Below are positions 1-64,000 of a stretch of 64,000 nt of DNA, piece after piece. The first letter of the stretch is position 1, and each line of letters begins with the position of its first letter. A program made the position numbers and the translations under genes. A model generated the notes under the pieces. It had not been told where the DNA came from and searched no databases. It saw only the letters and a program-made list of their open reading frames with translations. This stretch comes from a virus (Duplodnaviria; Caudoviricetes): positions 1-64,000 of IMG/VR virus record IMGVR_UViG_3300022746_000020, one strand, 5' to 3'.

Positions 1-653
1 GAATCATCGATCCCTATTATGGATGGTATTTGTCTGGCGATCAATTCAACCAATACATCGTTAGTAAGTATGGGTCATTGACAGAAGCACAACTTAAAAC
101 ACATCACTACCAAGTCAATTGGGTAGGGGACGATACCAAGCTGACCATTTCAGCATATGAAGGACTACAGTGTGTAGCGCCAGTTAATCTAAAGCGTTAT
201 TGGAGTCCTGTTTTAAATGAATATGGTAGTGTTGTTTTTTATCAACGTGCTGCGCTCGATCTCATTGTAACTACTAATAGAATCATCCGTTTGGCTGTGC
301 CTACGTCGGCTGGATTTGAAGTTGGTGAATTGGTAAGTCAGCTGAGCGGCGATACTGTGATTGGCTATGCTGAAATTACAACACTGGATACTGAGAGTAT
401 CACGCTTAAAAACGTCAACGGTACATTTAATGCGGGGTTGCCGATTGTTGGGTTTAACACTAGCACACAAGCAACGCCGATTACTGTTACTGTGATGGTT
501 GAGAATATCCCCACAGTCGAGCAAACATATTGGCGCGCTGTGTCGTACTACGACTATGAAGAATTGCTAAATGAGCAGCGAAAGACTGTAAAGCTAATCG
601 ACAAGAGATATGCAGAACAAGCTCAGCTTAACTTGCAAAGTGTGATGAGCTAA
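1..653 (+). CDS. gp53: Baseplate wedge subunit gp53-like (5' truncated by window edge)
   Basis: Frame is open from position 3 (IIDPYYGWYLS..FNQYIVSKYGS..HHY). C-terminal VSYYDYEELLNEQRKTVKLI is typical of gp53. It lies upstream of the hub and gp5 genes. Confidence 0.85.
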   Translation, partial: IIDPYYGWYLSGDQFNQYIVSKYGSLTEAQLKTHHYQVNWVGDDTKLTISAYEGLQCVAPVNLKRYWSPVLNEYGSVVFYQRAALDLIVTTNRIIRLAVPTSAGFEVGELVSQLSGDTVIGYAEITTLDTESITLKNVNGTFNAGLPIVGFNTSTQATPITVTVMVENIPTVEQTYWRAVSYYDYEELLNEQRKTVKLIDKRYAEQAQLNLQSVMS

Positions 654-654
654 T

Positions 655-1971
655 ATGGCTGAACAAAACGTACTCGGGCGGGCGATTATTAAAGAAGCTG
701 TCATCTATAATGGTGACGGCGTTACACTATCTGTAACTGACAATTTGATATCTGTTCAGATATACGAGGACATCTACAACCCGTTCGTCAGTTGTGAAAT
801 GATGCTGATCGATTATGACAGCCTTGCAAAGAAGTTTCCATTGGTCGGTGAGGAGTTCTTCAGATTCTCATACCAAAGCATCGATGGCAAGACCGTCTCC
901 TATGAATTTTTCTTAGGTACAAAAGATACAGCAGGTATGACCGAAATGAACACTGCTAAAGGCTACGTGCTACGCGGTGTTACAAAAGAACGCGCATTTG
1001 ATACAGCAAAGACTGTGGCTCGGGCTTATACAGGAACATACGCAAGCATTGCCGGCCAGATCTTTGATGATTACATTCAGCTAGACTCTGATGGCAATGT
1101 ATTCAATTTTGAACCAAGTCGTGGCGTCGGCCGTTTCTTATCACCGCAACTGAGCCCACTTGCTGCTATCGACTTTTGCCGTGCAAGATCTGTCGCGACT
1201 GGTGAATCGCGTACACCGTTTACCTTCTTCCGTAGCTCGGAAGGATATTCGTTTACGTCGATTAGCGGTCTATTCAATAGACAAGGATCTTTGCCATCTG
1301 CAGGAATTACTCACACATATGCTGCTAGACAACTACCAGCTGAATATGATGAAAAACTTGCCAACGGCGTTAAGGTAGACATCGTCGATTTTGAAATTGT
1401 GTCGTTCTATGATACGACCGAAAAGATTGATTCGGGCGCATACAACGCTGACTGCTACTCATTCGACTTGACTACAAAGGCGTTCGTTCTCAATAAGAGA
1501 TTTAACTTAGTCGACGATGGCAACAAGTTCCAATTGGGTGGCCAAGGATATCTTAATAGAGCAAGTTTTGCTGAAACGTTTGCAAATACAAGATGTGTAG
1601 CGTACTACCTACCGAAAGATTGTTCGTGGGAAATGGATGGCCAGAACAGCACACAAAAAGATCTGTATTCTGAGTATGTCGGGGAAATGAAAGCATACAC
1701 AAATCTGCTAAGCGAGTATAACATCCAGTATACAATATATGGTGATTCGAACGTGACAGCAGGACAAGTTATGAAAGTCATGGTTCCGCAATCACGTGAG
1801 ATTGCGGCCAAGGGCGAAGGTAGAGGGATGGTTGATAAGATGTATTCCGGCACATTTTTGTGTGCTCGTGTAGTACATACATTCAGCTTTAATGAAAACG
1901 TAGATTATTATGTGCATATTAGCGCTGTCAACGGTGCGCGCAATCACAGTATTGAGGGTCTTAGAACATGA
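655..1971 (+). CDS. Baseplate hub / tail protein (gp27-like)
   Basis: 438 aa with IYEDIYNPFVSC..L.D..PLVGEE at the N-terminus and IYGDSNVTAGQV..DKMYSGTFLC..VVHTF at the C-terminus. Lies between gp53 and gp5. Confidence 0.65.
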   Translation: MAEQNVLGRAIIKEAVIYNGDGVTLSVTDNLISVQIYEDIYNPFVSCEMMLIDYDSLAKKFPLVGEEFFRFSYQSIDGKTVSYEFFLGTKDTAGMTEMNTAKGYVLRGVTKERAFDTAKTVARAYTGTYASIAGQIFDDYIQLDSDGNVFNFEPSRGVGRFLSPQLSPLAAIDFCRARSVATGESRTPFTFFRSSEGYSFTSISGLFNRQGSLPSAGITHTYAARQLPAEYDEKLANGVKVDIVDFEIVSFYDTTEKIDSGAYNADCYSFDLTTKAFVLNKRFNLVDDGNKFQLGGQGYLNRASFAETFANTRCVAYYLPKDCSWEMDGQNSTQKDLYSEYVGEMKAYTNLLSEYNIQYTIYGDSNVTAGQVMKVMVPQSREIAAKGEGRGMVDKMYSGTFLCARVVHTFSFNENVDYYVHISAVNGARNHSIEGLRT

Positions 1972-2852
1972 GTGAAATGGGTAAAATGGGGTTTACGTGG
2001 TGGTTCGGCATCGTTGAAGATGTTATGGATCCATTACAACTCGGCCGCGTCAAGGTGCGCGTGTATCATTTTTATTCGATGAACAGCAGCACATTACCTA
2101 CTGATGACCTGCCATGGGCTCATGTGGTAATGCCAACAACAAGTGCAAGCTATCAAGGCAAGGGATGGAGCCCAACATTTATCAGACCCGACAGTACTGT
2201 GTTTGGGTTCTTCGTTGATGGCCCACAAGGACAAATGCCAATTGTTCTGGGAACGTATCCTGGCATTCCGCAGCCTGATCCAGACTTCACCGATACAGAT
2301 AACTTTACATCTGATATGCATGACGTCAGTCAGCTTGCAAGAGGCGTCAATAAGCTAGCATCTGCTAAGGCAGAAGTCAGAGCAGGTGAAGATAATCCAA
2401 TGGAGCCGCCTCCTACAGCAACATTTGCTGCCCAGTATCCATACAACAAAGTATTTGAGTCTGAACGCGGGCATGCAATCGAAGTAGACGATACACCTGG
2501 TGCTGAACGTATCCATGTATACCACAATGGTGGCTCATATATGGAGATGAGCAACGGAATGACTGTCGATAAGACAAATGGCATTCGCGTCAACACAGCT
2601 ACCGTCGGCCACTACACAAAAAGCAACGGCGATATGTACGTTGTTGCTGACGGAGCTCTTACGATATACGCAAAGGGCGCTATTACGATGGCATCGGATA
2701 AGCAAATATCGATGTCTGCCCCGCTGATAAATATAAACGGAACTGCTGCTGTTAATATTAATACAGCTGGTATGTTGTCTATGTCTGGTTCTACCACAAT
2801 GGTCTCGGGTATCTTGGGCCTATGGTTGAATCCTGGAAGTACAGTAGCATAA
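1968..2852 (+). CDS. gp5: Baseplate central spike gp5 (OB-fold + beta-helix, no lysozyme domain)
   Basis: WWFGIVEDVMDPLQLGRVKVRV..LPWA..VFGFFVDG..QMPIVLG; YPYNKVFESERGHAIEVDDTPGAERIHVYH. Confidence 0.92.
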   Translation: MSEMGKMGFTWWFGIVEDVMDPLQLGRVKVRVYHFYSMNSSTLPTDDLPWAHVVMPTTSASYQGKGWSPTFIRPDSTVFGFFVDGPQGQMPIVLGTYPGIPQPDPDFTDTDNFTSDMHDVSQLARGVNKLASAKAEVRAGEDNPMEPPPTATFAAQYPYNKVFESERGHAIEVDDTPGAERIHVYHNGGSYMEMSNGMTVDKTNGIRVNTATVGHYTKSNGDMYVVADGALTIYAKGAITMASDKQISMSAPLININGTAAVNINTAGMLSMSGSTTMVSGILGLWLNPGSTVA

Positions 2853-2862
2853 GAGGAGTTGT

Positions 2863-3150
2863 ATGCCAAAGTTAGTTGGAAGAGTAGGAGCCCCTACTGA
2901 TACTGTCGGTGGTGTACCTTTGATGACGCCACTATATCCTACCGTCACGGTAGGAGGACTTCCAATAGCAGTTGTCGGTACTCCTGTTACACCACATGGA
3001 TCAGGACCACATGCAGCATCAAAGATGGCAGTTGGTAATCCTTTGGTATGGGTAGGTGCAGCAAAAACTCCAGTTTGTGGAACTGGAGACACAGCAACAT
3101 GCGTACATCCCTTGATTGTTGGGCCTGACGCAAAAGTATTCATAGGCTAA
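2863..3150 (+). CDS. PAAR-family spike tip protein (gp5.4-like)
   Basis: 95 aa with V.VGGLPIAVVG..VTPH..H and GDTATCVH Zn-ligand pattern; directly after gp5. Confidence 0.85.
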   Translation: MPKLVGRVGAPTDTVGGVPLMTPLYPTVTVGGLPIAVVGTPVTPHGSGPHAASKMAVGNPLVWVGAAKTPVCGTGDTATCVHPLIVGPDAKVFIG

Positions 3151-3151
3151 C

Positions 3152-3580
3152 ATGGCAAATATTTCGATAGCAGATAAATTTACATCTACAGATGTTAAGA
3201 CGGAGTTGTTTAGCGACTTTGGCGTCGACCTCCAGCTGCATCCCGGTAAACGTGACATCGTCCGCGTGACTAATGAGAATGCTGTTAAGCGCTCGATTGT
3301 CAACCTGCTTTTGACGGACTATCACGAACGCTTCCACCAACCATATTTGGGTGCTAATATTAAGCATCTATTATTCGAACCAGCAACTGAAGACACACTT
3401 TCTATGCTGAGACACAGAATCCTTACATGCATCAGCAAGTTTGAGCCTCGCGCGAACGTAATATCGTTGCGTGTTACTACAACTGCTGATGAGCATCAAA
3501 TACAAGTCAACTTAGTGTTCAGTCTCGTTAACACATCAACGCCTGTAGCACTCAACCTCCTTCTTAATAGAGTACGATAA
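3152..3580 (+). CDS. gp25: Baseplate wedge subunit gp25
   Basis: NENAVKRSIVNLLLT...ERFHQPYLGANI..LLFE...I.KFEPR. Confidence 0.92.
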   Translation: MANISIADKFTSTDVKTELFSDFGVDLQLHPGKRDIVRVTNENAVKRSIVNLLLTDYHERFHQPYLGANIKHLLFEPATEDTLSMLRHRILTCISKFEPRANVISLRVTTTADEHQIQVNLVFSLVNTSTPVALNLLLNRVR

Positions 3581-5379
3581 TGGCCAACGGTTCAATTAAT
3601 CTAGTCAACCTCGACTTTGATACGCTAAAGTCTTCATTCAAGTCATACCTCAGTTCGCAAACTGCGTTCAAGGACTTCAACCTCGAGGGTTCGAACCTTA
3701 ATGTCCTGCTTGATGTGATGGCGTATAACACATACATTAACTCTTTCTATCTTAACATGGTAGCAAGTGAGATGTTCTTGGATACAGCTCAACTCAGAGC
3801 TAGTGTAATATCACATGCCAAGGAACTGAACTACGTTCCACGCTCATTCCGTTCAGCAAAAGCGATCATCGATATTGCTATCGCGCCGACAAACCCAAAT
3901 GGAATTACTACAGTTACAATTCCACGTGGGACATCGTTTACAAGTAAGGTTGGTGCAAACACTTACACATTCACGATGCCAGATAATTTGCTGGTTACGA
4001 GTTCTTCAAATGGTGTGTTTACAGCCAGCAACGTTGCAATCTATGAAGGTTCGTTAGTAACTGACACGTTTGTTTTCAATGCAGCTTCAGAAAGCCAACG
4101 CTTCATTCTATCCAACCCTACAATCGACACAACAAGTCTGCGCGTGTATGTCACTGAAGATAACAGCAGTACTACACTCACTTACCAACAGGCTTCATCG
4201 TTCCTAGGTATTGACGGAAACTCTCAAGTATTCTTCGTACAAGCGGCAGAGAATGATTTGTATGAGTTGGTGTTCGGTAACGGTACGCAAGGCCGCTTGC
4301 CAAAGCATGGTGCTGTCATTTCAGCTGTATATCAGGTGGGTAATGGTGAGCTACCTAATGGATGTAGCGTATTTGCTAGCGATGATGCCATCGATGGCCA
4401 CACAAATGTCCGCGTTACTACCGTCCAGGATGCAATTGGCGGGGCCGTCCACGAGACAACACAATTGATCCGTAAGAATGCTCCTCGTTTCTTCCAAACA
4501 CAAGAGCGCGCAGTAACAGCATCAGACTACCGTACACTTCTTCAATTGAACTATCCAGAGATTACATCGATCTATGTTTTCGGTGGCGAAGAAGCTGATC
4601 CTCCACGCTATGGCAAGGTTATGATCTCTACAGACATCGCTGGGTCTGATGGCGTGTCTGATTCCAAAAAGGAAGAATATAGAAAATTCTTGAAGACAAG
4701 ATGTCCGCTTACTATCGACCCAATCTTCATTGATCCAGAGTTCTTAAACGTCGAGGTGTATACATCGGTAACATATGACATCGATACGACAACTTCTTCT
4801 GAAGCTGAGCTGATTTCGGCCATCGCTACAAAGGTTCGTATCTTTAATGAGCAGAACTTAAACGATTTTGGTACTGTATGTCGCTACTCTAAGCTCGTCA
4901 AGGCAATCGATGACACGACTACCAGCATAATTGGCAATAGTACAGAAGTTGTCGCATACAAGGAGTTGAATCCTGCTCTCAATTCAACAGAGCCATTCAC
5001 CGTACACTTCCGCAACCCGCTGAAGATTCTCAATAGCGCTTATATCCATCCGTATGTTGATAATCACTCTATAACATCGACGTTCTTTACATATGGTGGC
5101 GCTCAATGTAAAGTAGAAGATGATGGTTTTGGTGTCATCAGAATTGTTACAGTTGCTGACGAAGGCGCAGACCATGCTGTAGTAGTCAATGTAGGAACTG
5201 TAGACTATACAACAGGAACAGTTGTATTTGATGCTGGTTTGAATATTACAGCATATGAAGGAAGCGCTATCCGCCTTCGTGCTGTTACAGACAGCAAGGA
5301 TATTGCAGCTACTCAGAACGACATCATCAGAATCAAAGATGATGACATCTACGTTACAGTTATCGGCGAGCGCGGCTAA
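3580..5379 (+). CDS. gp6: Baseplate wedge subunit gp6
   Basis: LDFDTLK..FKDFNLEGSNLNVLLDVMAYNTY..EMFLDTAQLRASVISHAKELNYVPRS; QERAVTASDY; PPRYGKV. Confidence 0.95.
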   Translation: MANGSINLVNLDFDTLKSSFKSYLSSQTAFKDFNLEGSNLNVLLDVMAYNTYINSFYLNMVASEMFLDTAQLRASVISHAKELNYVPRSFRSAKAIIDIAIAPTNPNGITTVTIPRGTSFTSKVGANTYTFTMPDNLLVTSSSNGVFTASNVAIYEGSLVTDTFVFNAASESQRFILSNPTIDTTSLRVYVTEDNSSTTLTYQQASSFLGIDGNSQVFFVQAAENDLYELVFGNGTQGRLPKHGAVISAVYQVGNGELPNGCSVFASDDAIDGHTNVRVTTVQDAIGGAVHETTQLIRKNAPRFFQTQERAVTASDYRTLLQLNYPEITSIYVFGGEEADPPRYGKVMISTDIAGSDGVSDSKKEEYRKFLKTRCPLTIDPIFIDPEFLNVEVYTSVTYDIDTTTSSEAELISAIATKVRIFNEQNLNDFGTVCRYSKLVKAIDDTTTSIIGNSTEVVAYKELNPALNSTEPFTVHFRNPLKILNSAYIHPYVDNHSITSTFFTYGGAQCKVEDDGFGVIRIVTVADEGADHAVVVNVGTVDYTTGTVVFDAGLNITAYEGSAIRLRAVTDSKDIAATQNDIIRIKDDDIYVTVIGERG

Positions 5380-8300
5380 TGAATATATTACTACACGATA
5401 AAATATCTCCTCTCATTGAGTCACAATTTCCTTCTTTCTATAGGGAAGAAGGGCCTCATTTTGTAGCTTTCGTCAAAGCGTATTATGAGTGGCTTGAGCA
5501 AACAGGCAATCCACTCTTTCACTCTCGCAACCTGCTACAGTATAGAGATATTGATAGCACGTTGGATGAATTCATTCCTCATTTCGCCGACAAGTATTTG
5601 GCTGGAGCGAGAAATGTAACCATCGGCGAGCAGCGCAATTTAATCAAACACTCACACGACCTATACCAGACAAAAGGTACGATTGAATCGCTGGAGCTGG
5701 TGTTTCGCATGCTGTTCAATGAGAACGTCGACGTATACTATCCTGGGGATGATATCCTAAGAACGTCGGATGGTGTATGGATCGTTCCAAAGTACATTGA
5801 GCTTTCTGTAAGCGATAAAGCAGTCCAGTTTGTGGGCCATGATATTAGAGGAAACTTGTCTGGCGCAAAGGCGTTCGTCGAGCGCGTCGATCGCAAAACA
5901 TACGACGGCAAAATCGTAGACGTGGCATACCTCTCGAACGTGCAACCCAACCAAGATACGGGTCAATCGTTCCTCTATGGTGAGTATGTTTCTATAGACG
6001 GCATCATTAAGGATGCTCCGCAAGTAGTCGGATCGCTCACACGTGTCAATATTACATCGTCTGGTAGCGGGTTCGTCGAAGGAGAGACTGTCGATATTAT
6101 TTCTAGTCGCCGTGGGCATCGCGGAAAGGCTCGTGTTACGTCTGTTGGCAACAGAACGGGCGAAGTTAACTATCGTCTTATTGATGGCGGGTATGGATAT
6201 ACGCTTAATGCTAACATCTATGGGACGAGCCAAAAGGTGTACGTATCAGCGAACGTACTATCATTGACGTCCTTCTCTAGCAGTAATTCATTTGTTACTG
6301 GCTTTCCGGAATTTACTACTATCGTTCAACCATTAACGAACGTATCATTTAGCACAGCAAATACCACCTTTGCTGCGGGTGATCTGATTTACGGAACAAC
6401 AAACACAACATCGAATGTGCTCGCAACCGGATTTGTGTTGTCTGTATCACAGGCAGCTGGTTCTGGTACACTGTTAATTTCACCACACACCACGTCCACG
6501 GCAAACATCGATAGCGTGCAGTTTGCAAATACTGTTACAGGGTCGTTTGTAATTGGCGAAGATGTATACCAATCCAATAGCAGCGGTAATGCAGCAGTTG
6601 GAACCATCATCCAAGCAAACTCATCGTATGTTGTAATCGACCATCGTTATGGTCCCTTTACATCAGGCCAGTTGATACTAGGAAGTAGCTCTGGTGCAAT
6701 TGCTAACGTCGTATCGGTAACAACGAGATCTTTCAATAACACCAACTTCTCTAATACAAATATCACAAAACTTGTGATTGGCGAAACTAATAATGGTGCT
6801 TCTAAAACAGGATCTGTTGATATATCCGCATCAGCCAACGTCGTAGGATCGAATACAGGTGCCGTAGGTGTATTCCAAATCACCAATGATTTCAAGGGTG
6901 GATCTTATGCAAGAGTGTACTCGCCATACAACGGCGCCGTTGCCGATGTTACTGTAACATCGAGTGGATATCCAGGCCAATTTAAGATCGGTGCTATCGG
7001 AAATACAGAAGTTGTATACTTGGGCTCAGACTTACTGAGCGCAAACGCAGCTCCTAATACAACATTCTTGTCGTTACCATTAAATTCAAGTACATATGGG
7101 TTTGCTGCTAATACGTCTGCCAACTTATCATCTGTACTTGCATCTGCTTTCAGTAAGAATGCATATACAATCGGATCTGTACTGACGTTGACTGAACGTA
7201 ACCCAGGTTTCGATAACACCGCCAAGCCGTTCGTCGTTGAAATCGAACAGATTGTTGCGTCTTATGGTAAGAGAAGTCGATTGACACTAGGTGTCGTTGA
7301 TAAGGTTGGTATTTTCGCAATCGGCGAGCAAGTAACACAAAGTATCAGCACACCACTCGCTAACGTCGCTGTTAGTAATGTAAGTGGGACGTTCGACTTT
7401 TCTGTTCGTGAAACTATCAAGCAAGTGCGTGCCGATGGTCACACAATCTTTGGCGATTTGTACACAACGTCTGTAATAGGCAATGCTGGAACGATTCGTG
7501 TATTCGTCGCAAATACAGCAAACACATTCGATTCATCCAACACAATCGTTGGTCTAGTTTCCGGCGCAACTGCTAACGTAACGTCGGTTGGCATTACAAA
7601 TACCAATATCATAACAACAGGTATAGTTGTAGGCACTTCGAATAATCAGGTAGACGTGCAACGGACGACGTTTAAGGACTTTGTGCGTGGGACGATGATC
7701 TATGGTGCTGAATCCGGCGCAACTGCTAACGTCGTTACTATTCAGGAAGACTCATCGTCAGGCGTGATTGGCAACAACGTTAACGTAGATGCTGAAGCAG
7801 GCATTTCTGACGGCCGTATTAACACACTCGAAGTCCTCGACTCTGGCTTCCTCTATGAGGAAGGTGAAACTGTTGATATCTCCGCTCCTGGTAACCAGAT
7901 CATGGCTGCTGGTGTTGCTAGAGTAGAAACGCATGGTTCATCGCAAGGATATTGGAGAGGCGATAGAGGCACACTCGATAGTACAAAAAGAATTCAAGAT
8001 AATGAATATTATCAAGAATACTCATATGAGATTCAAACTGGACTTAGCCGTGAAAAGTATGAAAGTGTCGTTAAGAGCCTTACTCACGTCGTCGGCACTA
8101 AGATGTTCAATAAGTTCGTTGGCATTACACTATCGAGTAAACCTGTAGCTGCAGCAAACGCAACGTATAGCAGAATCAATACATTGACGTTGACAGGCGT
8201 AACAGGCACGTACGTTGCTAACGAGATAGTCAGTCAAGCGGGACAAGCTACAGGGCGAGTCAAATCGTTTAATGGTGCACTAAATACCCTACAGCTCGTC

Positions 8301-8396
8301 GACGTAGAAGGTCAGTTTACTGCTTCTGGTAGCGTCGTAGGAGCCAACTCATCAGCTACTGGTACAATCAGCAGCACAAACATTTTGTTTATATAA
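5379..8396 (+). CDS. gp7: Baseplate wedge subunit gp7-like
   Basis: IESQFPSFYREEGPHFVAFVKAYYEWLE; YQTKGT..S..L.FR.LF; IQDNEYYQEYSYEI..V..LTHVVGTKMF; position between gp6 and gp8. Confidence 0.85.
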   Translation: MNILLHDKISPLIESQFPSFYREEGPHFVAFVKAYYEWLEQTGNPLFHSRNLLQYRDIDSTLDEFIPHFADKYLAGARNVTIGEQRNLIKHSHDLYQTKGTIESLELVFRMLFNENVDVYYPGDDILRTSDGVWIVPKYIELSVSDKAVQFVGHDIRGNLSGAKAFVERVDRKTYDGKIVDVAYLSNVQPNQDTGQSFLYGEYVSIDGIIKDAPQVVGSLTRVNITSSGSGFVEGETVDIISSRRGHRGKARVTSVGNRTGEVNYRLIDGGYGYTLNANIYGTSQKVYVSANVLSLTSFSSSNSFVTGFPEFTTIVQPLTNVSFSTANTTFAAGDLIYGTTNTTSNVLATGFVLSVSQAAGSGTLLISPHTTSTANIDSVQFANTVTGSFVIGEDVYQSNSSGNAAVGTIIQANSSYVVIDHRYGPFTSGQLILGSSSGAIANVVSVTTRSFNNTNFSNTNITKLVIGETNNGASKTGSVDISASANVVGSNTGAVGVFQITNDFKGGSYARVYSPYNGAVADVTVTSSGYPGQFKIGAIGNTEVVYLGSDLLSANAAPNTTFLSLPLNSSTYGFAANTSANLSSVLASAFSKNAYTIGSVLTLTERNPGFDNTAKPFVVEIEQIVASYGKRSRLTLGVVDKVGIFAIGEQVTQSISTPLANVAVSNVSGTFDFSVRETIKQVRADGHTIFGDLYTTSVIGNAGTIRVFVANTANTFDSSNTIVGLVSGATANVTSVGITNTNIITTGIVVGTSNNQVDVQRTTFKDFVRGTMIYGAESGATANVVTIQEDSSSGVIGNNVNVDAEAGISDGRINTLEVLDSGFLYEEGETVDISAPGNQIMAAGVARVETHGSSQGYWRGDRGTLDSTKRIQDNEYYQEYSYEIQTGLSREKYESVVKSLTHVVGTKMFNKFVGITLSSKPVAAANATYSRINTLTLTGVTGTYVANEIVSQAGQATGRVKSFNGALNTLQLVDVEGQFTASGSVVGANSSATGTISSTNILFI

Positions 8397-8397
8397 C

Positions 8398-10158
8398 ATG
8401 GCAAAAATATTCACCACTAAATTTAGAACTGCGATGGTTGGCAGAATCATCACATCTAATCCGATCTTTTATATGTTCCTTGGTAAGTCGCAGCCATTTG
8501 CTGACGACCAAAATCCTCCTGAGCCTCTCGATCGGGTGTCGGAAATGTACACAGGTGCATATGATTCTATGATCGTTGCGAAATCGATTGCAACGACTGA
8601 TATGTCGCCTATGATTCCACGAAACGACTGGCAATCGGGCGTTGGATATAAAGCGTATAGGCACGATTCAGGTAGTTTGTATGGTAATACATTCTACGTA
8701 TCTGTAGACTCAGGAAGTGGACATGATGTATTTAAGTGTTTGAGTAACAACAGCACAGTGTCGACTGTCGCTCCCGATGCTACATCTACATCACCTGCTG
8801 ATGATATTTACGAAACTTCTGATGGATATCAATGGAAGTATATGTACACTATTCCAAATGCTACGTTTGCAAAATTCGCTTCTGACGACTTTATTCCAGT
8901 ATTTGCAAATGCAGCAGTCGTCGGCAATGCAGTATCCGGCGCCATCGACTATGCACAAGTGACGTATGGTGGTTCAAACTACGATGCATTTACAAGCGGT
9001 ACAATTCAAGCTACATCTGTCGGCGGTAATGCGTTGGTGTATGTAATTGAGTCGTCTGCTTCATCGAATGCCAACTTCTACAACGGATCAGCAATTAAAA
9101 TTACAACCGGCACTGGTGCTGGCCAGCAAAGAACTGTCACTGGTTATACTGTATCGGGAGCTACACGTACGGTCGTCCTCGATCAGCCATTTGATCTGAC
9201 ACCATCAACGTCATCGACGTATGAAATTACTCCAAACGTAATCGTCGTCGGAAATGGCAGCGACTTCCAAGCTCGTGCCCTAGTAAATTCAGCAGCATCT
9301 AATTCGGTATACAAAATCGAGATTACGAAACGCGGAAGCGGTTACACAACAGCATCTTTATACTTCTCCGGTAACACAGGCGGCGTAAGTAATACCGCTA
9401 CAGCAGAAGCGATCATTGGCCCGAAAGGCGGCCATGGGTATGACCCTGTTAATGAGCTCGGCGGTAGATATTTGTGTATCACCACGACATTCAATAGCGC
9501 TGACATTGAAGCCAATAACAAAGTGTTGGATACAAATGAATTCCGTTCGATTGGTATTTTGTCCAACCCGATGATGGCCAACATCCAATTGTCGTATACT
9601 AGTGCAACTGGGTCGTTTATTGTCGGTGAGACAATAACTCAACCGACAACGAATGCTACCGGTAAGGTCGTAACGCTATCTGCCAACACATTGACTCTTA
9701 CCAACGTAACCCGCCATTTCCGTACTGGTAACTCTAGTGTGAATTACATTGTCGGTGGCAGCTCTACTACAACAGCTGAAGTTTTGGCAGTCCGCAATAA
9801 CGGAAGCGCAAACTTAGTTGCTAACGTCAGCTATGCATGCCAACTTACAAAATTGAACATCTCATCACTTTCAGGTTCATTCGTTGCGAATGAAACAGTA
9901 ACATTGACTGGCAATACAGCAACATCGAACGCAATTGTATACTTTGCAAACACATCACAAGTATGGCTGACACAATTGCAAGGTAATATAGGAACAGACA
10001 TTTCGAGCCCAGTAACTGGCTCATCAGCACCGATTGATAGTGTGATACCTGCAGATATTATTTACGGATCCGGCGATATTATGTACATGGAGAATTTTTC
10101 GCCGATAAATAAAGCATCAGGTCAAACAGAATCAATCAAAGCTATTATAGAATTCTAA
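8398..10158 (+). CDS. gp8: Baseplate wedge subunit gp8
   Basis: IPRNDWQSG..Y; VFKCLSNN; DGYQWKYMYTI; GPKGGHGYDPVNELG; FRSIGILSNP; C-terminal SGDIMYMENFSPI....QTESIKAIIEF. Confidence 0.9.
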   Translation: MAKIFTTKFRTAMVGRIITSNPIFYMFLGKSQPFADDQNPPEPLDRVSEMYTGAYDSMIVAKSIATTDMSPMIPRNDWQSGVGYKAYRHDSGSLYGNTFYVSVDSGSGHDVFKCLSNNSTVSTVAPDATSTSPADDIYETSDGYQWKYMYTIPNATFAKFASDDFIPVFANAAVVGNAVSGAIDYAQVTYGGSNYDAFTSGTIQATSVGGNALVYVIESSASSNANFYNGSAIKITTGTGAGQQRTVTGYTVSGATRTVVLDQPFDLTPSTSSTYEITPNVIVVGNGSDFQARALVNSAASNSVYKIEITKRGSGYTTASLYFSGNTGGVSNTATAEAIIGPKGGHGYDPVNELGGRYLCITTTFNSADIEANNKVLDTNEFRSIGILSNPMMANIQLSYTSATGSFIVGETITQPTTNATGKVVTLSANTLTLTNVTRHFRTGNSSVNYIVGGSSTTTAEVLAVRNNGSANLVANVSYACQLTKLNISSLSGSFVANETVTLTGNTATSNAIVYFANTSQVWLTQLQGNIGTDISSPVTGSSAPIDSVIPADIIYGSGDIMYMENFSPINKASGQTESIKAIIEF

Positions 10159-10169
10159 GGAAAAGCTAA

Positions 10170-13100
10170 ATGCCATTAGACAAACAGTCGACAACTCTAA
10201 GACAATCGCCTTACTTCGACGACTACAACGAAGAAAGCAACTATCATAGAGTATTGTTTAAGCCATCGGTGGCTGTACAAGCGCGCGAGTTGACTCAACT
10301 GCAAACAATCTTGCAAAACCAGATCGAGCGCTTTGGTGATAACATATATCAAACAGGCACTATCATCAAGGGATGTTCCTTGATCACTGATTCTGAGTAT
10401 CACTATGTAAAGTTGTTCGATTTGCAACCGAGTGGTGATAACTATTCAATCTCGGCGCTCGTCAATACCTACGTCGTCGAATCGACAAGTAATCTGCATG
10501 CACTGACCGTCAACTATGCACAAGGCGGCCAGCAGCTCGATCCAGACTTGAACACATTGTACTTGAAGTACTTGAACACTGGTATCAATGGCGAAAAGAC
10601 ATATAGCAACAACTCCGTTCTCACTTCCTACCACCGCGATTATCGCGTCGAATCTATCAGCGTTGTTGATGGCGGTACGTTGTACTCTAACAGCGACGTT
10701 GTTGGGTTCGTAAGCAATACTGGATCCGGTGCAAGTGCTCAAATTATCACGTATGCTAACGGTACAATCCGTAGTGTGAATGTCGTTGAGCGAGGAATCG
10801 GCTACACTACGATTCCAGACATCACCATCACGTCTACGAATGGTGCTGGCGCTGTATTGAACGTGGTCAACTACCTTGCTCAAGTGCAGGTTGCTAATAG
10901 CGTATATACTGCACCAGTTGGCCGCGGTACTGCTATCAAGACGTCCGATGGTGTTATATACCAAAAAGGTCACTTCATCCGCGTCGCTGCACATGAAACG
11001 ATTCTTTCGAAATATGATACGACACCTAATAACGTTGCAGTTGGTTTCGTTACTAGCGAAGCTGTTGTTAACAGCAACTCTGATCAAACATTGCTTGACA
11101 ATGCTGGTGGCACCACTAACTATACAGCTCCAGGCGCAGACCGTCTCAAGTTGACAGCTAACCTAGTCGCATTGTCTGTAGCTAATGCGGCAAGCAATAA
11201 CGAATTCTTGACGTTATATGAATACCAAGATGGTCGCGTCATAAAGGACCGCACATTTACACAATACAACTCGATCAACAAAGAGTTGGCTCGTCGTACA
11301 TATGAAGAGTCAGGTAACTACGTCGTTAACCCATTTACATTGTATTCTGAATCAATCGCAAGCAACACAACTCATCTAAGTATGGTTGTTGGTGCTGGTG
11401 TTGGCTACGTTGAAGGCGGTCGTGTTGAGATTATGAACAACACACGCTACCCTATCCGCAAGGCTACAGATACAGCAACAGATACAACACAAACCATCGC
11501 TACCAACTATGGCGGCTATGTGTTGGTGAAAGAACTGATGGGCAACTTTGATGTAAAGAATGCATCTACCGTCACTCTGTACAATGACCCATCTGCCCCA
11601 CTCGGCCGTCTCGCAATCAGCGCTGGCAATGGCATTGGAGCACCGTCTGGAGGCGTCCAAATCGGCACAGCTCGTGTGCGTTCATTGGCATACGATTCTG
11701 GAACCCCAGGATCTGCAGAGTGTACATATCGTATGTACCTGTTCGACGTACAAATGTCGCCAGGATATGCCTTCAAAGATGTACGTACTGTATTGTATAA
11801 CAGCACAGGTGTTGCAGACATTATTTGGGATTCGGCACTCGGCTATGCAGTGCAATATGATGCCGATTTTGATCGTTTGATATTTGAAACTGGTACATTT
11901 GCCGTCCAACAGCTCGACAACGAAGTTGTAATCGATCGTACATCGAACAACACAGGTTCGTTTACGTTGTCTGGTGACTTGAGTATCTCGTTGGGTAGTG
12001 GCGTTCAGTTCCCATACGAAGCTAGCTCTACGCTGAATACTATTCAAGAGCGCGATTTCATCGTTATCCCAAGCAGCGCGATGACTAAGTCATCGAATAA
12101 TAGTGGTACTGTTACAGTCACGTCTGGCGCTAACACTGTGACGGGCACTGGTACGTTGTTTACTACAGAATATACTGTTGGTCAATATATCAAAGTCGGT
12201 AATACCAGCGTATCTGGCAACACTGCACTGATTACGCGCATCATCTCCAACACATCGATACAGGTGTCTACAAACTGGGGTGCTTCGTGGACAGGCAACG
12301 CTCACCACACCACATATCCAGCTAACGTGCCTATCGATTTTGCACCAACCGGTCGTACAATCGCTACTGATTCTACACGTAGTGCGATTACAGTCTCTTT
12401 GGGTCACCCAATTACGGCGACTGCTGGCGCTACAGTCTACCACGATGCCGAGTTCGACTCTCCTGCTGTTCGTGTTAAGACAGCTAACACATATTATGTA
12501 AAGATTTCTAATACAGCGACTACTACATCAACACGTGGTCCATGGAGCTTAGGTATTCCTGACGTAGTAGATTTGGTCGGCGTATATGTTGGCACAGGCA
12601 CATCATACGCTAACACATCTACGACAAACTACCGTGACAGTTTTGTAATCGACAGTGGACAGACAGACAACTTCTACGGCCTATCTACATTGAAGATTCG
12701 CCCAGGTGCTTCTATTTCGCTGACGAACAAGAACCTGTTGGTCGTCGTTAAGGCGATGACGCACGGCGTTGGTACATACATCTCTACAGAATCATATAGT
12801 GGTTCGATCGACGACACAACCAACCCATTGCCAAGCAACAAGATCAGAACTCAGGACATCCCTGTGTTTGTATCACCAAAGACTGGTAAGGCATACGATC
12901 TTCGTAACGTGATTGACTTCCGTCCTATCTGTTCAAACACAGCTGTTATGGCCACCGATGCTGCTACTGCAACAATCGATCCAAGCAGCACGGTGACGTT
13001 CGCTGCTACAGATAAGAAGTTCCCTTCACCAACAAGATCGTTCACTGGCTCGGTAACATCATATCTTGCCCGCCGTGACAGAATTATCATCGACAAGGTT

Positions 13101-16100
13101 GGTTCTATCCGTATCGTTGAAGGTACTCCGTCCAACTCTCCATCTGTTCCAGTGGAACCAGAAGGATGTATGACGATCGGTGTTGTCAACGTACCACCAT
13201 ATCCAAGTCTATCTGCCAAAGACGCTGCCGATAGTGGCCGCCCAGACCTTGGCGTATATGTGCTTCCACAACAAAACCGTAGATACACGATGAAGGATAT
13301 TTCCGACATCGAAGGACGTATCAGCCGTTTGGAATACTATACTCTATTGAACACATTGGAAACCAGCACCAAGCAAATGGTGCTGCCAGGTGAAGCAAAC
13401 TCTTCGATTGAGCGCTTCAAGAACGGGTTCTTTGTAGATCCAATGACTGATTATAACGTATCTAACCTTCAAGATCCTGAGTACAAGATCTTGATTGATA
13501 CAGTTAGTGGCATTGCACGTCCATACTTCTCAGATGCTCGCGTCGACCTTCAATTCAACGAAGCAGCAAGCTCGAATGTCAGCAGACACGGCGACCACGT
13601 ATTGCTCAATTACAGCAATACGACGATCATGTTGAGTCAGCCTACTGCTACCAAGGAGCGTACGCTCGTTGACCAGTATTGGAGATATGTTGGTAACTTG
13701 ACAACAGTTCCTTCATTTGACAGCTACTACGATATTGCAAATACGTCCGTATCTGTCGTCATCGACTTGGCTTCTCCGCTGAACAGCCTTGCACAAGCTA
13801 CGTCTGCAGCTCTTTCACAATTGAAAGTTAACACCAACGTACTCGGCTCTGTTAATGCTGGAAGTTCATATTTGATCAGCCAATCTGGATTGACTCAAAC
13901 ATGGAGACAAGACGTCAACACTGCTCTCAATGATACTAAGGTAACATTGTCTGGTGGCGTTACAACTTCAAACGCAACGACAGTTGATATCTTGAATAGT
14001 TTGGAGCTGCAACAATACATTCGTGATCAACGCATCCATTTCGTGAGCACCGGCCTACGTCCAGGCGCACGTCACTGGGTATACTTTGATGGCGTGCAGA
14101 TCTCCGACAGAGCAGCTCCTGCTCAAGTTGATCTGACATTATCACAATTGCTACCAACATCATTCGTCGCAACAGGAACAATCGGTTCTCCGTTAGTGGC
14201 TAATAGTTCTGGCGTGATTGCTGGCTATATCGACCTTCCAAAGTCGACATACTTCGTCGGTGAGCGCTCTGTTGTATTGATGGACGTTGATAATGTCGTA
14301 TCAGAAGCTACTGCAACGTCGCGTGGCCTCGGTAAGTTTACTGCATATGCATTCTCTGGAAACAGAACAAATCTATCGATCTCTACTAAGACTATCGACG
14401 TGGCTGGCGGAAGCGGTTTCTCTGCAACAAACTACTTGTCTGCAACATACTATCGCAACGATCATACTGATTTCCATGTTCAGTTACCTAACCCAGACCC
14501 ACTAGCACAGACATTCAAGGTGCAGTCGACTGGCGATCAAACTGATGGCATTTTTGTTACAAGCGTTGATGTGTTCTTCAAGGCAAAAGATGTTTCACAA
14601 GGTGTTACACTAGAGCTCCGTGAAACAGTGAATGGTGTTCCGGCATCTGTTATTGTTCCGTTCTCACGTGTATACAAGACAAGCAGTCAAGTATCAGTCA
14701 GTAACAACGCAACGGCTGCTACAACGTTTGAATTTGTAACTCCAGTATACCTAAGAGCAAATAGCGATTACGCTATCGTATTGTATCCTGATGCTAACAC
14801 ACCAGAATACCGCATCTACACTGCTCGCGTTGGTTACAAAGACTTGACAAATCCTAGCTTGACAGTCAACCAAAACTGGGGTCTTGGAACTCTGTTCTAT
14901 TCGACGTCTGGTTCTGTATGGACACCTGTTCAAGACGAGGATTTGAAGTTCACTATCAAACGTGCTGTATTCCAAAGCACTAATGGTACTGCTGTTCTCA
15001 ACAACGGCGACTATGAATTCTTATCAATCAATGCTGCATCTGGTACTGTTCGTGGTGGCGAAGCTATTGCTCAGCTCCACCCAAGCAACTATCTGAATAC
15101 AACGCTTATGACATCAACGGCGACTAACGTGATTGGTACTAGCACCAACATGACATCGTCGCTTGCTGCTGGCGATAACGTATTGATCATCTATGGTAAT
15201 AACCAAACAGTAAGTACTGGTAATGTTACTGTCAGCTCGACAATCGTAACGAACGCTGCTGGCCAAACAACATCGTTCAATACAGATTACAGCAACGGCA
15301 GCTTCATCAAGCTCGGTAGCTCGGCAAACGGTGAAATCCGTCAAGTTGTATCTGTTACAAACAGCTCGATGATGATTATCGATGCTCCGATCGTCGGCAA
15401 CACGACAAGCACACAGCAATACCGTATCTCTCCTGTATTCCAGGTAGCAAAGGTATTGGCTGCTAACTCGTCTACAATCACATTGAACAAGTCTGCATCG
15501 ACTACCACGTCTGCTACTGTTCAAGCTACGATCCAAAAAGTCGTAGCAGGTACTGTTGACACATACGATTATGGCAACAACATCATCTACATCAACAACT
15601 CCTCGTCCGCAAACGACACATTCAAGTTCTTTACTTCGAATAGCACATATCGTGGAACGATTGTTGGCGATACTACACAAGCTACGGCTGAAGTTACTGG
15701 TATCAATAACATTAGTGTCAACTTCTTCAAACCATTCTTCAGCACGATCGTGACTCCTGGAACATCGTTGTCGTTGACGTCGACATTCACACTGCAAAAT
15801 ACAGGTGCTACTGATACGAAGTTGTATGAACTTGGAATGTTGAACAAATTGACGTTCAATGATAGCGCTATGATTAAGAGTCGTAGTAACGAGATCGTTG
15901 GTTCTGTTGTCAATAAGTCATTCTCTGTATCGATGAGCTACAGCACGTCTTCAACAGACACATCTCCCGTACTCGACGTCAACCCTATCAGCGTAATCAC
16001 TACACGCAACTTGATCAACGACTCTACCACAAACGAAACAACACGTTATGGTAGCGCATTGAGCAAGTATATCTCTAAGCGTCTTGCGCTGACAGAAGGT

Positions 16101-16724
16101 ATGGATGCGGAAGACGTTAAAGTGTTCTTGACAGCATACAAGCCAACAGGTACCAACATCGACGTTTATGCTAAGGTGTTGAACTTCAGCGATGGCGAAC
16201 TGTTCGAGGATAAGGATTGGACATTGCTTGAGCAATCAACATCTCCATATATGTACAGTGATTCGTTGAATGATCAAGACTATCGTGAGTATGAGTACAC
16301 ATTCCCACAAACTGCACCTTCGTTGCAACTAAGTGGTGTAGCTCAAACATACACTAACACCACAATCACGGGTATTGGTACAGCGTTCGATACGTACTTG
16401 GCTGCTGGCGATTTCATCAAGGTCGTCAAATCAAATACACTGACTGACTATGATATGCTGCGCGTAGCTTCTGCTAACAGCAGCACAATCACAACAACGA
16501 CAGATGTTTCATTCACATCGACTGGCTGTACAATTGAGAAAGTCACTCAGCCGAAAGCTGCGTTTAAATACTGCCGTAATAGCTACATTGTACGCTACCA
16601 CGGTCTAACTGGTGCGGCATATGATACGTATAAGTATTTGGCTATCAAGATTGTATTGAGATCTCCATACTCATACTTGGTACCAACAGTCAATGACGTT
16701 CGTGCACTCGCAGTATCGGTATGA
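10170..16724 (+). CDS. Large virion structural protein, DUF4815/VrlC-like
   Basis: SPYFDDY....NYHRVLFKPSVAVQARELTQLQTILQNQIERFG; APGADRLK; LARRTYEESGNY; RYTMKDI..IEGRISRLEYYT; RFKNGFFVD; DPLAQTF. Confidence 0.85.
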   Translation: MPLDKQSTTLRQSPYFDDYNEESNYHRVLFKPSVAVQARELTQLQTILQNQIERFGDNIYQTGTIIKGCSLITDSEYHYVKLFDLQPSGDNYSISALVNTYVVESTSNLHALTVNYAQGGQQLDPDLNTLYLKYLNTGINGEKTYSNNSVLTSYHRDYRVESISVVDGGTLYSNSDVVGFVSNTGSGASAQIITYANGTIRSVNVVERGIGYTTIPDITITSTNGAGAVLNVVNYLAQVQVANSVYTAPVGRGTAIKTSDGVIYQKGHFIRVAAHETILSKYDTTPNNVAVGFVTSEAVVNSNSDQTLLDNAGGTTNYTAPGADRLKLTANLVALSVANAASNNEFLTLYEYQDGRVIKDRTFTQYNSINKELARRTYEESGNYVVNPFTLYSESIASNTTHLSMVVGAGVGYVEGGRVEIMNNTRYPIRKATDTATDTTQTIATNYGGYVLVKELMGNFDVKNASTVTLYNDPSAPLGRLAISAGNGIGAPSGGVQIGTARVRSLAYDSGTPGSAECTYRMYLFDVQMSPGYAFKDVRTVLYNSTGVADIIWDSALGYAVQYDADFDRLIFETGTFAVQQLDNEVVIDRTSNNTGSFTLSGDLSISLGSGVQFPYEASSTLNTIQERDFIVIPSSAMTKSSNNSGTVTVTSGANTVTGTGTLFTTEYTVGQYIKVGNTSVSGNTALITRIISNTSIQVSTNWGASWTGNAHHTTYPANVPIDFAPTGRTIATDSTRSAITVSLGHPITATAGATVYHDAEFDSPAVRVKTANTYYVKISNTATTTSTRGPWSLGIPDVVDLVGVYVGTGTSYANTSTTNYRDSFVIDSGQTDNFYGLSTLKIRPGASISLTNKNLLVVVKAMTHGVGTYISTESYSGSIDDTTNPLPSNKIRTQDIPVFVSPKTGKAYDLRNVIDFRPICSNTAVMATDAATATIDPSSTVTFAATDKKFPSPTRSFTGSVTSYLARRDRIIIDKVGSIRIVEGTPSNSPSVPVEPEGCMTIGVVNVPPYPSLSAKDAADSGRPDLGVYVLPQQNRRYTMKDISDIEGRISRLEYYTLLNTLETSTKQMVLPGEANSSIERFKNGFFVDPMTDYNVSNLQDPEYKILIDTVSGIARPYFSDARVDLQFNEAASSNVSRHGDHVLLNYSNTTIMLSQPTATKERTLVDQYWRYVGNLTTVPSFDSYYDIANTSVSVVIDLASPLNSLAQATSAALSQLKVNTNVLGSVNAGSSYLISQSGLTQTWRQDVNTALNDTKVTLSGGVTTSNATTVDILNSLELQQYIRDQRIHFVSTGLRPGARHWVYFDGVQISDRAAPAQVDLTLSQLLPTSFVATGTIGSPLVANSSGVIAGYIDLPKSTYFVGERSVVLMDVDNVVSEATATSRGLGKFTAYAFSGNRTNLSISTKTIDVAGGSGFSATNYLSATYYRNDHTDFHVQLPNPDPLAQTFKVQSTGDQTDGIFVTSVDVFFKAKDVSQGVTLELRETVNGVPASVIVPFSRVYKTSSQVSVSNNATAATTFEFVTPVYLRANSDYAIVLYPDANTPEYRIYTARVGYKDLTNPSLTVNQNWGLGTLFYSTSGSVWTPVQDEDLKFTIKRAVFQSTNGTAVLNNGDYEFLSINAASGTVRGGEAIAQLHPSNYLNTTLMTSTATNVIGTSTNMTSSLAAGDNVLIIYGNNQTVSTGNVTVSSTIVTNAAGQTTSFNTDYSNGSFIKLGSSANGEIRQVVSVTNSSMMIIDAPIVGNTTSTQQYRISPVFQVAKVLAANSSTITLNKSASTTTSATVQATIQKVVAGTVDTYDYGNNIIYINNSSSANDTFKFFTSNSTYRGTIVGDTTQATAEVTGINNISVNFFKPFFSTIVTPGTSLSLTSTFTLQNTGATDTKLYELGMLNKLTFNDSAMIKSRSNEIVGSVVNKSFSVSMSYSTSSTDTSPVLDVNPISVITTRNLINDSTTNETTRYGSALSKYISKRLALTEGMDAEDVKVFLTAYKPTGTNIDVYAKVLNFSDGELFEDKDWTLLEQSTSPYMYSDSLNDQDYREYEYTFPQTAPSLQLSGVAQTYTNTTITGIGTAFDTYLAAGDFIKVVKSNTLTDYDMLRVASANSSTITTTTDVSFTSTGCTIEKVTQPKAAFKYCRNSYIVRYHGLTGAAYDTYKYLAIKIVLRSPYSYLVPTVNDVRALAVSV

Positions 16725-16939
16725 TATTACAAACTACCGATACTAACTTTGCGCGTGATACAGAGAGTCACGCGGTAATAAATACAAATACTACCGCGTA
16801 CATGCTCTACAAACAACAGCGAGATAAGTCACGCACGATCGACGCTCTCGCTGATGAAGTCAGCGATTTGAAGAATGACATCAGCGAAATAAAACAATTA
16901 TTAGGACAATTGATTAAACATGCCTCTACTAATAGCTAA
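16721..16939 (+). CDS. Small conserved coiled-coil protein of T4-like phages
   Basis: RD..SHAVINT....Y..YK followed by heptad L.NDISEIKQLL; ATGA-coupled to the upstream gene. Confidence 0.7.
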   Translation: MILQTTDTNFARDTESHAVINTNTTAYMLYKQQRDKSRTIDALADEVSDLKNDISEIKQLLGQLIKHASTNS

Positions 16940-17723
16940 CGTAAACCCAACATCTGACACGTTTCAGTCTTGGGTAGATAAAACGAATCAGATCGCTGAT
17001 GCTATGTCTACTGTTGTCCTTACGACAGCAGCTAACTCAGTTGGTGGACAGAATAGCGCAAACGCCTTCGTTAATGGCATCTTTGCAGCTCAGACGATGG
17101 TTGCAGTTGGAGAGTTGAGAGGCGGTGGTGTTACTTCGTCCGCCAACCTCATCATTTCATCGAACGCACATTTTACTGGTGCCAACCTAAGCGCTGCAAC
17201 CACATACCTTAACCTACAAGCAACTGCTACTCTTGCTAATACTACTACCCTGACAATCAACGGAACGACTGCTAACGTCGCTTCCAATCTATATGTCAAA
17301 GGCACGTCGCTTACAGTCGTATCTACAGGCCGCGTTGGTATCAACACTGCAACGGCTGATGCTGCATTAACTGTGTCAGGAAGCGCTAACGTTTCTCAAG
17401 CGTTGTATGTTGGCACGACAACAACATTAAATGGTAACGTTGTTGCTACAGCTAACGTTACATTATATAACGCAGCAAACAATACTCAAGGTATATTGTA
17501 CTTCGGCAACACCGCAACACGATATATGCAATATGACGGCACTAAGTTCGTCATAGCGACAGCTAACCTTCAAGTAAATGGATACATCACTGCCAGTGGC
17601 ATTACTACTGTAGGCAATACTGGTATTGATGGTGTAAACGTTGCTGCATTCAAATCGACCTATGATGGTCGTACTATTTTAAAAGTATATGATGTAAATG
17701 GCACTCAGCTATTTTCAATGTAA
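16920..17723 (+). CDS. Putative fibre / virion structural protein
   Basis: N-terminal DTFQSWVDKTN motif, beta-strand and Asn-rich stalk, C-terminal LKVYDVNGTQL. Confidence 0.65.
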   Translation: MPLLIANVNPTSDTFQSWVDKTNQIADAMSTVVLTTAANSVGGQNSANAFVNGIFAAQTMVAVGELRGGGVTSSANLIISSNAHFTGANLSAATTYLNLQATATLANTTTLTINGTTANVASNLYVKGTSLTVVSTGRVGINTATADAALTVSGSANVSQALYVGTTTTLNGNVVATANVTLYNAANNTQGILYFGNTATRYMQYDGTKFVIATANLQVNGYITASGITTVGNTGIDGVNVAAFKSTYDGRTILKVYDVNGTQLFSM

Positions 17724-17733
17724 TTGGTGATAT

Positions 17734-18717
17734 ATGGGTAGACCGTTAAAGATTGATGCATATGATGCGGGTAGCATTTCCTTGAAGGAGATGTCCAACG
17801 CCGACATATACAATGCTATTAGCTTTCATGTGCTCAAGGAGTTTGCTTCTAGTAGCAGCACTGGAAGCCTGGTAAGCCCTCAAGGCGGCGCTAGTAATAT
17901 AGGTAGCTTTGTTGATGTGTACCGCACATCGGCTCCAGGCACACATGATGGTACCGCCGGATATTTGTCATCATCGACAATTACCGTTGCACAATTAACC
18001 GGAACGATAAGCGAGACGTTCACGCGTCCTATTGGATGGTCAACAACTTTGTCTGCTTTGCAGGAAATGTCTGATGATGATATCAACACGTATATTATCG
18101 ATCCGGCGATCACAACAATGACCAATGGTGGACTTGGTTCTTACTACATCAGCTCCACTACTCCGAGCCATGTAGCTGGAGCCACGTGGACGCAAGTGTT
18201 CAGTATCAACGACTATGCATACACTGGTTCCAATGTAGGAACGACGTATGTGTGGCAGCTGACGAACTTGGCTACGCCAACTACACTTTACCCAATCAAG
18301 TGGAATAGTAGCAGCTCACTCCGCGAAATTGATCAAACAACAATCAAACTGTTGGTTCAACGTCTGCGTAACCGTATAATTAGCACTGGGCGAGGTACAT
18401 ACGCTATACAAGCAACAGCTCCTAGCTACGGCAGCTGGGCTCAGATGGGCGGTTCGTACACCGACACTCAACAAACAGCAGGCAACGTCGCATATACTGG
18501 CACGTATACCGGATCCTACACCGGTACATATGCTGGTACGTATTCTGGCACATACAGTACATGGTATGGTAGCTCGCACAATGATTATACTGGCTACTAC
18601 ACTGGTTATTATACTGGGTATTATACAGGCAACTATACAGGTTACTACACAGGCCTGACAGTAGGAAATACAACAGAGACAGTCGGTTCCGTTGCATTAT
18701 GGGTCCGCAGGAGTTAA
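17734..18717 (+). CDS. Putative virion protein with C-terminal YTGx tandem repeats
   Basis: 327 aa; three L(K/Q/R)E(M/I) internal repeats, then YTGT-YTGS-YTGT-YAGT-YSGT-YSTW-YGSSHND-(YTGx)x6. Confidence 0.7.
   Translation: MGRPLKIDAYDAGSISLKEMSNADIYNAISFHVLKEFASSSSTGSLVSPQGGASNIGSFVDVYRTSAPGTHDGTAGYLSSSTITVAQLTGTISETFTRPIGWSTTLSALQEMSDDDINTYIIDPAITTMTNGGLGSYYISSTTPSHVAGATWTQVFSINDYAYTGSNVGTTYVWQLTNLATPTTLYPIKWNSSSSLREIDQTTIKLLVQRLRNRIISTGRGTYAIQATAPSYGSWAQMGGSYTDTQQTAGNVAYTGTYTGSYTGTYAGTYSGTYSTWYGSSHNDYTGYYTGYYTGYYTGNYTGYYTGLTVGNTTETVGSVALWVRRS
18493..18654 (+). repeat. 12-nt-period coding repeat (YTGx), two arms of six units around a short loop
   Basis: tatactggcacg tataccggatcc tacaccggtaca ... 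tatactggctac tacactggttat tatactgggtat tatacaggcaac tatacaggttac tacacaggc. Confidence 0.9.
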
Positions 18718-18720
18718 TAA

Positions 18721-19164
18721 ATGAAAACAATACAAGCAATTGAAAATCCAATTTGGCAGGACGTCTCGACAAAAGATCGCATCATGGCTCGCTTCGTGTA
18801 TGATGATGGGAGCTCCAATGTCGTATCGTTTCCTGTAGACGAATCCAACGAAGACTACCAAGTGTTCCTACAACACAGCTCGCACGAAGATACGGAAACT
18901 AATACAGAGAACGTCCGTGCCGAACAGGCAGTCGCACGTGAGAAGAATGTCGCTCAAAGTTCAGATAGAGCAGAGCAAAAGCGTGCTAATGTTCTCTTTA
19001 ACGCCAAGATCGAAGCATTCGAGCACCCACTTGTACAAGCAGCGTCCAAGGCATGGAAGGCAAAAATTCGCAAAGCAACTACGACCGTTGAAGTTGTTGC
19101 TATTGTTGCAGCATTGATAATGATGAGTGGTGAGCCTGCAGATGAAGAGCCAGCAGCCGAGTAA
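18721..19164 (+). CDS. Hypothetical protein, possible chaperone of the YTG-repeat protein
   Basis: 147 aa, acidic. FPVDESNEDYQVFL resembles IPFDPANTDYQEYL of the small gene at 51434. Confidence 0.5.
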   Translation: MKTIQAIENPIWQDVSTKDRIMARFVYDDGSSNVVSFPVDESNEDYQVFLQHSSHEDTETNTENVRAEQAVAREKNVAQSSDRAEQKRANVLFNAKIEAFEHPLVQAASKAWKAKIRKATTTVEVVAIVAALIMMSGEPADEEPAAE

Positions 19165-19840
19165 TGGCTTTGTAGTAATAGCGTCTGTACACAAGAAGTA
19201 TGTACTGTCTGCTGTCATTCTAGCAGAGTCCATACGCGAGCATTTCCCTGCAGCTAATATAACTCTATATGCGCCAGCAGAGTTGCTAGATGGTGCAGAT
19301 CTCGATGCGTTTACTGATGTTGTTACAGACGGCGTTCCTAATGACCGTAGAGCTAAGTTGTGGGCCTTGAGTAGGACACCATATACGATTACGGCTTATC
19401 TTGATGCAGACACTGTGGTCGTGTCTCCAGAGATAGCTAACATATTTGACCAACTAAAAGACGATGATCTGATATTCACTAAGATCCGTCCATATAACTC
19501 CAACCGAAAAGGCTTCATTGAAGATCCAGAATACATTCGGCATGGCGGAGTATTCGTATATAACAATAAGCCTTCGACGATAAAGTTTATGGAGCAGTGG
19601 TGGATACTATGGTCGACCACAAGATATCAGGATGTATTTGCAGCGACGTATCCTGAATATCCAGCAAGAATGAAAGAGTGGGATCAGTTCTACCTATTCT
19701 ATCTTATCAAGCATACAGACCATGGACTGAAGCTAGGATTCTTCGAAGAAGATGCTCGATGGAATTTCGTAACTGGGTATCATAAAGAGGAACTGAACGG
19801 CAAACCTCCGATTATTGAGCACTACACTATTAAATTATGA
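19142..19840 (+). CDS. GT-A fold glycosyltransferase-like protein
   Basis: AKLWALSRTPYTITAYLDADT (DxD), GGVFVY, WDQFYL, RWNF, IIEHY. ATG at 19142 preferred over GTG at 19127. Confidence 0.75.
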   Translation: MKSQQPSNGFVVIASVHKKYVLSAVILAESIREHFPAANITLYAPAELLDGADLDAFTDVVTDGVPNDRRAKLWALSRTPYTITAYLDADTVVVSPEIANIFDQLKDDDLIFTKIRPYNSNRKGFIEDPEYIRHGGVFVYNNKPSTIKFMEQWWILWSTTRYQDVFAATYPEYPARMKEWDQFYLFYLIKHTDHGLKLGFFEEDARWNFVTGYHKEELNGKPPIIEHYTIKL

Positions 19841-20505
19841 TATTCGCTAACAAGCTTCCCAAACAATTATCTGATCAGCTGTATGACTTTAGCGATTGGT
19901 TCTTTAGCCAGTCACTACAAGACACAATAACTCCAAAGCCAAAGAACTTAGATACTCAGTATGCTGTTAGCAATGAGTATCTTGAGTTGATGAAGGCAAG
20001 GCCAGACAATGTTGGGTATCCAGAAGAATGTTATGGTGCAGATTTCAAAGATGTTGGTGTGTATGATACAAACATATACCTCAATCGTGTGCAGCAGCTT
20101 GACAAAGCACTGATGAGTTTTACTGGTAGCCGTAGTAATGCTTTGAAGATGTACTACCCTCCTGGTGGATATATCGGATGGCATAACAACGCAAATGCAC
20201 CTGGTTATAATATCTTGTTTACGTATAGCGAAACCGGCGAAGGTGATTTTAGGTACATACATCCTCAAACTGGCGAGCTAGTAATCATGCCCGATAAGAA
20301 GGGATGGAGCTGTAAAGTAGGATACTATGATGTCGTAGAGGGAGCTCCGTTATGGCACGCAGCCCATACTAATTGCAATAGATTAAACTGGGCTTACATT
20401 ATTCATCCCATGCTATGGACAGACATGGCAGATGAATTAGGCATCGATCCGAACGGTATAAGGGAAATATTTGGTAAGGACCCATACAATGGTCAATCTA
20501 ATTGA
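19837..20505 (+). CDS. Fe(II)/2OG oxygenase-like (DSBH) protein
   Basis: YYPPGGYIGWHNN...LWHAA....R pattern; H-x-N in place of H-x-D/E. Confidence 0.6.
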   Translation: MIFANKLPKQLSDQLYDFSDWFFSQSLQDTITPKPKNLDTQYAVSNEYLELMKARPDNVGYPEECYGADFKDVGVYDTNIYLNRVQQLDKALMSFTGSRSNALKMYYPPGGYIGWHNNANAPGYNILFTYSETGEGDFRYIHPQTGELVIMPDKKGWSCKVGYYDVVEGAPLWHAAHTNCNRLNWAYIIHPMLWTDMADELGIDPNGIREIFGKDPYNGQSN

Positions 20506-21097
20506 CGCTAAAAAGGTCGGAGTATTCTGGTCAAGTGGTTTAGAGTCGACTCTATTGCTACTGTTGTGCATTGACAAATATGGCAAGGACAATGTGTATG
20601 CATTTACACAAAAGACACCGTTTGATGATCCATTCATCGATGGCGTAAAGCACTATCACTACTATGCTCAGCAGATGGCGGATGAAATGGATTTCGATAA
20701 CCACTTTATCATTGAGTCGCCGACAAATTCCGTATACGTTAACAGACTACGAGAAGACACATATCATACTGCAATCAAGCTAGTACCGGACATCGACGTG
20801 CTGTATCTTGGTATCAATGAGGTTGTATATGGGAGACTAGCAGATCCAGAACACAAGAAAGCAGTGTTGGATAAGGTCGCAGAACTAGGATTAGTATCAA
20901 TGCCCTTCTTGAATATGTCTAAGGCGCAAATCGTCGATCTTTATTACCAGTTGGGGTATGAGAAGTGGATTCCACTCACACGTTCGTGCGCCAAGAACAT
21001 ACCAACACATTGTGGTACGTGCACCAACTGTAAGGAACGCAAACTAGCATTTGAAACAGCTGATAAGCTAGACCCCACTACTTACAAAACACTCTGA
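20489..21097 (+). CDS. queC: QueC-like PP-loop ATP-dependent ligase
   Basis: FWSSGLESTLL (degenerate SGGxDS), PFLNMSKAQIV, TRSC......HCGTCTNCKER Zn site. SD AAGGA precedes ATG 20489. Confidence 0.8.
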   Translation: MVNLIDAKKVGVFWSSGLESTLLLLLCIDKYGKDNVYAFTQKTPFDDPFIDGVKHYHYYAQQMADEMDFDNHFIIESPTNSVYVNRLREDTYHTAIKLVPDIDVLYLGINEVVYGRLADPEHKKAVLDKVAELGLVSMPFLNMSKAQIVDLYYQLGYEKWIPLTRSCAKNIPTHCGTCTNCKERKLAFETADKLDPTTYKTL

Positions 21098-21780
21098 ATC
21101 ATTCTAATGCGATCGTTGAATTCACCTACATGAAAGTAGTCGTGACCATAGTTCAGTAAATACAATTCATTATATTCAACGGCATGTTGGTGATCGCTGG
21201 GCATTCTGCCTATTGCATCTCGGGGCTCGAAGTACTTTAATATACCAGTATTCTTTCTAATCGTTTCGTCTACGAAATTTTGCTCGCCGTTAACAGGGGG
21301 ATGCGCCAATCGTCGGTCGAGAATATAATGCTGCATCCAGTATTGCGGACGATCGTAAAACGTATCAGGGACATATTGATGATCGCCCCCGATGAACTTA
21401 TAGAGGCCACCGTTAATGGTAAAGCCTTTTCCTTTATAGCGAGTCCACCAGCGATATGGAGCTATCAACTCGTTTGATTTTACTTCCTGATTGAATATAT
21501 CAGTTACATCACCAACGAACGTCCAGTCTATATCTGATACAAAGACGACATCGCCTTTTGGTGCCATCCTAAACACATCCATCTTATACCACTGACGTCT
21601 CCCATCATCATTTTCGATAGGTATTACTTCGATCGACGCATCATATGATGACCTGTCGTATGAAGTATAGCAGTGTATTTTGAAATCAATATTGACGTGA
21701 TCTTTGAGCTGTCGCTCAAATCTTCTTACATGCTCTGGGGTATAGTTTGGTCCAGTGCAGATTACATACATCGGCGTCAT
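21082..21780 (-). CDS. Glycosyltransferase-like protein (paralog of 22809..23483)
   Basis: ICTGPNYTPEHV..., HCYTS, WYKMDVF, VSDIDW (DxD), INGGLYKF, GEQNFV. Confidence 0.7.
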   Translation of the reverse strand: MTPMYVICTGPNYTPEHVRRFERQLKDHVNIDFKIHCYTSYDRSSYDASIEVIPIENDDGRRQWYKMDVFRMAPKGDVVFVSDIDWTFVGDVTDIFNQEVKSNELIAPYRWWTRYKGKGFTINGGLYKFIGGDHQYVPDTFYDRPQYWMQHYILDRRLAHPPVNGEQNFVDETIRKNTGILKYFEPRDAIGRMPSDHQHAVEYNELYLLNYGHDYFHVGEFNDRIRMIQSVL

Positions 21781-21781
21781 A

Positions 21782-22390
21782 TTAAAATGTATATTTAAAT
21801 GTGTCTATGTCTTTTTGGTAGTACGTTGTAACTTTGTTTTTCGTATCGGTTGTATAGTATGTTTTGTAGTCGTCGGTGGATGACTGTCTGACCATACCCA
21901 ATGGAGCATAGCAACCAAACATATCTTGGACAGTTTTAAAATCACTATCCAAGCTTTCAGTCCTCAGTATCGTATCGACAGAATCGTCTATCCAGTCTAC
22001 TTGTGGTGTTGACATTCTAAACCAATAATCTAGATTGACTTGTCGTCCATTCACAGCATACGATTTGTCGTTTAGGTCTCCATCGATGTAGTTGAATATG
22101 AAGTCATCGAATGAAGGAAAATCAGTGTAGCCGTCAACCGTCGATATGCCCGTCTCGAAGCGTTTTTTGTGGTATGTGTAAAAGCTAACTGCTCTTGCCC
22201 AAGGATTACGCACTACTGTAAATGCATGATCAACACGGCCATCACATGACGCTCTAAGCGTGCCAATATTCGGATGGTTCATCTTAAAGTGTTCGGTTAC
22301 TGGTGTATTCTTAATCATCCACTGAGCGACGCTACTTCCGCCAGTCTTTGGAATGTGTACATATAGTATGCCGAGCGATAGTACTGACAT
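21782..22390 (-). CDS. Sulfotransferase (Sulfotransfer_2 / carbohydrate sulfotransferase-like)
   Basis: YVHIPKTGGSS (5'-PSB), VVRNPWARAVSFY (3'-PB), C-terminal Y..DIDTFKY.F. Confidence 0.88.
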   Translation of the reverse strand: MSVLSLGILYVHIPKTGGSSVAQWMIKNTPVTEHFKMNHPNIGTLRASCDGRVDHAFTVVRNPWARAVSFYTYHKKRFETGISTVDGYTDFPSFDDFIFNYIDGDLNDKSYAVNGRQVNLDYWFRMSTPQVDWIDDSVDTILRTESLDSDFKTVQDMFGCYAPLGMVRQSSTDDYKTYYTTDTKNKVTTYYQKDIDTFKYTF

Positions 22391-22395
22391 TGTTC

Positions 22396-22818
22396 TTACT
22401 CCATGATGTGGTTAAAAATATACTGAGCCCAATGCACGGCATTTTTCTCAGTGATATGGAAATCGACTGCCTTCGGCTTAACGAATGCTTTGTTAGTATC
22501 TTCGTGTATGCTCTGGTCAATTGTGTCGACCCATACTGTGTAGTCGGCCTTGAAATTATCTCTTTGGATTGGCAGCGCTGCCACAAAGTCAGCAATCACG
22601 TAATCAGTAATTGCTTGCTCAGCTAGGTTATGCATACGGACCGACTGTCTTATGCGGCCTTCATCGCTGAAATCCCAATCATCATATTGCTTGCGTATGA
22701 TGTCAGCATTCAACCACGTGGTAGTATACCTATGGTCACACAATTGCTCGTTCAATGCCGCGGCTAGTGTAGTTTTTCCAGCTCCAGGAAGACCCATAAT
22801 CAATATTTTTATTGCCAT
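22396..22818 (-). CDS. cysC: Adenylylsulfate (APS) kinase-like P-loop kinase, short form
   Basis: ILIMGLPGAGKTTLA, WLNADIIR...DWDFS.EGR.RQ..RM; adjacent to the sulfotransferase. Confidence 0.75.
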   Translation of the reverse strand: MAIKILIMGLPGAGKTTLAAALNEQLCDHRYTTTWLNADIIRKQYDDWDFSDEGRIRQSVRMHNLAEQAITDYVIADFVAALPIQRDNFKADYTVWVDTIDQSIHEDTNKAFVKPKAVDFHITEKNAVHWAQYIFNHIME

Positions 22819-23483
22819 AGCTTCACCACCCACTCATCCACTACATCGACCTGTTTCGTTTGGCCATGAAATAAACAAACATCATATGTTGGTCGGTACT
22901 TGGCTTGAACTTGGTCACACAAATTTGCACCCTTGCGATATGAGTATACTATTCCCATTGGAAGTGTGTCGACCTTGATGCCCTCATGCCAAAGAAACCT
23001 GTCGACTCCCTTATACACAGCCATGTATTTTTCTGGGTCTTGGATGAAGTATTCGTATATGTATGATGCATCTTTCCATATCATCACACTAGAGTTGTAC
23101 ATCGTATTGCGCTCTTGTATGTCTTTGAGTATCGATGGGTCCTTCCAATAAGCCATGCAGATTGTCAGATTGTCGGATGCCTTTTCAAACAAACGCTCAA
23201 TGTCGCCATGAATAACCACATCCAAGTCAAATAGAATCTTAGTATCGAACTGCTTTAATGTTGGATGATTGAGCAGTGGTATCTTGAACCACCACTTTTC
23301 GTAGTCATATTCTGGTTCAATTGGAAGGATGTGAATCGATTGGTCGATACCAGTTGGATCATCCGTGTAGCAATAAATAGGGGTATGTGGATTGCCCCAT
23401 CGACGAATCATCGATGCTAGTTTATTGACGTAATCGGCCGAATACTTCTGGCCCCACTTCAGGCAGACATAACAATTTTTCAT
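22809..23483 (-). CDS. Glycosyltransferase-like protein
   Basis: VCLKWGQKYSADYVNKL, YCYTDDPTGI, WWFKI.L, LFDLDVVI (DxD), YNSSVMIW, GVDRFL, CLFHG. Confidence 0.75.
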   Translation of the reverse strand: MKNCYVCLKWGQKYSADYVNKLASMIRRWGNPHTPIYCYTDDPTGIDQSIHILPIEPEYDYEKWWFKIPLLNHPTLKQFDTKILFDLDVVIHGDIERLFEKASDNLTICMAYWKDPSILKDIQERNTMYNSSVMIWKDASYIYEYFIQDPEKYMAVYKGVDRFLWHEGIKVDTLPMGIVYSYRKGANLCDQVQAKYRPTYDVCLFHGQTKQVDVVDEWVVKLWQ

Positions 23484-23505
23484 ATTATAATGTGTTGAGG
23501 AACGT

Positions 23506-24543
23506 ATGTATATTTATCGTGATGGAATTGAATCGATGCACGTCGAGCTTACTAATAAATGTAACGCTCGGTGTCCTCAATGCTCGCGCACCAACAATTC
23601 TACGGTCGAAGACAACCCTGCTGAAATAACTTTGGAGCAGTTCAAGCGATATTTTGATACTACCTTTATTGCAGGGTTGAAGAAAATTAAATTCTGCGGA
23701 AACTTTGGCGATCCTGCTGTGGCTAAGGATTGTATACGCATACATGAATATATCATCGAATGCAATCCAAATATAGGACTTACGTTCGACACCAATGGTG
23801 GAATAAGAACAACGACGTTCTGGAAGCAGTTAGGCAAATTCTACATAGACAGACCGAACAGCTACATCATCTTCCACATCGACGGAATGGAAGATACAAA
23901 CCACATATACAGAGCTGATGTCAATTTCTCTAACGTAATGAAGAATGCAAAGGCTGCAATATCTACTGGCGCGCAGGTAGTGTGGGCATTCATTCCATTC
24001 ATGCATAACGAACATCAGGTCGAGGAGGCAGAGGAGCTGGCCAAGACTATGGGGTTCTATAAATTTGCTGTTAAGATTAGCTCACGGTTCGAACATAAAA
24101 TGAAGCCATTCCCATACAAAGATCAGAAGACGGGAACGATGAAGCAAATATACCCAACAACGTCGCCTGAATTTAATGTCAGCGATTTGCTGGTGAATTT
24201 GGATAAGCCTATTTGTGCTGCTGAAAAGAGAAAAGAGATTTACATAGATGCACGAGGACGTGTACATCCGTGCTGCTGGTATGGATCAGGATATGAGACG
24301 AAACCTGCATTCAAGGCAGCTGTTGATAAGATCCACACGCCAAATCTAGATAGTATTGGCATTAAGGACGCGATCGATACGCCGTTGTTCCATGGTATCA
24401 AGCAGGCATGGGACAGGCCAGAAGATGTAACAAATGCCCCTTGCTATAAATCTTGTAGTGGAAAAATAATGCATTTTTGGATGGTGGATGGCGTAACTAT
24501 TCCACAAAAGAATTATGCTGATTGGATGAAGAGCGATCTATGA
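23506..24543 (+). CDS. Radical SAM enzyme with C-terminal SPASM/twitch-like domain
   Basis: ELTNKCNARCPQCSR (CxxxCxxC), FCGNFGDP, DTNGG, IDG...YR, then C......IYIDARGRVHPCCW and C...C. Confidence 0.9.
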   Translation: MYIYRDGIESMHVELTNKCNARCPQCSRTNNSTVEDNPAEITLEQFKRYFDTTFIAGLKKIKFCGNFGDPAVAKDCIRIHEYIIECNPNIGLTFDTNGGIRTTTFWKQLGKFYIDRPNSYIIFHIDGMEDTNHIYRADVNFSNVMKNAKAAISTGAQVVWAFIPFMHNEHQVEEAEELAKTMGFYKFAVKISSRFEHKMKPFPYKDQKTGTMKQIYPTTSPEFNVSDLLVNLDKPICAAEKRKEIYIDARGRVHPCCWYGSGYETKPAFKAAVDKIHTPNLDSIGIKDAIDTPLFHGIKQAWDRPEDVTNAPCYKSCSGKIMHFWMVDGVTIPQKNYADWMKSDL

Positions 24544-25145
24544 TTATCGAAGTAGAGCGTGGCGATTTCACACACGTGTTTGCTGATGAACCCAACGAGA
24601 CGTGGAGTTACATTCAGAGAGCAACAGCACAAGAAGATAAGTCATACTCTGGACTGAAGATAGGTCCAGCTGAAAAATACACAATGTGTAACGTGCTATG
24701 CTATAAGGGTGAGCCGATGCAATTCTTTACTATGAATGGCAGTAGCTTTGGAGAGGGAGTATTGAGATGTTATACAGCACAATACACGCTGAAGAAGTTC
24801 AGGGCATTCAAGTCTGTAAATAATGTTCGCACAGCGTTGCATGAGACTGTAAATTATTACAGCAATGTCTGGCCATTAATATCACCACATCTTCCAACAT
24901 ACAACCTATTCTTCTTTAGTAGATTGTATGGGCAGAGCAGCTTGGAGAAATTCTTTAAGTCGAGTCTAGATCACCCAGAGCTGTGGACGTTTGGCGGAGA
25001 ACACCTCTACCGCATAGGGCGGAACGAACAAAAACCGACAGCATGGAAGTATGTCAATTACATGGGGGACGTTAGTCTCCTCGCTCGTCCTCGTCTAACC
25101 ACCGAGGAATACGTTTCGCGGTTTCAGGATCAAATACCCGGATAA
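24540..25145 (+). CDS. Hypothetical protein
   Basis: About 200 aa, ATGA-coupled to the radical SAM gene; no motif recognised. Confidence 0.6.
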   Translation: MIIEVERGDFTHVFADEPNETWSYIQRATAQEDKSYSGLKIGPAEKYTMCNVLCYKGEPMQFFTMNGSSFGEGVLRCYTAQYTLKKFRAFKSVNNVRTALHETVNYYSNVWPLISPHLPTYNLFFFSRLYGQSSLEKFFKSSLDHPELWTFGGEHLYRIGRNEQKPTAWKYVNYMGDVSLLARPRLTTEEYVSRFQDQIPG

Positions 25146-25815
25146 ATGTCAAATAGGGAATATCGACTAACCCAGTCCGTGCCTCATTTGGGTATTTGTG
25201 GTGGGTAGCGTGATATGTCTCGGCGCTAAACAACAATGCATGGGCATGCGATAGATTGATTGGTTTATATCCATCGTGGGCAATATAGTTGATTGTCGCT
25301 TGTAGCAAATACACTACGCCATTGATAATGAACCACGACAGCGGTCCAAACAACCACGACCACAATACGAAATATACAATAACAATTGTAAAGTAGTATT
25401 CTAACTGCAAAGTATACAATCGATCCTTCCAAAGCCGACCAGCATACTTGAGGTCGGTGTTGTAGAAGGATATCAATGCATTCTTGATAAACCCAACTTG
25501 TGGTCCATGTGGATCCTCAGCTGTATCTGAAAATCGATGATGCTTTCTATGAATCGATACCCACGATATTGCTGGTGTAAATGCATGACCTGCTGCAACG
25601 ATCGTTAAAAATATCTGGAGCCACCGCGGACACTTCCACGCACCATGGCTCAAGCATCTATGATAAAAAGCAGCAGCGATTATTCCCACTAGCCATATAC
25701 CATACACCAACCACCCATACACATACAACGACGGCATGAAAATACAAGCGTAGGTTGTGATTCCAGCAGATACTAAGAATAGTGTTTGCTGGATGTATTT
25801 TCCATAATGCATCAT
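25072..25815 (-). CDS. Membrane fatty-acid desaturase (delta-9-like)
   Basis: His boxes YHRCLSH, HRKHHRFSD..EDPH.P and E.YHATHHKYP; hydrophobic segments. Confidence 0.9.
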   Translation of the reverse strand: MMHYGKYIQQTLFLVSAGITTYACIFMPSLYVYGWLVYGIWLVGIIAAAFYHRCLSHGAWKCPRWLQIFLTIVAAGHAFTPAISWVSIHRKHHRFSDTAEDPHGPQVGFIKNALISFYNTDLKYAGRLWKDRLYTLQLEYYFTIVIVYFVLWSWLFGPLSWFIINGVVYLLQATINYIAHDGYKPINLSHAHALLFSAETYHATHHKYPNEARTGLVDIPYLTFIRVFDPETAKRIPRWLDEDERGD

Positions 25816-26609
25816 AACGGCGTGTGTGTCAGTTTAATGCCAAATACTTTGAGTGCTTCTTCGGTTTGCCAGTGGATGTCTGAGTTGATCATATCACACA
25901 TCGTCTGGTGATCGGCCCAGTGTATTTCATAAGACCGTGCGTTGTGTTCATTGGTCGCATGAAGTTTGTGCACTTTCTTAGTACGATACATTGCCTGTGT
26001 TAACGACATTGTAAAGTTTTGCTCTATCGTCGATGCTATATCCCTTTTGCCTGTAAACAAACCCATACAATTGCAATCCGAGTAGTCGTACGACAGCTTT
26101 GATACGAACGTCTGTGAAGGATTCGGCACGTCGCATTCGTGCTCAGTCATCACCAAATGGATCCGTGGCTCGACACCACCATTGATAGCTGTGTGATGGC
26201 ATTCAGAAGAGTTTATCTTTCTCAATTGGCCATCGGCTGGTAAATGAACACCAGTGCGACGATCATAATCGTAGTAGAAAGAGCCAGGATTCTCAATCAC
26301 CGATATATGATACTTGTCATCAGGGTCTGTGTGGTGTCGTAGGCACATCCCTTCCGGAATGTATATGAATACAGCTCTATTCAAATTGAAAGGGACACGC
26401 ATGAGAATATCTTCAAATATCGTTCCTTCTAAGATAGGATTGATCTTTGTTCGGCGGACGTAGGTAAACATTTCCTCGTCAGGATTTTCTGCAAATACTG
26501 CAGGTATAATCGAATTGCGTGTGAGGTGTGGAAGTACCTTATTGTACCAGTCGGCACGGATTTGCCATGCATCCCACTTATACCCAACGACGTCTTTTAC
26601 TTGGTTCAT
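25812..26609 (-). CDS. Asp/Asn beta-hydroxylase-like Fe(II)/2OG oxygenase with C-terminal extension
   Basis: CLRHHTD...YHI......HLPADG.......HHTAINGG..PRIHLV. Confidence 0.75.
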   Translation of the reverse strand: MNQVKDVVGYKWDAWQIRADWYNKVLPHLTRNSIIPAVFAENPDEEMFTYVRRTKINPILEGTIFEDILMRVPFNLNRAVFIYIPEGMCLRHHTDPDDKYHISVIENPGSFYYDYDRRTGVHLPADGQLRKINSSECHHTAINGGVEPRIHLVMTEHECDVPNPSQTFVSKLSYDYSDCNCMGLFTGKRDIASTIEQNFTMSLTQAMYRTKKVHKLHATNEHNARSYEIHWADHQTMCDMINSDIHWQTEEALKVFGIKLTHTPL

Positions 26610-26812
26610 GCTCTAGTCCTCACTGAGGAATTATGGTGTGTCGTGGGAGCTGCCATATCATACAACGCAAACTTCGGATTTGCGATTTTATCCATCAGCC
26701 CCTTTTCTGCAGAATCCTTATCACCATCTACATGGACAAACACCTTGTCCTGTATTCTGGCCAGCGCCATCACGCGTCCATTGCGTTCTTTGTATTCAAT
26801 TTTCATATTCAA
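26606..26812 (-). CDS. Small hypothetical protein
   Basis: Fills the gap between fabF and the oxygenase and overlaps both. Confidence 0.5.
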   Translation of the reverse strand: MNMKIEYKERNGRVMALARIQDKVFVHVDGDKDSAEKGLMDKIANPKFALYDMAAPTTHHNSSVRTRA

Positions 26813-27944
26813 TCACCATCGAGGAACATTTGCCACCAAACCCAAACGAGTTGTTCAGAGTATATGCTGTCTGCTTTGTGTAGTTTGTTGGCGTTTTAAT
26901 TAGATTATTATTTATATCGAACGACGATGTTTGAAGGTTATGGGTATGTGGAATGACACTTCGCTTCATCGCCTCAATACTATAGATTGTTTCAATAACA
27001 CCAGCAGCTGCCATAGTATGGCCGATCTTGCCTTTGTTGCTATAGATTGGCACATCCCCTAGCGTATACAATATTGCATTATATTCAACCTCATCGCCAG
27101 CTGGCGTGCTAGTACCATGCGCATTGACGAAATCGATGTTAGGGCCACCAGCATTGCTGATTGCTTTCTTCATAGCCGTTATTGCGCCCTCTCCTGATGG
27201 GGAGGTTCTATCATGCGCATCGGAAGCGTTTCCAGCTGGATATAAGTATGCATGTATGGTTGCACCTCGTGCTTTAGCCTTTTCCTCCGACTCTAGAATC
27301 AGAACACCAGCTCCCGACCCCATCACGAATCCTTCACGGTTGTCGTCAAAAGGCGCTGACTTATTTCCTAGCGCGGTCAATTGGCAGAAGAAACTAAGAT
27401 CGATTGGGTTGACGCCGTGGTCTGCACCTCCGACAATGACATAATCATATTCGTCGAGTAGTTTCATTCCATAGTCGATGCTGACGATGCCGGTGGAACA
27501 TGCAGAGTAAATTGATAGATTGACACCAGTGAACCCGTGTTGTTGAGATACGGCGCTACATAAGGAATCAACCATTACGTTGAGGGTCTTCTTGATTGAG
27601 TACCTTTTCTCGGATGTTTGGGCTTCATACCGAAGCTCATTTCCGCCAGTGACTGAAGATAGAATTACAGCAACGTTCTTCGTATCTGGCACATCGGCCA
27701 TTTTGAGGGCTTGCTCGGTGGCATATATGCCATAAATCATCGTCTTGGATAGGTGTACTTTTGGCACGCCTATTTCGAGGTCAGTATCATCGACCGTACA
27801 GCCGCGATTAACATACGCGTGGCGGATATTTTCGCAGTCAACGTGGGAGGTATAGTCGTGAGGATCGATCAGTTTGTCGAAATTCGAAGAAGGATCGCGA
27901 CCCAAACAGTCAATCATTCCATACCCAGTTACACAAGCTCTCAT
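26796..27944 (-). CDS. fabF: Beta-ketoacyl-ACP synthase (FabF/FabB family)
   Basis: SACSTG (catalytic Cys), PFDDNREGFVMG.GAG.LILE, NAHGTST, KGKIGHTMAAAG, NSFGFGG. SD GGAGA upstream. Confidence 0.93.
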   Translation of the reverse strand: MRACVTGYGMIDCLGRDPSSNFDKLIDPHDYTSHVDCENIRHAYVNRGCTVDDTDLEIGVPKVHLSKTMIYGIYATEQALKMADVPDTKNVAVILSSVTGGNELRYEAQTSEKRYSIKKTLNVMVDSLCSAVSQQHGFTGVNLSIYSACSTGIVSIDYGMKLLDEYDYVIVGGADHGVNPIDLSFFCQLTALGNKSAPFDDNREGFVMGSGAGVLILESEEKAKARGATIHAYLYPAGNASDAHDRTSPSGEGAITAMKKAISNAGGPNIDFVNAHGTSTPAGDEVEYNAILYTLGDVPIYSNKGKIGHTMAAAGVIETIYSIEAMKRSVIPHTHNLQTSSFDINNNLIKTPTNYTKQTAYTLNNSFGFGGKCSSMVIEYEN

Positions 27945-27991
27945 AATATCTCCATTAATCTAGTATTATTATCTAGGCGATCTTGACATCT

Positions 27992-27999
27992 TATAAATA
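27992..27999 (+). promoter_or_regulatory. T4-type late promoter
   Basis: Exact TATAAATA about 30 nt upstream of ATG 28029. Confidence 0.8.
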
Positions 28000-28028
28000 A
28001 AGAAGACACTTCAAACTGCGAAAAAACC

Positions 28029-28358
28029 ATGGCAATTAAAGCAAATCTGATCATCGACCAAGGGACCACATACTCAACTTCCATCGATATTACCGATGAT
28101 AACGATATGCCAGTCGATCTGACTGGGTATACAGGTTCCGCTCAGATAAGAAAACACTATTCATCGTCAAATTCCACACCATTTGCTGTATCGATCGATG
28201 CGGCTGACGGCGTTGTAACGTTGGGTTTGACGTCGACGCAGACTGGCGCTTTGACGGCCGGTCGTTTTGTATATGATGTAGAGCTTACAAACACATCTGG
28301 TGTTGTTTCTCGGATTGTGGAAGGAATAGTTACGGTCACCCCACAAGTTACGAGATAA
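28029..28358 (+). CDS. Small conserved virion protein (Ig-like/BppU-N-like)
   Basis: ANLIIDQGTTY...DLTGYTGSAQIRKHY..GRFVYDVEL...RIVEGIVTVTPQVT. Confidence 0.7.
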   Translation: MAIKANLIIDQGTTYSTSIDITDDNDMPVDLTGYTGSAQIRKHYSSSNSTPFAVSIDAADGVVTLGLTSTQTGALTAGRFVYDVELTNTSGVVSRIVEGIVTVTPQVTR

Positions 28359-28363
28359 AATAG

Positions 28364-31300
28364 ATGGCAAATACCGTTTTCCAAACCCCAAAGATTAAGG
28401 TTCGTGTAAAGAACGACGGTGCCTTAGCACCAACGCAAGCACTTACACTACGCAATGCTGTTGGCTCTGGCCGTAGGTTGGATGAGCTGACGGACGTCAC
28501 TACTACCAACGTAGCCAATGCGTACATCATTATCTACAATGCGAATTCCGCTACATGGGTGGCACATCGCGCACCTACGATCACCGGCAATGTGTTTCAA
28601 ATTGCGGTATCGAACACATATAACGACTTTGACTGGAGTCTGTCGTTCCCAAATAACGTCATTATTGCCAATAACCTAAACGTTGGCAATAGTTTCAGCA
28701 TTGTCGATCAAACGACGACCGCTAATAATCTAGACATCACAGGCGCGATCAACAGAGATCCGACAATCACGATCAATCTGTCTGGCGACGTCGCAGGTTC
28801 TGGAAATACCACGCTAACGAATTTAGCGAATGGTGTAATCAACATCACAACGACTAATCAGTTCGATAGTATTGAGCTTGGCGTCGATACAACTGGCTCA
28901 TATGTCGGCAACGTGGCTCCAGGAACTGGTGTTCACATTACGGGTGCTGGCGGCGAAAACAGCCAGCCTACATTCTCGATCGGTCAACCAGTTGAAACTG
29001 ATTCTGAAGTTAACTTCGGTAACACAACTGCACATGGCTTTGCAAACGTAACAGGCACGTTGCAAGTATCTGGACGTACTGATCTACGTGATACTGGTAT
29101 TGATGGTACGTTGCGCGTCAACTATACAGCTAATTTGGCTGGCAACGTTGAAATTCGTGGCACCGCTACAGTCAATGGCGCAACCGTTATTGCTAATACT
29201 TTGGCTGTAGGGAATACGACTGTCGTTGGTTCGATTAACGTATCATCCACTGCCAATGTAGGCGGCGATGCTACTATTCATGGTGGTTTGGTTGTCAATG
29301 GCGCAGTAACAATTGCTAACACAGCCAACATCAGTGGCAATGCAGCAATCGCCGGAACACTAACGACTAAGAATGTCGTTCCAGATGCTAACAACGCATA
29401 TGCTCTCGGTACACCTGAAATGCGATACACTGAGTTGTATCTCAGTGGCAATACGCTTGTTGTCGGCAATGCTGTTATTTCGGATGCTGGAACTGTTCTA
29501 AGTGCTCAGACTCCAACTGGCGATCCTATCGCATTCGACGTTGGCAATACGAGCGTACAAGGAACGCTGACAGTTCGCGAGACTGTTTCTTCTAACACAC
29601 TCGTTGCTAATGCAATCTCTGTTGCCGAGAGCTCAGACTTTTATGGTAACACACAAATTCACGGCCCTGCAATCGTTAATGGTGCAGTTACCATCGCAAA
29701 CACAATTGCTACAGGTAATGCAACAGTTACTGGCTATGCGAACGTAACAGGACAACTTCAAACAGGAACATTGCTTTCTGGTAATGCTGATGTTGTAGGT
29801 TATATCAACGTTTCATCAACCGCGAATATCGGCGGCAATGCAACCATCAACGGCCAAGTGTCGGTTACGAATGCGATTGCGACAGGCAATTCGACTGTTA
29901 CTGGTTTCTTAGAAGTATCTTCCACGGCCAACATCGGTGGCGCTGTAACTGCTCGTAGCACAGTCGCTGTTAATGGTGCTGTTACTATTGCAAATACGCT
30001 TGCTACTGGCAATTCGACTGTTACTGGATTCATCAACGTATCATCGACTGCAAACGTCGGCGGCGATCTGACTGCACGTAGCCGAATCATCGCCAACGGC
30101 TCAGTAACAATTGCAAACACTCTTGCTGCTGGTAACACGACTGTTACTGGTTTCTTAGAAGTATCTTCATCAGCAAACGTTGGTGGCAACTTAGCTGCTC
30201 ATGGCAACATGACAGTCAATGGTGCTGTAAATATCGCCAACACTCTAGCGGCTGGTAATACTACAATCACTGGCATCGCGAACGTCCAAGGTAATGTTGT
30301 CGTTACAGATACGCTTGCTGGTAATAACTTAACACTGACTGGTAACCTAACGGTTTCCGGTACAACCACTTATATCAACACAACTGCATTGAATATTGGT
30401 GACAATATCATCACGCTCAATGCTGATATGGCTGGCGTTCCACTTGAGAATGCTGGTATCGACATCAACCGTGGCACATCTGCTAATGTTCAGTTCCTTT
30501 GGGACGAGTTGAACGATAGATGGTCAACGAATGGTAGCAATTTAGCTGTTGGCGCAAACGTCGTTATCAATACTACTGACATTACAGTAGGTAATACGAC
30601 TGTCAATACATTCGCCAACTCTACAACGATCGTTGCAAACAACATCAACGTTGCCACAATCAACCGCAACCCAAACATTGTTGTTTCGTTGACTGGTGAT
30701 GTTGTTGGTACTGCTAACGCAACACTAACAAACTTGGCAAATGGTAGCATTACGCTATCAACAACAATTCAACCGAATGCTGTTGAGCTTGGTATCGATA
30801 CTTCGGGATCATATGTTGGTAATGTCGTACCAGGAACTGGTGTATACATCACTGGAGCTGGTGGTGAGAATAGCCAACCTACGTTTGCAATCGGCCAGCC
30901 AGTCGATACAACATCTGCTGTTACGTTTGGTAACACAACAATCAATGGCACTGCCAATGTCTCTGGTAAGGTAGTTGCTGGTACTATCGATTCAGGAAAT
31001 GTATCGGTAACTGGCTTCATTAATGTCACATCGACTGCCAACATCGGTGGCAATATCACTGCTCGTGGTGATGTAACCGTTAATGGTGCTGTTGTAGTTG
31101 CAAACACAATCGCAACTGGTAATGCAACTGTAGCTGGTTATGCCAACGTTATTGGCAATCTAAATGCAGTGACTGCTACGGTAGGAAACACAATTGTATC
31201 TGGCTCATTGGCTAGTGGCAATACAACTGTAACCGGTTTCATCAACGTTTCTTCTACCGCTAATGTAGGCGGAGCTGTTACCCTGAGAGACAGCTTGACC

Positions 31301-33907
31301 GTTAATGGAGCTGTCTTAATATCTAATACATTGAGCAGCGGCAATACGACTATAGCCGGTTTTGCTAATGTGGTCAACAGTTTGCAAGTGTCGGGTGGAA
31401 CAACTCTAGCAAATACTGTAGATATCGCCGGAAATACGACGATTAGTGCTGGTTCGTTGACGCTTTCCAACACAGTAAGCAAGTGGATCAACTTCCAGCA
31501 AAACGGAATTGGTGCTCCTACAGTCGCCACAAGAAGCGCTGGTACTAAAGCTATTTTCTGGGATACAGTTAGCGCTGCCGCTGTCGACTATGCAATTGGT
31601 ATTGAATCTGGTTCGATGTGGTTCAGTACAGCTACGCTGACCGATAGCAACTACAAGTTCTACGCAAATACTACGCTGATTATGCAAGCCAACAATACTG
31701 GCTTGAATCTATTTGGCCGTACGTTGTCTGGCGTTACTACACTTGCAGCTGGCAACACAACAATCACTGGTTACGCTAACGTAACTGGATCTTTCCAATC
31801 GCAGACGCTGTCAACAGGCAACACGATCGTTGGTGGCACGTTGTCGGCCGGAAATACAACGATTACGGGCTATGCTAATGTAACGACTAGCCTACAGACA
31901 TCTACATTTGTTTCTGGCAATTCCACAATCACTGGTTTTGCTAATGTCGTTGGTACGCTCCAATCGACAACTCTTTCTACTGGCAATAGCGTCGTATCTG
32001 GCACACTGGCTTCTGGAAATACAACAGTTACAGGATTTGCTAATGTAACAGGCAATATGATGTCTGCTACAATCACAGCAGGTAACACAACCGTAACTGG
32101 ATTTGCTAATGTCGTTGGATCGCTACAATCGACAACTCTTACTACAGGCAACACTACTGTAACAGGTTCAGCAAACGTCGTTGGAAACCTACAAACAACA
32201 ACATTCGTTTCTGGTAACTCAACTGTTACAGGTTTTGCTAACGTTGTTGGTAGCTTGCAAACAACTACATTTGCTTCTGGTAATGCAGTTGTGTCTGGAT
32301 CTCTCGATGCTGGCAATACAACCGTAACTGGCTTCGCGAATGTCGTTGGTTCGTTGCAATCGACCACCCTATCGACTGGCAACACAACAGTTGCTGGTAC
32401 ACTCGCATCCGGTAATACAGTAGTAACTGGCTTCATCAACGTATATTCTACAGCAAGCATCGCTGGCAACGTTGATGTTCATGGTACGTTAGTTGTTAAC
32501 GGTGCTACTACAATCGCCAACACGCTTGCTACAGGCAATACGACCGTAAACGGATGGGCAAACGTAACAGGTAATATTAATTCAGCTACGATTACGACTG
32601 GTGGCGCTAATGTAGCCGGCACGCTAGCGGCCGGTAACACAACGATCAATGGATTCGCGAATGTTACATCGACGTTGGATGTTGGTGGTGCAGTAACGAT
32701 TGCTAATACACTTGCAGCTGGCAACACAACGATTACTGGCTTTGCTAATGTGAACGGCGATGCTACTGTTAGTGGCAACGCTACGATCGGGTATCATCTA
32801 ACAGCAAATACAATCCATACACTATCTAACGTCCAGATCGATGGTGATTTGTTTGTCAATGGTAATACTGTAACAATTGGCGTTACGAATCTAGCAGTTG
32901 AAGACAACATGATCTACCTCAACGAAGGTAGTGCAATTGCTAATCCTGATTTGGGTATTACTGGTAACTATAACGACGGTACATATCGTCATGCTGGTTT
33001 CTTCCGTGATGCCACAGATGGAGTGTGGAAAGTCTTCGATCAATATGAGCCTGAACCAGATGGCGCATACATCGATACATCAAACAACACGTTCAGAATC
33101 GCCGACTTCCAAGCAAATACCGGTACGTTCCGTATCGTTGCAGCCGGCAATACTACAATTAGCGGATTCGCTAATGTGGTCGGCACGCTCGATTCTGGAA
33201 ACACAACGATTGTTGGCTTTGCAAACATCTCGTCGACGCTTGCTGCCGGTAATACAACAATTACTGGTTTTGCTAACGTAACTTCGTCGCTCCAATCGTT
33301 GACGTTGTCGACAGGTAACACAACAATTGCTGGAACGCTTGGTGCTGGCAACACAACAGTAGCAGGTTGGGCAAATGTAACATCACAACTACAAACGCAG
33401 ACACTCGTTTCTGGTAACTCTACGATCACCGGATATGCTAATGTCGTTGGTTCGTTGCAATCTACGACACTCTCCACTGGTAATACAACTATCAGTGGTA
33501 CGCTAGCTTCTGGCAACACAACGATTACTGGTAGCTTGGCAGCAACAACAATTGCAGCAGGCAATACTGTATTGTCTGGATCGCTATCTGTAGGAAATAC
33601 TACGATCGCAGGATTTGCGAATGTATCTGGCGCGGTGAGTGCCGGCAATACGACGATCGCTGGTTTTGCAAATGTTATTGGTGATGTTGCAATTTCGGGC
33701 AATATTACTGCAACTGCCATAACACTGACGAACGATCTCACAGTTCCGAACGGCGGTACAGGTAGATCTACATTCACGGTTAATGGCGTTCTTTATGGCA
33801 ATGGTACGGATGGCTTATTGGTAACTGCTGCTGGCGCTGAGGGCGAAGTACTGCAGATTATTGGAGGAGTCCCAACATTCGGATCAATAGACTGTGGTAC
33901 ATTCTGA
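28364..33907 (+). CDS. Giant repetitive tail-fibre-like protein (1847 aa)
   Basis: Dozens of GN(T/S)T(I/V)TGFANV-type repeats; duplicated ELG.DT.GSYVGNV.PGTGV module; C-terminal LTVPNGGTG...IDCGTF. Confidence 0.75.
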   Translation: MANTVFQTPKIKVRVKNDGALAPTQALTLRNAVGSGRRLDELTDVTTTNVANAYIIIYNANSATWVAHRAPTITGNVFQIAVSNTYNDFDWSLSFPNNVIIANNLNVGNSFSIVDQTTTANNLDITGAINRDPTITINLSGDVAGSGNTTLTNLANGVINITTTNQFDSIELGVDTTGSYVGNVAPGTGVHITGAGGENSQPTFSIGQPVETDSEVNFGNTTAHGFANVTGTLQVSGRTDLRDTGIDGTLRVNYTANLAGNVEIRGTATVNGATVIANTLAVGNTTVVGSINVSSTANVGGDATIHGGLVVNGAVTIANTANISGNAAIAGTLTTKNVVPDANNAYALGTPEMRYTELYLSGNTLVVGNAVISDAGTVLSAQTPTGDPIAFDVGNTSVQGTLTVRETVSSNTLVANAISVAESSDFYGNTQIHGPAIVNGAVTIANTIATGNATVTGYANVTGQLQTGTLLSGNADVVGYINVSSTANIGGNATINGQVSVTNAIATGNSTVTGFLEVSSTANIGGAVTARSTVAVNGAVTIANTLATGNSTVTGFINVSSTANVGGDLTARSRIIANGSVTIANTLAAGNTTVTGFLEVSSSANVGGNLAAHGNMTVNGAVNIANTLAAGNTTITGIANVQGNVVVTDTLAGNNLTLTGNLTVSGTTTYINTTALNIGDNIITLNADMAGVPLENAGIDINRGTSANVQFLWDELNDRWSTNGSNLAVGANVVINTTDITVGNTTVNTFANSTTIVANNINVATINRNPNIVVSLTGDVVGTANATLTNLANGSITLSTTIQPNAVELGIDTSGSYVGNVVPGTGVYITGAGGENSQPTFAIGQPVDTTSAVTFGNTTINGTANVSGKVVAGTIDSGNVSVTGFINVTSTANIGGNITARGDVTVNGAVVVANTIATGNATVAGYANVIGNLNAVTATVGNTIVSGSLASGNTTVTGFINVSSTANVGGAVTLRDSLTVNGAVLISNTLSSGNTTIAGFANVVNSLQVSGGTTLANTVDIAGNTTISAGSLTLSNTVSKWINFQQNGIGAPTVATRSAGTKAIFWDTVSAAAVDYAIGIESGSMWFSTATLTDSNYKFYANTTLIMQANNTGLNLFGRTLSGVTTLAAGNTTITGYANVTGSFQSQTLSTGNTIVGGTLSAGNTTITGYANVTTSLQTSTFVSGNSTITGFANVVGTLQSTTLSTGNSVVSGTLASGNTTVTGFANVTGNMMSATITAGNTTVTGFANVVGSLQSTTLTTGNTTVTGSANVVGNLQTTTFVSGNSTVTGFANVVGSLQTTTFASGNAVVSGSLDAGNTTVTGFANVVGSLQSTTLSTGNTTVAGTLASGNTVVTGFINVYSTASIAGNVDVHGTLVVNGATTIANTLATGNTTVNGWANVTGNINSATITTGGANVAGTLAAGNTTINGFANVTSTLDVGGAVTIANTLAAGNTTITGFANVNGDATVSGNATIGYHLTANTIHTLSNVQIDGDLFVNGNTVTIGVTNLAVEDNMIYLNEGSAIANPDLGITGNYNDGTYRHAGFFRDATDGVWKVFDQYEPEPDGAYIDTSNNTFRIADFQANTGTFRIVAAGNTTISGFANVVGTLDSGNTTIVGFANISSTLAAGNTTITGFANVTSSLQSLTLSTGNTTIAGTLGAGNTTVAGWANVTSQLQTQTLVSGNSTITGYANVVGSLQSTTLSTGNTTISGTLASGNTTITGSLAATTIAAGNTVLSGSLSVGNTTIAGFANVSGAVSAGNTTIAGFANVIGDVAISGNITATAITLTNDLTVPNGGTGRSTFTVNGVLYGNGTDGLLVTAAGAEGEVLQIIGGVPTFGSIDCGTF

Positions 33908-33921
33908 TGGATTTGTGACAA

Positions 33922-33929
33922 CCTAAATA
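33922..33929 (+). promoter_or_regulatory. Possible late promoter variant
   Basis: CCTAAATA (core TAAATA) in the intergenic region before 33982. Confidence 0.5.
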
Positions 33930-33981
33930 ATACATTAATATACGGGCTGCTCTATAGTGGCCTTTAACTCTAGATAGAGAC

Positions 33982-36900
33982 ATGGCTGGAACAAAAGTAC
34001 AAATCAAACGTAGCAGCGTTGCTGGGCGCGTCCCATCAGCTTCAGATATTGAAGTTGGACAGCTTGCTATTAACTTTACAGACAATCGGTTCTTTACAAA
34101 GGACGGGTCAAACACCGTCATTGATGTTTTTGGCCAAAGTCTAAATACAACAGCTAACGTCTCTTTCAGAGATGGTGCATTTGCTAATATTTCAGCTACC
34201 ACGCTTGCTGGTAACTTGGAATGGAGCTACATCACAACAAAACCAGATCTCAAAATCGACATCACAGGCGATGCGACTGGTACAAATACATTTGTTGATC
34301 TTGCAAATGGCGCGATCAACATCACACTTGCTAATACAGCTGTTACGCCAGGCACATATGGTAACAGCTCTGTAATCCCAGTACTCACGATCGATAGTAA
34401 GGGTCGTGTAACGGCTGCAACAACGAATGCGGTAGCTGGCATTACTGGATTCTCATACACATCATCGAACAACACGCTTGCTATTACTGCTGGCGACGGT
34501 TCGGTCTATAAAGCTACCGTCAATACAGTCAATACATTTGCAGTATCGAATACGTTACTTGTGACTGGTGTCGGTACGTTTTCCAACGATGTAATTGTTT
34601 CTGGTAACCTAGTTGTTTCTGGTACAACAACGTACATTAATACGACAGAGCTAAACATTGGCGACAATATCATTTCGCTCAATGCTGATTTAACAGGCAC
34701 TCCATCAGAAAATGCTGGCGTCTCTATCAACAGAGGAACATCCTCTAATGTAGCTTTGTTGTGGGATGAATCGGTAGATGCTTGGACATTTACTAACGAC
34801 GGCTCTACTTACTTCAAGATCGCGAGCAACACGGATGTTGATGCTGCATACGCCAATGCTGCAAGCTATGCTGATGCTAAGGCTGCAAATGCATATTCCA
34901 ACGCAGTAAGCTATACGGATACAAAAGCCGCTGCTGCATATTCTAATGCGACGAGTTATGCAGACACGGTAGCAGCTACATCATATGCTAACGCTACATC
35001 TTATGCTGATACTGTTGCTGCAACATCTTATGCAAATGCAACGAGCTATACGGATACAGTAGCAGCTACAGCGTATTCTAATGCAGCTTCATATGCAGAT
35101 ACAAAGGCTGCAGCGGCTTATTCGAACGCAGTGTCGACAGCATCAGCTGATGCGACAGACAAGGCATCTAATGCTTATAGCAATGCTGTAAGTTTTGCTA
35201 CTGCTGCAGCAAGTGCTGCTTACTCGAATGCAACCTCGTACGCTGATACAAAGGCTGCTGCCGCATACTCGAACGCTGTATCTACAGCAGCAACAGACGC
35301 TACCAATAAAGCAGCCAACGCATACTCCAACGCTATAAGCTATGCTGCTTCGATAGCTGCTACAGCATATTCAAATGCCGTATCTACAGCAGCAACAGAT
35401 GCGACAATACTAGCAACAGATGCGTACAATTCTGCTGTAAGTGCTGCAGCATCTGATGCATCTAGCAAGGCAGCGACTGCTTACTCAAACGCAGTATCGA
35501 CTGCATCGGCCGATGCTACTTCGAAGGCTGCTACGGCTTATTCGAATGCTGTATCTACAGCAGCAACAGACGCTACCAATAAGGCAGCAAATGCATATTC
35601 GAATGCAATTGCATACGCTGCTTCCAATTCATATGTCAATTCGACGTTTGCTCCTCTTGCAGGTGCAACGTTTACTGGATCTGTAACTTTCGCTAACACA
35701 GTAGCGTTTGGCAACACACGGATTACTGCTAATGGTGGTGTAGGCACATCTGGTCAAGTGTTGATGTCTGGTGGTGCAAGCGGCAATGTATATTGGTCGA
35801 CAGTATCGCTGACTGATCTTAATACAACATACACATTATCGACAGCAGCAAACACAGCATCGGCTAACATCGTTTTAACTGGTTCTGATTCATCGACGAA
35901 TACAGTTAAAATCATTGGTGCTGGTGGCCTCAATGTTAGCTCGAATGGTACAGTAATCACACTTGATGGTTCTAGTATCACTGGAGGTGGTGGAAGCAGT
36001 AACAGTTTCGGTACGTTCATCGTAGCTGGCCAAGCAAACGTAGTTGCAGATCAAGCAAATGACACATTGACGCTTGTTGCTGGTAGCAATATGTCGATTA
36101 CGACTAATGCTACGAGTGGCGCAATCACATTTACTTCGACTGCAAGTGGTGGTGGCGGTGCGCTTGGTAACAACGTCGGCAATGCGTTTATATCGGCGCG
36201 TGATAATTTCCTTGGCAACGGATCAAATACAGCATTCACGCTGTCGCAAACGGCAACGTCGAATACAATCCTGGTTCTCGTTGAAGGCTTGGTACAATTC
36301 CATAACGAAGATTATGACGTATCTGGCACAACACTGACATTTACGACTGCTCCAGTAAACAACGAAGCAATTGAAGTCCTTCATATATCTGGTGCGGCGA
36401 TCTATCGCTTCTCGCAATATGGAGCAATTGATAGCTTTACTGGTAACGGAAGCAATACAGGATATACACTATCCAGAACTGCCAATACTAGCACAGCAAC
36501 AGTCTACTTGGATGGTTTGCTGCAGGATCCTTCGACTGACTTCTCGATTAGTGGTACTGCTCTTACATTCACAACTGCACCTCTGAGCGGCGAAAGCATA
36601 TTGGTATATCATGTTGATAGCGCAGCAACTGCTCTACCTTCAGCAGCGATTACGAGCTCGGATACATTTACTGGCGATGGTACAACTACTGCATTTACGT
36701 TGACAGCCACAGCGAATAGTACGACTAGCTTTGTGACAATCAACGGTATGCTCCAACGCTATACGACGGATTATAGCGTAACAGATTTAACGCTGACGTT
36801 TGTCGATGCTCCACCGAGCGGTGCATCGATCCAATCGTTAAGATTGTCAGGAGCAATAGGCGCTTCTTATAAGAGCGTAGTCGCAAATGGCGTAACAGTA

Positions 36901-37203
36901 ACTGCTCCAACATCGGACGCTGTCCTTAATCTAGCAGCTGGTTCGGGTGTATCATTATCTGCGAATGCATCTACATCTACGGTAACTATCGCTGCGACGG
37001 CGGTAACGAAACAATCGCTAACTGGTAATGGATCGAACACGATCTTTACGTTGAGCTCCAGCACATTTTCTGATAATATTCTGGTATTCGTTGATGGTAC
37101 ATACTTCCATCCAGACGAAGACTATACAGTTTCTGGTACTACTATTACATTTTCTTCAGCTCCGATTGCATCGGCTGAAATTAGAATTAGGTTTATTCGA
37201 TAA
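33982..37203 (+). CDS. Tail fibre trunk protein with AYSNA repeats and four C-terminal FxG(N/D)G Ig-like domains
   Basis: N-terminal VQIKRSSVAGRVPS..IEVGQLAINFTD fibre anchor; many AY(S/A)NA repeats; four ~65-aa (F/L)(T/L)G(N/D)G....(F/Y)TL...LTF..AP domains. Confidence 0.8.
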   Translation: MAGTKVQIKRSSVAGRVPSASDIEVGQLAINFTDNRFFTKDGSNTVIDVFGQSLNTTANVSFRDGAFANISATTLAGNLEWSYITTKPDLKIDITGDATGTNTFVDLANGAINITLANTAVTPGTYGNSSVIPVLTIDSKGRVTAATTNAVAGITGFSYTSSNNTLAITAGDGSVYKATVNTVNTFAVSNTLLVTGVGTFSNDVIVSGNLVVSGTTTYINTTELNIGDNIISLNADLTGTPSENAGVSINRGTSSNVALLWDESVDAWTFTNDGSTYFKIASNTDVDAAYANAASYADAKAANAYSNAVSYTDTKAAAAYSNATSYADTVAATSYANATSYADTVAATSYANATSYTDTVAATAYSNAASYADTKAAAAYSNAVSTASADATDKASNAYSNAVSFATAAASAAYSNATSYADTKAAAAYSNAVSTAATDATNKAANAYSNAISYAASIAATAYSNAVSTAATDATILATDAYNSAVSAAASDASSKAATAYSNAVSTASADATSKAATAYSNAVSTAATDATNKAANAYSNAIAYAASNSYVNSTFAPLAGATFTGSVTFANTVAFGNTRITANGGVGTSGQVLMSGGASGNVYWSTVSLTDLNTTYTLSTAANTASANIVLTGSDSSTNTVKIIGAGGLNVSSNGTVITLDGSSITGGGGSSNSFGTFIVAGQANVVADQANDTLTLVAGSNMSITTNATSGAITFTSTASGGGGALGNNVGNAFISARDNFLGNGSNTAFTLSQTATSNTILVLVEGLVQFHNEDYDVSGTTLTFTTAPVNNEAIEVLHISGAAIYRFSQYGAIDSFTGNGSNTGYTLSRTANTSTATVYLDGLLQDPSTDFSISGTALTFTTAPLSGESILVYHVDSAATALPSAAITSSDTFTGDGTTTAFTLTATANSTTSFVTINGMLQRYTTDYSVTDLTLTFVDAPPSGASIQSLRLSGAIGASYKSVVANGVTVTAPTSDAVLNLAAGSGVSLSANASTSTVTIAATAVTKQSLTGNGSNTIFTLSSSTFSDNILVFVDGTYFHPDEDYTVSGTTITFSSAPIASAEIRIRFIR
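34840..35630 (+). repeat. AY(S/A)NA coding repeat region (about 15-19 aa period)
   Basis: AAAYSNATSYADT / AYSNAVSTAATDAT units; the same units occur in the 40286, 46825 and 55687 proteins. Confidence 0.85.
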
Positions 37204-39842
37204 TGGGAATTAGAACACGTACAATTGCTGCCCAGTTAGCAACCAACTTTACTAACGCAGCGGCAACACAAACGCTGACGCAAACTGCAAACGTCGCCTT
37301 TGCGGGGATCACAACTGGTAATACTGTTGTTAACAACATGGTCGTTTCCGTTGGTGCTGCTGCATACGTCAATACAACGGCTGTATTTGTTGGCAACAGT
37401 ACTGTCAATAGTAGCATGACGTCGTCCTCACTACGAGTTGGTGGCACCGTTGTTGCCAACGGAGGACAAGGAACTGCTGGCCAAGTGCTGACGTCCGGCG
37501 GTACAGGAAACGTATATTGGGCCAATGCAGCTAGCGGTGGCGGTGGGGGTGGCAGCGGGTCTACAACAAACGCACTAACCATCGGTAACGGACTGTCTAC
37601 GCAAGATGGTGATAAGTTAGCAACATGGCTACCAACGGATAGTAATACGTCGGAGTACATGGGGATGTCGGTGGCCACAAATGGCACCTACTCTGTTGTG
37701 GCTGCTTCTGGTGCTAACGGTGGAACGGGTTATGTGTATGTATATCTGAACTCTACTGGCGTAATGCAGTATCGTATTGGGATTACTGGTACAATCTCAT
37801 TGGGCGCAAAAGTCGCAATCAACAGCAATAATATTATTGTAGTGTCCGAGACGGCATATAGCGGTAGCACTGGCCGCGTGTTTGTGTTCGATATGTCGAC
37901 GTGGCCTACGTATACGGGTTCATTGGTTTCAATTACGTCTGCGACCAATACACTTACTAATCCACAATCTAACAGCTATTACTTCGGCAACGCACTAGCA
38001 ATATCATCATCGTATATTGTTGTTGGGTGTTGGAATACTAGAGTATCTGGATATAGTAATGCGGGCGTCGTATATCTATATTCGATAACAGGTACTCTGA
38101 AATACATGATTACCGATCCCAGCGCATATAGTAACCCTTCCGGTGACTATTTTGGTTGGTCGGTGGGTATCAGCGGAAACACTCTGGTCGTCGGAGCGTT
38201 TAACGAAGGCAACAGCACACAGTCGGTCGATGGTGCTGTATATGTATTTAATATAGGCAGTTTCCCAGCGTACCCAGGGTCAACTGTTAACATTACGTCG
38301 TCTAATTATACAAGCTATGGGTTTGCTATAGCTGTTCCTGACCCGATCCTATACACGCAATCAAATATGGGGTATTCGGTTGCCACTAACGGAGTATATG
38401 TGATCGCAGGTGCTCCTGGGGCAAAGGGCAGCGTGCGACCTGGACAAGCATCAAAGCAAGGTGTAGGTGCAGTGTATGTGTTTGATGCTTCGTCTGGAGC
38501 ATTAGTATATAAGCTAAACTCGCCTAGCCCGATAGTTAATGCTGGCCAGGATTTTGGTACTGCAGTGTCGGTGTCTGGAAATAACTTATTAGTAGGAGAA
38601 CCCAACGATAATGCAGGCGGACAAGGGTGGCCTCTTCCAGGCATATCCTATATGTTCGACTTGGCAGACGGTAAGTTAAAGAAAACAATATTTTCACCAA
38701 ACTCTGCTGGAGAGCAGGGTGCTTCTGATAAGTTTGCTCGAGCTTTAAGCATGTCCGGCAACTATGCCGTTATCGGCGCACCATATGAAACCAATGCCAA
38801 CTATGTGACCGGAAGTGGCGTCACATACCTGTTTAATGTTAATAATACATTCAACGGCGGCACTGCTACCACAGTCGCTTTAGCCCCGACGTCGGTAGTG
38901 CCTGGCATTTATGGGGGTACTGATGGTACGTCATACATTAACGTACCACAAATGTCGATTGACTCATATGGTCGCGTTGTCTCAGTTACTAGCACACAAT
39001 ACACACCAACAGGCGGTTTGTCATCAGCATTTACGAGCGTAAAGATCGCTGGGCAGTCGTTGACTGCAATGGGCCCCGACATGTTTGAGCTTGTTGCTGG
39101 CAGCAATATAACATTGAGTGCCGACACGATGATGAAGACTATTACGATCAGTTCCACAGGTGGCGGTAGTTCTGGTGGCATTGGTGGTGGTGGAACGCCC
39201 TTCTTTGCTAACGCAGGACCTACTGCGATATCGTATAGTATGGGCGATGCGACAGTTACTATACCAGCTACGGCGCAGTGGCTGATACAACCGATGCCAC
39301 TTAACGAATCAACTGCTATGGTCGGGGGACCAGGACTTCCGCCATTCAACACAATAAACGGTCCCTATTCTGGCGCCTATGGTCCTAATGGAATGGTGTA
39401 TCCGTGGTATTCATCATCCAGCATTCAATCGGGCGCCACTCTCCACATCTCAACCAACATGTCGAATGGCGGAAACGGCACGATGGCGGTGGTTGGCTAT
39501 GGTTTAGCCAGCAGCACAAACCCCGCGATGATGCAATGTTGGTTCTCTGGAAGTGGTGGATCGGCTATGGGAGGTGACTTCTTTATTAGCAATATGCCGC
39601 AGATGAACTACGGCGCTTATATAAGCCAGCCGGATTACTTCTATGGTACAGTTTATTTGATGGGTGGTGGCGATCTATCTACATTCACGCCTGCACCTGG
39701 TGTCGTCATTTACTATAATACGACACTACAACAGCTGATGGTTAGAGTTCCTGGTTCGATCTGGTCGATGGGAGGCCTGATGGGGACCCTGTCTGGATAT
39801 AATGGTTCGTTTGGTTATTCTGGCTTCTACTTTGGAATTTAA
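37203..39842 (+). CDS. Fibre/adhesin with FG-GAP (integrin-like beta-propeller) repeats
   Basis: Repeats such as DYFGWSVGISGNTLVVGAF..GAVYVF, DFGTAVSVSGNNLLVGEP and YAVIGAP..GVTYLF. Confidence 0.8.
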   Translation: MGIRTRTIAAQLATNFTNAAATQTLTQTANVAFAGITTGNTVVNNMVVSVGAAAYVNTTAVFVGNSTVNSSMTSSSLRVGGTVVANGGQGTAGQVLTSGGTGNVYWANAASGGGGGGSGSTTNALTIGNGLSTQDGDKLATWLPTDSNTSEYMGMSVATNGTYSVVAASGANGGTGYVYVYLNSTGVMQYRIGITGTISLGAKVAINSNNIIVVSETAYSGSTGRVFVFDMSTWPTYTGSLVSITSATNTLTNPQSNSYYFGNALAISSSYIVVGCWNTRVSGYSNAGVVYLYSITGTLKYMITDPSAYSNPSGDYFGWSVGISGNTLVVGAFNEGNSTQSVDGAVYVFNIGSFPAYPGSTVNITSSNYTSYGFAIAVPDPILYTQSNMGYSVATNGVYVIAGAPGAKGSVRPGQASKQGVGAVYVFDASSGALVYKLNSPSPIVNAGQDFGTAVSVSGNNLLVGEPNDNAGGQGWPLPGISYMFDLADGKLKKTIFSPNSAGEQGASDKFARALSMSGNYAVIGAPYETNANYVTGSGVTYLFNVNNTFNGGTATTVALAPTSVVPGIYGGTDGTSYINVPQMSIDSYGRVVSVTSTQYTPTGGLSSAFTSVKIAGQSLTAMGPDMFELVAGSNITLSADTMMKTITISSTGGGSSGGIGGGGTPFFANAGPTAISYSMGDATVTIPATAQWLIQPMPLNESTAMVGGPGLPPFNTINGPYSGAYGPNGMVYPWYSSSSIQSGATLHISTNMSNGGNGTMAVVGYGLASSTNPAMMQCWFSGSGGSAMGGDFFISNMPQMNYGAYISQPDYFYGTVYLMGGGDLSTFTPAPGVVIYYNTTLQQLMVRVPGSIWSMGGLMGTLSGYNGSFGYSGFYFGI

Positions 39843-39844
39843 AA

Positions 39845-40273
39845 ATGGAATTATACATTCAATCTAATGTGACCGCATTTCCGACGGCGAGCATACTACA
39901 CGGCGATGTGGTTCGAGCAAGTATGATGTGGCCCAACGCCACATCTGAACAACTTACAGCCGCAGGTTATATTTCTGTAACTGAGCCCACCATGGCTCAA
40001 CCAGCAAATACTATATTAGTTGTCAATAACGACCACACTACTGCTTGGATGCCGACAGCCGACTATGAGGAGTCGGTATCGGTCCGAGTCGCGATCATTA
40101 CCATGCGTGCAAAGCGCAATAAACTACTATCGGATTGCGACTGGACACAAGGTAAGGATGTTCCTGATGCAGTGTCGTCGGCATGGGCTCCGTATAGACA
40201 GGCATTGCGTGATATTACTACACAGAGCGGGTTTCCGCAGAACATCGAGTGGCCAACTCCTCCACAACAATAA
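39845..40273 (+). CDS. Phage tail fibre assembly chaperone
   Basis: RAKRNKLLSDCDWTQ..D......W..YRQALRDIT.Q.GFP..IEWP.PP. Confidence 0.85.
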   Translation: MELYIQSNVTAFPTASILHGDVVRASMMWPNATSEQLTAAGYISVTEPTMAQPANTILVVNNDHTTAWMPTADYEESVSVRVAIITMRAKRNKLLSDCDWTQGKDVPDAVSSAWAPYRQALRDITTQSGFPQNIEWPTPPQQ

Positions 40274-40279
40274 TAAATA
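40272..40279 (+). promoter_or_regulatory. Possible late promoter variant
   Basis: AATAAATA just upstream of 40286. Similar NATAAATA at 10104, 41244, 46615, 50248, 55374 and 63085. Confidence 0.5.
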
Positions 40280-40285
40280 CCAAGC

Positions 40286-41248
40286 ATGACACTCCAGATA
40301 AACTTAAAACAATTAAAAGCTGAAAGTGCTTCTAATAACTACGTGTTGACGTGGAGTAACGTCTCCAACTCATGGACGTCGTCGAATGCTACATCGCTGA
40401 TTGTTGCTGCCAACTCAACTGTCTCTGGTGTTGTTAGAATCCTCGATTCGTATGCCAATACGAGCACCAACATCGCAGCTTCTGTTAACTCTGTCAAGGT
40501 TGCATACGACACTGCAGTAACTGCTCAGAACATGGCATCGAATGCATATTCGAATGCAGCAACGCTTGCAGCATCAGCATATACAAACGCTGTCAGCTAT
40601 GCAGACACAAAGGCTGCTACTGCATACTCAAACGCAGTCGCATACGCAGCATCAAACACATACGTTAACTCAACATTCGCTCCTCTTGCTGGTGCAACTT
40701 TCACGGGCGCAATTGCTGCTGGTAATACAACTATTACAGGGTTCGCCAACGTCACAGGCACGTTGCAAGTTGGCGGACAAACGACAATTGGCGGTAACTT
40801 AGTTGTCAACGGTACGACCATCACAGTCAACACATCACAAATCAACGTCACAGATTCGTTGCTATATCTTGCTTCGAATAATGAAATCAGCGATTCGTTA
40901 GATATTGGTTTTGCTGCTCATTATAATGCAGGCGCTGGCGCTAACGGCCACACTGGATTGATTCGTTCAGCAACTACGAAAAAGTACTACCTATTTCAAA
41001 ACTATCAGCCAGAGTTCTATGCTAACAATAATATCGACGTAGCGAATACGTCGACCGGTATTCAGATGGCGGATCTCGTTGTCGGCAACTTTACCGCAAA
41101 CAACACACTTGCTGCTGGCAATACGACGATCACTGGTAGCTTGCGTGCTAATACAGGATTGCTGTCAGCTAATACGATTCAATTTAATGATGGATCACAA
41201 CAAACAACATACATCGATCCGATAGCGATGGCTATTGCCCTAGGATAA
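40286..41248 (+). CDS. Fibre hub protein, copy 1
   Basis: Tail-fibre repeat-like ANSTVSGVVRI..AASVNSVKVAYD, AYSNA repeats, shared 83-aa module, C-terminal IAMAIALG. Confidence 0.75.
   Translation: MTLQINLKQLKAESASNNYVLTWSNVSNSWTSSNATSLIVAANSTVSGVVRILDSYANTSTNIAASVNSVKVAYDTAVTAQNMASNAYSNAATLAASAYTNAVSYADTKAATAYSNAVAYAASNTYVNSTFAPLAGATFTGAIAAGNTTITGFANVTGTLQVGGQTTIGGNLVVNGTTITVNTSQINVTDSLLYLASNNEISDSLDIGFAAHYNAGAGANGHTGLIRSATTKKYYLFQNYQPEFYANNNIDVANTSTGIQMADLVVGNFTANNTLAAGNTTITGSLRANTGLLSANTIQFNDGSQQTTYIDPIAMAIALG
40841..41089 (+). repeat. Dispersed 249-nt coding repeat A (other copies 47380-47628, 56236-56484)
   Basis: Encodes INVTDSLLYLASNNE.SDSLDIGFAAHYN.GAGANGHTGLIRS..TKKYYLFQNYQPEF...MADLVVGN in three genes. 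Confidence 0.95.
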
Positions 41249-41255
41249 ATAAAAC

Positions 41256-41582
41256 ATGGCTTCTACATTCAAATCATCTGTCGCAAAATCTGTTGGTACG
41301 AGTGCTAACTCTGTATACACTGTTCCGTCGCTAACTACCACTACGGTGATTGGTTGGAACCTTTGCAACATCACATCGAATCCTGTTACTGTAGATCTAT
41401 ACTTCACAAGAAGTGCTGTCGATTACTACATCTTGAAGGGAGCTACTGTCCCACAAGGTGGTGCATTGGTTCCTGTTGGTGGAGATCAGAAATTGGTTCT
41501 CCAGGCAGCTGATGTATTGAAGGTAGTATCAGGTGCTGCTTCTGCGATTGATGCAACTGTTTCTTATCTCGAGACGACATAA
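41256..41582 (+). CDS. About 107-aa beta-rich adaptor-like protein, copy 1
   Basis: MASTFK...YTVP...NLCNI...YILKG..VP.GG.L...KLVL...D.LKV...S.LE; paralog of 47806 and 56665. Confidence 0.7.
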   Translation: MASTFKSSVAKSVGTSANSVYTVPSLTTTTVIGWNLCNITSNPVTVDLYFTRSAVDYYILKGATVPQGGALVPVGGDQKLVLQAADVLKVVSGAASAIDATVSYLETT

Positions 41583-42628
41583 TGAGCTACATCGGAAATA
41601 GCTTAACACAACAATCATTTACAGGGGGCGTTGATCAGTTTAATGGCAACGCTTCTAATACTGCGTTTGGTCTAACGAGAACGATCAATACAAACTTCGA
41701 CGTCGATGTGTATGTCGAAAACGTATGGCAAAGACCCGGCGTAGGATATAACGTATCAGCAAACACAATTACATTTACATCAGCACCTTCTGCTGGTTCT
41801 AATAACGTAGTTGTAGTCTACAAGAATTTTACTGCAACGAGCGTTGTTCCCATTTCAGGATCAGTCACAACTACTACTTTAGTTGATGGTGCTGTTACGC
41901 CTGCAAAGCTGTCTACAGGCGCACCAAGTTGGGATAGCAGCAGCAACCATGCAGTTGCAGGCAACCAGACAATAGCAGGCAATCAGACAGTTGGCGCAGC
42001 TGGATCGATACTTGCTGAAAATAACCTCCGCTTCAAGTCTGCTGGTGATAGTTACGTCGACCACAATACGGTTGGCAGAAACATCAACTTCCGTGTGTCT
42101 AACGGATCCGCTCTCGATACAAATCCGCTCTCGATATTGTCTACTGGTGTAGTGTCCTTACCTTTAGGACAACTCAAATTTCCAGTCACACAAAACGCAT
42201 CCTCGGATGCAAACACATTAGATGATTATGAAGAAGGCACTTGGACGCCGGTAGTCACTCGCGCCACTACTGCTCCGACACTCACAACAGACGTACTGCA
42301 AGGTACCTATATTAAAGTGGGTCGCCTGGTTCATATATCAGTAAACCTACACGTAGCGTCGGTGTCGGCGGCTGGTGCTGGGTATAATTTAATCAGTGGG
42401 CTTCCTTTTCCAGCAGACAATTCTGCTGCCATCTGGAGCACACTCGGCGGAAGCGTCACATACAACAATGCGTTTGCGACCAGTGTCGCCACGGGATTGA
42501 GCTTCGGAGCTACGCTGACAGGGATATCTTTCCTACCATCAGGAAACTCGCGAACGCAGAGTGAAATTAATGAAAGTTGGACGTCTGGATACTTGGTATT
42601 CGCTGCTACATACCGCACAACCCAGTAA
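41582..42628 (+). CDS. Fibre protein (MSYIG class; one FxGN domain; LDDYEEGTW tip)
   Basis: MSYIGN; FNGNASNTAFGL; NTLDDYEEGTWTP...YIKVGRLVH...GLPF. Confidence 0.75.
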   Translation: MSYIGNSLTQQSFTGGVDQFNGNASNTAFGLTRTINTNFDVDVYVENVWQRPGVGYNVSANTITFTSAPSAGSNNVVVVYKNFTATSVVPISGSVTTTTLVDGAVTPAKLSTGAPSWDSSSNHAVAGNQTIAGNQTVGAAGSILAENNLRFKSAGDSYVDHNTVGRNINFRVSNGSALDTNPLSILSTGVVSLPLGQLKFPVTQNASSDANTLDDYEEGTWTPVVTRATTAPTLTTDVLQGTYIKVGRLVHISVNLHVASVSAAGAGYNLISGLPFPADNSAAIWSTLGGSVTYNNAFATSVATGLSFGATLTGISFLPSGNSRTQSEINESWTSGYLVFAATYRTTQ

Positions 42629-42636
42629 TAAAATAT

Positions 42637-43599
42637 ATGGCAATCGATAAATTAAACGCTAATTCGTTCGCAAGCCCACTTAACTATAGTGGCAATCTTG
42701 TGATGTCCAATACAAGTGTGTTTATAATACCAGTTGGCAATACAAGCAACAGACCGTCAGCTAATGCGGGTGGCTTTCGCTTCAACTCCCAACGAGGTGT
42801 GCTCGAATATGCAGATGGAACGACATGGTATGGTACGAATGATATCACAGCGACTGGCGGAACAATCACTACTAATGGCGGCAATAACGTCCACACATTC
42901 ACATCGAGCGGCACGCTTACCGTAACATCAGGATCAAGATCCGCGACCGTTTTAATGGTCGGAGGTGCTGGTGCTGGTGGGTGGGACGTTGGTGGTGGCG
43001 GTGGCGCCGGCGGAGTAATTCAACAAACCGTAAGTTTAGTCCCAGGCGTATACAATATCGTAATCGGGGCTGGTGCAGCATCTTCGACGTCGGGTGGTGG
43101 TATTGCGCCAAGTGGATCAAACACAACGGCGTTCGGATTGACTGCAATTGGCGGTGGCGGCGGTGGCAATTATAATGGCGGATCTGGTGCTTCTGGCGGA
43201 TCGGGTGGCGGCGGCTCGGGGTATTCTGGTGGTTATCTTGCTGGCGGATCTGGAACATCTGGACAGGGATATGCTGGCGGTGCTGGCCGTTCGGATGCCT
43301 ATGGAACATCCTCAACTGGCGGTGGTGGTGGCGGAGCTGGTGGTGCTGGCAGCGATGGTATAAGCAGCACCACTGGTTATGCGAACGGTGGTAGCGGAAT
43401 TACGAGCTCGATATCTGGCACTACAACAACATATGCCGCAGGCGGCAAGGGTGGTGGTGATGGATGGACTACTGGTGGCAATGACGGTACCGCAAATAGA
43501 GGCAGCGGCGGCGATGGTGCTGGTAGCACAGACCCTCGTGGCAACAACGTAGGTGGTTATGGTGGGTCCGGCATTGTTATCATCACATACGCTGTATAA
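42637..43599 (+). CDS. Glycine-rich adhesin-like fibre tip protein
   Basis: ATGG.IT....VHTFTSSG, many GGGGAGG motifs, terminal GGSGIVIITY. ATG 42637 preferred. Confidence 0.75.
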   Translation: MAIDKLNANSFASPLNYSGNLVMSNTSVFIIPVGNTSNRPSANAGGFRFNSQRGVLEYADGTTWYGTNDITATGGTITTNGGNNVHTFTSSGTLTVTSGSRSATVLMVGGAGAGGWDVGGGGGAGGVIQQTVSLVPGVYNIVIGAGAASSTSGGGIAPSGSNTTAFGLTAIGGGGGGNYNGGSGASGGSGGGGSGYSGGYLAGGSGTSGQGYAGGAGRSDAYGTSSTGGGGGGAGGAGSDGISSTTGYANGGSGITSSISGTTTTYAAGGKGGGDGWTTGGNDGTANRGSGGDGAGSTDPRGNNVGGYGGSGIVIITYAV

Positions 43600-43610
43600 G
43601 AGGTAAAATA

Positions 43611-43955
43611 ATGGGACATTTTGCAAAAGTAGTCGACAACACTGTAGTTCAGGTAATCGTAGCAGAGCCAGAGTTTTTCGATTCGTTCATAGACACTTCT
43701 CCTGGCGAATGGATACAGACATCCTATAATACAAGAGGGGGTATCCACATCCACGGAGGGACGCCTCTTCGCAAGAACTTTGCTGGAGTAGGATATACAT
43801 ACGACAAATTAAAGGATGCATTCATTCCCCCTCAACCATATCCAAGCTGGACGCTCGATGACGACACGTGTATGTGGAACCCGCCAATCGACAAACCTCA
43901 AGATGGGCAAAGATATGCGTGGGATGAGCAAACACAACAATGGAACGAAGTCTAA
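43611..43955 (+). CDS. Small partner/chaperone-like protein
   Basis: MGHFAKV...WIQTSYNTRGG...LRKNFAGVGYTYD...DAFIPPQPYPSW; strong SD GAGG. Confidence 0.7.
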   Translation: MGHFAKVVDNTVVQVIVAEPEFFDSFIDTSPGEWIQTSYNTRGGIHIHGGTPLRKNFAGVGYTYDKLKDAFIPPQPYPSWTLDDDTCMWNPPIDKPQDGQRYAWDEQTQQWNEV

Positions 43956-43958
43956 TCT

Positions 43959-44843
43959 ATGGCATTAACAAAATTAGATCCAAGCGTAATTGGGCAAGAC
44001 TCAACTGGTGCAAGCAAGATTACATCTGCAGGCGGTTCTGTGTCGATCGATTCGACTGGTAGCGTAAGAATTGCAAATAGCACTGCTAATAGTGTAACAA
44101 TTGCAGCGAACGGCAACGTAACGTTCGCTGCTAACGTAACTATCAATAGCGGCCTCAACATGAGTAATACTGCCGTTGTTGGTGGCTTTGTTGGCGTTGG
44201 TGGTGTTACCCCAATTCGTCATATTCACATCGGCGCTGCAGGCGCTGCAGAATTCATCATTGAACAAACAGACTCACCAGCAAACCATCGCAAATGGAAC
44301 ATCTTAGCGGATGGTGGTAACTCGACAACTAATGGTATTCTTCGCGTGAGAATGCTGAACGATAATGGTGTTGGTGAACAATTTACATCGATGATTTGGG
44401 ATGGTGCAGGACGCGTACGCAAGCCAATGCAAACGTTCTTTAGCGCAACTGCTCATAACACTGGTGGCACTGCATACATTGCTTCGCCTGCCACATACCC
44501 GTTCGTAACGTGGACACTGAGGGCACAGAACTCAGGCGGTGCATCTTTCTTCGATACATCGACTGGAATATTTACAGCTCCTGTAGATGGTGTATATGCC
44601 ATCGAAACTAACTTTGCAATCGACACATCGCTTGGTGGAACGTCGGTGCTCGGCCGATATATCTACATCCTTTCCTTCAACGGATCATATGAAGAGATTA
44701 TTGAGATGCACCACGAATACCAAAACGACGGCACCATATCGATGAGATATCTCACTGCCGGCACACAAGTCCGCGTAGGACTAAATGGCGTTGCAAACGC
44801 CACTGCGCACGGCGCATCTATTGCAGTATGGCTTCTGGGATAA
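43959..44843 (+). CDS. Fibre tip protein with C1q-like C-terminal domain (MALTK class)
   Basis: MALTKL; FDTSTGIFTAPVDGVY; ends W-L-L-G. Confidence 0.75.
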   Translation: MALTKLDPSVIGQDSTGASKITSAGGSVSIDSTGSVRIANSTANSVTIAANGNVTFAANVTINSGLNMSNTAVVGGFVGVGGVTPIRHIHIGAAGAAEFIIEQTDSPANHRKWNILADGGNSTTNGILRVRMLNDNGVGEQFTSMIWDGAGRVRKPMQTFFSATAHNTGGTAYIASPATYPFVTWTLRAQNSGGASFFDTSTGIFTAPVDGVYAIETNFAIDTSLGGTSVLGRYIYILSFNGSYEEIIEMHHEYQNDGTISMRYLTAGTQVRVGLNGVANATAHGASIAVWLLG

Positions 44844-44847
44844 TAAT

Positions 44848-45135
44848 ATGATCACATATACTGTATCGGTCACTGAAACACAAAACAAAGCACTTGCTGT
44901 GATGATGCTTGACCAGCAGCAGTGGGTCAGCGGTGTCGTCGAAGCGTATGTAAAAGCAGCAACGAAGCAAATCCTATCTATTGCCGTTCCGAAGTGCTTA
45001 GATCTAGGAATTCAAATCCCACAATCTGAAGAAGCAATCATCGAATTAGCATTAGCGCACAATTGGGTAAAAACAATTGCACAGCTAAACGCAGAAGCTG
45101 CTATCCGCGACGCAACAAGAAACCAACAAGGATAA
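44848..45135 (+). CDS. Small chaperone-like protein (paralog of 55408)
   Basis: TYTVSVT..QNKAL....DQQQW; ATG 44848 directly after the upstream stop. Confidence 0.65.
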   Translation: MITYTVSVTETQNKALAVMMLDQQQWVSGVVEAYVKAATKQILSIAVPKCLDLGIQIPQSEEAIIELALAHNWVKTIAQLNAEAAIRDATRNQQG

Positions 45136-45142
45136 TTTCGGC

Positions 45143-46603
45143 ATGTCATTAATCGGAAATCCATTAGTATCAACAAACTATCAAACCAACACCTTCAGTG
45201 GTGATGGTACGACGGTCGCATATACACTTTCGTTGGCGCCAGCATCTGCTGCGTCTATCGCTGTGTATATTAGTGGCCTATATCAAACACCAAGTGTTGC
45301 TTATACGGTAAGCGGCACTACGCTGACGTTTACTGGCGCTCCTCCTACTGGAACAAATAACATTCTAGTTCTTCATCTTGGTATCAAGAGTTCAACGCTA
45401 GTGCCAGTTGATGGATCTGTTACACCATCTATGTTGAGTAACGCAAACGTCGTATTCTGGAGCGGAGCTAATACTAACGTCGGTATCGGCAACACAGCTC
45501 CTAACGCGCCGCTAACGATTGGTGCTGCGAATGGTACGTTTACGAATCCACTAGTTCAGGCTGCAAGTAGTGCAAATAGCTGGCTGCAGATTAACGCTCA
45601 AAATAAGAGCAACGGCAATAACGCGTCAACAGACTTGATCCTTGCTCGATCGGATGGTAACGATAGCGTTGGCTATATCGATATGGGCATCAATAGCAAC
45701 ACATATGCTCAGGCTGCATACAGCATCATGACGCCAAGCAGTGGATACTTGTTCACCAACGGCGGCGACCTAGTACTCGGTACACAGACTGCTCATAATA
45801 TCCTATTCCATACTGGTAATACTACAAGTGCGTCTGAACGCATGCGTATCGACAGTTCTGGCAACTTCTTTGTAGGAGATACTGTTCAGGTCGAATCGGC
45901 AAAGTTTTCAGTAAAATCTGCAAAAACATTGTCGTCAGGAATTCCAGTAGGGCAGATGCTAGCAGTCGACAGCACCGCCCTTGCAGTGGGAACTGGTGGT
46001 GCTATTAATATGGGTGGAGTATATAATTCTGGCGGAGGAATTACAAGCTTCGCCTCCATAGAAGCATATAAAGAAAATGCTACTAGTGGTTCGTATGGTG
46101 CATCCATGGTGTTTAAGACGCGCACTGATGGTGGAGCGCAAACGGAGCGTATGCGCATCAATTCTCTTGGTTATGTAACCATGCCATACCAACCATCATT
46201 TCGTGTTTCAGGATCATCAACGACTTCATTCTCGAATGGGGCGATCATTCCGCTTACTGATGGTAATGGGTTTAATCTTGGTGGGTTTTGGAACAATACA
46301 TCGTATAGATTTACAGCGCCAGTGGCCGGAACGTATTTGTTCGCTGCGGCGATATATGTATGGAATGGTAGCGGGCAAGGCACGCAATCATATGCATTCA
46401 ACGTAAACGGCGGTCAGCTAAGTTCGGGAGATTCGCTCATTATGTACAGTGGTGCAGTTACTGGTGGCGACAACCAAACGAGAGGCGAATTGCTAGTTAA
46501 GCTCAATGCCGGCGATTATGTTGATTTGAGATTACGTATTGGTGCTCCTGCTGTAAACATATACGCAGGGCACACATATATGTGGGGATACATGGTAGGG
46601 TAG
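45143..46603 (+). CDS. Fibre protein (MSLIG class; one FSGDG domain; C1q-like tip)
   Basis: MSLIGNP; FSGDGTTVAYTL; shared 119-aa stalk; MPYQPSF...YRFTAPVAGTYLF...GYMVG. Confidence 0.75.
   Translation: MSLIGNPLVSTNYQTNTFSGDGTTVAYTLSLAPASAASIAVYISGLYQTPSVAYTVSGTTLTFTGAPPTGTNNILVLHLGIKSSTLVPVDGSVTPSMLSNANVVFWSGANTNVGIGNTAPNAPLTIGAANGTFTNPLVQAASSANSWLQINAQNKSNGNNASTDLILARSDGNDSVGYIDMGINSNTYAQAAYSIMTPSSGYLFTNGGDLVLGTQTAHNILFHTGNTTSASERMRIDSSGNFFVGDTVQVESAKFSVKSAKTLSSGIPVGQMLAVDSTALAVGTGGAINMGGVYNSGGGITSFASIEAYKENATSGSYGASMVFKTRTDGGAQTERMRINSLGYVTMPYQPSFRVSGSSTTSFSNGAIIPLTDGNGFNLGGFWNNTSYRFTAPVAGTYLFAAAIYVWNGSGQGTQSYAFNVNGGQLSSGDSLIMYSGAVTGGDNQTRGELLVKLNAGDYVDLRLRIGAPAVNIYAGHTYMWGYMVG
45482..45838 (+). 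repeat. Dispersed coding repeat B (other copies 51937-52293 and about 57320-57640)
   Basis: IG.A.GTF.NP..QAAS.ANSW.QINAQN...GNNASTD..LAR.DG.D....ID.GINSN.Y.QA.YSIMTP.SGY.F.NGGDLV.GTQTAHNI.FHTGNTT..SE. Confidence 0.93.
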
Positions 46604-46614
46604 TATTTTGCTGT

Positions 46615-46622
46615 CATAAATA
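46615..46622 (+). promoter_or_regulatory. Late promoter variant
   Basis: CATAAATA followed by GGAGATATTATG; same arrangement as at 63085. Confidence 0.65.
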
Positions 46623-46656
46623 CCTTCTGTTATCAACCTCACATTATGGAGATATT

Positions 46657-46821
46657 ATGAACTTGAATTTTGTTTTTACGCTAGATCAAACCAATATTAT
46701 TCTTGCTGCTCTTGGCAAGCAAACGTTTGAGACTGTGGCACCGATCATCGACTCGATCCGCCAACAAGCTCAACCTCAATTGCAAGCTGCTGAGCAACAG
46801 GAATCACAACCAGAAGCATAA
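46657..46821 (+). CDS. Small hypothetical protein (54 aa)
   Basis: MNLNFVFTLDQTNIILAALGKQTFETVAPIIDSIRQQAQPQL; own SD GGAGA. Confidence 0.7.
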   Translation: MNLNFVFTLDQTNIILAALGKQTFETVAPIIDSIRQQAQPQLQAAEQQESQPEA

Positions 46822-46824
46822 TAG

Positions 46825-47802
46825 ATGTCTAAGTTACGGATAGAGAAACTCAAACAAGGCAGCTCGTCTAATAACGACGTTCTTGTCTATAGGAATGACC
46901 TTGGTACCTATCAAGGGCAATCGAACCTATCCGTCAACACAATTCTGCTTGGCTCAAACTCTGTAAACTCTTCTGTTTACACTGGTACAGCTTATCTTGC
47001 AAATAGCGCAACATATCTTGCTGGACAGCCTGCATCATACTATGCAGTAAATACAGCTCCTGCGACCGCATACTCAAATGCCGTATCAACTGCTGCAGCA
47101 GACGCTACATCTAAAGCTGCAACCGCATATTCTAATGCAACTGCTTATGCGGATACTAAGGCAGCAACTGCATACGCTAATGCAATCGCATATTCTGGCA
47201 ACGCTGCTGCAGCATACGCTAATGCAATCGCCTATGCTGCATCAAACACATATGTCAATTCGACATTCGCACCGCTAGCCAACCCTACGTTCTCTGGCTC
47301 AATGCTATTGAACGGTAGCGCGACAATCACTGGAAACTTGGTTGTCAACGGCAACACAATTTCGATCAATACGACCTCGATTAACGTTACCGATTCGTTG
47401 CTATACCTTGCTTCGAATAACGAAGTCAGCGACTCTCTCGATATCGGATTTGCAGCTCACTACAACGCTGGAGCTGGAGCAAATGGACATACAGGTCTAA
47501 TCAGATCTGCAACTACGAAGAAGTATTATCTGTTCCAGAACTATCAACCAGAGTTCTACGCGAACAATAACGTAGATGTTGCAAATACATCTACAGGCAT
47601 TCAAATGGCAGACTTGGTTGTCGGTAATCTGGTCGCAAACAGCACACTAACTGTCACAGGACAGGCAAACGTAGGCAGTCTAAATACAACAGGGACAGTT
47701 ACTGCAAACGTAATCTCAGTAGCTAACGTCTCACAAACACAAACGAATTTGCAAGTTGATCCTGCAGGTTCAGCGTTCCTCAACGCAATCATTTACGGAT
47801 AA
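46825..47802 (+). CDS. Fibre hub protein, copy 2
   Basis: AYSNA repeats, repeat A module, C-terminal AFLNAIIYG. Confidence 0.75.
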   Translation: MSKLRIEKLKQGSSSNNDVLVYRNDLGTYQGQSNLSVNTILLGSNSVNSSVYTGTAYLANSATYLAGQPASYYAVNTAPATAYSNAVSTAAADATSKAATAYSNATAYADTKAATAYANAIAYSGNAAAAYANAIAYAASNTYVNSTFAPLANPTFSGSMLLNGSATITGNLVVNGNTISINTTSINVTDSLLYLASNNEVSDSLDIGFAAHYNAGAGANGHTGLIRSATTKKYYLFQNYQPEFYANNNVDVANTSTGIQMADLVVGNLVANSTLTVTGQANVGSLNTTGTVTANVISVANVSQTQTNLQVDPAGSAFLNAIIYG

Positions 47803-47805
47803 GCA

Positions 47806-48126
47806 ATGGCTTCTACACAAACCAGTTATCTTAATTCAGCAGTCGGTACAACGCCGGCTACTATCGTTACGGCATCTGCAACGACTGCTTTGGTAGGCTG
47901 CCAAGTCGCAAACATATCTGGCGCAGCAATCACAGTCGATGTGTATATCACGCGCAGCGCAACGAACTACTACCTAATCAAGGGCGTAACGATTCCGGTC
48001 GGAGGCGCTCTCGCCTTGATTGGCGGAGACGTTAAACACTTCTTGGTTACAGGCGATGTGCTGAAATGCGTTTCGAGCGCAGCATCGAGTGCAGACTTTG
48101 TAACTAGTGCAGCGGTAGGTGTCTAA
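47806..48126 (+). CDS. About 107-aa adaptor-like protein, copy 2
   Basis: TVDVYITRSATNYYLIKGVTIPVGGAL, similar to 41256. Confidence 0.7.
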   Translation: MASTQTSYLNSAVGTTPATIVTASATTALVGCQVANISGAAITVDVYITRSATNYYLIKGVTIPVGGALALIGGDVKHFLVTGDVLKCVSSAASSADFVTSAAVGV

Positions 48127-48719
48127 TGGCATGGATCGGCGCTTCTGGCGCATTAACCAACCAAGCGTCTGCATCAGACGTATTTAACGGTAACGGGTCG
48201 AATACTCAGTTTACACTATCGCGCACCGTATATAATACACGCGATATTGAAGTTGTTGTTAACAACGTCCAACAAAATCCATTTGATGGCAGCTACTCCG
48301 TGAGCGGACAAACGCTTACGTTTTCTGGCGCTCCAACAGCCGGTGCAAATAACATCTATGTTAATTACAGTGCTGGTGTAATTGGCATCCTGGCTCCTAC
48401 TGACAACTCGGTAACAGCTAACTCAATTATAGCAAACGCAGTAACGACAGCAAAGCTATCTGATAGCGGCGTCACTGCTGGAACATATGGCAATACGACC
48501 GTCATACCGGTTATTACTGTTGACGCTAAGGGTCGCACAACAAGCGTAACCACAGCTCCGGTGAATCAAGCTAACGGCGCAATTCACGAATTTAGCCCAA
48601 CAGTAACAGCACCATACACACTAACTACTGGTAAGAACGGTCTGACTGTTGGTCCGCTAGTCATTGCTAACGGCGCTTCAGTAACAGTACCTCCTGGACA
48701 AAGATTGGTGATCCTCTAA
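48126..48719 (+). CDS. Short fibre/branching protein (MAWIG class; one FNGNG domain; beta-helix-like C-terminus)
   Basis: FNGNGSNTQFTL; VTAGTYGN...DAKGR; YTLTTGKNGLTVGPLVIANGASVTVPPGQRLVIL. Confidence 0.7.
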   Translation: MAWIGASGALTNQASASDVFNGNGSNTQFTLSRTVYNTRDIEVVVNNVQQNPFDGSYSVSGQTLTFSGAPTAGANNIYVNYSAGVIGILAPTDNSVTANSIIANAVTTAKLSDSGVTAGTYGNTTVIPVITVDAKGRTTSVTTAPVNQANGAIHEFSPTVTAPYTLTTGKNGLTVGPLVIANGASVTVPPGQRLVIL

Positions 48720-49282
48720 TGTTAATATCATCTACAACACTCAATGGAGCAGTAGGCAACGATAGTAACAACAACATTACGATGTCTGTTGGCAATACTG
48801 TTATCGCTAACGTCAATAGCACCGGCATGTATTTTGAAGCTGGTAAGAAAGCAATTTATACTGGGGGCATACTACAAGTGGTGCAATCGGCCAACTCGAC
48901 GACTACAACTGTGTCGTCCGCGTCGTGGGTCGACACCGGCTATGTAGGGACAATTACGCCTACGAGTACATCGAGTAAAATCTTAGTTATAGTCAACACC
49001 ATGCCCAGACATCAGTCTGCTGGTATGAATCCGAACTACCGCCTGAGTAGAGGTGGTGCTGCGTTTTCTGGCGCAGTATCTGACTTCTATCATCCTACAG
49101 GGGGTGGTGTCTCTGGCTGCGTTACTATTACGTGGTTGGATTCCCCTGCTACCACTTCTCCGGTCACGTATGGCCTACAGTGGATGACTGCGGGTGCTGG
49201 GGGGTCGGTAATATTCAATGCAGATTATAACAATAATAACTATGGTGTAACGTATATTACAATGATGGAGATTGCAGGATGA
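48719..49282 (+). CDS. Fibre tip protein
   Basis: GGILQVVQ...ITPTSTSSKILV...LDSPATTSPVTY...ITMMEIAG. Confidence 0.7.
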   Translation: MLISSTTLNGAVGNDSNNNITMSVGNTVIANVNSTGMYFEAGKKAIYTGGILQVVQSANSTTTTVSSASWVDTGYVGTITPTSTSSKILVIVNTMPRHQSAGMNPNYRLSRGGAAFSGAVSDFYHPTGGGVSGCVTITWLDSPATTSPVTYGLQWMTAGAGGSVIFNADYNNNNYGVTYITMMEIAG

Positions 49283-49554
49283 CGTTAGAACAAAAACAAA
49301 AAGCTATCTTGGCATTGTATCCTGACGTCGTTAGAGTTTCAGGAGAGGTTGCTTTCGATATAAACAATAATGTTATCGAATATGATAATGCATCGGTCGA
49401 CCAGTGGCAAGATCCTAATGAGTATAAGGAACTTCGAGAACAAGAGTATCCGTCGATCGGCGAACAGCTCGATGCATTATTTCATGCTGGCGTATTCCCT
49501 GCCGAAATGGCTGCTAAAATTCAAGCAGTCAAAGACAAGTATCCGAAGGTTTAA
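49279..49554 (+). CDS. Small chaperone-like protein (paralog of 54312)
   Basis: AILALYP...YKELREQEYPSIGEQLDALFH...IQAVKDKYPK. Confidence 0.7.
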   Translation: MTLEQKQKAILALYPDVVRVSGEVAFDINNNVIEYDNASVDQWQDPNEYKELREQEYPSIGEQLDALFHAGVFPAEMAAKIQAVKDKYPKV

Positions 49555-49557
49555 TAT

Positions 49558-50076
49558 ATGGCATTAATTCTTGACGGCGGTGGCACGATATCTGGATTGG
49601 CAGTTGGTGGCCTAACAGATGCATCTATACAGCAGGCAGATCTAGCTCCCAATATAGCTGGTAATGGCCCCGCGTTTTGCGCGTATCTCTCAGGCAACCA
49701 GTCAATTTCTACAAATACTTGGACCAAGATTGCTTGGAATGCTGAGGAATTTGATACCCACAACGCATTCGATTCTGCGACCAACTATAGATTTCAACCA
49801 CAAGTTGCTGGGTATTATCAAATTCAAGGCATGTGGGAATGTAATTCGTCCGCATCATATACATATGCTGATATTCGAAAAACTGGCGCGTCTCATAGAG
49901 TAATTTTGGTTCCACAAGCTGGAACGTCGAACCCATTTTTTGGATTGGTATACTTGAACGGATCGACTGACTATATCGAAGTCTGGGCATATGTGGTCGG
50001 CGGCACAAGTCCGAATACCATCTACGGAAGTCAAATTTACACCTCTTTACAGGGGTTCATGGTTAGGGCAGCATGA
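49558..50076 (+). CDS. Short C1q-like tip protein
   Basis: PAFCAYL..NQ...EEFDT..AFD...YRFQPQVAGYYQI...VYLNGSTDYIE. Confidence 0.75.
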   Translation: MALILDGGGTISGLAVGGLTDASIQQADLAPNIAGNGPAFCAYLSGNQSISTNTWTKIAWNAEEFDTHNAFDSATNYRFQPQVAGYYQIQGMWECNSSASYTYADIRKTGASHRVILVPQAGTSNPFFGLVYLNGSTDYIEVWAYVVGGTSPNTIYGSQIYTSLQGFMVRAA

Positions 50077-50252
50077 TGTCACTATACGAAAAAATCAAAA
50101 CAATTTATCCAGAATTGACGGATGCAGAGTTTGCACCTCGCGGTACTATCTCATTAGAGAATGCCAGTGACGGACGAGGCGACTATATTGCTAAGTGGGA
50201 ACATCATACTCTAGCTAGACCTACCGAAGAACAGCTAGCTGCGATCGAATAA
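50073..50252 (+). CDS. XkdW-like small protein (59 aa; not in the ORF track)
   Basis: Hand translation MMSLYEKIKTIYPELTDAEFAPRGTISLENASDGRGDYIAKWEHHTLARPTEEQLAAIE; ATGA overlap with the upstream stop. Confidence 0.7.
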   Translation: MMSLYEKIKTIYPELTDAEFAPRGTISLENASDGRGDYIAKWEHHTLARPTEEQLAAIE

Positions 50253-50278
50253 ATAATACAAAAACAAAGAGCTAACAA

Positions 50279-51433
50279 ATGAGCGTAGTAGTCGACGGAT
50301 CCAACGGTCTAACATTCAATGATGGAACAGCGCAGGTCACTGCGGCGTCTGGCTTCGGCTTTAAGAACCGCATCATCAATGGTGCGATGAATATATGGCA
50401 ACGTGGAACAAATTTTCCACAGACAGGACTTTCTTTTGGTAGCGTATATTTGGCTGATAGATTTTATATCGAATCGACCAACTCAACAGCAGCAGCCACA
50501 TGGTCACAAGTCCAAGATGCTCCAGCTGGATTCACTTACTCATTAAAACAAACCGTAACTGCAACGCAAGCGGCACCGACAGCAACAGGACACTACTATG
50601 GACTGTGTCAGCAAATCGAAGGATACAACTTTGCTGATCTCGCTTATGGTACAGCACAAGCAGCTTCGGCAGTATTGAGCTTTTGGGTCAAGTCGAGCGT
50701 CACAGGTACGTTTTCTGCCAGTTTCATTCTGACAGGCGGCACACCTGGCGAAAAGACATATCCGTTCACATATACGATAGCGGCTTCCAATACTTGGACT
50801 CAGGTCATTATAAACATACCTGGCAACACGTCCACTGCTCCGACTAGCGTGACGATTGGAGCGGCCGCTCGTGTTGAATTCTATACGTTGCTAAGCGCCG
50901 GATATGCGACTGGAACGGCAGGGACATGGAACACGAACGCCTCAGCTAACCAATATGCTTCCACACAAGGTGTTAACTTGTTTGCTACATCTGGCGCCAC
51001 ATGGCAAATTACTGGTGTGCAGTTTGAAAAAGGTTCGACAGCTACAGCATTCGACTATCGTCCATATAGCGCCGAGTTGCAGCTATGCCAACGATACTTC
51101 ATTAAATCTTTTGAGCCTGGAACGGCACCTGCGAACGGCGCTGCCGCAGGCATCAACGGCACGTTTACTGCATACAATGCAACCAACTCATATGGTATAG
51201 TATTGACATATCCTGTTCAGATGCGTTCTGTTCCGACGGTAGCATTCTATGGTGTGAATGGTGCTACTGGCGTCTGGGACGTATATAAGGGTGCAGGTTG
51301 GGGCGCAAGCACAAGCACGACTGTAAACTCTCCTAGCTCTACATGCCTGTCTGTGTTTATAGGATCGACAGGCATGACGGCTTGGGCTTCGTACTTATTG
51401 TCTGGAAACTACACTGCAAATGCGGAGCTATAA
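50279..51433 (+). CDS. Tip protein with NRIING...ELxLCQRY carbohydrate-binding-like domain, copy 1
   Basis: GFKNRIINGAM..WQRG; LSFWVKSS; TGVQFEKGSTATAFDYRPY.AELQLCQRY. Confidence 0.75.
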   Translation: MSVVVDGSNGLTFNDGTAQVTAASGFGFKNRIINGAMNIWQRGTNFPQTGLSFGSVYLADRFYIESTNSTAAATWSQVQDAPAGFTYSLKQTVTATQAAPTATGHYYGLCQQIEGYNFADLAYGTAQAASAVLSFWVKSSVTGTFSASFILTGGTPGEKTYPFTYTIAASNTWTQVIINIPGNTSTAPTSVTIGAAARVEFYTLLSAGYATGTAGTWNTNASANQYASTQGVNLFATSGATWQITGVQFEKGSTATAFDYRPYSAELQLCQRYFIKSFEPGTAPANGAAAGINGTFTAYNATNSYGIVLTYPVQMRSVPTVAFYGVNGATGVWDVYKGAGWGASTSTTVNSPSSTCLSVFIGSTGMTAWASYLLSGNYTANAEL

Positions 51434-51598
51434 ATGTATCAGCTCATACAAAATCCAATTACTCAGCAAATAAATTACGTGTACCGCACGTCGGATGGTG
51501 CACATATTCCATTTGATCCAGCTAACACAGACTATCAAGAATACTTAAAGTGGGTTGCCGAAGGCAATCGACCATTACCAGCTGAGGAACAACAGTAA
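51434..51598 (+). CDS. Small chaperone-like protein (54 aa; not in the ORF track)
   Basis: Hand translation MYQLIQNPITQQINYVYRTSDGAHIPFDPANTDYQEYLKWVAEGNRPLPAEEQQ; fills the gap exactly. Confidence 0.75.
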   Translation: MYQLIQNPITQQINYVYRTSDGAHIPFDPANTDYQEYLKWVAEGNRPLPAEEQQ

Positions 51599-52821
51599 TG
51601 TCTTATTTGGGCATCCCGCCATTCGGCCAAACAGTCAGAACAGTTACAACGATAACTGCAACTGCTAGCCAAACTATCTTTACACCTAATGGTGGATATA
51701 CTGTCGGCTATGTTGATGTATACTATAACGGCGTCAAGCTCGTTGCTGGTACTGACTTCTCTGCTACGGACGGATTAACGATTGTATTGACAGCAGGCGC
51801 TACTGCAAACGCAATTATCGAAACAGTTGCATATGGATCAGTGTCGATGGCTGATGCTATCCGTCGTTCTGGCGATACGTTCTCTGGTACAGTCAACTTT
51901 CCAAATAATAACATCATCGCTGCTAATGGTAGCGTTGGTATTGGTAATACTGCTCCTAAGGCTCCGCTAACAATCGGTGCAGCTAATGGCACATTTACAA
52001 ACCCATTGGTTCAAGCAGCAAGCTCAGCAAATAGCTGGTTGCAAATTAATGCACAGAACATAAACCCAGGTAACAACGCATCGACCGACTTGGTCCTTGC
52101 AAGAAATGACGGTACAGACACATCGAACTTCATCGACGTAGGTATCAACAGCAACAACTACAACCAAGCTGGTTATAGCATAATGACGCCCGGTAGTGGA
52201 TATGTGTTTACTAATGGTGGCGATCTTGTTATCGGCACGCAGACAGCACATAACATTCTTTTCCACACTGGCAATACTACTGCAGCATCGGAAAAGTTGC
52301 GCATTAATACTACTGGCGCAATTATTCTTGCGGGCGGTAACGTAGCTGCTAGTGGGGTTGGTATTGCGTTTCCAAATACACAAGTGACAACATCTGATCC
52401 GAATACATTAGACGATTATGAAAAAGGAACATGGTCGCCATATGCATATGGATCGACTACTGCTGGAACCGGAACATATAGCGCGACTAACAACAAGGGT
52501 GCATATGTGAAGATCGGTTCGCTAGTTACTGCATATTTTTCATTCAATTGCACGTCCACGCATACTGGTACTGGATTGCTGTTCATAGGCGGCCTTCCAT
52601 TTAGCAATTATGGATATACGTGGGTAAGCGGTGCTGTGGGGTATTGGGCTAGCCTGCTTACCACCACAGCAACGTATGTGGGTTGTTACATAGATCCTGG
52701 ATCGTCGGGTGTTGTAATTACATATACAAACTCTGCTGTAGCGGGCGTAAGCTACTTGAGCCCAGCAGCGTTACAAAACGGGACGCATATTATAGGCTCT
52801 GTGACCTATAGAGTTGCTTGA
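51598..52821 (+). CDS. Fibre protein (MSYLG class; one TATAxQ domain; LDDYExGTW tip)
   Basis: MSYLGIPP; TATASQTIF...VDVYYNGVKL; repeat B; NTLDDYEKGTWSP..YVKIG..GLPF. Confidence 0.75.
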   Translation: MSYLGIPPFGQTVRTVTTITATASQTIFTPNGGYTVGYVDVYYNGVKLVAGTDFSATDGLTIVLTAGATANAIIETVAYGSVSMADAIRRSGDTFSGTVNFPNNNIIAANGSVGIGNTAPKAPLTIGAANGTFTNPLVQAASSANSWLQINAQNINPGNNASTDLVLARNDGTDTSNFIDVGINSNNYNQAGYSIMTPGSGYVFTNGGDLVIGTQTAHNILFHTGNTTAASEKLRINTTGAIILAGGNVAASGVGIAFPNTQVTTSDPNTLDDYEKGTWSPYAYGSTTAGTGTYSATNNKGAYVKIGSLVTAYFSFNCTSTHTGTGLLFIGGLPFSNYGYTWVSGAVGYWASLLTTTATYVGCYIDPGSSGVVITYTNSAVAGVSYLSPAALQNGTHIIGSVTYRVA

Positions 52822-52876
52822 TTTTCACAATTACCTAGTATGGATTTACTAGGCGGACACTAAAAGGAGAAACAAA

Positions 52877-53131
52877 ATGGCATTATCAGAAGTAAAAGTA
52901 ATAGACAAAATCGAAGTAGTAGAGAACGGCACATTACAAGTTCGTGAAGCTACTCGTATTCTAAAAGACGGCGAACAGATCGCCCAAACATATCATCGCT
53001 GGAGCTTTGCTCCTGGTTCTGATGTATCAGAAATGCCTGCAAATGTGCAAGCAATTGCATCTGCAGCATGGACATCGGAAGTCGTATCGGCATATCAAGC
53101 ACAACAAGCAGAAATCGCTAATAGAGGTTAA
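52877..53131 (+). CDS. Small chaperone-like protein
   Basis: IDKIEVVENGTLQVREATRI..DG.......HR....PG.D......VQAI....WT; SD AAGGAG. Confidence 0.75.
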   Translation: MALSEVKVIDKIEVVENGTLQVREATRILKDGEQIAQTYHRWSFAPGSDVSEMPANVQAIASAAWTSEVVSAYQAQQAEIANRG

Positions 53132-53133
53132 TT

Positions 53134-54312
53134 GTGAGTAATTCTAGAACGCTATCGGATTTTATCGGCTCGTCTGGTACGCCAGCGTTCACGAGCAACA
53201 CTACGTTTGCAGCTAACGTTGCTGTTACTGGCGCTGCTACCTTTGCAAATACAGTCGCGTTTACATCTAATGGATCGATAACACTTCCTATCGGAACGAC
53301 AGCTCAACGTGCAGGATCAAATGGATCGATTCGATTTAATAGCAACACTAACGTAGTCGAAGAGTATAATGGTTCGCGTTGGTTATCTGGCAACTATCCA
53401 GGATCATCGCCGCAAAATGCTGCTAACTCAGCTGTAGAAATCTGGCAGGCTGGTGGCCGCGGCAAAGGATTCTTCTGGTTAAATAGCCCCAATGGCGGTA
53501 CTGTTCAAAATTTTTGTGATCTCGATACGCTAGACGAGAATGGTCAGTCTGGCTGGATTCTCGTCGCTATGTTTCCGATGGCACAGAACTGGCGCGATGA
53601 TGGACTGTCGACTAGACAAGTATTGAACCCATTCGACCTTGTAATGAACCAGAACGATGGTACCCCTCAACCTGACCGTAAAATGTGGTCAGCAAACTGG
53701 GGTGATTATCAGATGAACAAGTTCCGCATTCAAAATGCATGGAGCATCATCGAGACTGGACCGAATGCCACAATGGATTGGTATTTCAATTACTCAAACG
53801 CATGTGCATGGAAGCAAGTATGGAATTGGCAGACAGGTACTGGCAATTATATGAACGATACGTCGGGCGATAACAACGGCAACATCAATGCCGCATATTG
53901 CTCTGGATGGCCAGCACCGACTAACCAAGCAGGTGCGCTACCACGCTGCTGTTTGCGTGGATTTAACTGGGCATACAACTTGAAGTTTGGATATCAAGTC
54001 GGCCAACGCTGGAATAATCTGTCTGACTCTGCTGGCGGCGGTACAGCACAAAACACATCATATAATTGGTGGGCTGGATTAACACAGCCCCACAATACAC
54101 TTGGATGGGGGGTTGGTGGCGATGGGTCTCTTGCTATTCTTCCACAAGGTAGCACATATACGACTGCTGGACAAGATTGCGACTCAATGAACTGTAAAGT
54201 GGGTGTCGACGACACCAGCGGCGCAACTTTGTGGTCATCCTCCGCTACTGCCAGTGTTACGCAAACTGGCCTCACTGACTATTATCGTAGTCTCTACTTC
54301 TGGATCAAATAA
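53134..54312 (+). CDS. Tip protein with fibrinogen/intelectin-like domain (MSxxR class)
   Basis: GTG start MSNSRTLSDFIG; LPIGTTAQR..G.IRFN; GFFWL......QNFCDL....GWILV; Trp/Cys-rich. Confidence 0.65.
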   Translation: MSNSRTLSDFIGSSGTPAFTSNTTFAANVAVTGAATFANTVAFTSNGSITLPIGTTAQRAGSNGSIRFNSNTNVVEEYNGSRWLSGNYPGSSPQNAANSAVEIWQAGGRGKGFFWLNSPNGGTVQNFCDLDTLDENGQSGWILVAMFPMAQNWRDDGLSTRQVLNPFDLVMNQNDGTPQPDRKMWSANWGDYQMNKFRIQNAWSIIETGPNATMDWYFNYSNACAWKQVWNWQTGTGNYMNDTSGDNNGNINAAYCSGWPAPTNQAGALPRCCLRGFNWAYNLKFGYQVGQRWNNLSDSAGGGTAQNTSYNWWAGLTQPHNTLGWGVGGDGSLAILPQGSTYTTAGQDCDSMNCKVGVDDTSGATLWSSSATASVTQTGLTDYYRSLYFWIK

Positions 54313-54611
54313 TGCAGAATAATTACATTAACTACCAGACTGTTTTAGAAAAGAAGTTTTCCTTCTATGACTGGAGTATCGCCGATCCTGAAAATTACGA
54401 TACGCTCGTATGGAATTCGGATCCGTCCCTCAAGCCAACCAAAGAGTTTCTAGATAATAAGATTAATGCTGCGAAGCAAGATTATGCTAGACATCGCAAG
54501 ATGTACTACCCATCAATAGAGGCTCAACTAGATACATTATACCATGGCGGATACGATGCGTGGAGAGCTTCAATAGAGGCTGTTAAGACTACTTTCCCAA
54601 AACCAGAGTAA
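54312..54611 (+). CDS. Small chaperone-like protein (paralog of 49279)
   Basis: KPTKE...YARHRKMYYPSIEAQLDTLYH...IEAVKTTFPKP. Confidence 0.7.
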   Translation: MQNNYINYQTVLEKKFSFYDWSIADPENYDTLVWNSDPSLKPTKEFLDNKINAAKQDYARHRKMYYPSIEAQLDTLYHGGYDAWRASIEAVKTTFPKPE

Positions 54612-54614
54612 TGT

Positions 54615-55370
54615 ATGGCACTAAGTAAAATCACAGCAGATTCGCTTCAAGCAAACGTAGTAGCGAGTGCTATTGGATATGTTCCAGCTAACGCAGCTGG
54701 CGATAACTTCACTGGCCAAGTCAAGGTATCTGGCCCTATGGCCAACATTGGCCCTACGTCTAAGGGTGTGTATATTGGATATGATCCAAACGCAGCAAAC
54801 AACGTTGGCATCGAAATTGTATCCGGACCAGTCGGTATATCGTGGGTAGACTTTGGTAATGGTGATGGATCGGATTTCAGAGGACGCATTGGATATGATT
54901 CGAATACCAATGCGCTCTTCCTATGTACAAACACTCTTAATAGATTAAACATCGATTCAACAGGCCGCATGACGGTGCCGAACCAGCCGATGTTTTCAGG
55001 TATCAGAAACACGACACCAACAACACTGGCGTCTGGAAACGTCGTACTACACAACGTCACCGTAACAGATGTTGGTGGTTATTATAGTGCTGCAACCGGT
55101 AGATTTACATGCCCAGTTGCTGGCAGATATATGGTAACGATTGGCGGCCATGCTGAAAACTCTCAGCCGACTTCACATCAAATCAGAAAGAACGGCACAA
55201 CGGTAGCATATGAGTATGGGTCGATGCCTTCTGGAAGCTATGTTGCTATGTCTAGAACCATCATTCTAACTTGTGCAGCTAATGATTATATTGACCACTA
55301 TATCTCGACTGGTACGTTCTGGTGCGGTGATGGTTCTGGCCTCACAATGACAGTCATGCTAGTTTCTTAA
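54615..55370 (+). CDS. C1q-like tip protein (MALSK class)
   Basis: MALSKI; PNQPMF...YSAATGRFTCPVAGRY. Confidence 0.75.
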   Translation: MALSKITADSLQANVVASAIGYVPANAAGDNFTGQVKVSGPMANIGPTSKGVYIGYDPNAANNVGIEIVSGPVGISWVDFGNGDGSDFRGRIGYDSNTNALFLCTNTLNRLNIDSTGRMTVPNQPMFSGIRNTTPTTLASGNVVLHNVTVTDVGGYYSAATGRFTCPVAGRYMVTIGGHAENSQPTSHQIRKNGTTVAYEYGSMPSGSYVAMSRTIILTCAANDYIDHYISTGTFWCGDGSGLTMTVMLVS

Positions 55371-55407
55371 ACGAATAAATACATCACCTAATAATAAAGG
55401 AATCATT

Positions 55408-55674
55408 ATGTCAAAAACATACACAATTACTCTTTCCGCAGCCGAAGACAAGGCACTTGGATTCATCGCTTTCTCTCAACAAGAATGGATCGATAATGCC
55501 GTTCACGAGCGTTGCCGCATTGCTATCGAAGAAATCGTAGCAGCAGAAGTTCAACGCAAACTTGCAGCTGGCGAAACAATCTCTGGCTCTAAAGAAGACA
55601 TCGTTGTTGCAGCTCCAATCCAATCGGCAGCAGAACGTCAAGCAGCAGCTGAGGCAGCACAACCTAACGCTTAA
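55408..55674 (+). CDS. Small chaperone-like protein (paralog of 44848)
   Basis: TYTITLS.AEDKAL.....QQEWIDNAVHERCRIAIEEI; AATAAATA and SD AAGGA upstream. Confidence 0.75.
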   Translation: MSKTYTITLSAAEDKALGFIAFSQQEWIDNAVHERCRIAIEEIVAAEVQRKLAAGETISGSKEDIVVAAPIQSAAERQAAAEAAQPNA

Positions 55675-55686
55675 AGGCAACAACGC

Positions 55687-56661
55687 GTGCGCAAGATAGA
55701 CTTTTCAAGACTAAAAACGACTGAGGCGGTTCCGTCTGGCTTTCTGTCGTTAATGTCGACGTCGCTTTATAATGCAAACTCAACAACGAGTGGTATTGTA
55801 AAGCTGGTAGACACTACGTCTAACACTAGCGCAACAGTTGCCGCTTCAGCAAACGCCGTTAACCAGACATTAGTCAGCGCTCAGATTCTCGCTGGCTCTG
55901 CATATGCCAATGCCGTCACTTACACCAATTCGTTAGGCGCGACGGCATACGCTAACGCCGTTGCATATGCAAACACAATCGCAGCGACAGCGTACGCGAA
56001 TGCAGCAAGCAGAGCAGCAGATGCATTTACGAACGCTGTTGCATATGCAGCATCGAACACGTACGTCAATACACAGCTCGGTCTCAAGGCAGATCTGGCT
56101 GGTGCGTCATTCACGGGTGCCGTTTCCATCGCAAATAGCGCAAACGTTTCTGGTTCGTTACAAGTTGGCGGTGTGCTAACAGTAGCAGGAAACTTGGTAA
56201 TTAATGGAACGACAACGACTGTTAACACAAGTTCGATCAACGTTACCGATTCGTTGCTATACCTTGCTTCCAACAATGAAGTATCTGATTCTTTAGATAT
56301 TGGTTTTGCTGCTCACTATAATAATGGTGCTGGCGCGAATGGTCATACTGGTTTGATTAGAAGTTCACTCACGAAAAAGTATTACCTATTTCAAAACTAT
56401 CAACCAGAGTTCTTCGCAAATAACGTAGTAGATGTTGCTAATACTGCAACTGGTATTCAGATGGCAGACTTGGTCGTTGGTAACTTTACTGCAAACAATA
56501 CACTCGCTGCCGGTAACACAACAATTACAGGCACCCTAAATACTTCCGGATTACTTACCGCTAATGCGATCACAGTATCGAATGTTAGCGCGACTCAAAC
56601 TAACTTACAAGTAGACGCGGCCGGAACAGCAACTGCTATGGCTATCGTCTTCGGTGGATAA
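55687..56661 (+). CDS. Fibre hub protein, copy 3
   Basis: GTG start; ANSTTSGIVKL..AASANAV fibre repeat, AYANA repeats, repeat A, C-terminal TAMAIVFGG. Confidence 0.75.
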   Translation: MRKIDFSRLKTTEAVPSGFLSLMSTSLYNANSTTSGIVKLVDTTSNTSATVAASANAVNQTLVSAQILAGSAYANAVTYTNSLGATAYANAVAYANTIAATAYANAASRAADAFTNAVAYAASNTYVNTQLGLKADLAGASFTGAVSIANSANVSGSLQVGGVLTVAGNLVINGTTTTVNTSSINVTDSLLYLASNNEVSDSLDIGFAAHYNNGAGANGHTGLIRSSLTKKYYLFQNYQPEFFANNVVDVANTATGIQMADLVVGNFTANNTLAAGNTTITGTLNTSGLLTANAITVSNVSATQTNLQVDAAGTATAMAIVFGG

Positions 56662-56664
56662 ACA

Positions 56665-56991
56665 ATGGCAAACACGTTCAAAAATAAAGGCCTAGCATTA
56701 ACAACGACGTCTAGAACGGACTTGTATACTTGCCCAGCTAACACAGCTGCAGTTATTCATACACTAAACATTGCAAACGTCAATGGCGTGTCTAGCTCTT
56801 CGATTACGATTGAAGTATATGATACATCCGCAGCTGCATACTATAAAATTGGATACTTGATTCCAGTTCCAGGCGGATCGTCATACTTCTATGATAAGCC
56901 TTTGAATTTGGAAGCAGGGGACAAGGTATCGTTAACTGCGACTACAGCGAACTACTTGGAAGCGTTTGCATCTATTCTTGAAATTGCATAA
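56665..56991 (+). CDS. About 107-aa adaptor-like protein, copy 3
   Basis: MANTFKN...LYTCP...IANV...VPGGS...KPLNLEAGD...SILEI. Confidence 0.7.
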   Translation: MANTFKNKGLALTTTSRTDLYTCPANTAAVIHTLNIANVNGVSSSSITIEVYDTSAAAYYKIGYLIPVPGGSSYFYDKPLNLEAGDKVSLTATTANYLEAFASILEIA

Positions 56992-57001
56992 GGAGCGCTA
57001 A

Positions 57002-58777
57002 ATGGGATATGGTGGCAAAATAGCCTCGCGCTCAGGTGACGTAAGAAGATTCAACTTTACAGGCAATGGATCGAACACAGCTTTCGATCTTGGTTTCTCG
57101 CCTGCAACACAAAACCAACTAATCATCACGATCAACGGCGTCGTTCAACACTACGATGCGTTCTCTGTTTCAGGCTCGGTAGTAACATTCACTGGCACGC
57201 CTGCGGCTGGCGATTATATTCAAGTCACAGCAGTTGTAGACGCTATCGGTGTGACTGGTATTCCAGACGGTGCGATCGCAAACGTATCTTCTTTGAAAGT
57301 CACAACTACGCCGGTGTTAATTGGTAATGCGGTTGGTACCTTCAGCAATCCAATCATCCAAGCAGCAAGCACAGCTAACAGTTGGATTCAAATTAACGCA
57401 CAGAATTTAAATAACGGCAACAATGCATCAACTGATGCTATTCTTGCTCGTTCTGATGGTAATGATAATGCTGGATACATCGATATGGGTATCAACAGCA
57501 ATACGTACAGCCAAGCTGCATACAGCATTATGACGCCGAACAGCGGCTATGTGTTTGTTAATGGTGGTGACTTGGTGCTCGGTACTCAGACTGCTCACAA
57601 CATCATTTTCCATACTGGCAATACGACCGCCAGTTCAGAGAGGCTGCGAATCACATCCAATGGCGCTATCGCGTTCCCAGACGGCACACAATTCAGCACT
57701 GCCAGTTCATTCGGAATGCGCAATCGTGTTATCAATGGTGCGATGGCATTCGATCAGCGCGCGTCGGGTAACCCACAAACAGGTGTCACTGGCGGGGCAG
57801 GATGGTATTTGGCGGACCGGTTTCGTATAGGTGGTTCGGCGCTCACGACAGGACGACTTACTTTCCAACAAGTCGTTGACGCCCCAGCTGGATTTAAATA
57901 TTCTGGCAAAATCACAACCACGGCCGCACAGACGACAACAACTGAAACTATTGTTTTATCGCACATCATTGAGGGGTTAAACACTTTAGATCTTGGCTGG
58001 GGAACAGCCAGCGCTGCTAACGTCACGTTGTCGTTTTGGGTTAAGGCATCATTAACTGGCACCTACCCTGTGGCGGTACGTTGCGATAATGCAAACGCAA
58101 CCTACGTTGCAACGTATACAATTAATAGTGCAAATACGTGGCAATATATAACGTTGAATATTCCTGGCCCAACATTTGGAACGTGGAGCACGACTAACGC
58201 AAATGGTATCCGTATCGATTGGGATTTGGGGTCTGGAACGAATGGGTCCTCATCTTCCGCTGGTAATGTAACTACGACTCCAAATGCATGGCAGACATAC
58301 GATGCGTTTAGAACGTCAACTAGTGTGCAGCTACAAGCTAACTTGAATGCGACATGGCAGATCACAGGCATTCAGTTTGAAAGGGGTAATGTGGCTACTC
58401 CATTTGAAGCGAGATCGTTCAGCACAGAACTGGCTTTGTGCCAGCGCTACTATCAAATCATAGCAGCAGGTTCGGGTGCACCCATTGGTATAGGTGCATT
58501 TGTTGGAACTACCGATTTCAGATTGTCGTATATGTTCCCTGTACAGATGAGAGCAGCACCTAGCGGCATAACGTGCGTCAGTGGTACTGGTTACTACCGC
58601 TTCTATTGGGGCAGTGGCGTAAGCTCGACGTTCAACGGATTTGTGCTAGACACTGCATCCCCACAAGGCATATCAATGTACACTGGTGGTGGTTTGTCGG
58701 GTGTTACAGCAGGCCAGAGTGGGTTCTGTTTAACAAACAATACAGCTGCGTATTTGGCAGCTAATGCGGATCTATAA
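57002..58777 (+). CDS. Fibre protein (MGYGG class; one FTGNG domain; repeat B; NRVING tip, copy 2)
   Basis: FTGNGSNTAFDL; GMRNRVINGAM; TGIQFERG..AT.FE.R...ELALCQRYY. Confidence 0.75.
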   Translation: MGYGGKIASRSGDVRRFNFTGNGSNTAFDLGFSPATQNQLIITINGVVQHYDAFSVSGSVVTFTGTPAAGDYIQVTAVVDAIGVTGIPDGAIANVSSLKVTTTPVLIGNAVGTFSNPIIQAASTANSWIQINAQNLNNGNNASTDAILARSDGNDNAGYIDMGINSNTYSQAAYSIMTPNSGYVFVNGGDLVLGTQTAHNIIFHTGNTTASSERLRITSNGAIAFPDGTQFSTASSFGMRNRVINGAMAFDQRASGNPQTGVTGGAGWYLADRFRIGGSALTTGRLTFQQVVDAPAGFKYSGKITTTAAQTTTTETIVLSHIIEGLNTLDLGWGTASAANVTLSFWVKASLTGTYPVAVRCDNANATYVATYTINSANTWQYITLNIPGPTFGTWSTTNANGIRIDWDLGSGTNGSSSSAGNVTTTPNAWQTYDAFRTSTSVQLQANLNATWQITGIQFERGNVATPFEARSFSTELALCQRYYQIIAAGSGAPIGIGAFVGTTDFRLSYMFPVQMRAAPSGITCVSGTGYYRFYWGSGVSSTFNGFVLDTASPQGISMYTGGGLSGVTAGQSGFCLTNNTAAYLAANADL

Positions 58778-58779
58778 TC

Positions 58780-59436
58780 ATGGCACTGACTAAAATAACA
58801 GCAACAAATATTGGATACACACCCGCTAACAAGGCAGGCGATGTTCTAACTGGTGCTCTTACAGTGCCAAACTTGGGTGTTGGTAGCGTAGCCGATTCTA
58901 ATACTACGAATAGAACAATCACATATCAGAATGCTGGAAAGAACTGGTATGTTGGATTGCGCGGCGACACATCTAATGCGTGGTCAATTGCTGATGATTC
59001 TGCACATCGAATGATGGTCGACGCTAACGGTCGCATCACGATGCCATACCAACCAAGCTGGTGCGTTGAGTATTATGGTATGACTGTGTCCGCAAGCACG
59101 ACATATAACTATACTGGTGGCACTGTGTTCATTAACAACGGTTCCTACTACTCAACGAGCACCGGCAGGTTCACTGCTCCCGTTGCAGGATACTACTTGG
59201 TGAGCGCATCGATTGAGCAGAGCACTTCGTCGGGCACGACTGGGTCAGTAGTAGTAAACAAGAATGGGGCTAGCCAGTTTCAAGCGCTCGCGTATAGCGC
59301 CATATACAACAGCGGTTCTTTGACTGGTATAATTTACTGCGCGGTAAATGATTACCTCACATTAACATCATATGGCAACAACGGCCTTTCTTACAACGTA
59401 TACACAACACGCTTCACAGGCCATTTGATAGGATAA
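58780..59436 (+). CDS. C1q-like tip protein (MALTK class)
   Basis: MALTKI; MPYQPSW...YSTSTGRFTAPVAGYY...FTGHLIG. Confidence 0.75.
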   Translation: MALTKITATNIGYTPANKAGDVLTGALTVPNLGVGSVADSNTTNRTITYQNAGKNWYVGLRGDTSNAWSIADDSAHRMMVDANGRITMPYQPSWCVEYYGMTVSASTTYNYTGGTVFINNGSYYSTSTGRFTAPVAGYYLVSASIEQSTSSGTTGSVVVNKNGASQFQALAYSAIYNSGSLTGIIYCAVNDYLTLTSYGNNGLSYNVYTTRFTGHLIG

Positions 59437-59440
59437 TACA

Positions 59441-60733
59441 ATGAGCTACTCAGGCGTACAACCAACATTCGGGACGTTCCCAAGCGATCTATTCACAGGT
59501 AATGGATCGAATACTGTTTTCACATTGTCGTCCGTTCCAGGAAATAAAGCAGCGTTGCTTATTTCGATCGATGGTGTTCGTCAGCACACCGACACATATT
59601 CGTATTCTGCTAACACACTATCATTCAGTGAAGCTCCTCCTAGCGGAGCTATCATCGAAGCGATCAATATGGGCTCTCGTGCCGATGTTGTCGTTACTGA
59701 TGGCGTATATCGCAAGTCTCAATTTACAGCAACGGCCGCTCAAACAAACTTCAACATTGCTACTGGATATACAATCGGCTTTGTTGATGTATATTTGAAC
59801 GGTATTCGTTTAGTTGTTGGCGATGACTATACAGCAAATGATGGTTCGACAATCATTCTAGCAGTTGCTGCAGCTGCAGGTGATGCCGTCGAAGTTGTTG
59901 CATATGGTACGTTCAATGTTGCTAATGCATTGCTAAAGTCTGGCGATACGATGTCAGGCAACCTAGTTGTTTCTGGCACATCGATTATGGCGACGCCGCA
60001 CGCGATTGCCAATACAACAGGCAACACTGTAGTTTTTGCCAACACTGGTGTAGTCACATTCAATGCAAACACCATACACGTTGGTGCTGCTACATTTAGT
60101 AATGCCGTATCGATAACAAGCACTATTACTGAAACTGTAAGTCCGCAGACTGCAATTGAAACGACGGTTCTTCAGATGACCGATAGTAGTGCTATCAATT
60201 ACTTGGGTAGTATACGCACATATAATAACGGCGGATACAATCAGTCGCTTCGTATATACACGACAAACTTGGGTGGAGCAAAATCAAACGAAATCAAGGC
60301 CATGGAACTAAACGGCAATGGTTACGTCACTATGCCATACCAACCAGCATTCAGTGCTGTAAAAACAGCAAACGTTGTCAATGGAACTGGCACATACACA
60401 AGCTGGCCAACTGTGCATGTTAATGTAGGAAACAGCTTCAATGCCACTACTGGTGTGTTTACAGCTCCTATTGCAGGCGTATATCAATTTACCGTGTCTG
60501 CTATGGCTAGCGGCACTGGTTATATTAACGTATTCATTTATAAAAATGGCACGAGTGTAGTGGGCGGAGGGGCACGTCCAGCCAACTCCACATACGATCA
60601 GGCAGAACGTACTATAATGCTATCGCTAGCTGTCGGAGATACGGTATATGTATCAGATGGGGTCGGCGGCAACCAGGCTGTATTCAGCGATAGTAATGGT
60701 TGGTTGTCGTTCCTTGGAAGGCTTGTAGGATAA
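59441..60733 (+). CDS. Fibre protein (MSYSG class; one FTGNG + one TATAxQ domain; C1q-like tip)
   Basis: FTGNGSNTVFTL; TATAAQTNF..VDVYLNGIRL; MPYQPAF..FNATTGVFTAPIAGVYQF. Confidence 0.75.
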   Translation: MSYSGVQPTFGTFPSDLFTGNGSNTVFTLSSVPGNKAALLISIDGVRQHTDTYSYSANTLSFSEAPPSGAIIEAINMGSRADVVVTDGVYRKSQFTATAAQTNFNIATGYTIGFVDVYLNGIRLVVGDDYTANDGSTIILAVAAAAGDAVEVVAYGTFNVANALLKSGDTMSGNLVVSGTSIMATPHAIANTTGNTVVFANTGVVTFNANTIHVGAATFSNAVSITSTITETVSPQTAIETTVLQMTDSSAINYLGSIRTYNNGGYNQSLRIYTTNLGGAKSNEIKAMELNGNGYVTMPYQPAFSAVKTANVVNGTGTYTSWPTVHVNVGNSFNATTGVFTAPIAGVYQFTVSAMASGTGYINVFIYKNGTSVVGGGARPANSTYDQAERTIMLSLAVGDTVYVSDGVGGNQAVFSDSNGWLSFLGRLVG

Positions 60734-60736
60734 TAT

Positions 60737-61948
60737 ATGGCACTAACAAAAGTAACATCTAACGTATTAGGCAATAGCGCAGTCACGTCTGCGAAGATCG
60801 CTCTATCAAATACTGGGTTGACGTTCAACGATGGCAGCAACCAAATGACTGCTGCATCCGGATTCGGTTTCAAGAACCGCATCATTAATGGTGCGATGAT
60901 GATCAATCAGCGAGGTGTGACTACATTGACTGTTAACAACGGCAATTCTTCGACTGTTGGTGGCACATACTTTCAGGACCGGTTCATACTACCTAGCGCC
61001 ACCGCAGTGTCGCAATATTCAACCACACCCTCAGCATTTACTTGTGCTGTAACAAACAACGCTGCGTCGATCGGATATCCGTTCTGTTTTTCGATTACAG
61101 TCAATACGGCAGGTGTGGGCGGAACGAACCGAGACATTTCGTTTATATCTCATAAAGTGGAGGTCGGAAACCTCAGCGATCTTGCGTACGGAACATCCAA
61201 TGCGCAACCAGCTACACTTTCGTTTTGGATTCGCTCGAGTCTCATCGGCCAGAGATCCCTATTCATATACAGTCCCATTACAAATCGATATATTCAGCCG
61301 TCGTTTACGATAAACGCTGCGAATACTTGGGAATATAAGACGATTACGATTCCAGGGGACACGACGGCATCATTTGGCACAACGATGAACGCTGAGGCCA
61401 TTCGGATTGAATTCCGCACATCCTGTTCCGGAACGACTCTGGCAGCAGCAACCAACACATGGGCAACGCTAAGCAGTCAACGTGCTGTAACTGGGGATGT
61501 TGATTTCTTCGGTACAGTCGGAGCAACACTAGATATTACAGGCATTCAATTTGAAAAAGGCCCATCAGCAACATCGTTCGATCATCGCCCATATGGATTA
61601 GAATTGTCCTTGTGTCAAAGATACTATGCTACCATCAATAACCCAGGAAACGTTTCCTATGCTAGATATTCATTAGGACTATGCCGCTCGACTGGAACGT
61701 CGTCGATGGACCTATACGTACATCTGCCAGTTCCAATGAGAACGACGCCAGTATTCAGTACGACAGGCAGCTTCGTTATGGATCCAGGAGCAATCGCTGT
61801 AAGTAGTATCAGTCTATATTCCGCTATTGCAGGATACCAGTACATAGCATTGGCGCCAGTGACTGCATCAAGCATGTCTGTTGGCCCAATATCACTTGTT
61901 CAGAATGCAACTACACAATCATCGTTGAACTTCTCAGCGGAACTATAA
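60737..61948 (+). CDS. Tip protein, NRIING domain copy 3 (MALTK class)
   Basis: MALTKV; GFKNRIINGAM; TGIQFEKG..ATSFDHRPY..ELSLCQRYY. Confidence 0.75.
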   Translation: MALTKVTSNVLGNSAVTSAKIALSNTGLTFNDGSNQMTAASGFGFKNRIINGAMMINQRGVTTLTVNNGNSSTVGGTYFQDRFILPSATAVSQYSTTPSAFTCAVTNNAASIGYPFCFSITVNTAGVGGTNRDISFISHKVEVGNLSDLAYGTSNAQPATLSFWIRSSLIGQRSLFIYSPITNRYIQPSFTINAANTWEYKTITIPGDTTASFGTTMNAEAIRIEFRTSCSGTTLAAATNTWATLSSQRAVTGDVDFFGTVGATLDITGIQFEKGPSATSFDHRPYGLELSLCQRYYATINNPGNVSYARYSLGLCRSTGTSSMDLYVHLPVPMRTTPVFSTTGSFVMDPGAIAVSSISLYSAIAGYQYIALAPVTASSMSVGPISLVQNATTQSSLNFSAEL

Positions 61949-61951
61949 AAT

Positions 61952-63067
61952 ATGTCAAGAGCAAGACAAGTATCACAATTAATTGGTGCATCTAATACTC
62001 ATGTAGTAACAACGCCAGCAACGTTTAGCAATACAGTCACTGTTGCTAACTCAGGCATTACGTTCGGCGATGCTACAGTTCAGAACACAGCTGCTAGTGG
62101 ATTTGGCTTTAAGAACCGCATCATCAATGGTGCGATGGTGATCGACCAGAGGAATGGTGGGGCCAGTGTTGCATATGGATCCACTACCACTGCTGGTAAC
62201 TATTATGGTTATAACGTCGACCGTTGGTGGGCACAAAGCTACTCTACAACCGCAGGTAACGGAGCAGCCTTTACGGTACAACAGTCAAGCGTAGCGCCGA
62301 CTGGAATTCCTAGTTCCATCGTTGCTACCGTCACCAGCTCGCAGACAACGCTTCAGAGCGACAGTTTATACCGCATACAACAAGTTATAGAAGGGTATAA
62401 TGTCGCTGATATTGGATTTGGATCTGCTACTGCATCAGCCGTTACCCTATCGTTCTGGGTCAGATCCAATCTTACAGGCACATTCACTGGCGTATTAGGC
62501 AACGACGTTGACTACGCCTACCCATTTACATACACAATCAATGCCGCAAATGTGTGGCAGCAGATCGTGATTACTATTCCAGGAGCGACAGCTGGTACGT
62601 GGCTAAAGAACAACGGCAAGGGAATACTGATTGCGTGGTGTCTTGGTGCACATACATCGCGCCTTGGTACTGCTGGTGCGTGGGTCGCTAGTGCAAACTA
62701 CCAAGGGGCTTCTGGTCAAACGAACTTCATGGCGACAGTTGGTAATACGTTCTACATCACAGGCGTTCAACTAGAAAAAGGCTCAACAGCGACATCATTT
62801 GACTACCGTCCATATACCACTGAACTCCAGCTGTGTCAGCGTTATTACGAAGTTGGTGACAACCAACTATACCTTCCAGTAGTCGCTGGCAACGCTGTTG
62901 CAGCTATAAATTTCAAGGTTACGAAACGAGCATCGGCATCCATTACTACTGTATATGGTAATGGTTCAGCATCGAATGTGGCTGGCTCTACCAACGGAAT
63001 AACTTGGGTTTACTATGGTACATCCCTAGTCCAGGTTAACTCTTGGACCGCTTCGGCTGAACTATAA
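61952..63067 (+). CDS. Tip protein, NRIING domain copy 4 (MSRAR class)
   Basis: MSRARQVSQLIG; GFKNRIINGAM; TGVQLEKGSTATSFDYRPY..ELQLCQRYY. Confidence 0.75.
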   Translation: MSRARQVSQLIGASNTHVVTTPATFSNTVTVANSGITFGDATVQNTAASGFGFKNRIINGAMVIDQRNGGASVAYGSTTTAGNYYGYNVDRWWAQSYSTTAGNGAAFTVQQSSVAPTGIPSSIVATVTSSQTTLQSDSLYRIQQVIEGYNVADIGFGSATASAVTLSFWVRSNLTGTFTGVLGNDVDYAYPFTYTINAANVWQQIVITIPGATAGTWLKNNGKGILIAWCLGAHTSRLGTAGAWVASANYQGASGQTNFMATVGNTFYITGVQLEKGSTATSFDYRPYTTELQLCQRYYEVGDNQLYLPVVAGNAVAAINFKVTKRASASITTVYGNGSASNVAGSTNGITWVYYGTSLVQVNSWTASAEL

Positions 63068-63084
63068 TCCACAATTCCAGCGAG

Positions 63085-63092
63085 CATAAATA
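63085..63092 (+). promoter_or_regulatory. Late promoter variant
   Basis: CATAAATA upstream of SD AGGAGA and ATG 63114. Confidence 0.65.
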
Positions 63093-63113
63093 CCTCCATC
63101 CTCAGGAGATATT

Positions 63114-63683
63114 ATGGCCGTCCCTAATTCTAGACAACAAGAAGCATTCGTATATCGGTGGACCGACAGTCTAACCGGTATGCTGTATCTTGGCGTCCAT
63201 AAAGGTACAGTGGACGATGGTTATATCTGCTCTAGTAAGTACATGCTGAAAGAGTATAAGAAGCGCCCCACCGACTTTACGCGCGAGATCGTTTCGCAAG
63301 GCCTTACAGAAGACATGCATGCGCTTGAAGTTCAGATGCTCGTAGAAGTCGACGCCGCACGCAATCCAAAATACTACAACAAGCATAATGGTGGTAACAA
63401 CTTTCTATGTTTAGGCCACACAGAGGACACTCGTCGCAAGATGAGTGAAACGTGGAAATCTCGCACTGAATTTAATTGTAATAATGTTAAGGCGATTGCT
63501 AACTGGCGCGGCAAGCATCACTCCGAAGATGCTAAGAACAAAATGAAAGAAGCTGCTAAGAACCACACAGCTAAGCGCTCGGCCGCAATGACCACGAACA
63601 ACCCAATGAAAGATCCAGCAGCCATTCAGAGAATGTTGGAAACTAGAAGAATAAACAAGGAGCTCCGCAATGGCCGTGCCTAA
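63114..63683 (+). mobile_element. Free-standing GIY-YIG (Seg-like) homing endonuclease with NUMOD3-like repeats
   Basis: FVYRWT......YLGVHKG...DGYICSS...F.REI...E..L.......YYN; HTEDTRRKMSE; GKHHSEDAKNKMKE. Confidence 0.88.
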
Positions 63684-64000
63684 TTCAAGACAATCCTTTA
63701 AAGATTACTGCCTTCGTAAACTAGGCTTCCCAGTAATTGAAATCAACGTAGATGACGATCAAGTTGAAGATCGTATCGATGAAGCGTTGAGCTATTTCTG
63801 GGATTACCATTTTGATGGTAATGAAAAGATTTACTACAAACACCAAGTAACTGCTCAAGATAGAGCAAACAAATACATTATATTGCCCGACAACATCATC
63901 GGCGCAGTAAGTATCTTTTCGATTGGCGATCCTGCCGTTCGTGCAGACGATCTCTTCAACATTCGCTATCAGATTGCTTTGAACGATCTGTATACATTGA
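63670..64000 (+). CDS. gp13: Neck protein gp13 (3' truncated by window edge)
   Basis: Hand translation MAVPNSRQSFKDYCLRKLGFPVIEINVDDDQVEDRIDEALSYFWDYHFDG. Confidence 0.92.
   Translation, partial: MAVPNSRQSFKDYCLRKLGFPVIEINVDDDQVEDRIDEALSYFWDYHFDGNEKIYYKHQVTAQDRANKYIILPDNIIGAVSIFSIGDPAVRADDLFNIRYQIALNDLYTL

What the first reader, a model, noticed from the sequence alone, without database searches (positions are those of the whole stretch)
33982..63067. Apparent docking code for a branched tail-fibre tree: acceptor-domain counts match N-terminal peptide classes module by module
Seen: the trunk protein (33982) ends in four FxG(N/D)G domains, three in tandem and one terminal. Downstream are three paralogous hubs (40286, 46825, 55687; N-termini INLKQLK, LRIEKLK, IDFSRLK) plus one FG-GAP protein (37203). 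Each hub gene is followed by a ~107-aa gene and exactly two M-x-(Y/L/W)-x-G proteins (41582+45143; 48126+51598; 57002+59441). FxG(N/D) domains per module number 2, 1, 2, and proteins starting MA(L/I)xK also number 2 (42637, 43959), 1 (54615), 2 (58780, 60737). TATAxQ domains number 0, 1, 1, and MSxxR..S..IG proteins also number 0, 1 (53134), 1 (61952). Only module 2 has the YTLTTGKNG..GP..VTVP C-terminal domain (48126), and only there follow three tips of another class (48719, 49558, 50279). Known: branched RBP systems with docking domains exist (G7C, CBA120, Klebsiella jumbo phages). Inference: this is a multi-level plug-and-socket grammar (trunk, hub/adaptor, branch, tip) displaying about 16 different receptor-binding ends.
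Basis: partly seen in the sequence, partly recalled or inferred. Interest (0 to 1): 0.9.

Follow-up and report, generated by a model that had tools for sequence, protein, structure and literature searches.

The report
Plug-and-socket branched phage tail-fibre tree
A T4-like environmental phage appears to build one many-tipped tail fibre from about 30 genes, using short start-peptides that fit matching small domains on the carrier protein; the same pairing rules hold in hundreds of aquatic phages, so fibre architecture may be readable from sequence.

Summary

- **Socket fold.** The FxG(N/D)G and TATAxQ domains form two tandem beta-sandwiches. Their best structural matches are the known branching and anchor domains: CBA120 TSP4 N-terminus, T4 baseplate, T7-type fibre N-termini. 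One copy passes Pfam PF03906.
- **TATAxQ domains and MSxxR-type tips.** In 55 non-redundant modules from other phage contigs they occur together in 30 and are both absent in 20. Five are discordant.
- **FxG domains and MALxK-type tips.** Their numbers are equal in 45 of 55 modules.
- **C-terminal "W" domain.** It is followed by three tips in 21 of 22 complete cases, judged by eye.
- **Cultured phage.** HMO-2011 obeys all three rules.
- **Predicted complex.** One model puts the MSxxR peptide of 61952 on the TATAxQ domain of 59441, not on its FxG domain. Score 0.81, best of 3 controls 0.00.

Untested or weak: trunk-to-hub pairing, and the role of the 108-aa jelly-roll protein. The phylogenetically independent test has only 3 supported pairs. 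Two co-evolution and conservation checks gave nothing.

Earlier reports of this scan described the same joint on other DNA. Verdict: a new variant of known branched receptor-binding systems.

The parts
33982..37203 (+). Trunk fibre, 1073 aa, with four C-terminal FxG-type (F) socket domains
   Evidence: F domains lie at nt 36196-36405, 36424-36633, 36655-36864 and 37006-37197. Domains 1-3 carry the G-[LM]-x-Q signature. Domain 4 has DGTYFHP instead (read). PDB 9k4a_A (Klebsiella K1 depolymerase, aa 83-244) matches at E 1.5e-5.
37203..39842 (+). FG-GAP repeat tip protein, 879 aa, starting MGIRTRTIAAQ (MSxxR-like by eye)
   Evidence: Pfam FG-GAP_2, E 1.7e-30. In the complete relative G001 the gene at this place starts MSKASRLSVFIT, an R-class start by pattern.
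39845..40273 (+). Tail-fibre assembly chaperone, 142 aa
   Evidence: Pfam Phage_tail_APC, 74.7 bits against a cut-off of 26.6. PHROG tail fibre assembly families.
40286..41248 (+). Hub 1, 320 aa; starts MTLQINLKQLK and ends AMAIALG
   Evidence: In G001 the homologue is only 63 aa: the two ends without the shaft.
41256..41582 (+). 108-aa jelly-roll protein of module 1
   Evidence: AF2 pLDDT 94.6. Best structural matches are small oligomeric jelly rolls, Z up to 10.3. 103 BFVD matches at E <= 0.001, some named virion structural protein.
41582..42628 (+). Branch protein with MSYIG start, one F domain and its own head
42637..43599 (+). K-class tip (MAIDKL) with a glycine-rich head
   Evidence: Pfam Gly_rich_2, 47.7 bits. 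Start pattern.
43611..43955 (+). Small protein, 114 aa; probable helper of the glycine-rich tip
   Evidence: phrog_7759, E 2.4e-32. MxHFAKVxDGKV-type genes recur in the fibre modules of L076 and L142 and in G001.
43959..44843 (+). K-class tip (MALTKL), 294 aa
45143..46603 (+). Branch protein with MSLIG start, one F domain and a C1q-like head
   Evidence: Pfam C1q 23.4 bits, just under the cut-off of 23.7.
46825..47802 (+). Hub 2, 325 aa; starts MSKLRIEKLK and ends NAIIYG
   Evidence: The homologue is 90 aa in G001 and L015.
47806..48126 (+). 106-aa jelly-roll protein of module 2
   Evidence: 47% identical to 41256.
48126..48719 (+). Adaptor, 197 aa: MAWIG start, F domain (aa 16-85) and C-terminal W socket (aa 150-197); no head
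48719..51433 (+). Three W-class tips (48719-49282, 49558-50076, 50279-51433), with a small helper gene at 49279-49554
   Evidence: The same three tip subclasses occur in G001 and L015.
51598..52821 (+). Branch protein with MSYLG start, one TATAxQ (T) domain at aa 14-85 and its own head
53134..54312 (+). R-class tip (MSNSRTLSDFIG), 392 aa
54615..55370 (+). K-class tip (MALSKI) with a C1q head
   Evidence: Pfam C1q, 36.2 bits.
55687..56661 (+). Hub 3, 324 aa; starts MRKIDFSRLK and ends AIVFGG
   Evidence: The homologue is 152 aa in G001.
56665..56991 (+). 108-aa jelly-roll protein of module 3
57002..58777 (+). Branch protein with MGYGG start, one F domain and an '..AEL'-family head
58780..59436 (+). 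K-class tip (MALTKI), 218 aa
59441..60733 (+). Branch protein with MSYSG start, F domain (aa 14-83), T domain (aa 90-161) and a C1q head
   Evidence: Pfam Phage_T7_tail, 29.2 bits against a cut-off of 25.2, at aa 19-86; Pfam C1q, 61.5 bits. AF2 model. Fold matches.
60737..61948 (+). K-class tip (MALTKV), 403 aa
61952..63067 (+). R-class tip (MSRARQVSQLIG), 371 aa
   Evidence: In the predicted complex its residues 1-13 dock on aa 118-149 of 59441.

Best explanation
The 29-kb cluster encodes one hierarchical, branched receptor-binding apparatus. It is assembled by short N-terminal 'plugs' docking on small 'socket' domains of the carrier protein.

**Proposed levels**
1. A trunk fibre ends in four F sockets. 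These are beta-sandwiches of the T7 gp17-N / T4 gp10 / CBA120 XD kind.
2. Three hub fibres are proposed to plug into trunk sockets 1-3, and protein 37203 into the fourth, divergent socket.
3. Each hub ends in a conserved ..AIALG-type tail. With a 108-aa jelly-roll protein, this tail forms a joint that takes up to two branch proteins by their MxYxG starts.
4. Branch proteins carry their own head, plus sockets of three kinds:
   - F sockets take MALxK-type (K) tips.
   - TATAxQ (T) sockets take MSxxR-type (R) tips.
   - The C-terminal W socket takes a set of three tips.

The result would be 16 different heads on one tree.

**Status of each step**
- Shown here: the domain and peptide classes, their fold, and their co-occurrence in other phages.
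- Modelled only: R plug on T socket.
- Inferred from counts, homology or gene order: every other pairing, and the tree as a whole.
For: **Fold**
- The AF2 model of 59441 aa 1-175 has a disordered start (aa 1-10) and two beta-sandwiches.
- Foldseek top hits are CBA120 TSP4 N-terminus 7rej_A (E 8e-7), Klebsiella KP1 baseplate 9f4b_FA (4.9e-5) and T4 baseplate 5iv5_AC (3.3e-3).
- Single-domain hits go to T7-type fibre N-termini: 7ey9_a, 8dsp_E, 8vbx_S, 7y22_e and 9d84_B.
- Pfam PF03906 scores 29.2 bits, above its cut-off, on 59441.

**Co-occurrence in 55 non-redundant modules**
- T and R both present in 30, both absent in 20, T only in 4, R only in 1.
- By eye, three of the T-only modules carry R-like starts outside my pattern.
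- The R-only module, L282, has the gene order of CRP-9. In CRP-9 the T domain sits in the hub.
- F number equals K number in 45 of 55 modules: 28 with 2:2, 5 with 1:1, 12 with 0:0.
- L053 (T domain plus R-like tip) and L056 (neither) share the same branch start and the same last tip.

**W socket.** It is followed by three tips in 21 of 22 complete cases, by eye; 15 further rows were cut or unclear.

**Cultured HMO-2011** has F 1 and K 1, T 1 and R 1, and W 2 with 3+3 tips.

**Mini-adaptors**
- Proteins of 67-72 aa consist of plug plus W socket only.
- Hubs of 63-152 aa in the complete relative G001 keep only the two ends.
- Proteins that follow the 108-aa gene can lack F but keep the MxYxG-type start. 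F is therefore not what anchors them.

**Joint**
- 161 of 181 genes upstream of distinct 108-aa genes end in ..AIALG-like tails.
- 130 of 157 downstream genes start MxYxG.

**Predicted complex.** 59441(1-175) x3 with 61952(1-40) x3 scored ipSAE 0.81, 0.80 and 0.81.
- The best of 3 controls scored 0.00.
- The partner's pLDDT is at least 87, and the runs agree in at least 100% of contacts.
- In the calibration this mark was reached by 58 of 80 solved complexes and 2 of 110 mismatched pairs.
- The interface is plug aa 1-13 with aa 118-125, 128-129, 141-142 and 145-149. All lie inside the T domain and none in F.
Against: - No binding has been measured. The complex pass may lean on likeness to solved gp10/XD complexes, and it used my own alignments, so the calibration holds only roughly.
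- On the 108-aa protein tree only 3 independent pairs lie on supported branches (median sign-test p 0.25), although T changes at least 13 times on the best tree.
- The modelled interface is not more conserved than the rest of the T domain (0.67 against 0.75).
- Plug and socket distance matrices correlate no better for proposed pairs than for cross pairs. R against T is 0.51, against FA 0.50, against FB 0.57. K1 against FA is 0.39, against FB 0.35.
- Ten of 55 modules break F = K under the strict pattern.
- Gene order does not always put a tip after its proposed carrier: 54615 in module 2, and both K genes lie between the branches in G001 module 3.
- The trunk has no T domain by HMM, yet the next gene has an R-like start.
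- PF03906 domains are known as anchors of the attached fibre (recalled), so direction of use is not fixed by homology.
- Why one W socket takes three different partners is unexplained.
Confidence: 0.68

Rival explanations
1. Cassette inheritance without docking. Each branch gene, its neighbouring tip genes and their helpers are copied and exchanged as one cassette. Counts of domains and start-peptides then match because of shared descent, while the proteins attach to the virion independently or serve as alternatives.
For: - The three modules are paralogous, and most outside modules share one layout.
- The phylogenetically independent test has too few supported pairs.
- There is no pair-specific co-evolution signal.
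Against: - The same R plug of about 12 aa is fused to several unrelated head families.
- Adaptors of 67-72 aa have nothing but a plug and a socket.
- Hubs can lose the whole shaft and keep both ends.
- T changes state at least 13 times on the best tree, with R following.
- The predicted complex passes.
- The fold is that of known branching domains.
Confidence: 0.12
2. The FxG (PF03906-type) domain of the branch proteins is their own anchor onto the hub and 108-aa joint, as in T7-type fibres. K tips bind elsewhere, and only the T and W domains are true sockets.
For: - Pfam PF03906 membership of 59441.
- The domain sits at the N-terminus of every F-bearing branch.
- Fold hits go to fibre N-termini seated on podovirus tails: 7ey9_a, 8vbx_S, 7y22_e.
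- F-to-K pairing rests on counts only.
Against: - Proteins directly after the 108-aa gene can lack F and still keep the MxYxG-type start. Examples are 51598 with T only, and mini-adaptors with W only.
- The K number follows the F number through 0, 1 and 2, not the number of branch proteins.
- The trunk carries four F copies at its C-terminus, where they cannot be its anchor.
- L097 branch B (169 aa) and HMO-2011 gp41 (149 aa) have little besides F and W, yet a K tip is present.
Confidence: 0.15
3. The hubs, and perhaps 37203, attach to the baseplate on their own and not to the trunk. The match of four trunk domains to 3+1 proteins is then coincidence.
For: - Only the window and two close relatives show the trunk, so the count cannot be tested.
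- In G001 about 9 kb of other genes separate the trunk from hub 1.
- The podovirus relatives have a primary fibre with its own tail-binding start and no trunk.
Against: - Hub N-termini stay conserved while the shafts are deleted.
- They share an h-x-K/R-h motif with K plugs, by eye.
- Trunk domains 1-3 share the G-x-x-Q signature of branch F domains, while domain 4 differs. This parallels three hubs plus one other protein.
Confidence: 0.3

Closest known systems
Anchor / T4gp10-like branching domain / conserved N-terminal peptide systems (E. coli phage G7C gp66-gp63.1, K1-5 gp37 with gp46/gp47, Klebsiella KP32 and KP34 groups). PMC6872550: passages read by term search. PMC13352976: start of abstract only.
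   Same: - A carrier protein with a small beta-sandwich branching domain.
- Secondary receptor-binding proteins with a short conserved N-terminal peptide, which can be as short as 7 residues in the known systems and is about 12-14 here.
- Truncated adaptors that keep only the docking parts.
- The fold match was tested here.
   Different: - Here there are at least three socket kinds (F, T, W) with their own plug classes on one protein. There is also a separate joint made of a fibre tail peptide plus a free 108-aa jelly-roll protein.
- There are four levels and 16 heads, against two proteins in those podoviruses.
- The hosts are uncultured environmental bacteria, and the heads are C1q-like, jelly-roll, FG-GAP and glycine-rich domains, not depolymerases.
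Ackermannviridae (CBA120, S117) TSP1-4 complex with XD domains. PMC11414711: passages read by term search. PDB 7rej and 7rfo.
   Same: - It is the best structural match of the tandem F+T model (E 8e-7).
- Tandem gp10-like domains near the N-terminus each recruit a different partner, and they do so in a defined way (XD2 with XD2, XD3 with TD1).
   Different: - There the partners dock by whole N-terminal domains (TD1, XD2), whereas here they dock by short peptides.
- That complex has four spikes in two levels.
- It has no 108-aa connector and no W domain.
Many-fibre Klebsiella jumbo phages (PhiK64-1/RaK2 with 11 RBPs; phiKp24 'hyperbranched'). PMC6872550: passages. PMC10253068 and PMC9700779: starts of abstracts only.
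   Same: - Similar scale: 11 or more receptor-binding proteins.
- The same re-use of anchor, peptide and gp10-like units. PMC6872550 counts one anchor, four peptides and five gp10-like domains in PhiK64-1.
   Different: - I found no class-by-class pairing rule stated for them in the passages I read.
- They are different phage lineages.
- Their heads are depolymerases.
Pfam PF03906, Phage T7 tail fibre protein N-terminal domain
   Same: 59441 aa 19-86 passes the curated cut-off (29.2 bits against 25.2). T7-type fibre N-termini are single-domain fold hits.
   Different: - In T7 the domain anchors the fibre to the tail (recalled, not tested).
- Here it also stands in four copies at the C-terminus of the trunk, and its number tracks the number of K tips.
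- The trunk, 41582 and 45143 gave no Pfam hit at E <= 0.1; 48126 and 57002 gave none at E <= 0.05.

Membership tests
Branched RBP systems with gp10-like branching domain and conserved N-terminal peptide | A beta-sandwich branching domain of the T4 gp10 D2/D3 or XD kind in the carrier protein | tested here: met
   Foldseek on the AF2 model of 59441 aa 1-175 gives 7rej_A at E 8e-7, 9f4b_FA at 4.9e-5 and 5iv5_AC at 3.3e-3. The global TM-scores are low (0.3) because the two domains are oriented differently.
Branched RBP systems with gp10-like branching domain and conserved N-terminal peptide | Secondary RBPs carry a short N-terminal peptide that is conserved, while the rest of the protein varies | tested here: met
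   - 32 distinct R starts sit in front of several unrelated head families.
- The K, R and B patterns hit 160, 56 and 282 N-termini, against 6, 5 and 21 after shuffling.
Branched RBP systems with gp10-like branching domain and conserved N-terminal peptide | The peptide physically binds the branching domain | not testable with these tools
   Only a model exists: ipSAE 0.81 against a best control of 0.00, partner pLDDT at least 87, with the contacts inside the T domain. There is no measurement.
Branched RBP systems with gp10-like branching domain and conserved N-terminal peptide | The primary RBP is anchored to the virion by an N-terminal anchor domain | not tested
   The trunk N-terminus (MAGTKVQIKRSS...) was not analysed beyond reading it.
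Pfam PF03906 Phage_T7_tail | Score at or above the curated gathering cut-off (25.2 bits) | tested here: met
   Met for 59441 (29.2 bits). Five other F-bearing proteins were scanned: the trunk, 41582 and 45143 at E <= 0.1, and 48126 and 57002 at E <= 0.05. None gave a PF03906 hit. They are joined to 59441 only by my own HMM.
C1q/TNF-like trimeric jelly rolls (for the 108-aa protein) | Jelly-roll fold with a specific match to C1q/TNF heads | tested here: inconclusive
   - The fold is a 9-strand jelly roll.
- The best matches are nucleoplasmin-like HDT1 (Z 10.3), the KHP40 trimeric cement protein (Z 10.1) and Ena pilus subunits (Z 9.7).
- C1q heads score only about Z 7.5.
- There is no Foldseek PDB hit at E <= 0.001.
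T4-type long tail fibre joints (gp34-gp35-gp36-gp37) | Homology of the joint proteins to gp35/gp36 | not tested
   No search with T4 proteins was made. The Pfam and PHROG scans of cluster proteins named no gp35/gp36 family.

The most novel reading that the evidence does not exclude
The pairing rules form a general docking code shared by many aquatic and soil phages, from HMO-2011-type podoviruses to T4-like myoviruses. The rules are:
- F socket with MALxK-type plug.
- T socket with MSxxR-type plug.
- W socket with an ordered set of three plugs.
- An ..AIALG tail plus a 108-aa jelly roll with MxYxG plugs.

If so, the full branching tree of a phage's receptor-binding apparatus, and the place of every head on it, can be computed from the genome alone. 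The W socket would then be a new kind of asymmetric three-way junction that mounts three different adhesins in fixed positions.
Probability: 0.3. Interest if true: 0.85.

Novelty: new variant of a known kind. Interest (0 to 1): 0.7.

Why it matters
**Host range from sequence.** Host range of uncultured phages is a long-standing blind spot. If plug and socket classes can be read from sequence, the number, order and position of receptor-binding heads could be predicted for very many environmental phages.
- The 108-aa marker alone has at least 533-571 relatives among matches to IMG/VR, and at least 496 among metagenome matches.

**Modular exchange of heads.** The same 12-aa plug is fused to unrelated head families. 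This gives a simple mechanism for exchanging heads between phages.

**A way to test it.** Cultured HMO-2011 follows the rules, so they can be tested at the bench.

**Beyond the known cases.** The concept of gp10-like branching was worked out on Klebsiella and E. coli phages. This finding extends it to several socket classes with their own plugs and to two further connector types.

Tried and rejected
**Searches and tests that gave nothing useful**
- Near-identity and protein searches of the cluster and of hub 1 against 50,697 phage records found no match.
- Hub 1 and the 108-aa protein have no useful sequence match among solved structures.
- The modelled T-domain interface is not more conserved than the rest of the domain (mean 0.67 against 0.75; one-sided Mann-Whitney p 0.85).
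- Mantel correlations of plug against socket distances do not pick out the proposed pairs.
  - 24 modules: K1-FA 0.39, K1-FB 0.35, K2-FA 0.04, K2-FB 0.10.
  - 18 modules: R-T 0.51, R-FA 0.50, R-FB 0.57.
- Independent-pairs tests on the 108-aa protein tree found 3, 3 and 2 supported pairs. None can reach significance.
- The search for more trunk homologues found only G001, one 105-kb contig that ends before its modules, and one 27%-identical hit without the system. The 4: 3+1 count therefore stays untested.
- A heterotrimeric head for the three W tips was considered and set aside, because the three heads belong to different families.
- A chaperone role for the 108-aa protein was considered less likely. 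Relatives are annotated as virion or structural proteins, though these are annotations and not proofs.

**Literature**
- My searches listed no paper describing this code in aquatic phages. That covers those searches of the held library only.
- Supplementary files were not opened.

**Rows dropped**
- Two artefact rows (L122, L127) were dropped.
- Modules with under 6.5 kb downstream, unless bounded by a next module, were left out of the counts.
- Duplicate contigs were merged by sequence key.

Full report
**What the window is.**
- The window is the first 64 kb of a 74,655-base virus record that CheckV rates 43% complete.
- Downstream lie T4-type genes: terminase large subunit, tail sheath, tail tube and portal, interspersed with GIY-YIG endonucleases.
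- The sheath is 47% identical to those of Stenotrophomonas phage DLP_6 and Caulobacter phage Cr30. This is therefore a T4-like myovirus of an unknown host.
- A complete relative of 234,864 bases with terminal repeats (G001) carries the same cluster.

**The observation.**
- My HMM built from the nine FxG(N/D)G copies finds four in the trunk (aa 739, 815, 892, 1009). It finds one each in 41582, 45143, 48126, 57002 and 59441.
- A second HMM finds the TATAxQ domain in 51598 and 59441 only.
- The FxG HMM touches the TATAxQ domain of 59441 weakly (i-E 0.06), which suggests one fold.
- The start-peptide patterns hit only cluster genes among the record's 73 ORFs, apart from one internal false hit. They are far commoner at real N-termini than after shuffling.
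- The counts 2/1/2, 0/1/1, 2/1/2 and 0/1/1, and the 16 heads, are correct.

**What the domains are.**
- The AF2 model of 59441 aa 1-175 (25-row alignment, mean pLDDT 75.7) shows a disordered first ten residues and two beta-sandwiches.
- Foldseek against the PDB puts the N-terminal part of CBA120 TSP4 first (7rej_A, E 8e-7). Next come a Klebsiella KP1 baseplate chain and a 602-residue chain of the T4 baseplate. Single-domain matches go to fibre N-termini of T7, PhiM1, Kp7 and Shigella phage B2.
- Pfam PF03906 (T7 tail fibre N-terminal domain) passes its cut-off on 59441.
- The trunk tandem matches aa 83-244 of a solved Klebsiella K1 depolymerase by sequence (E 1.5e-5).
- According to passages I read, gp10-like domains are the docking sites for conserved N-terminal peptides or domains of secondary spikes in G7C, K1-5, KP32, PhiK64-1 and CBA120 (PMC6872550; PMC11414711).

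**Relatives.**
- The 108-aa gene is an excellent marker.
  - 355 proteins in the 5.8-billion set, nearly all 108 aa long.
  - Weak but clear hits in 34 cultured-phage records, including CRP-9, HMO-2011, pelagiphages, S-TIM5, Rhizobium phages and an Ochrobactrum Kyanoviridae phage.
- In 197 distinct copies, 161 of 181 adjacent upstream genes end in ..AIALG-like tails, and 130 of 157 adjacent downstream genes start MxYxG.
- The protein is a confidently predicted 9-strand jelly roll (pLDDT 94.6). It is nearest to small oligomeric jelly rolls such as the KHP40 trimeric cement protein, with no specific family.
- Relatives are annotated as virion proteins.
- Earlier reports of this scan described this same tail-peptide, jelly-roll and swappable-tip joint on other DNA (e1-6052779, e1-6099202).

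**The co-variation test.** I called ORFs in all fetched loci and classed them by four HMMs (F, T, 108, W) and three start patterns: B = MxYxG, K = MALxK-type, R = MSxxR-type. I kept the 55 non-redundant modules that have at least 6.5 kb downstream or a next module.
- **T and R:**
  - Both are present in 30 modules and both absent in 20.
  - T alone occurs in 4: L076, L107, L185 and L191. The first three have R-like starts by eye.
  - R alone occurs in 1: L282, which has CRP-9's gene order. In CRP-9 the T domain sits in the hub.
- **F and K:** the numbers are equal in 45 modules (28 at 2:2, 5 at 1:1, 12 at 0:0). Of the 10 mismatches, several have K-like starts outside my pattern.
- L053 and L056 share the branch start and the last tip, but differ in T and in the R-like tip together.
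- On a tree of the 108-aa proteins, T changes at least 13 times and R at least 14. Only 3 pairs lie on supported branches, so the sign test cannot reach significance. I therefore treat the co-variation as strong description, not as a formal proof.

**The W socket.**
- It occurs with any plug and any other socket: B+F+W, B+T+W, B+W alone (67-72 aa), K+W alone (69 aa), and behind the MGIRTRTIAAQ start in L002.
- In 21 of 22 cases that I judged complete it is followed by three tip genes whose starts fall into three recurring subclasses. The exception is L076, with one. Fifteen rows were cut or unclear.
- This classification was by eye. I have no explanation for the number three.

**A cultured example.** HMO-2011 reads as follows:
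- fibre gp43 (..AMAIAL);
- 108-aa gp42;
- B+F+W adaptor (149 aa), then three tips;
- a K tip (MALTQV);
- B+T+W adaptor (153 aa), then three tips;
- an R tip (MSKAAELAALIG).

Every rule holds.

**Shaft deletions.** In G001 the three hubs are 63, 90 and 152 aa, against 320-325 aa in the window. They keep the N-terminal roughly 30 residues and the C-terminal tail (also L015). This is what one expects if the two ends are the connectors.

**The one complex prediction.**
- Three copies of 59441 aa 1-175 with three copies of 61952 aa 1-40, both given as alignments, scored 0.81, 0.80 and 0.81.
- The three controls scored 0.00. The partner's pLDDT was at least 87, and the runs agreed in at least 100% of contacts.
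- In the calibration the mark was reached by 58 of 80 solved complexes and 2 of 110 mismatched pairs. Those counts hold only roughly here.
- The contacts are plug residues 1-13 with residues 118-125, 128-129, 141-142 and 145-149, all inside the T domain (90-161).
- The model supports binding; it does not show it. Likeness to solved gp10-type complexes may contribute.

**What speaks against, or stays open.**
- The interface is not specially conserved.
- Mirror-tree correlations do not single out the proposed pairs.
- Gene order is not a reliable guide to pairing.
- The trunk has no T domain, yet the next gene has an R-like start. Trunk domain 4 lacks the G-x-x-Q signature of domains 1-3 and may be a third subtype; this rests on reading the sequence.
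- The trunk-to-hub level could not be tested, because only close relatives carry the trunk.
- F could in principle be the branch's own anchor, as in T7 (recalled). Three things argue against this as its only role: F-less proteins still follow the 108-aa gene, K tracks F through 0, 1 and 2, and F stands at the trunk's C-terminus.

**Comparison and novelty.**
- The principle is known: a branching domain plus a conserved N-terminal peptide. Multi-spike trees are also known.
- What I did not find in the papers I searched is a system with several socket classes, each with its own plug class. Nor did I find the W three-way socket, or the tail-peptide and jelly-roll joint, or their spread through aquatic podoviruses and T4-like phages.
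- I file it as a new variant of a known kind.
- Other follow-ups in this scan reached similar readings on other genomes, so within the scan it is a recurring finding.

**Verdict.**
- Confidence in the branched plug-and-socket reading as a whole is about 0.68.

Noticed in passing
L002:10001-11454 (relative contig): A GIY-YIG endonuclease gene sits directly after the hub gene. Both proteins end in ..IALG (MSIALG and AAIALG), as if the insertion duplicated the hub's 3' end.
   Followed up: partly
window 63114-63683, and 65609-66310 of the same record (beyond the window): Two GIY-YIG-type homing-endonuclease-like genes lie between the fibre cluster and the neck and terminase genes. The first shares its opening residues (MAVPNSRQ) with the next structural gene, 63670.
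   Followed up: no
window 40286-41248, 46825-47802, 55687-56661 compared with G001: Hub length differs greatly between close relatives: 320, 325 and 324 aa here, against 63, 90 and 152 aa in G001. The Ala/Tyr/Ser-rich 'AYSNA' shaft repeats are shared with the trunk.
   Followed up: partly
window 28364-33907: An 1847-aa protein is made of dozens of GNTT(I/V)TGFANV-type repeats. It shares the hub's 'IGF..HY....H.G..R......Y.LF..Y.PE' domain and ends in ..IDCGTF. It is a separate giant fibre upstream of the trunk and was not analysed.
   Followed up: no
window 43611-43955; also L076, L142 and G001: A conserved protein of about 115 aa (MxHFAKVxDGKV.., phrog_7759) recurs in the fibre modules of these loci. 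In the window and in G001 it directly follows a tip whose C-terminus is ..GSG(I/V)VIITY.., the glycine-rich head here. In L076 it follows a tip ending ..SGTYTA. In L142 it precedes a K tip. It looks like a dedicated helper.
   Followed up: no
window 49279-49554 and 54312-54611: Two small proteins share a C-terminal YPSIxEQLDxLxHxG motif (44% identical over 43 aa). They resemble the ..KYPK-ending helper genes that follow tips in many relatives, so they are probably tip-specific assembly chaperones.
   Followed up: no
window 17734-27944: Earlier notes of the scan flag a 10-kb island of glycosyltransferases, oxygenases and lipid enzymes between the baseplate and fibre genes. G001 and L296 also have enzyme-like genes next to the trunk. 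I did not examine it.
   Followed up: no
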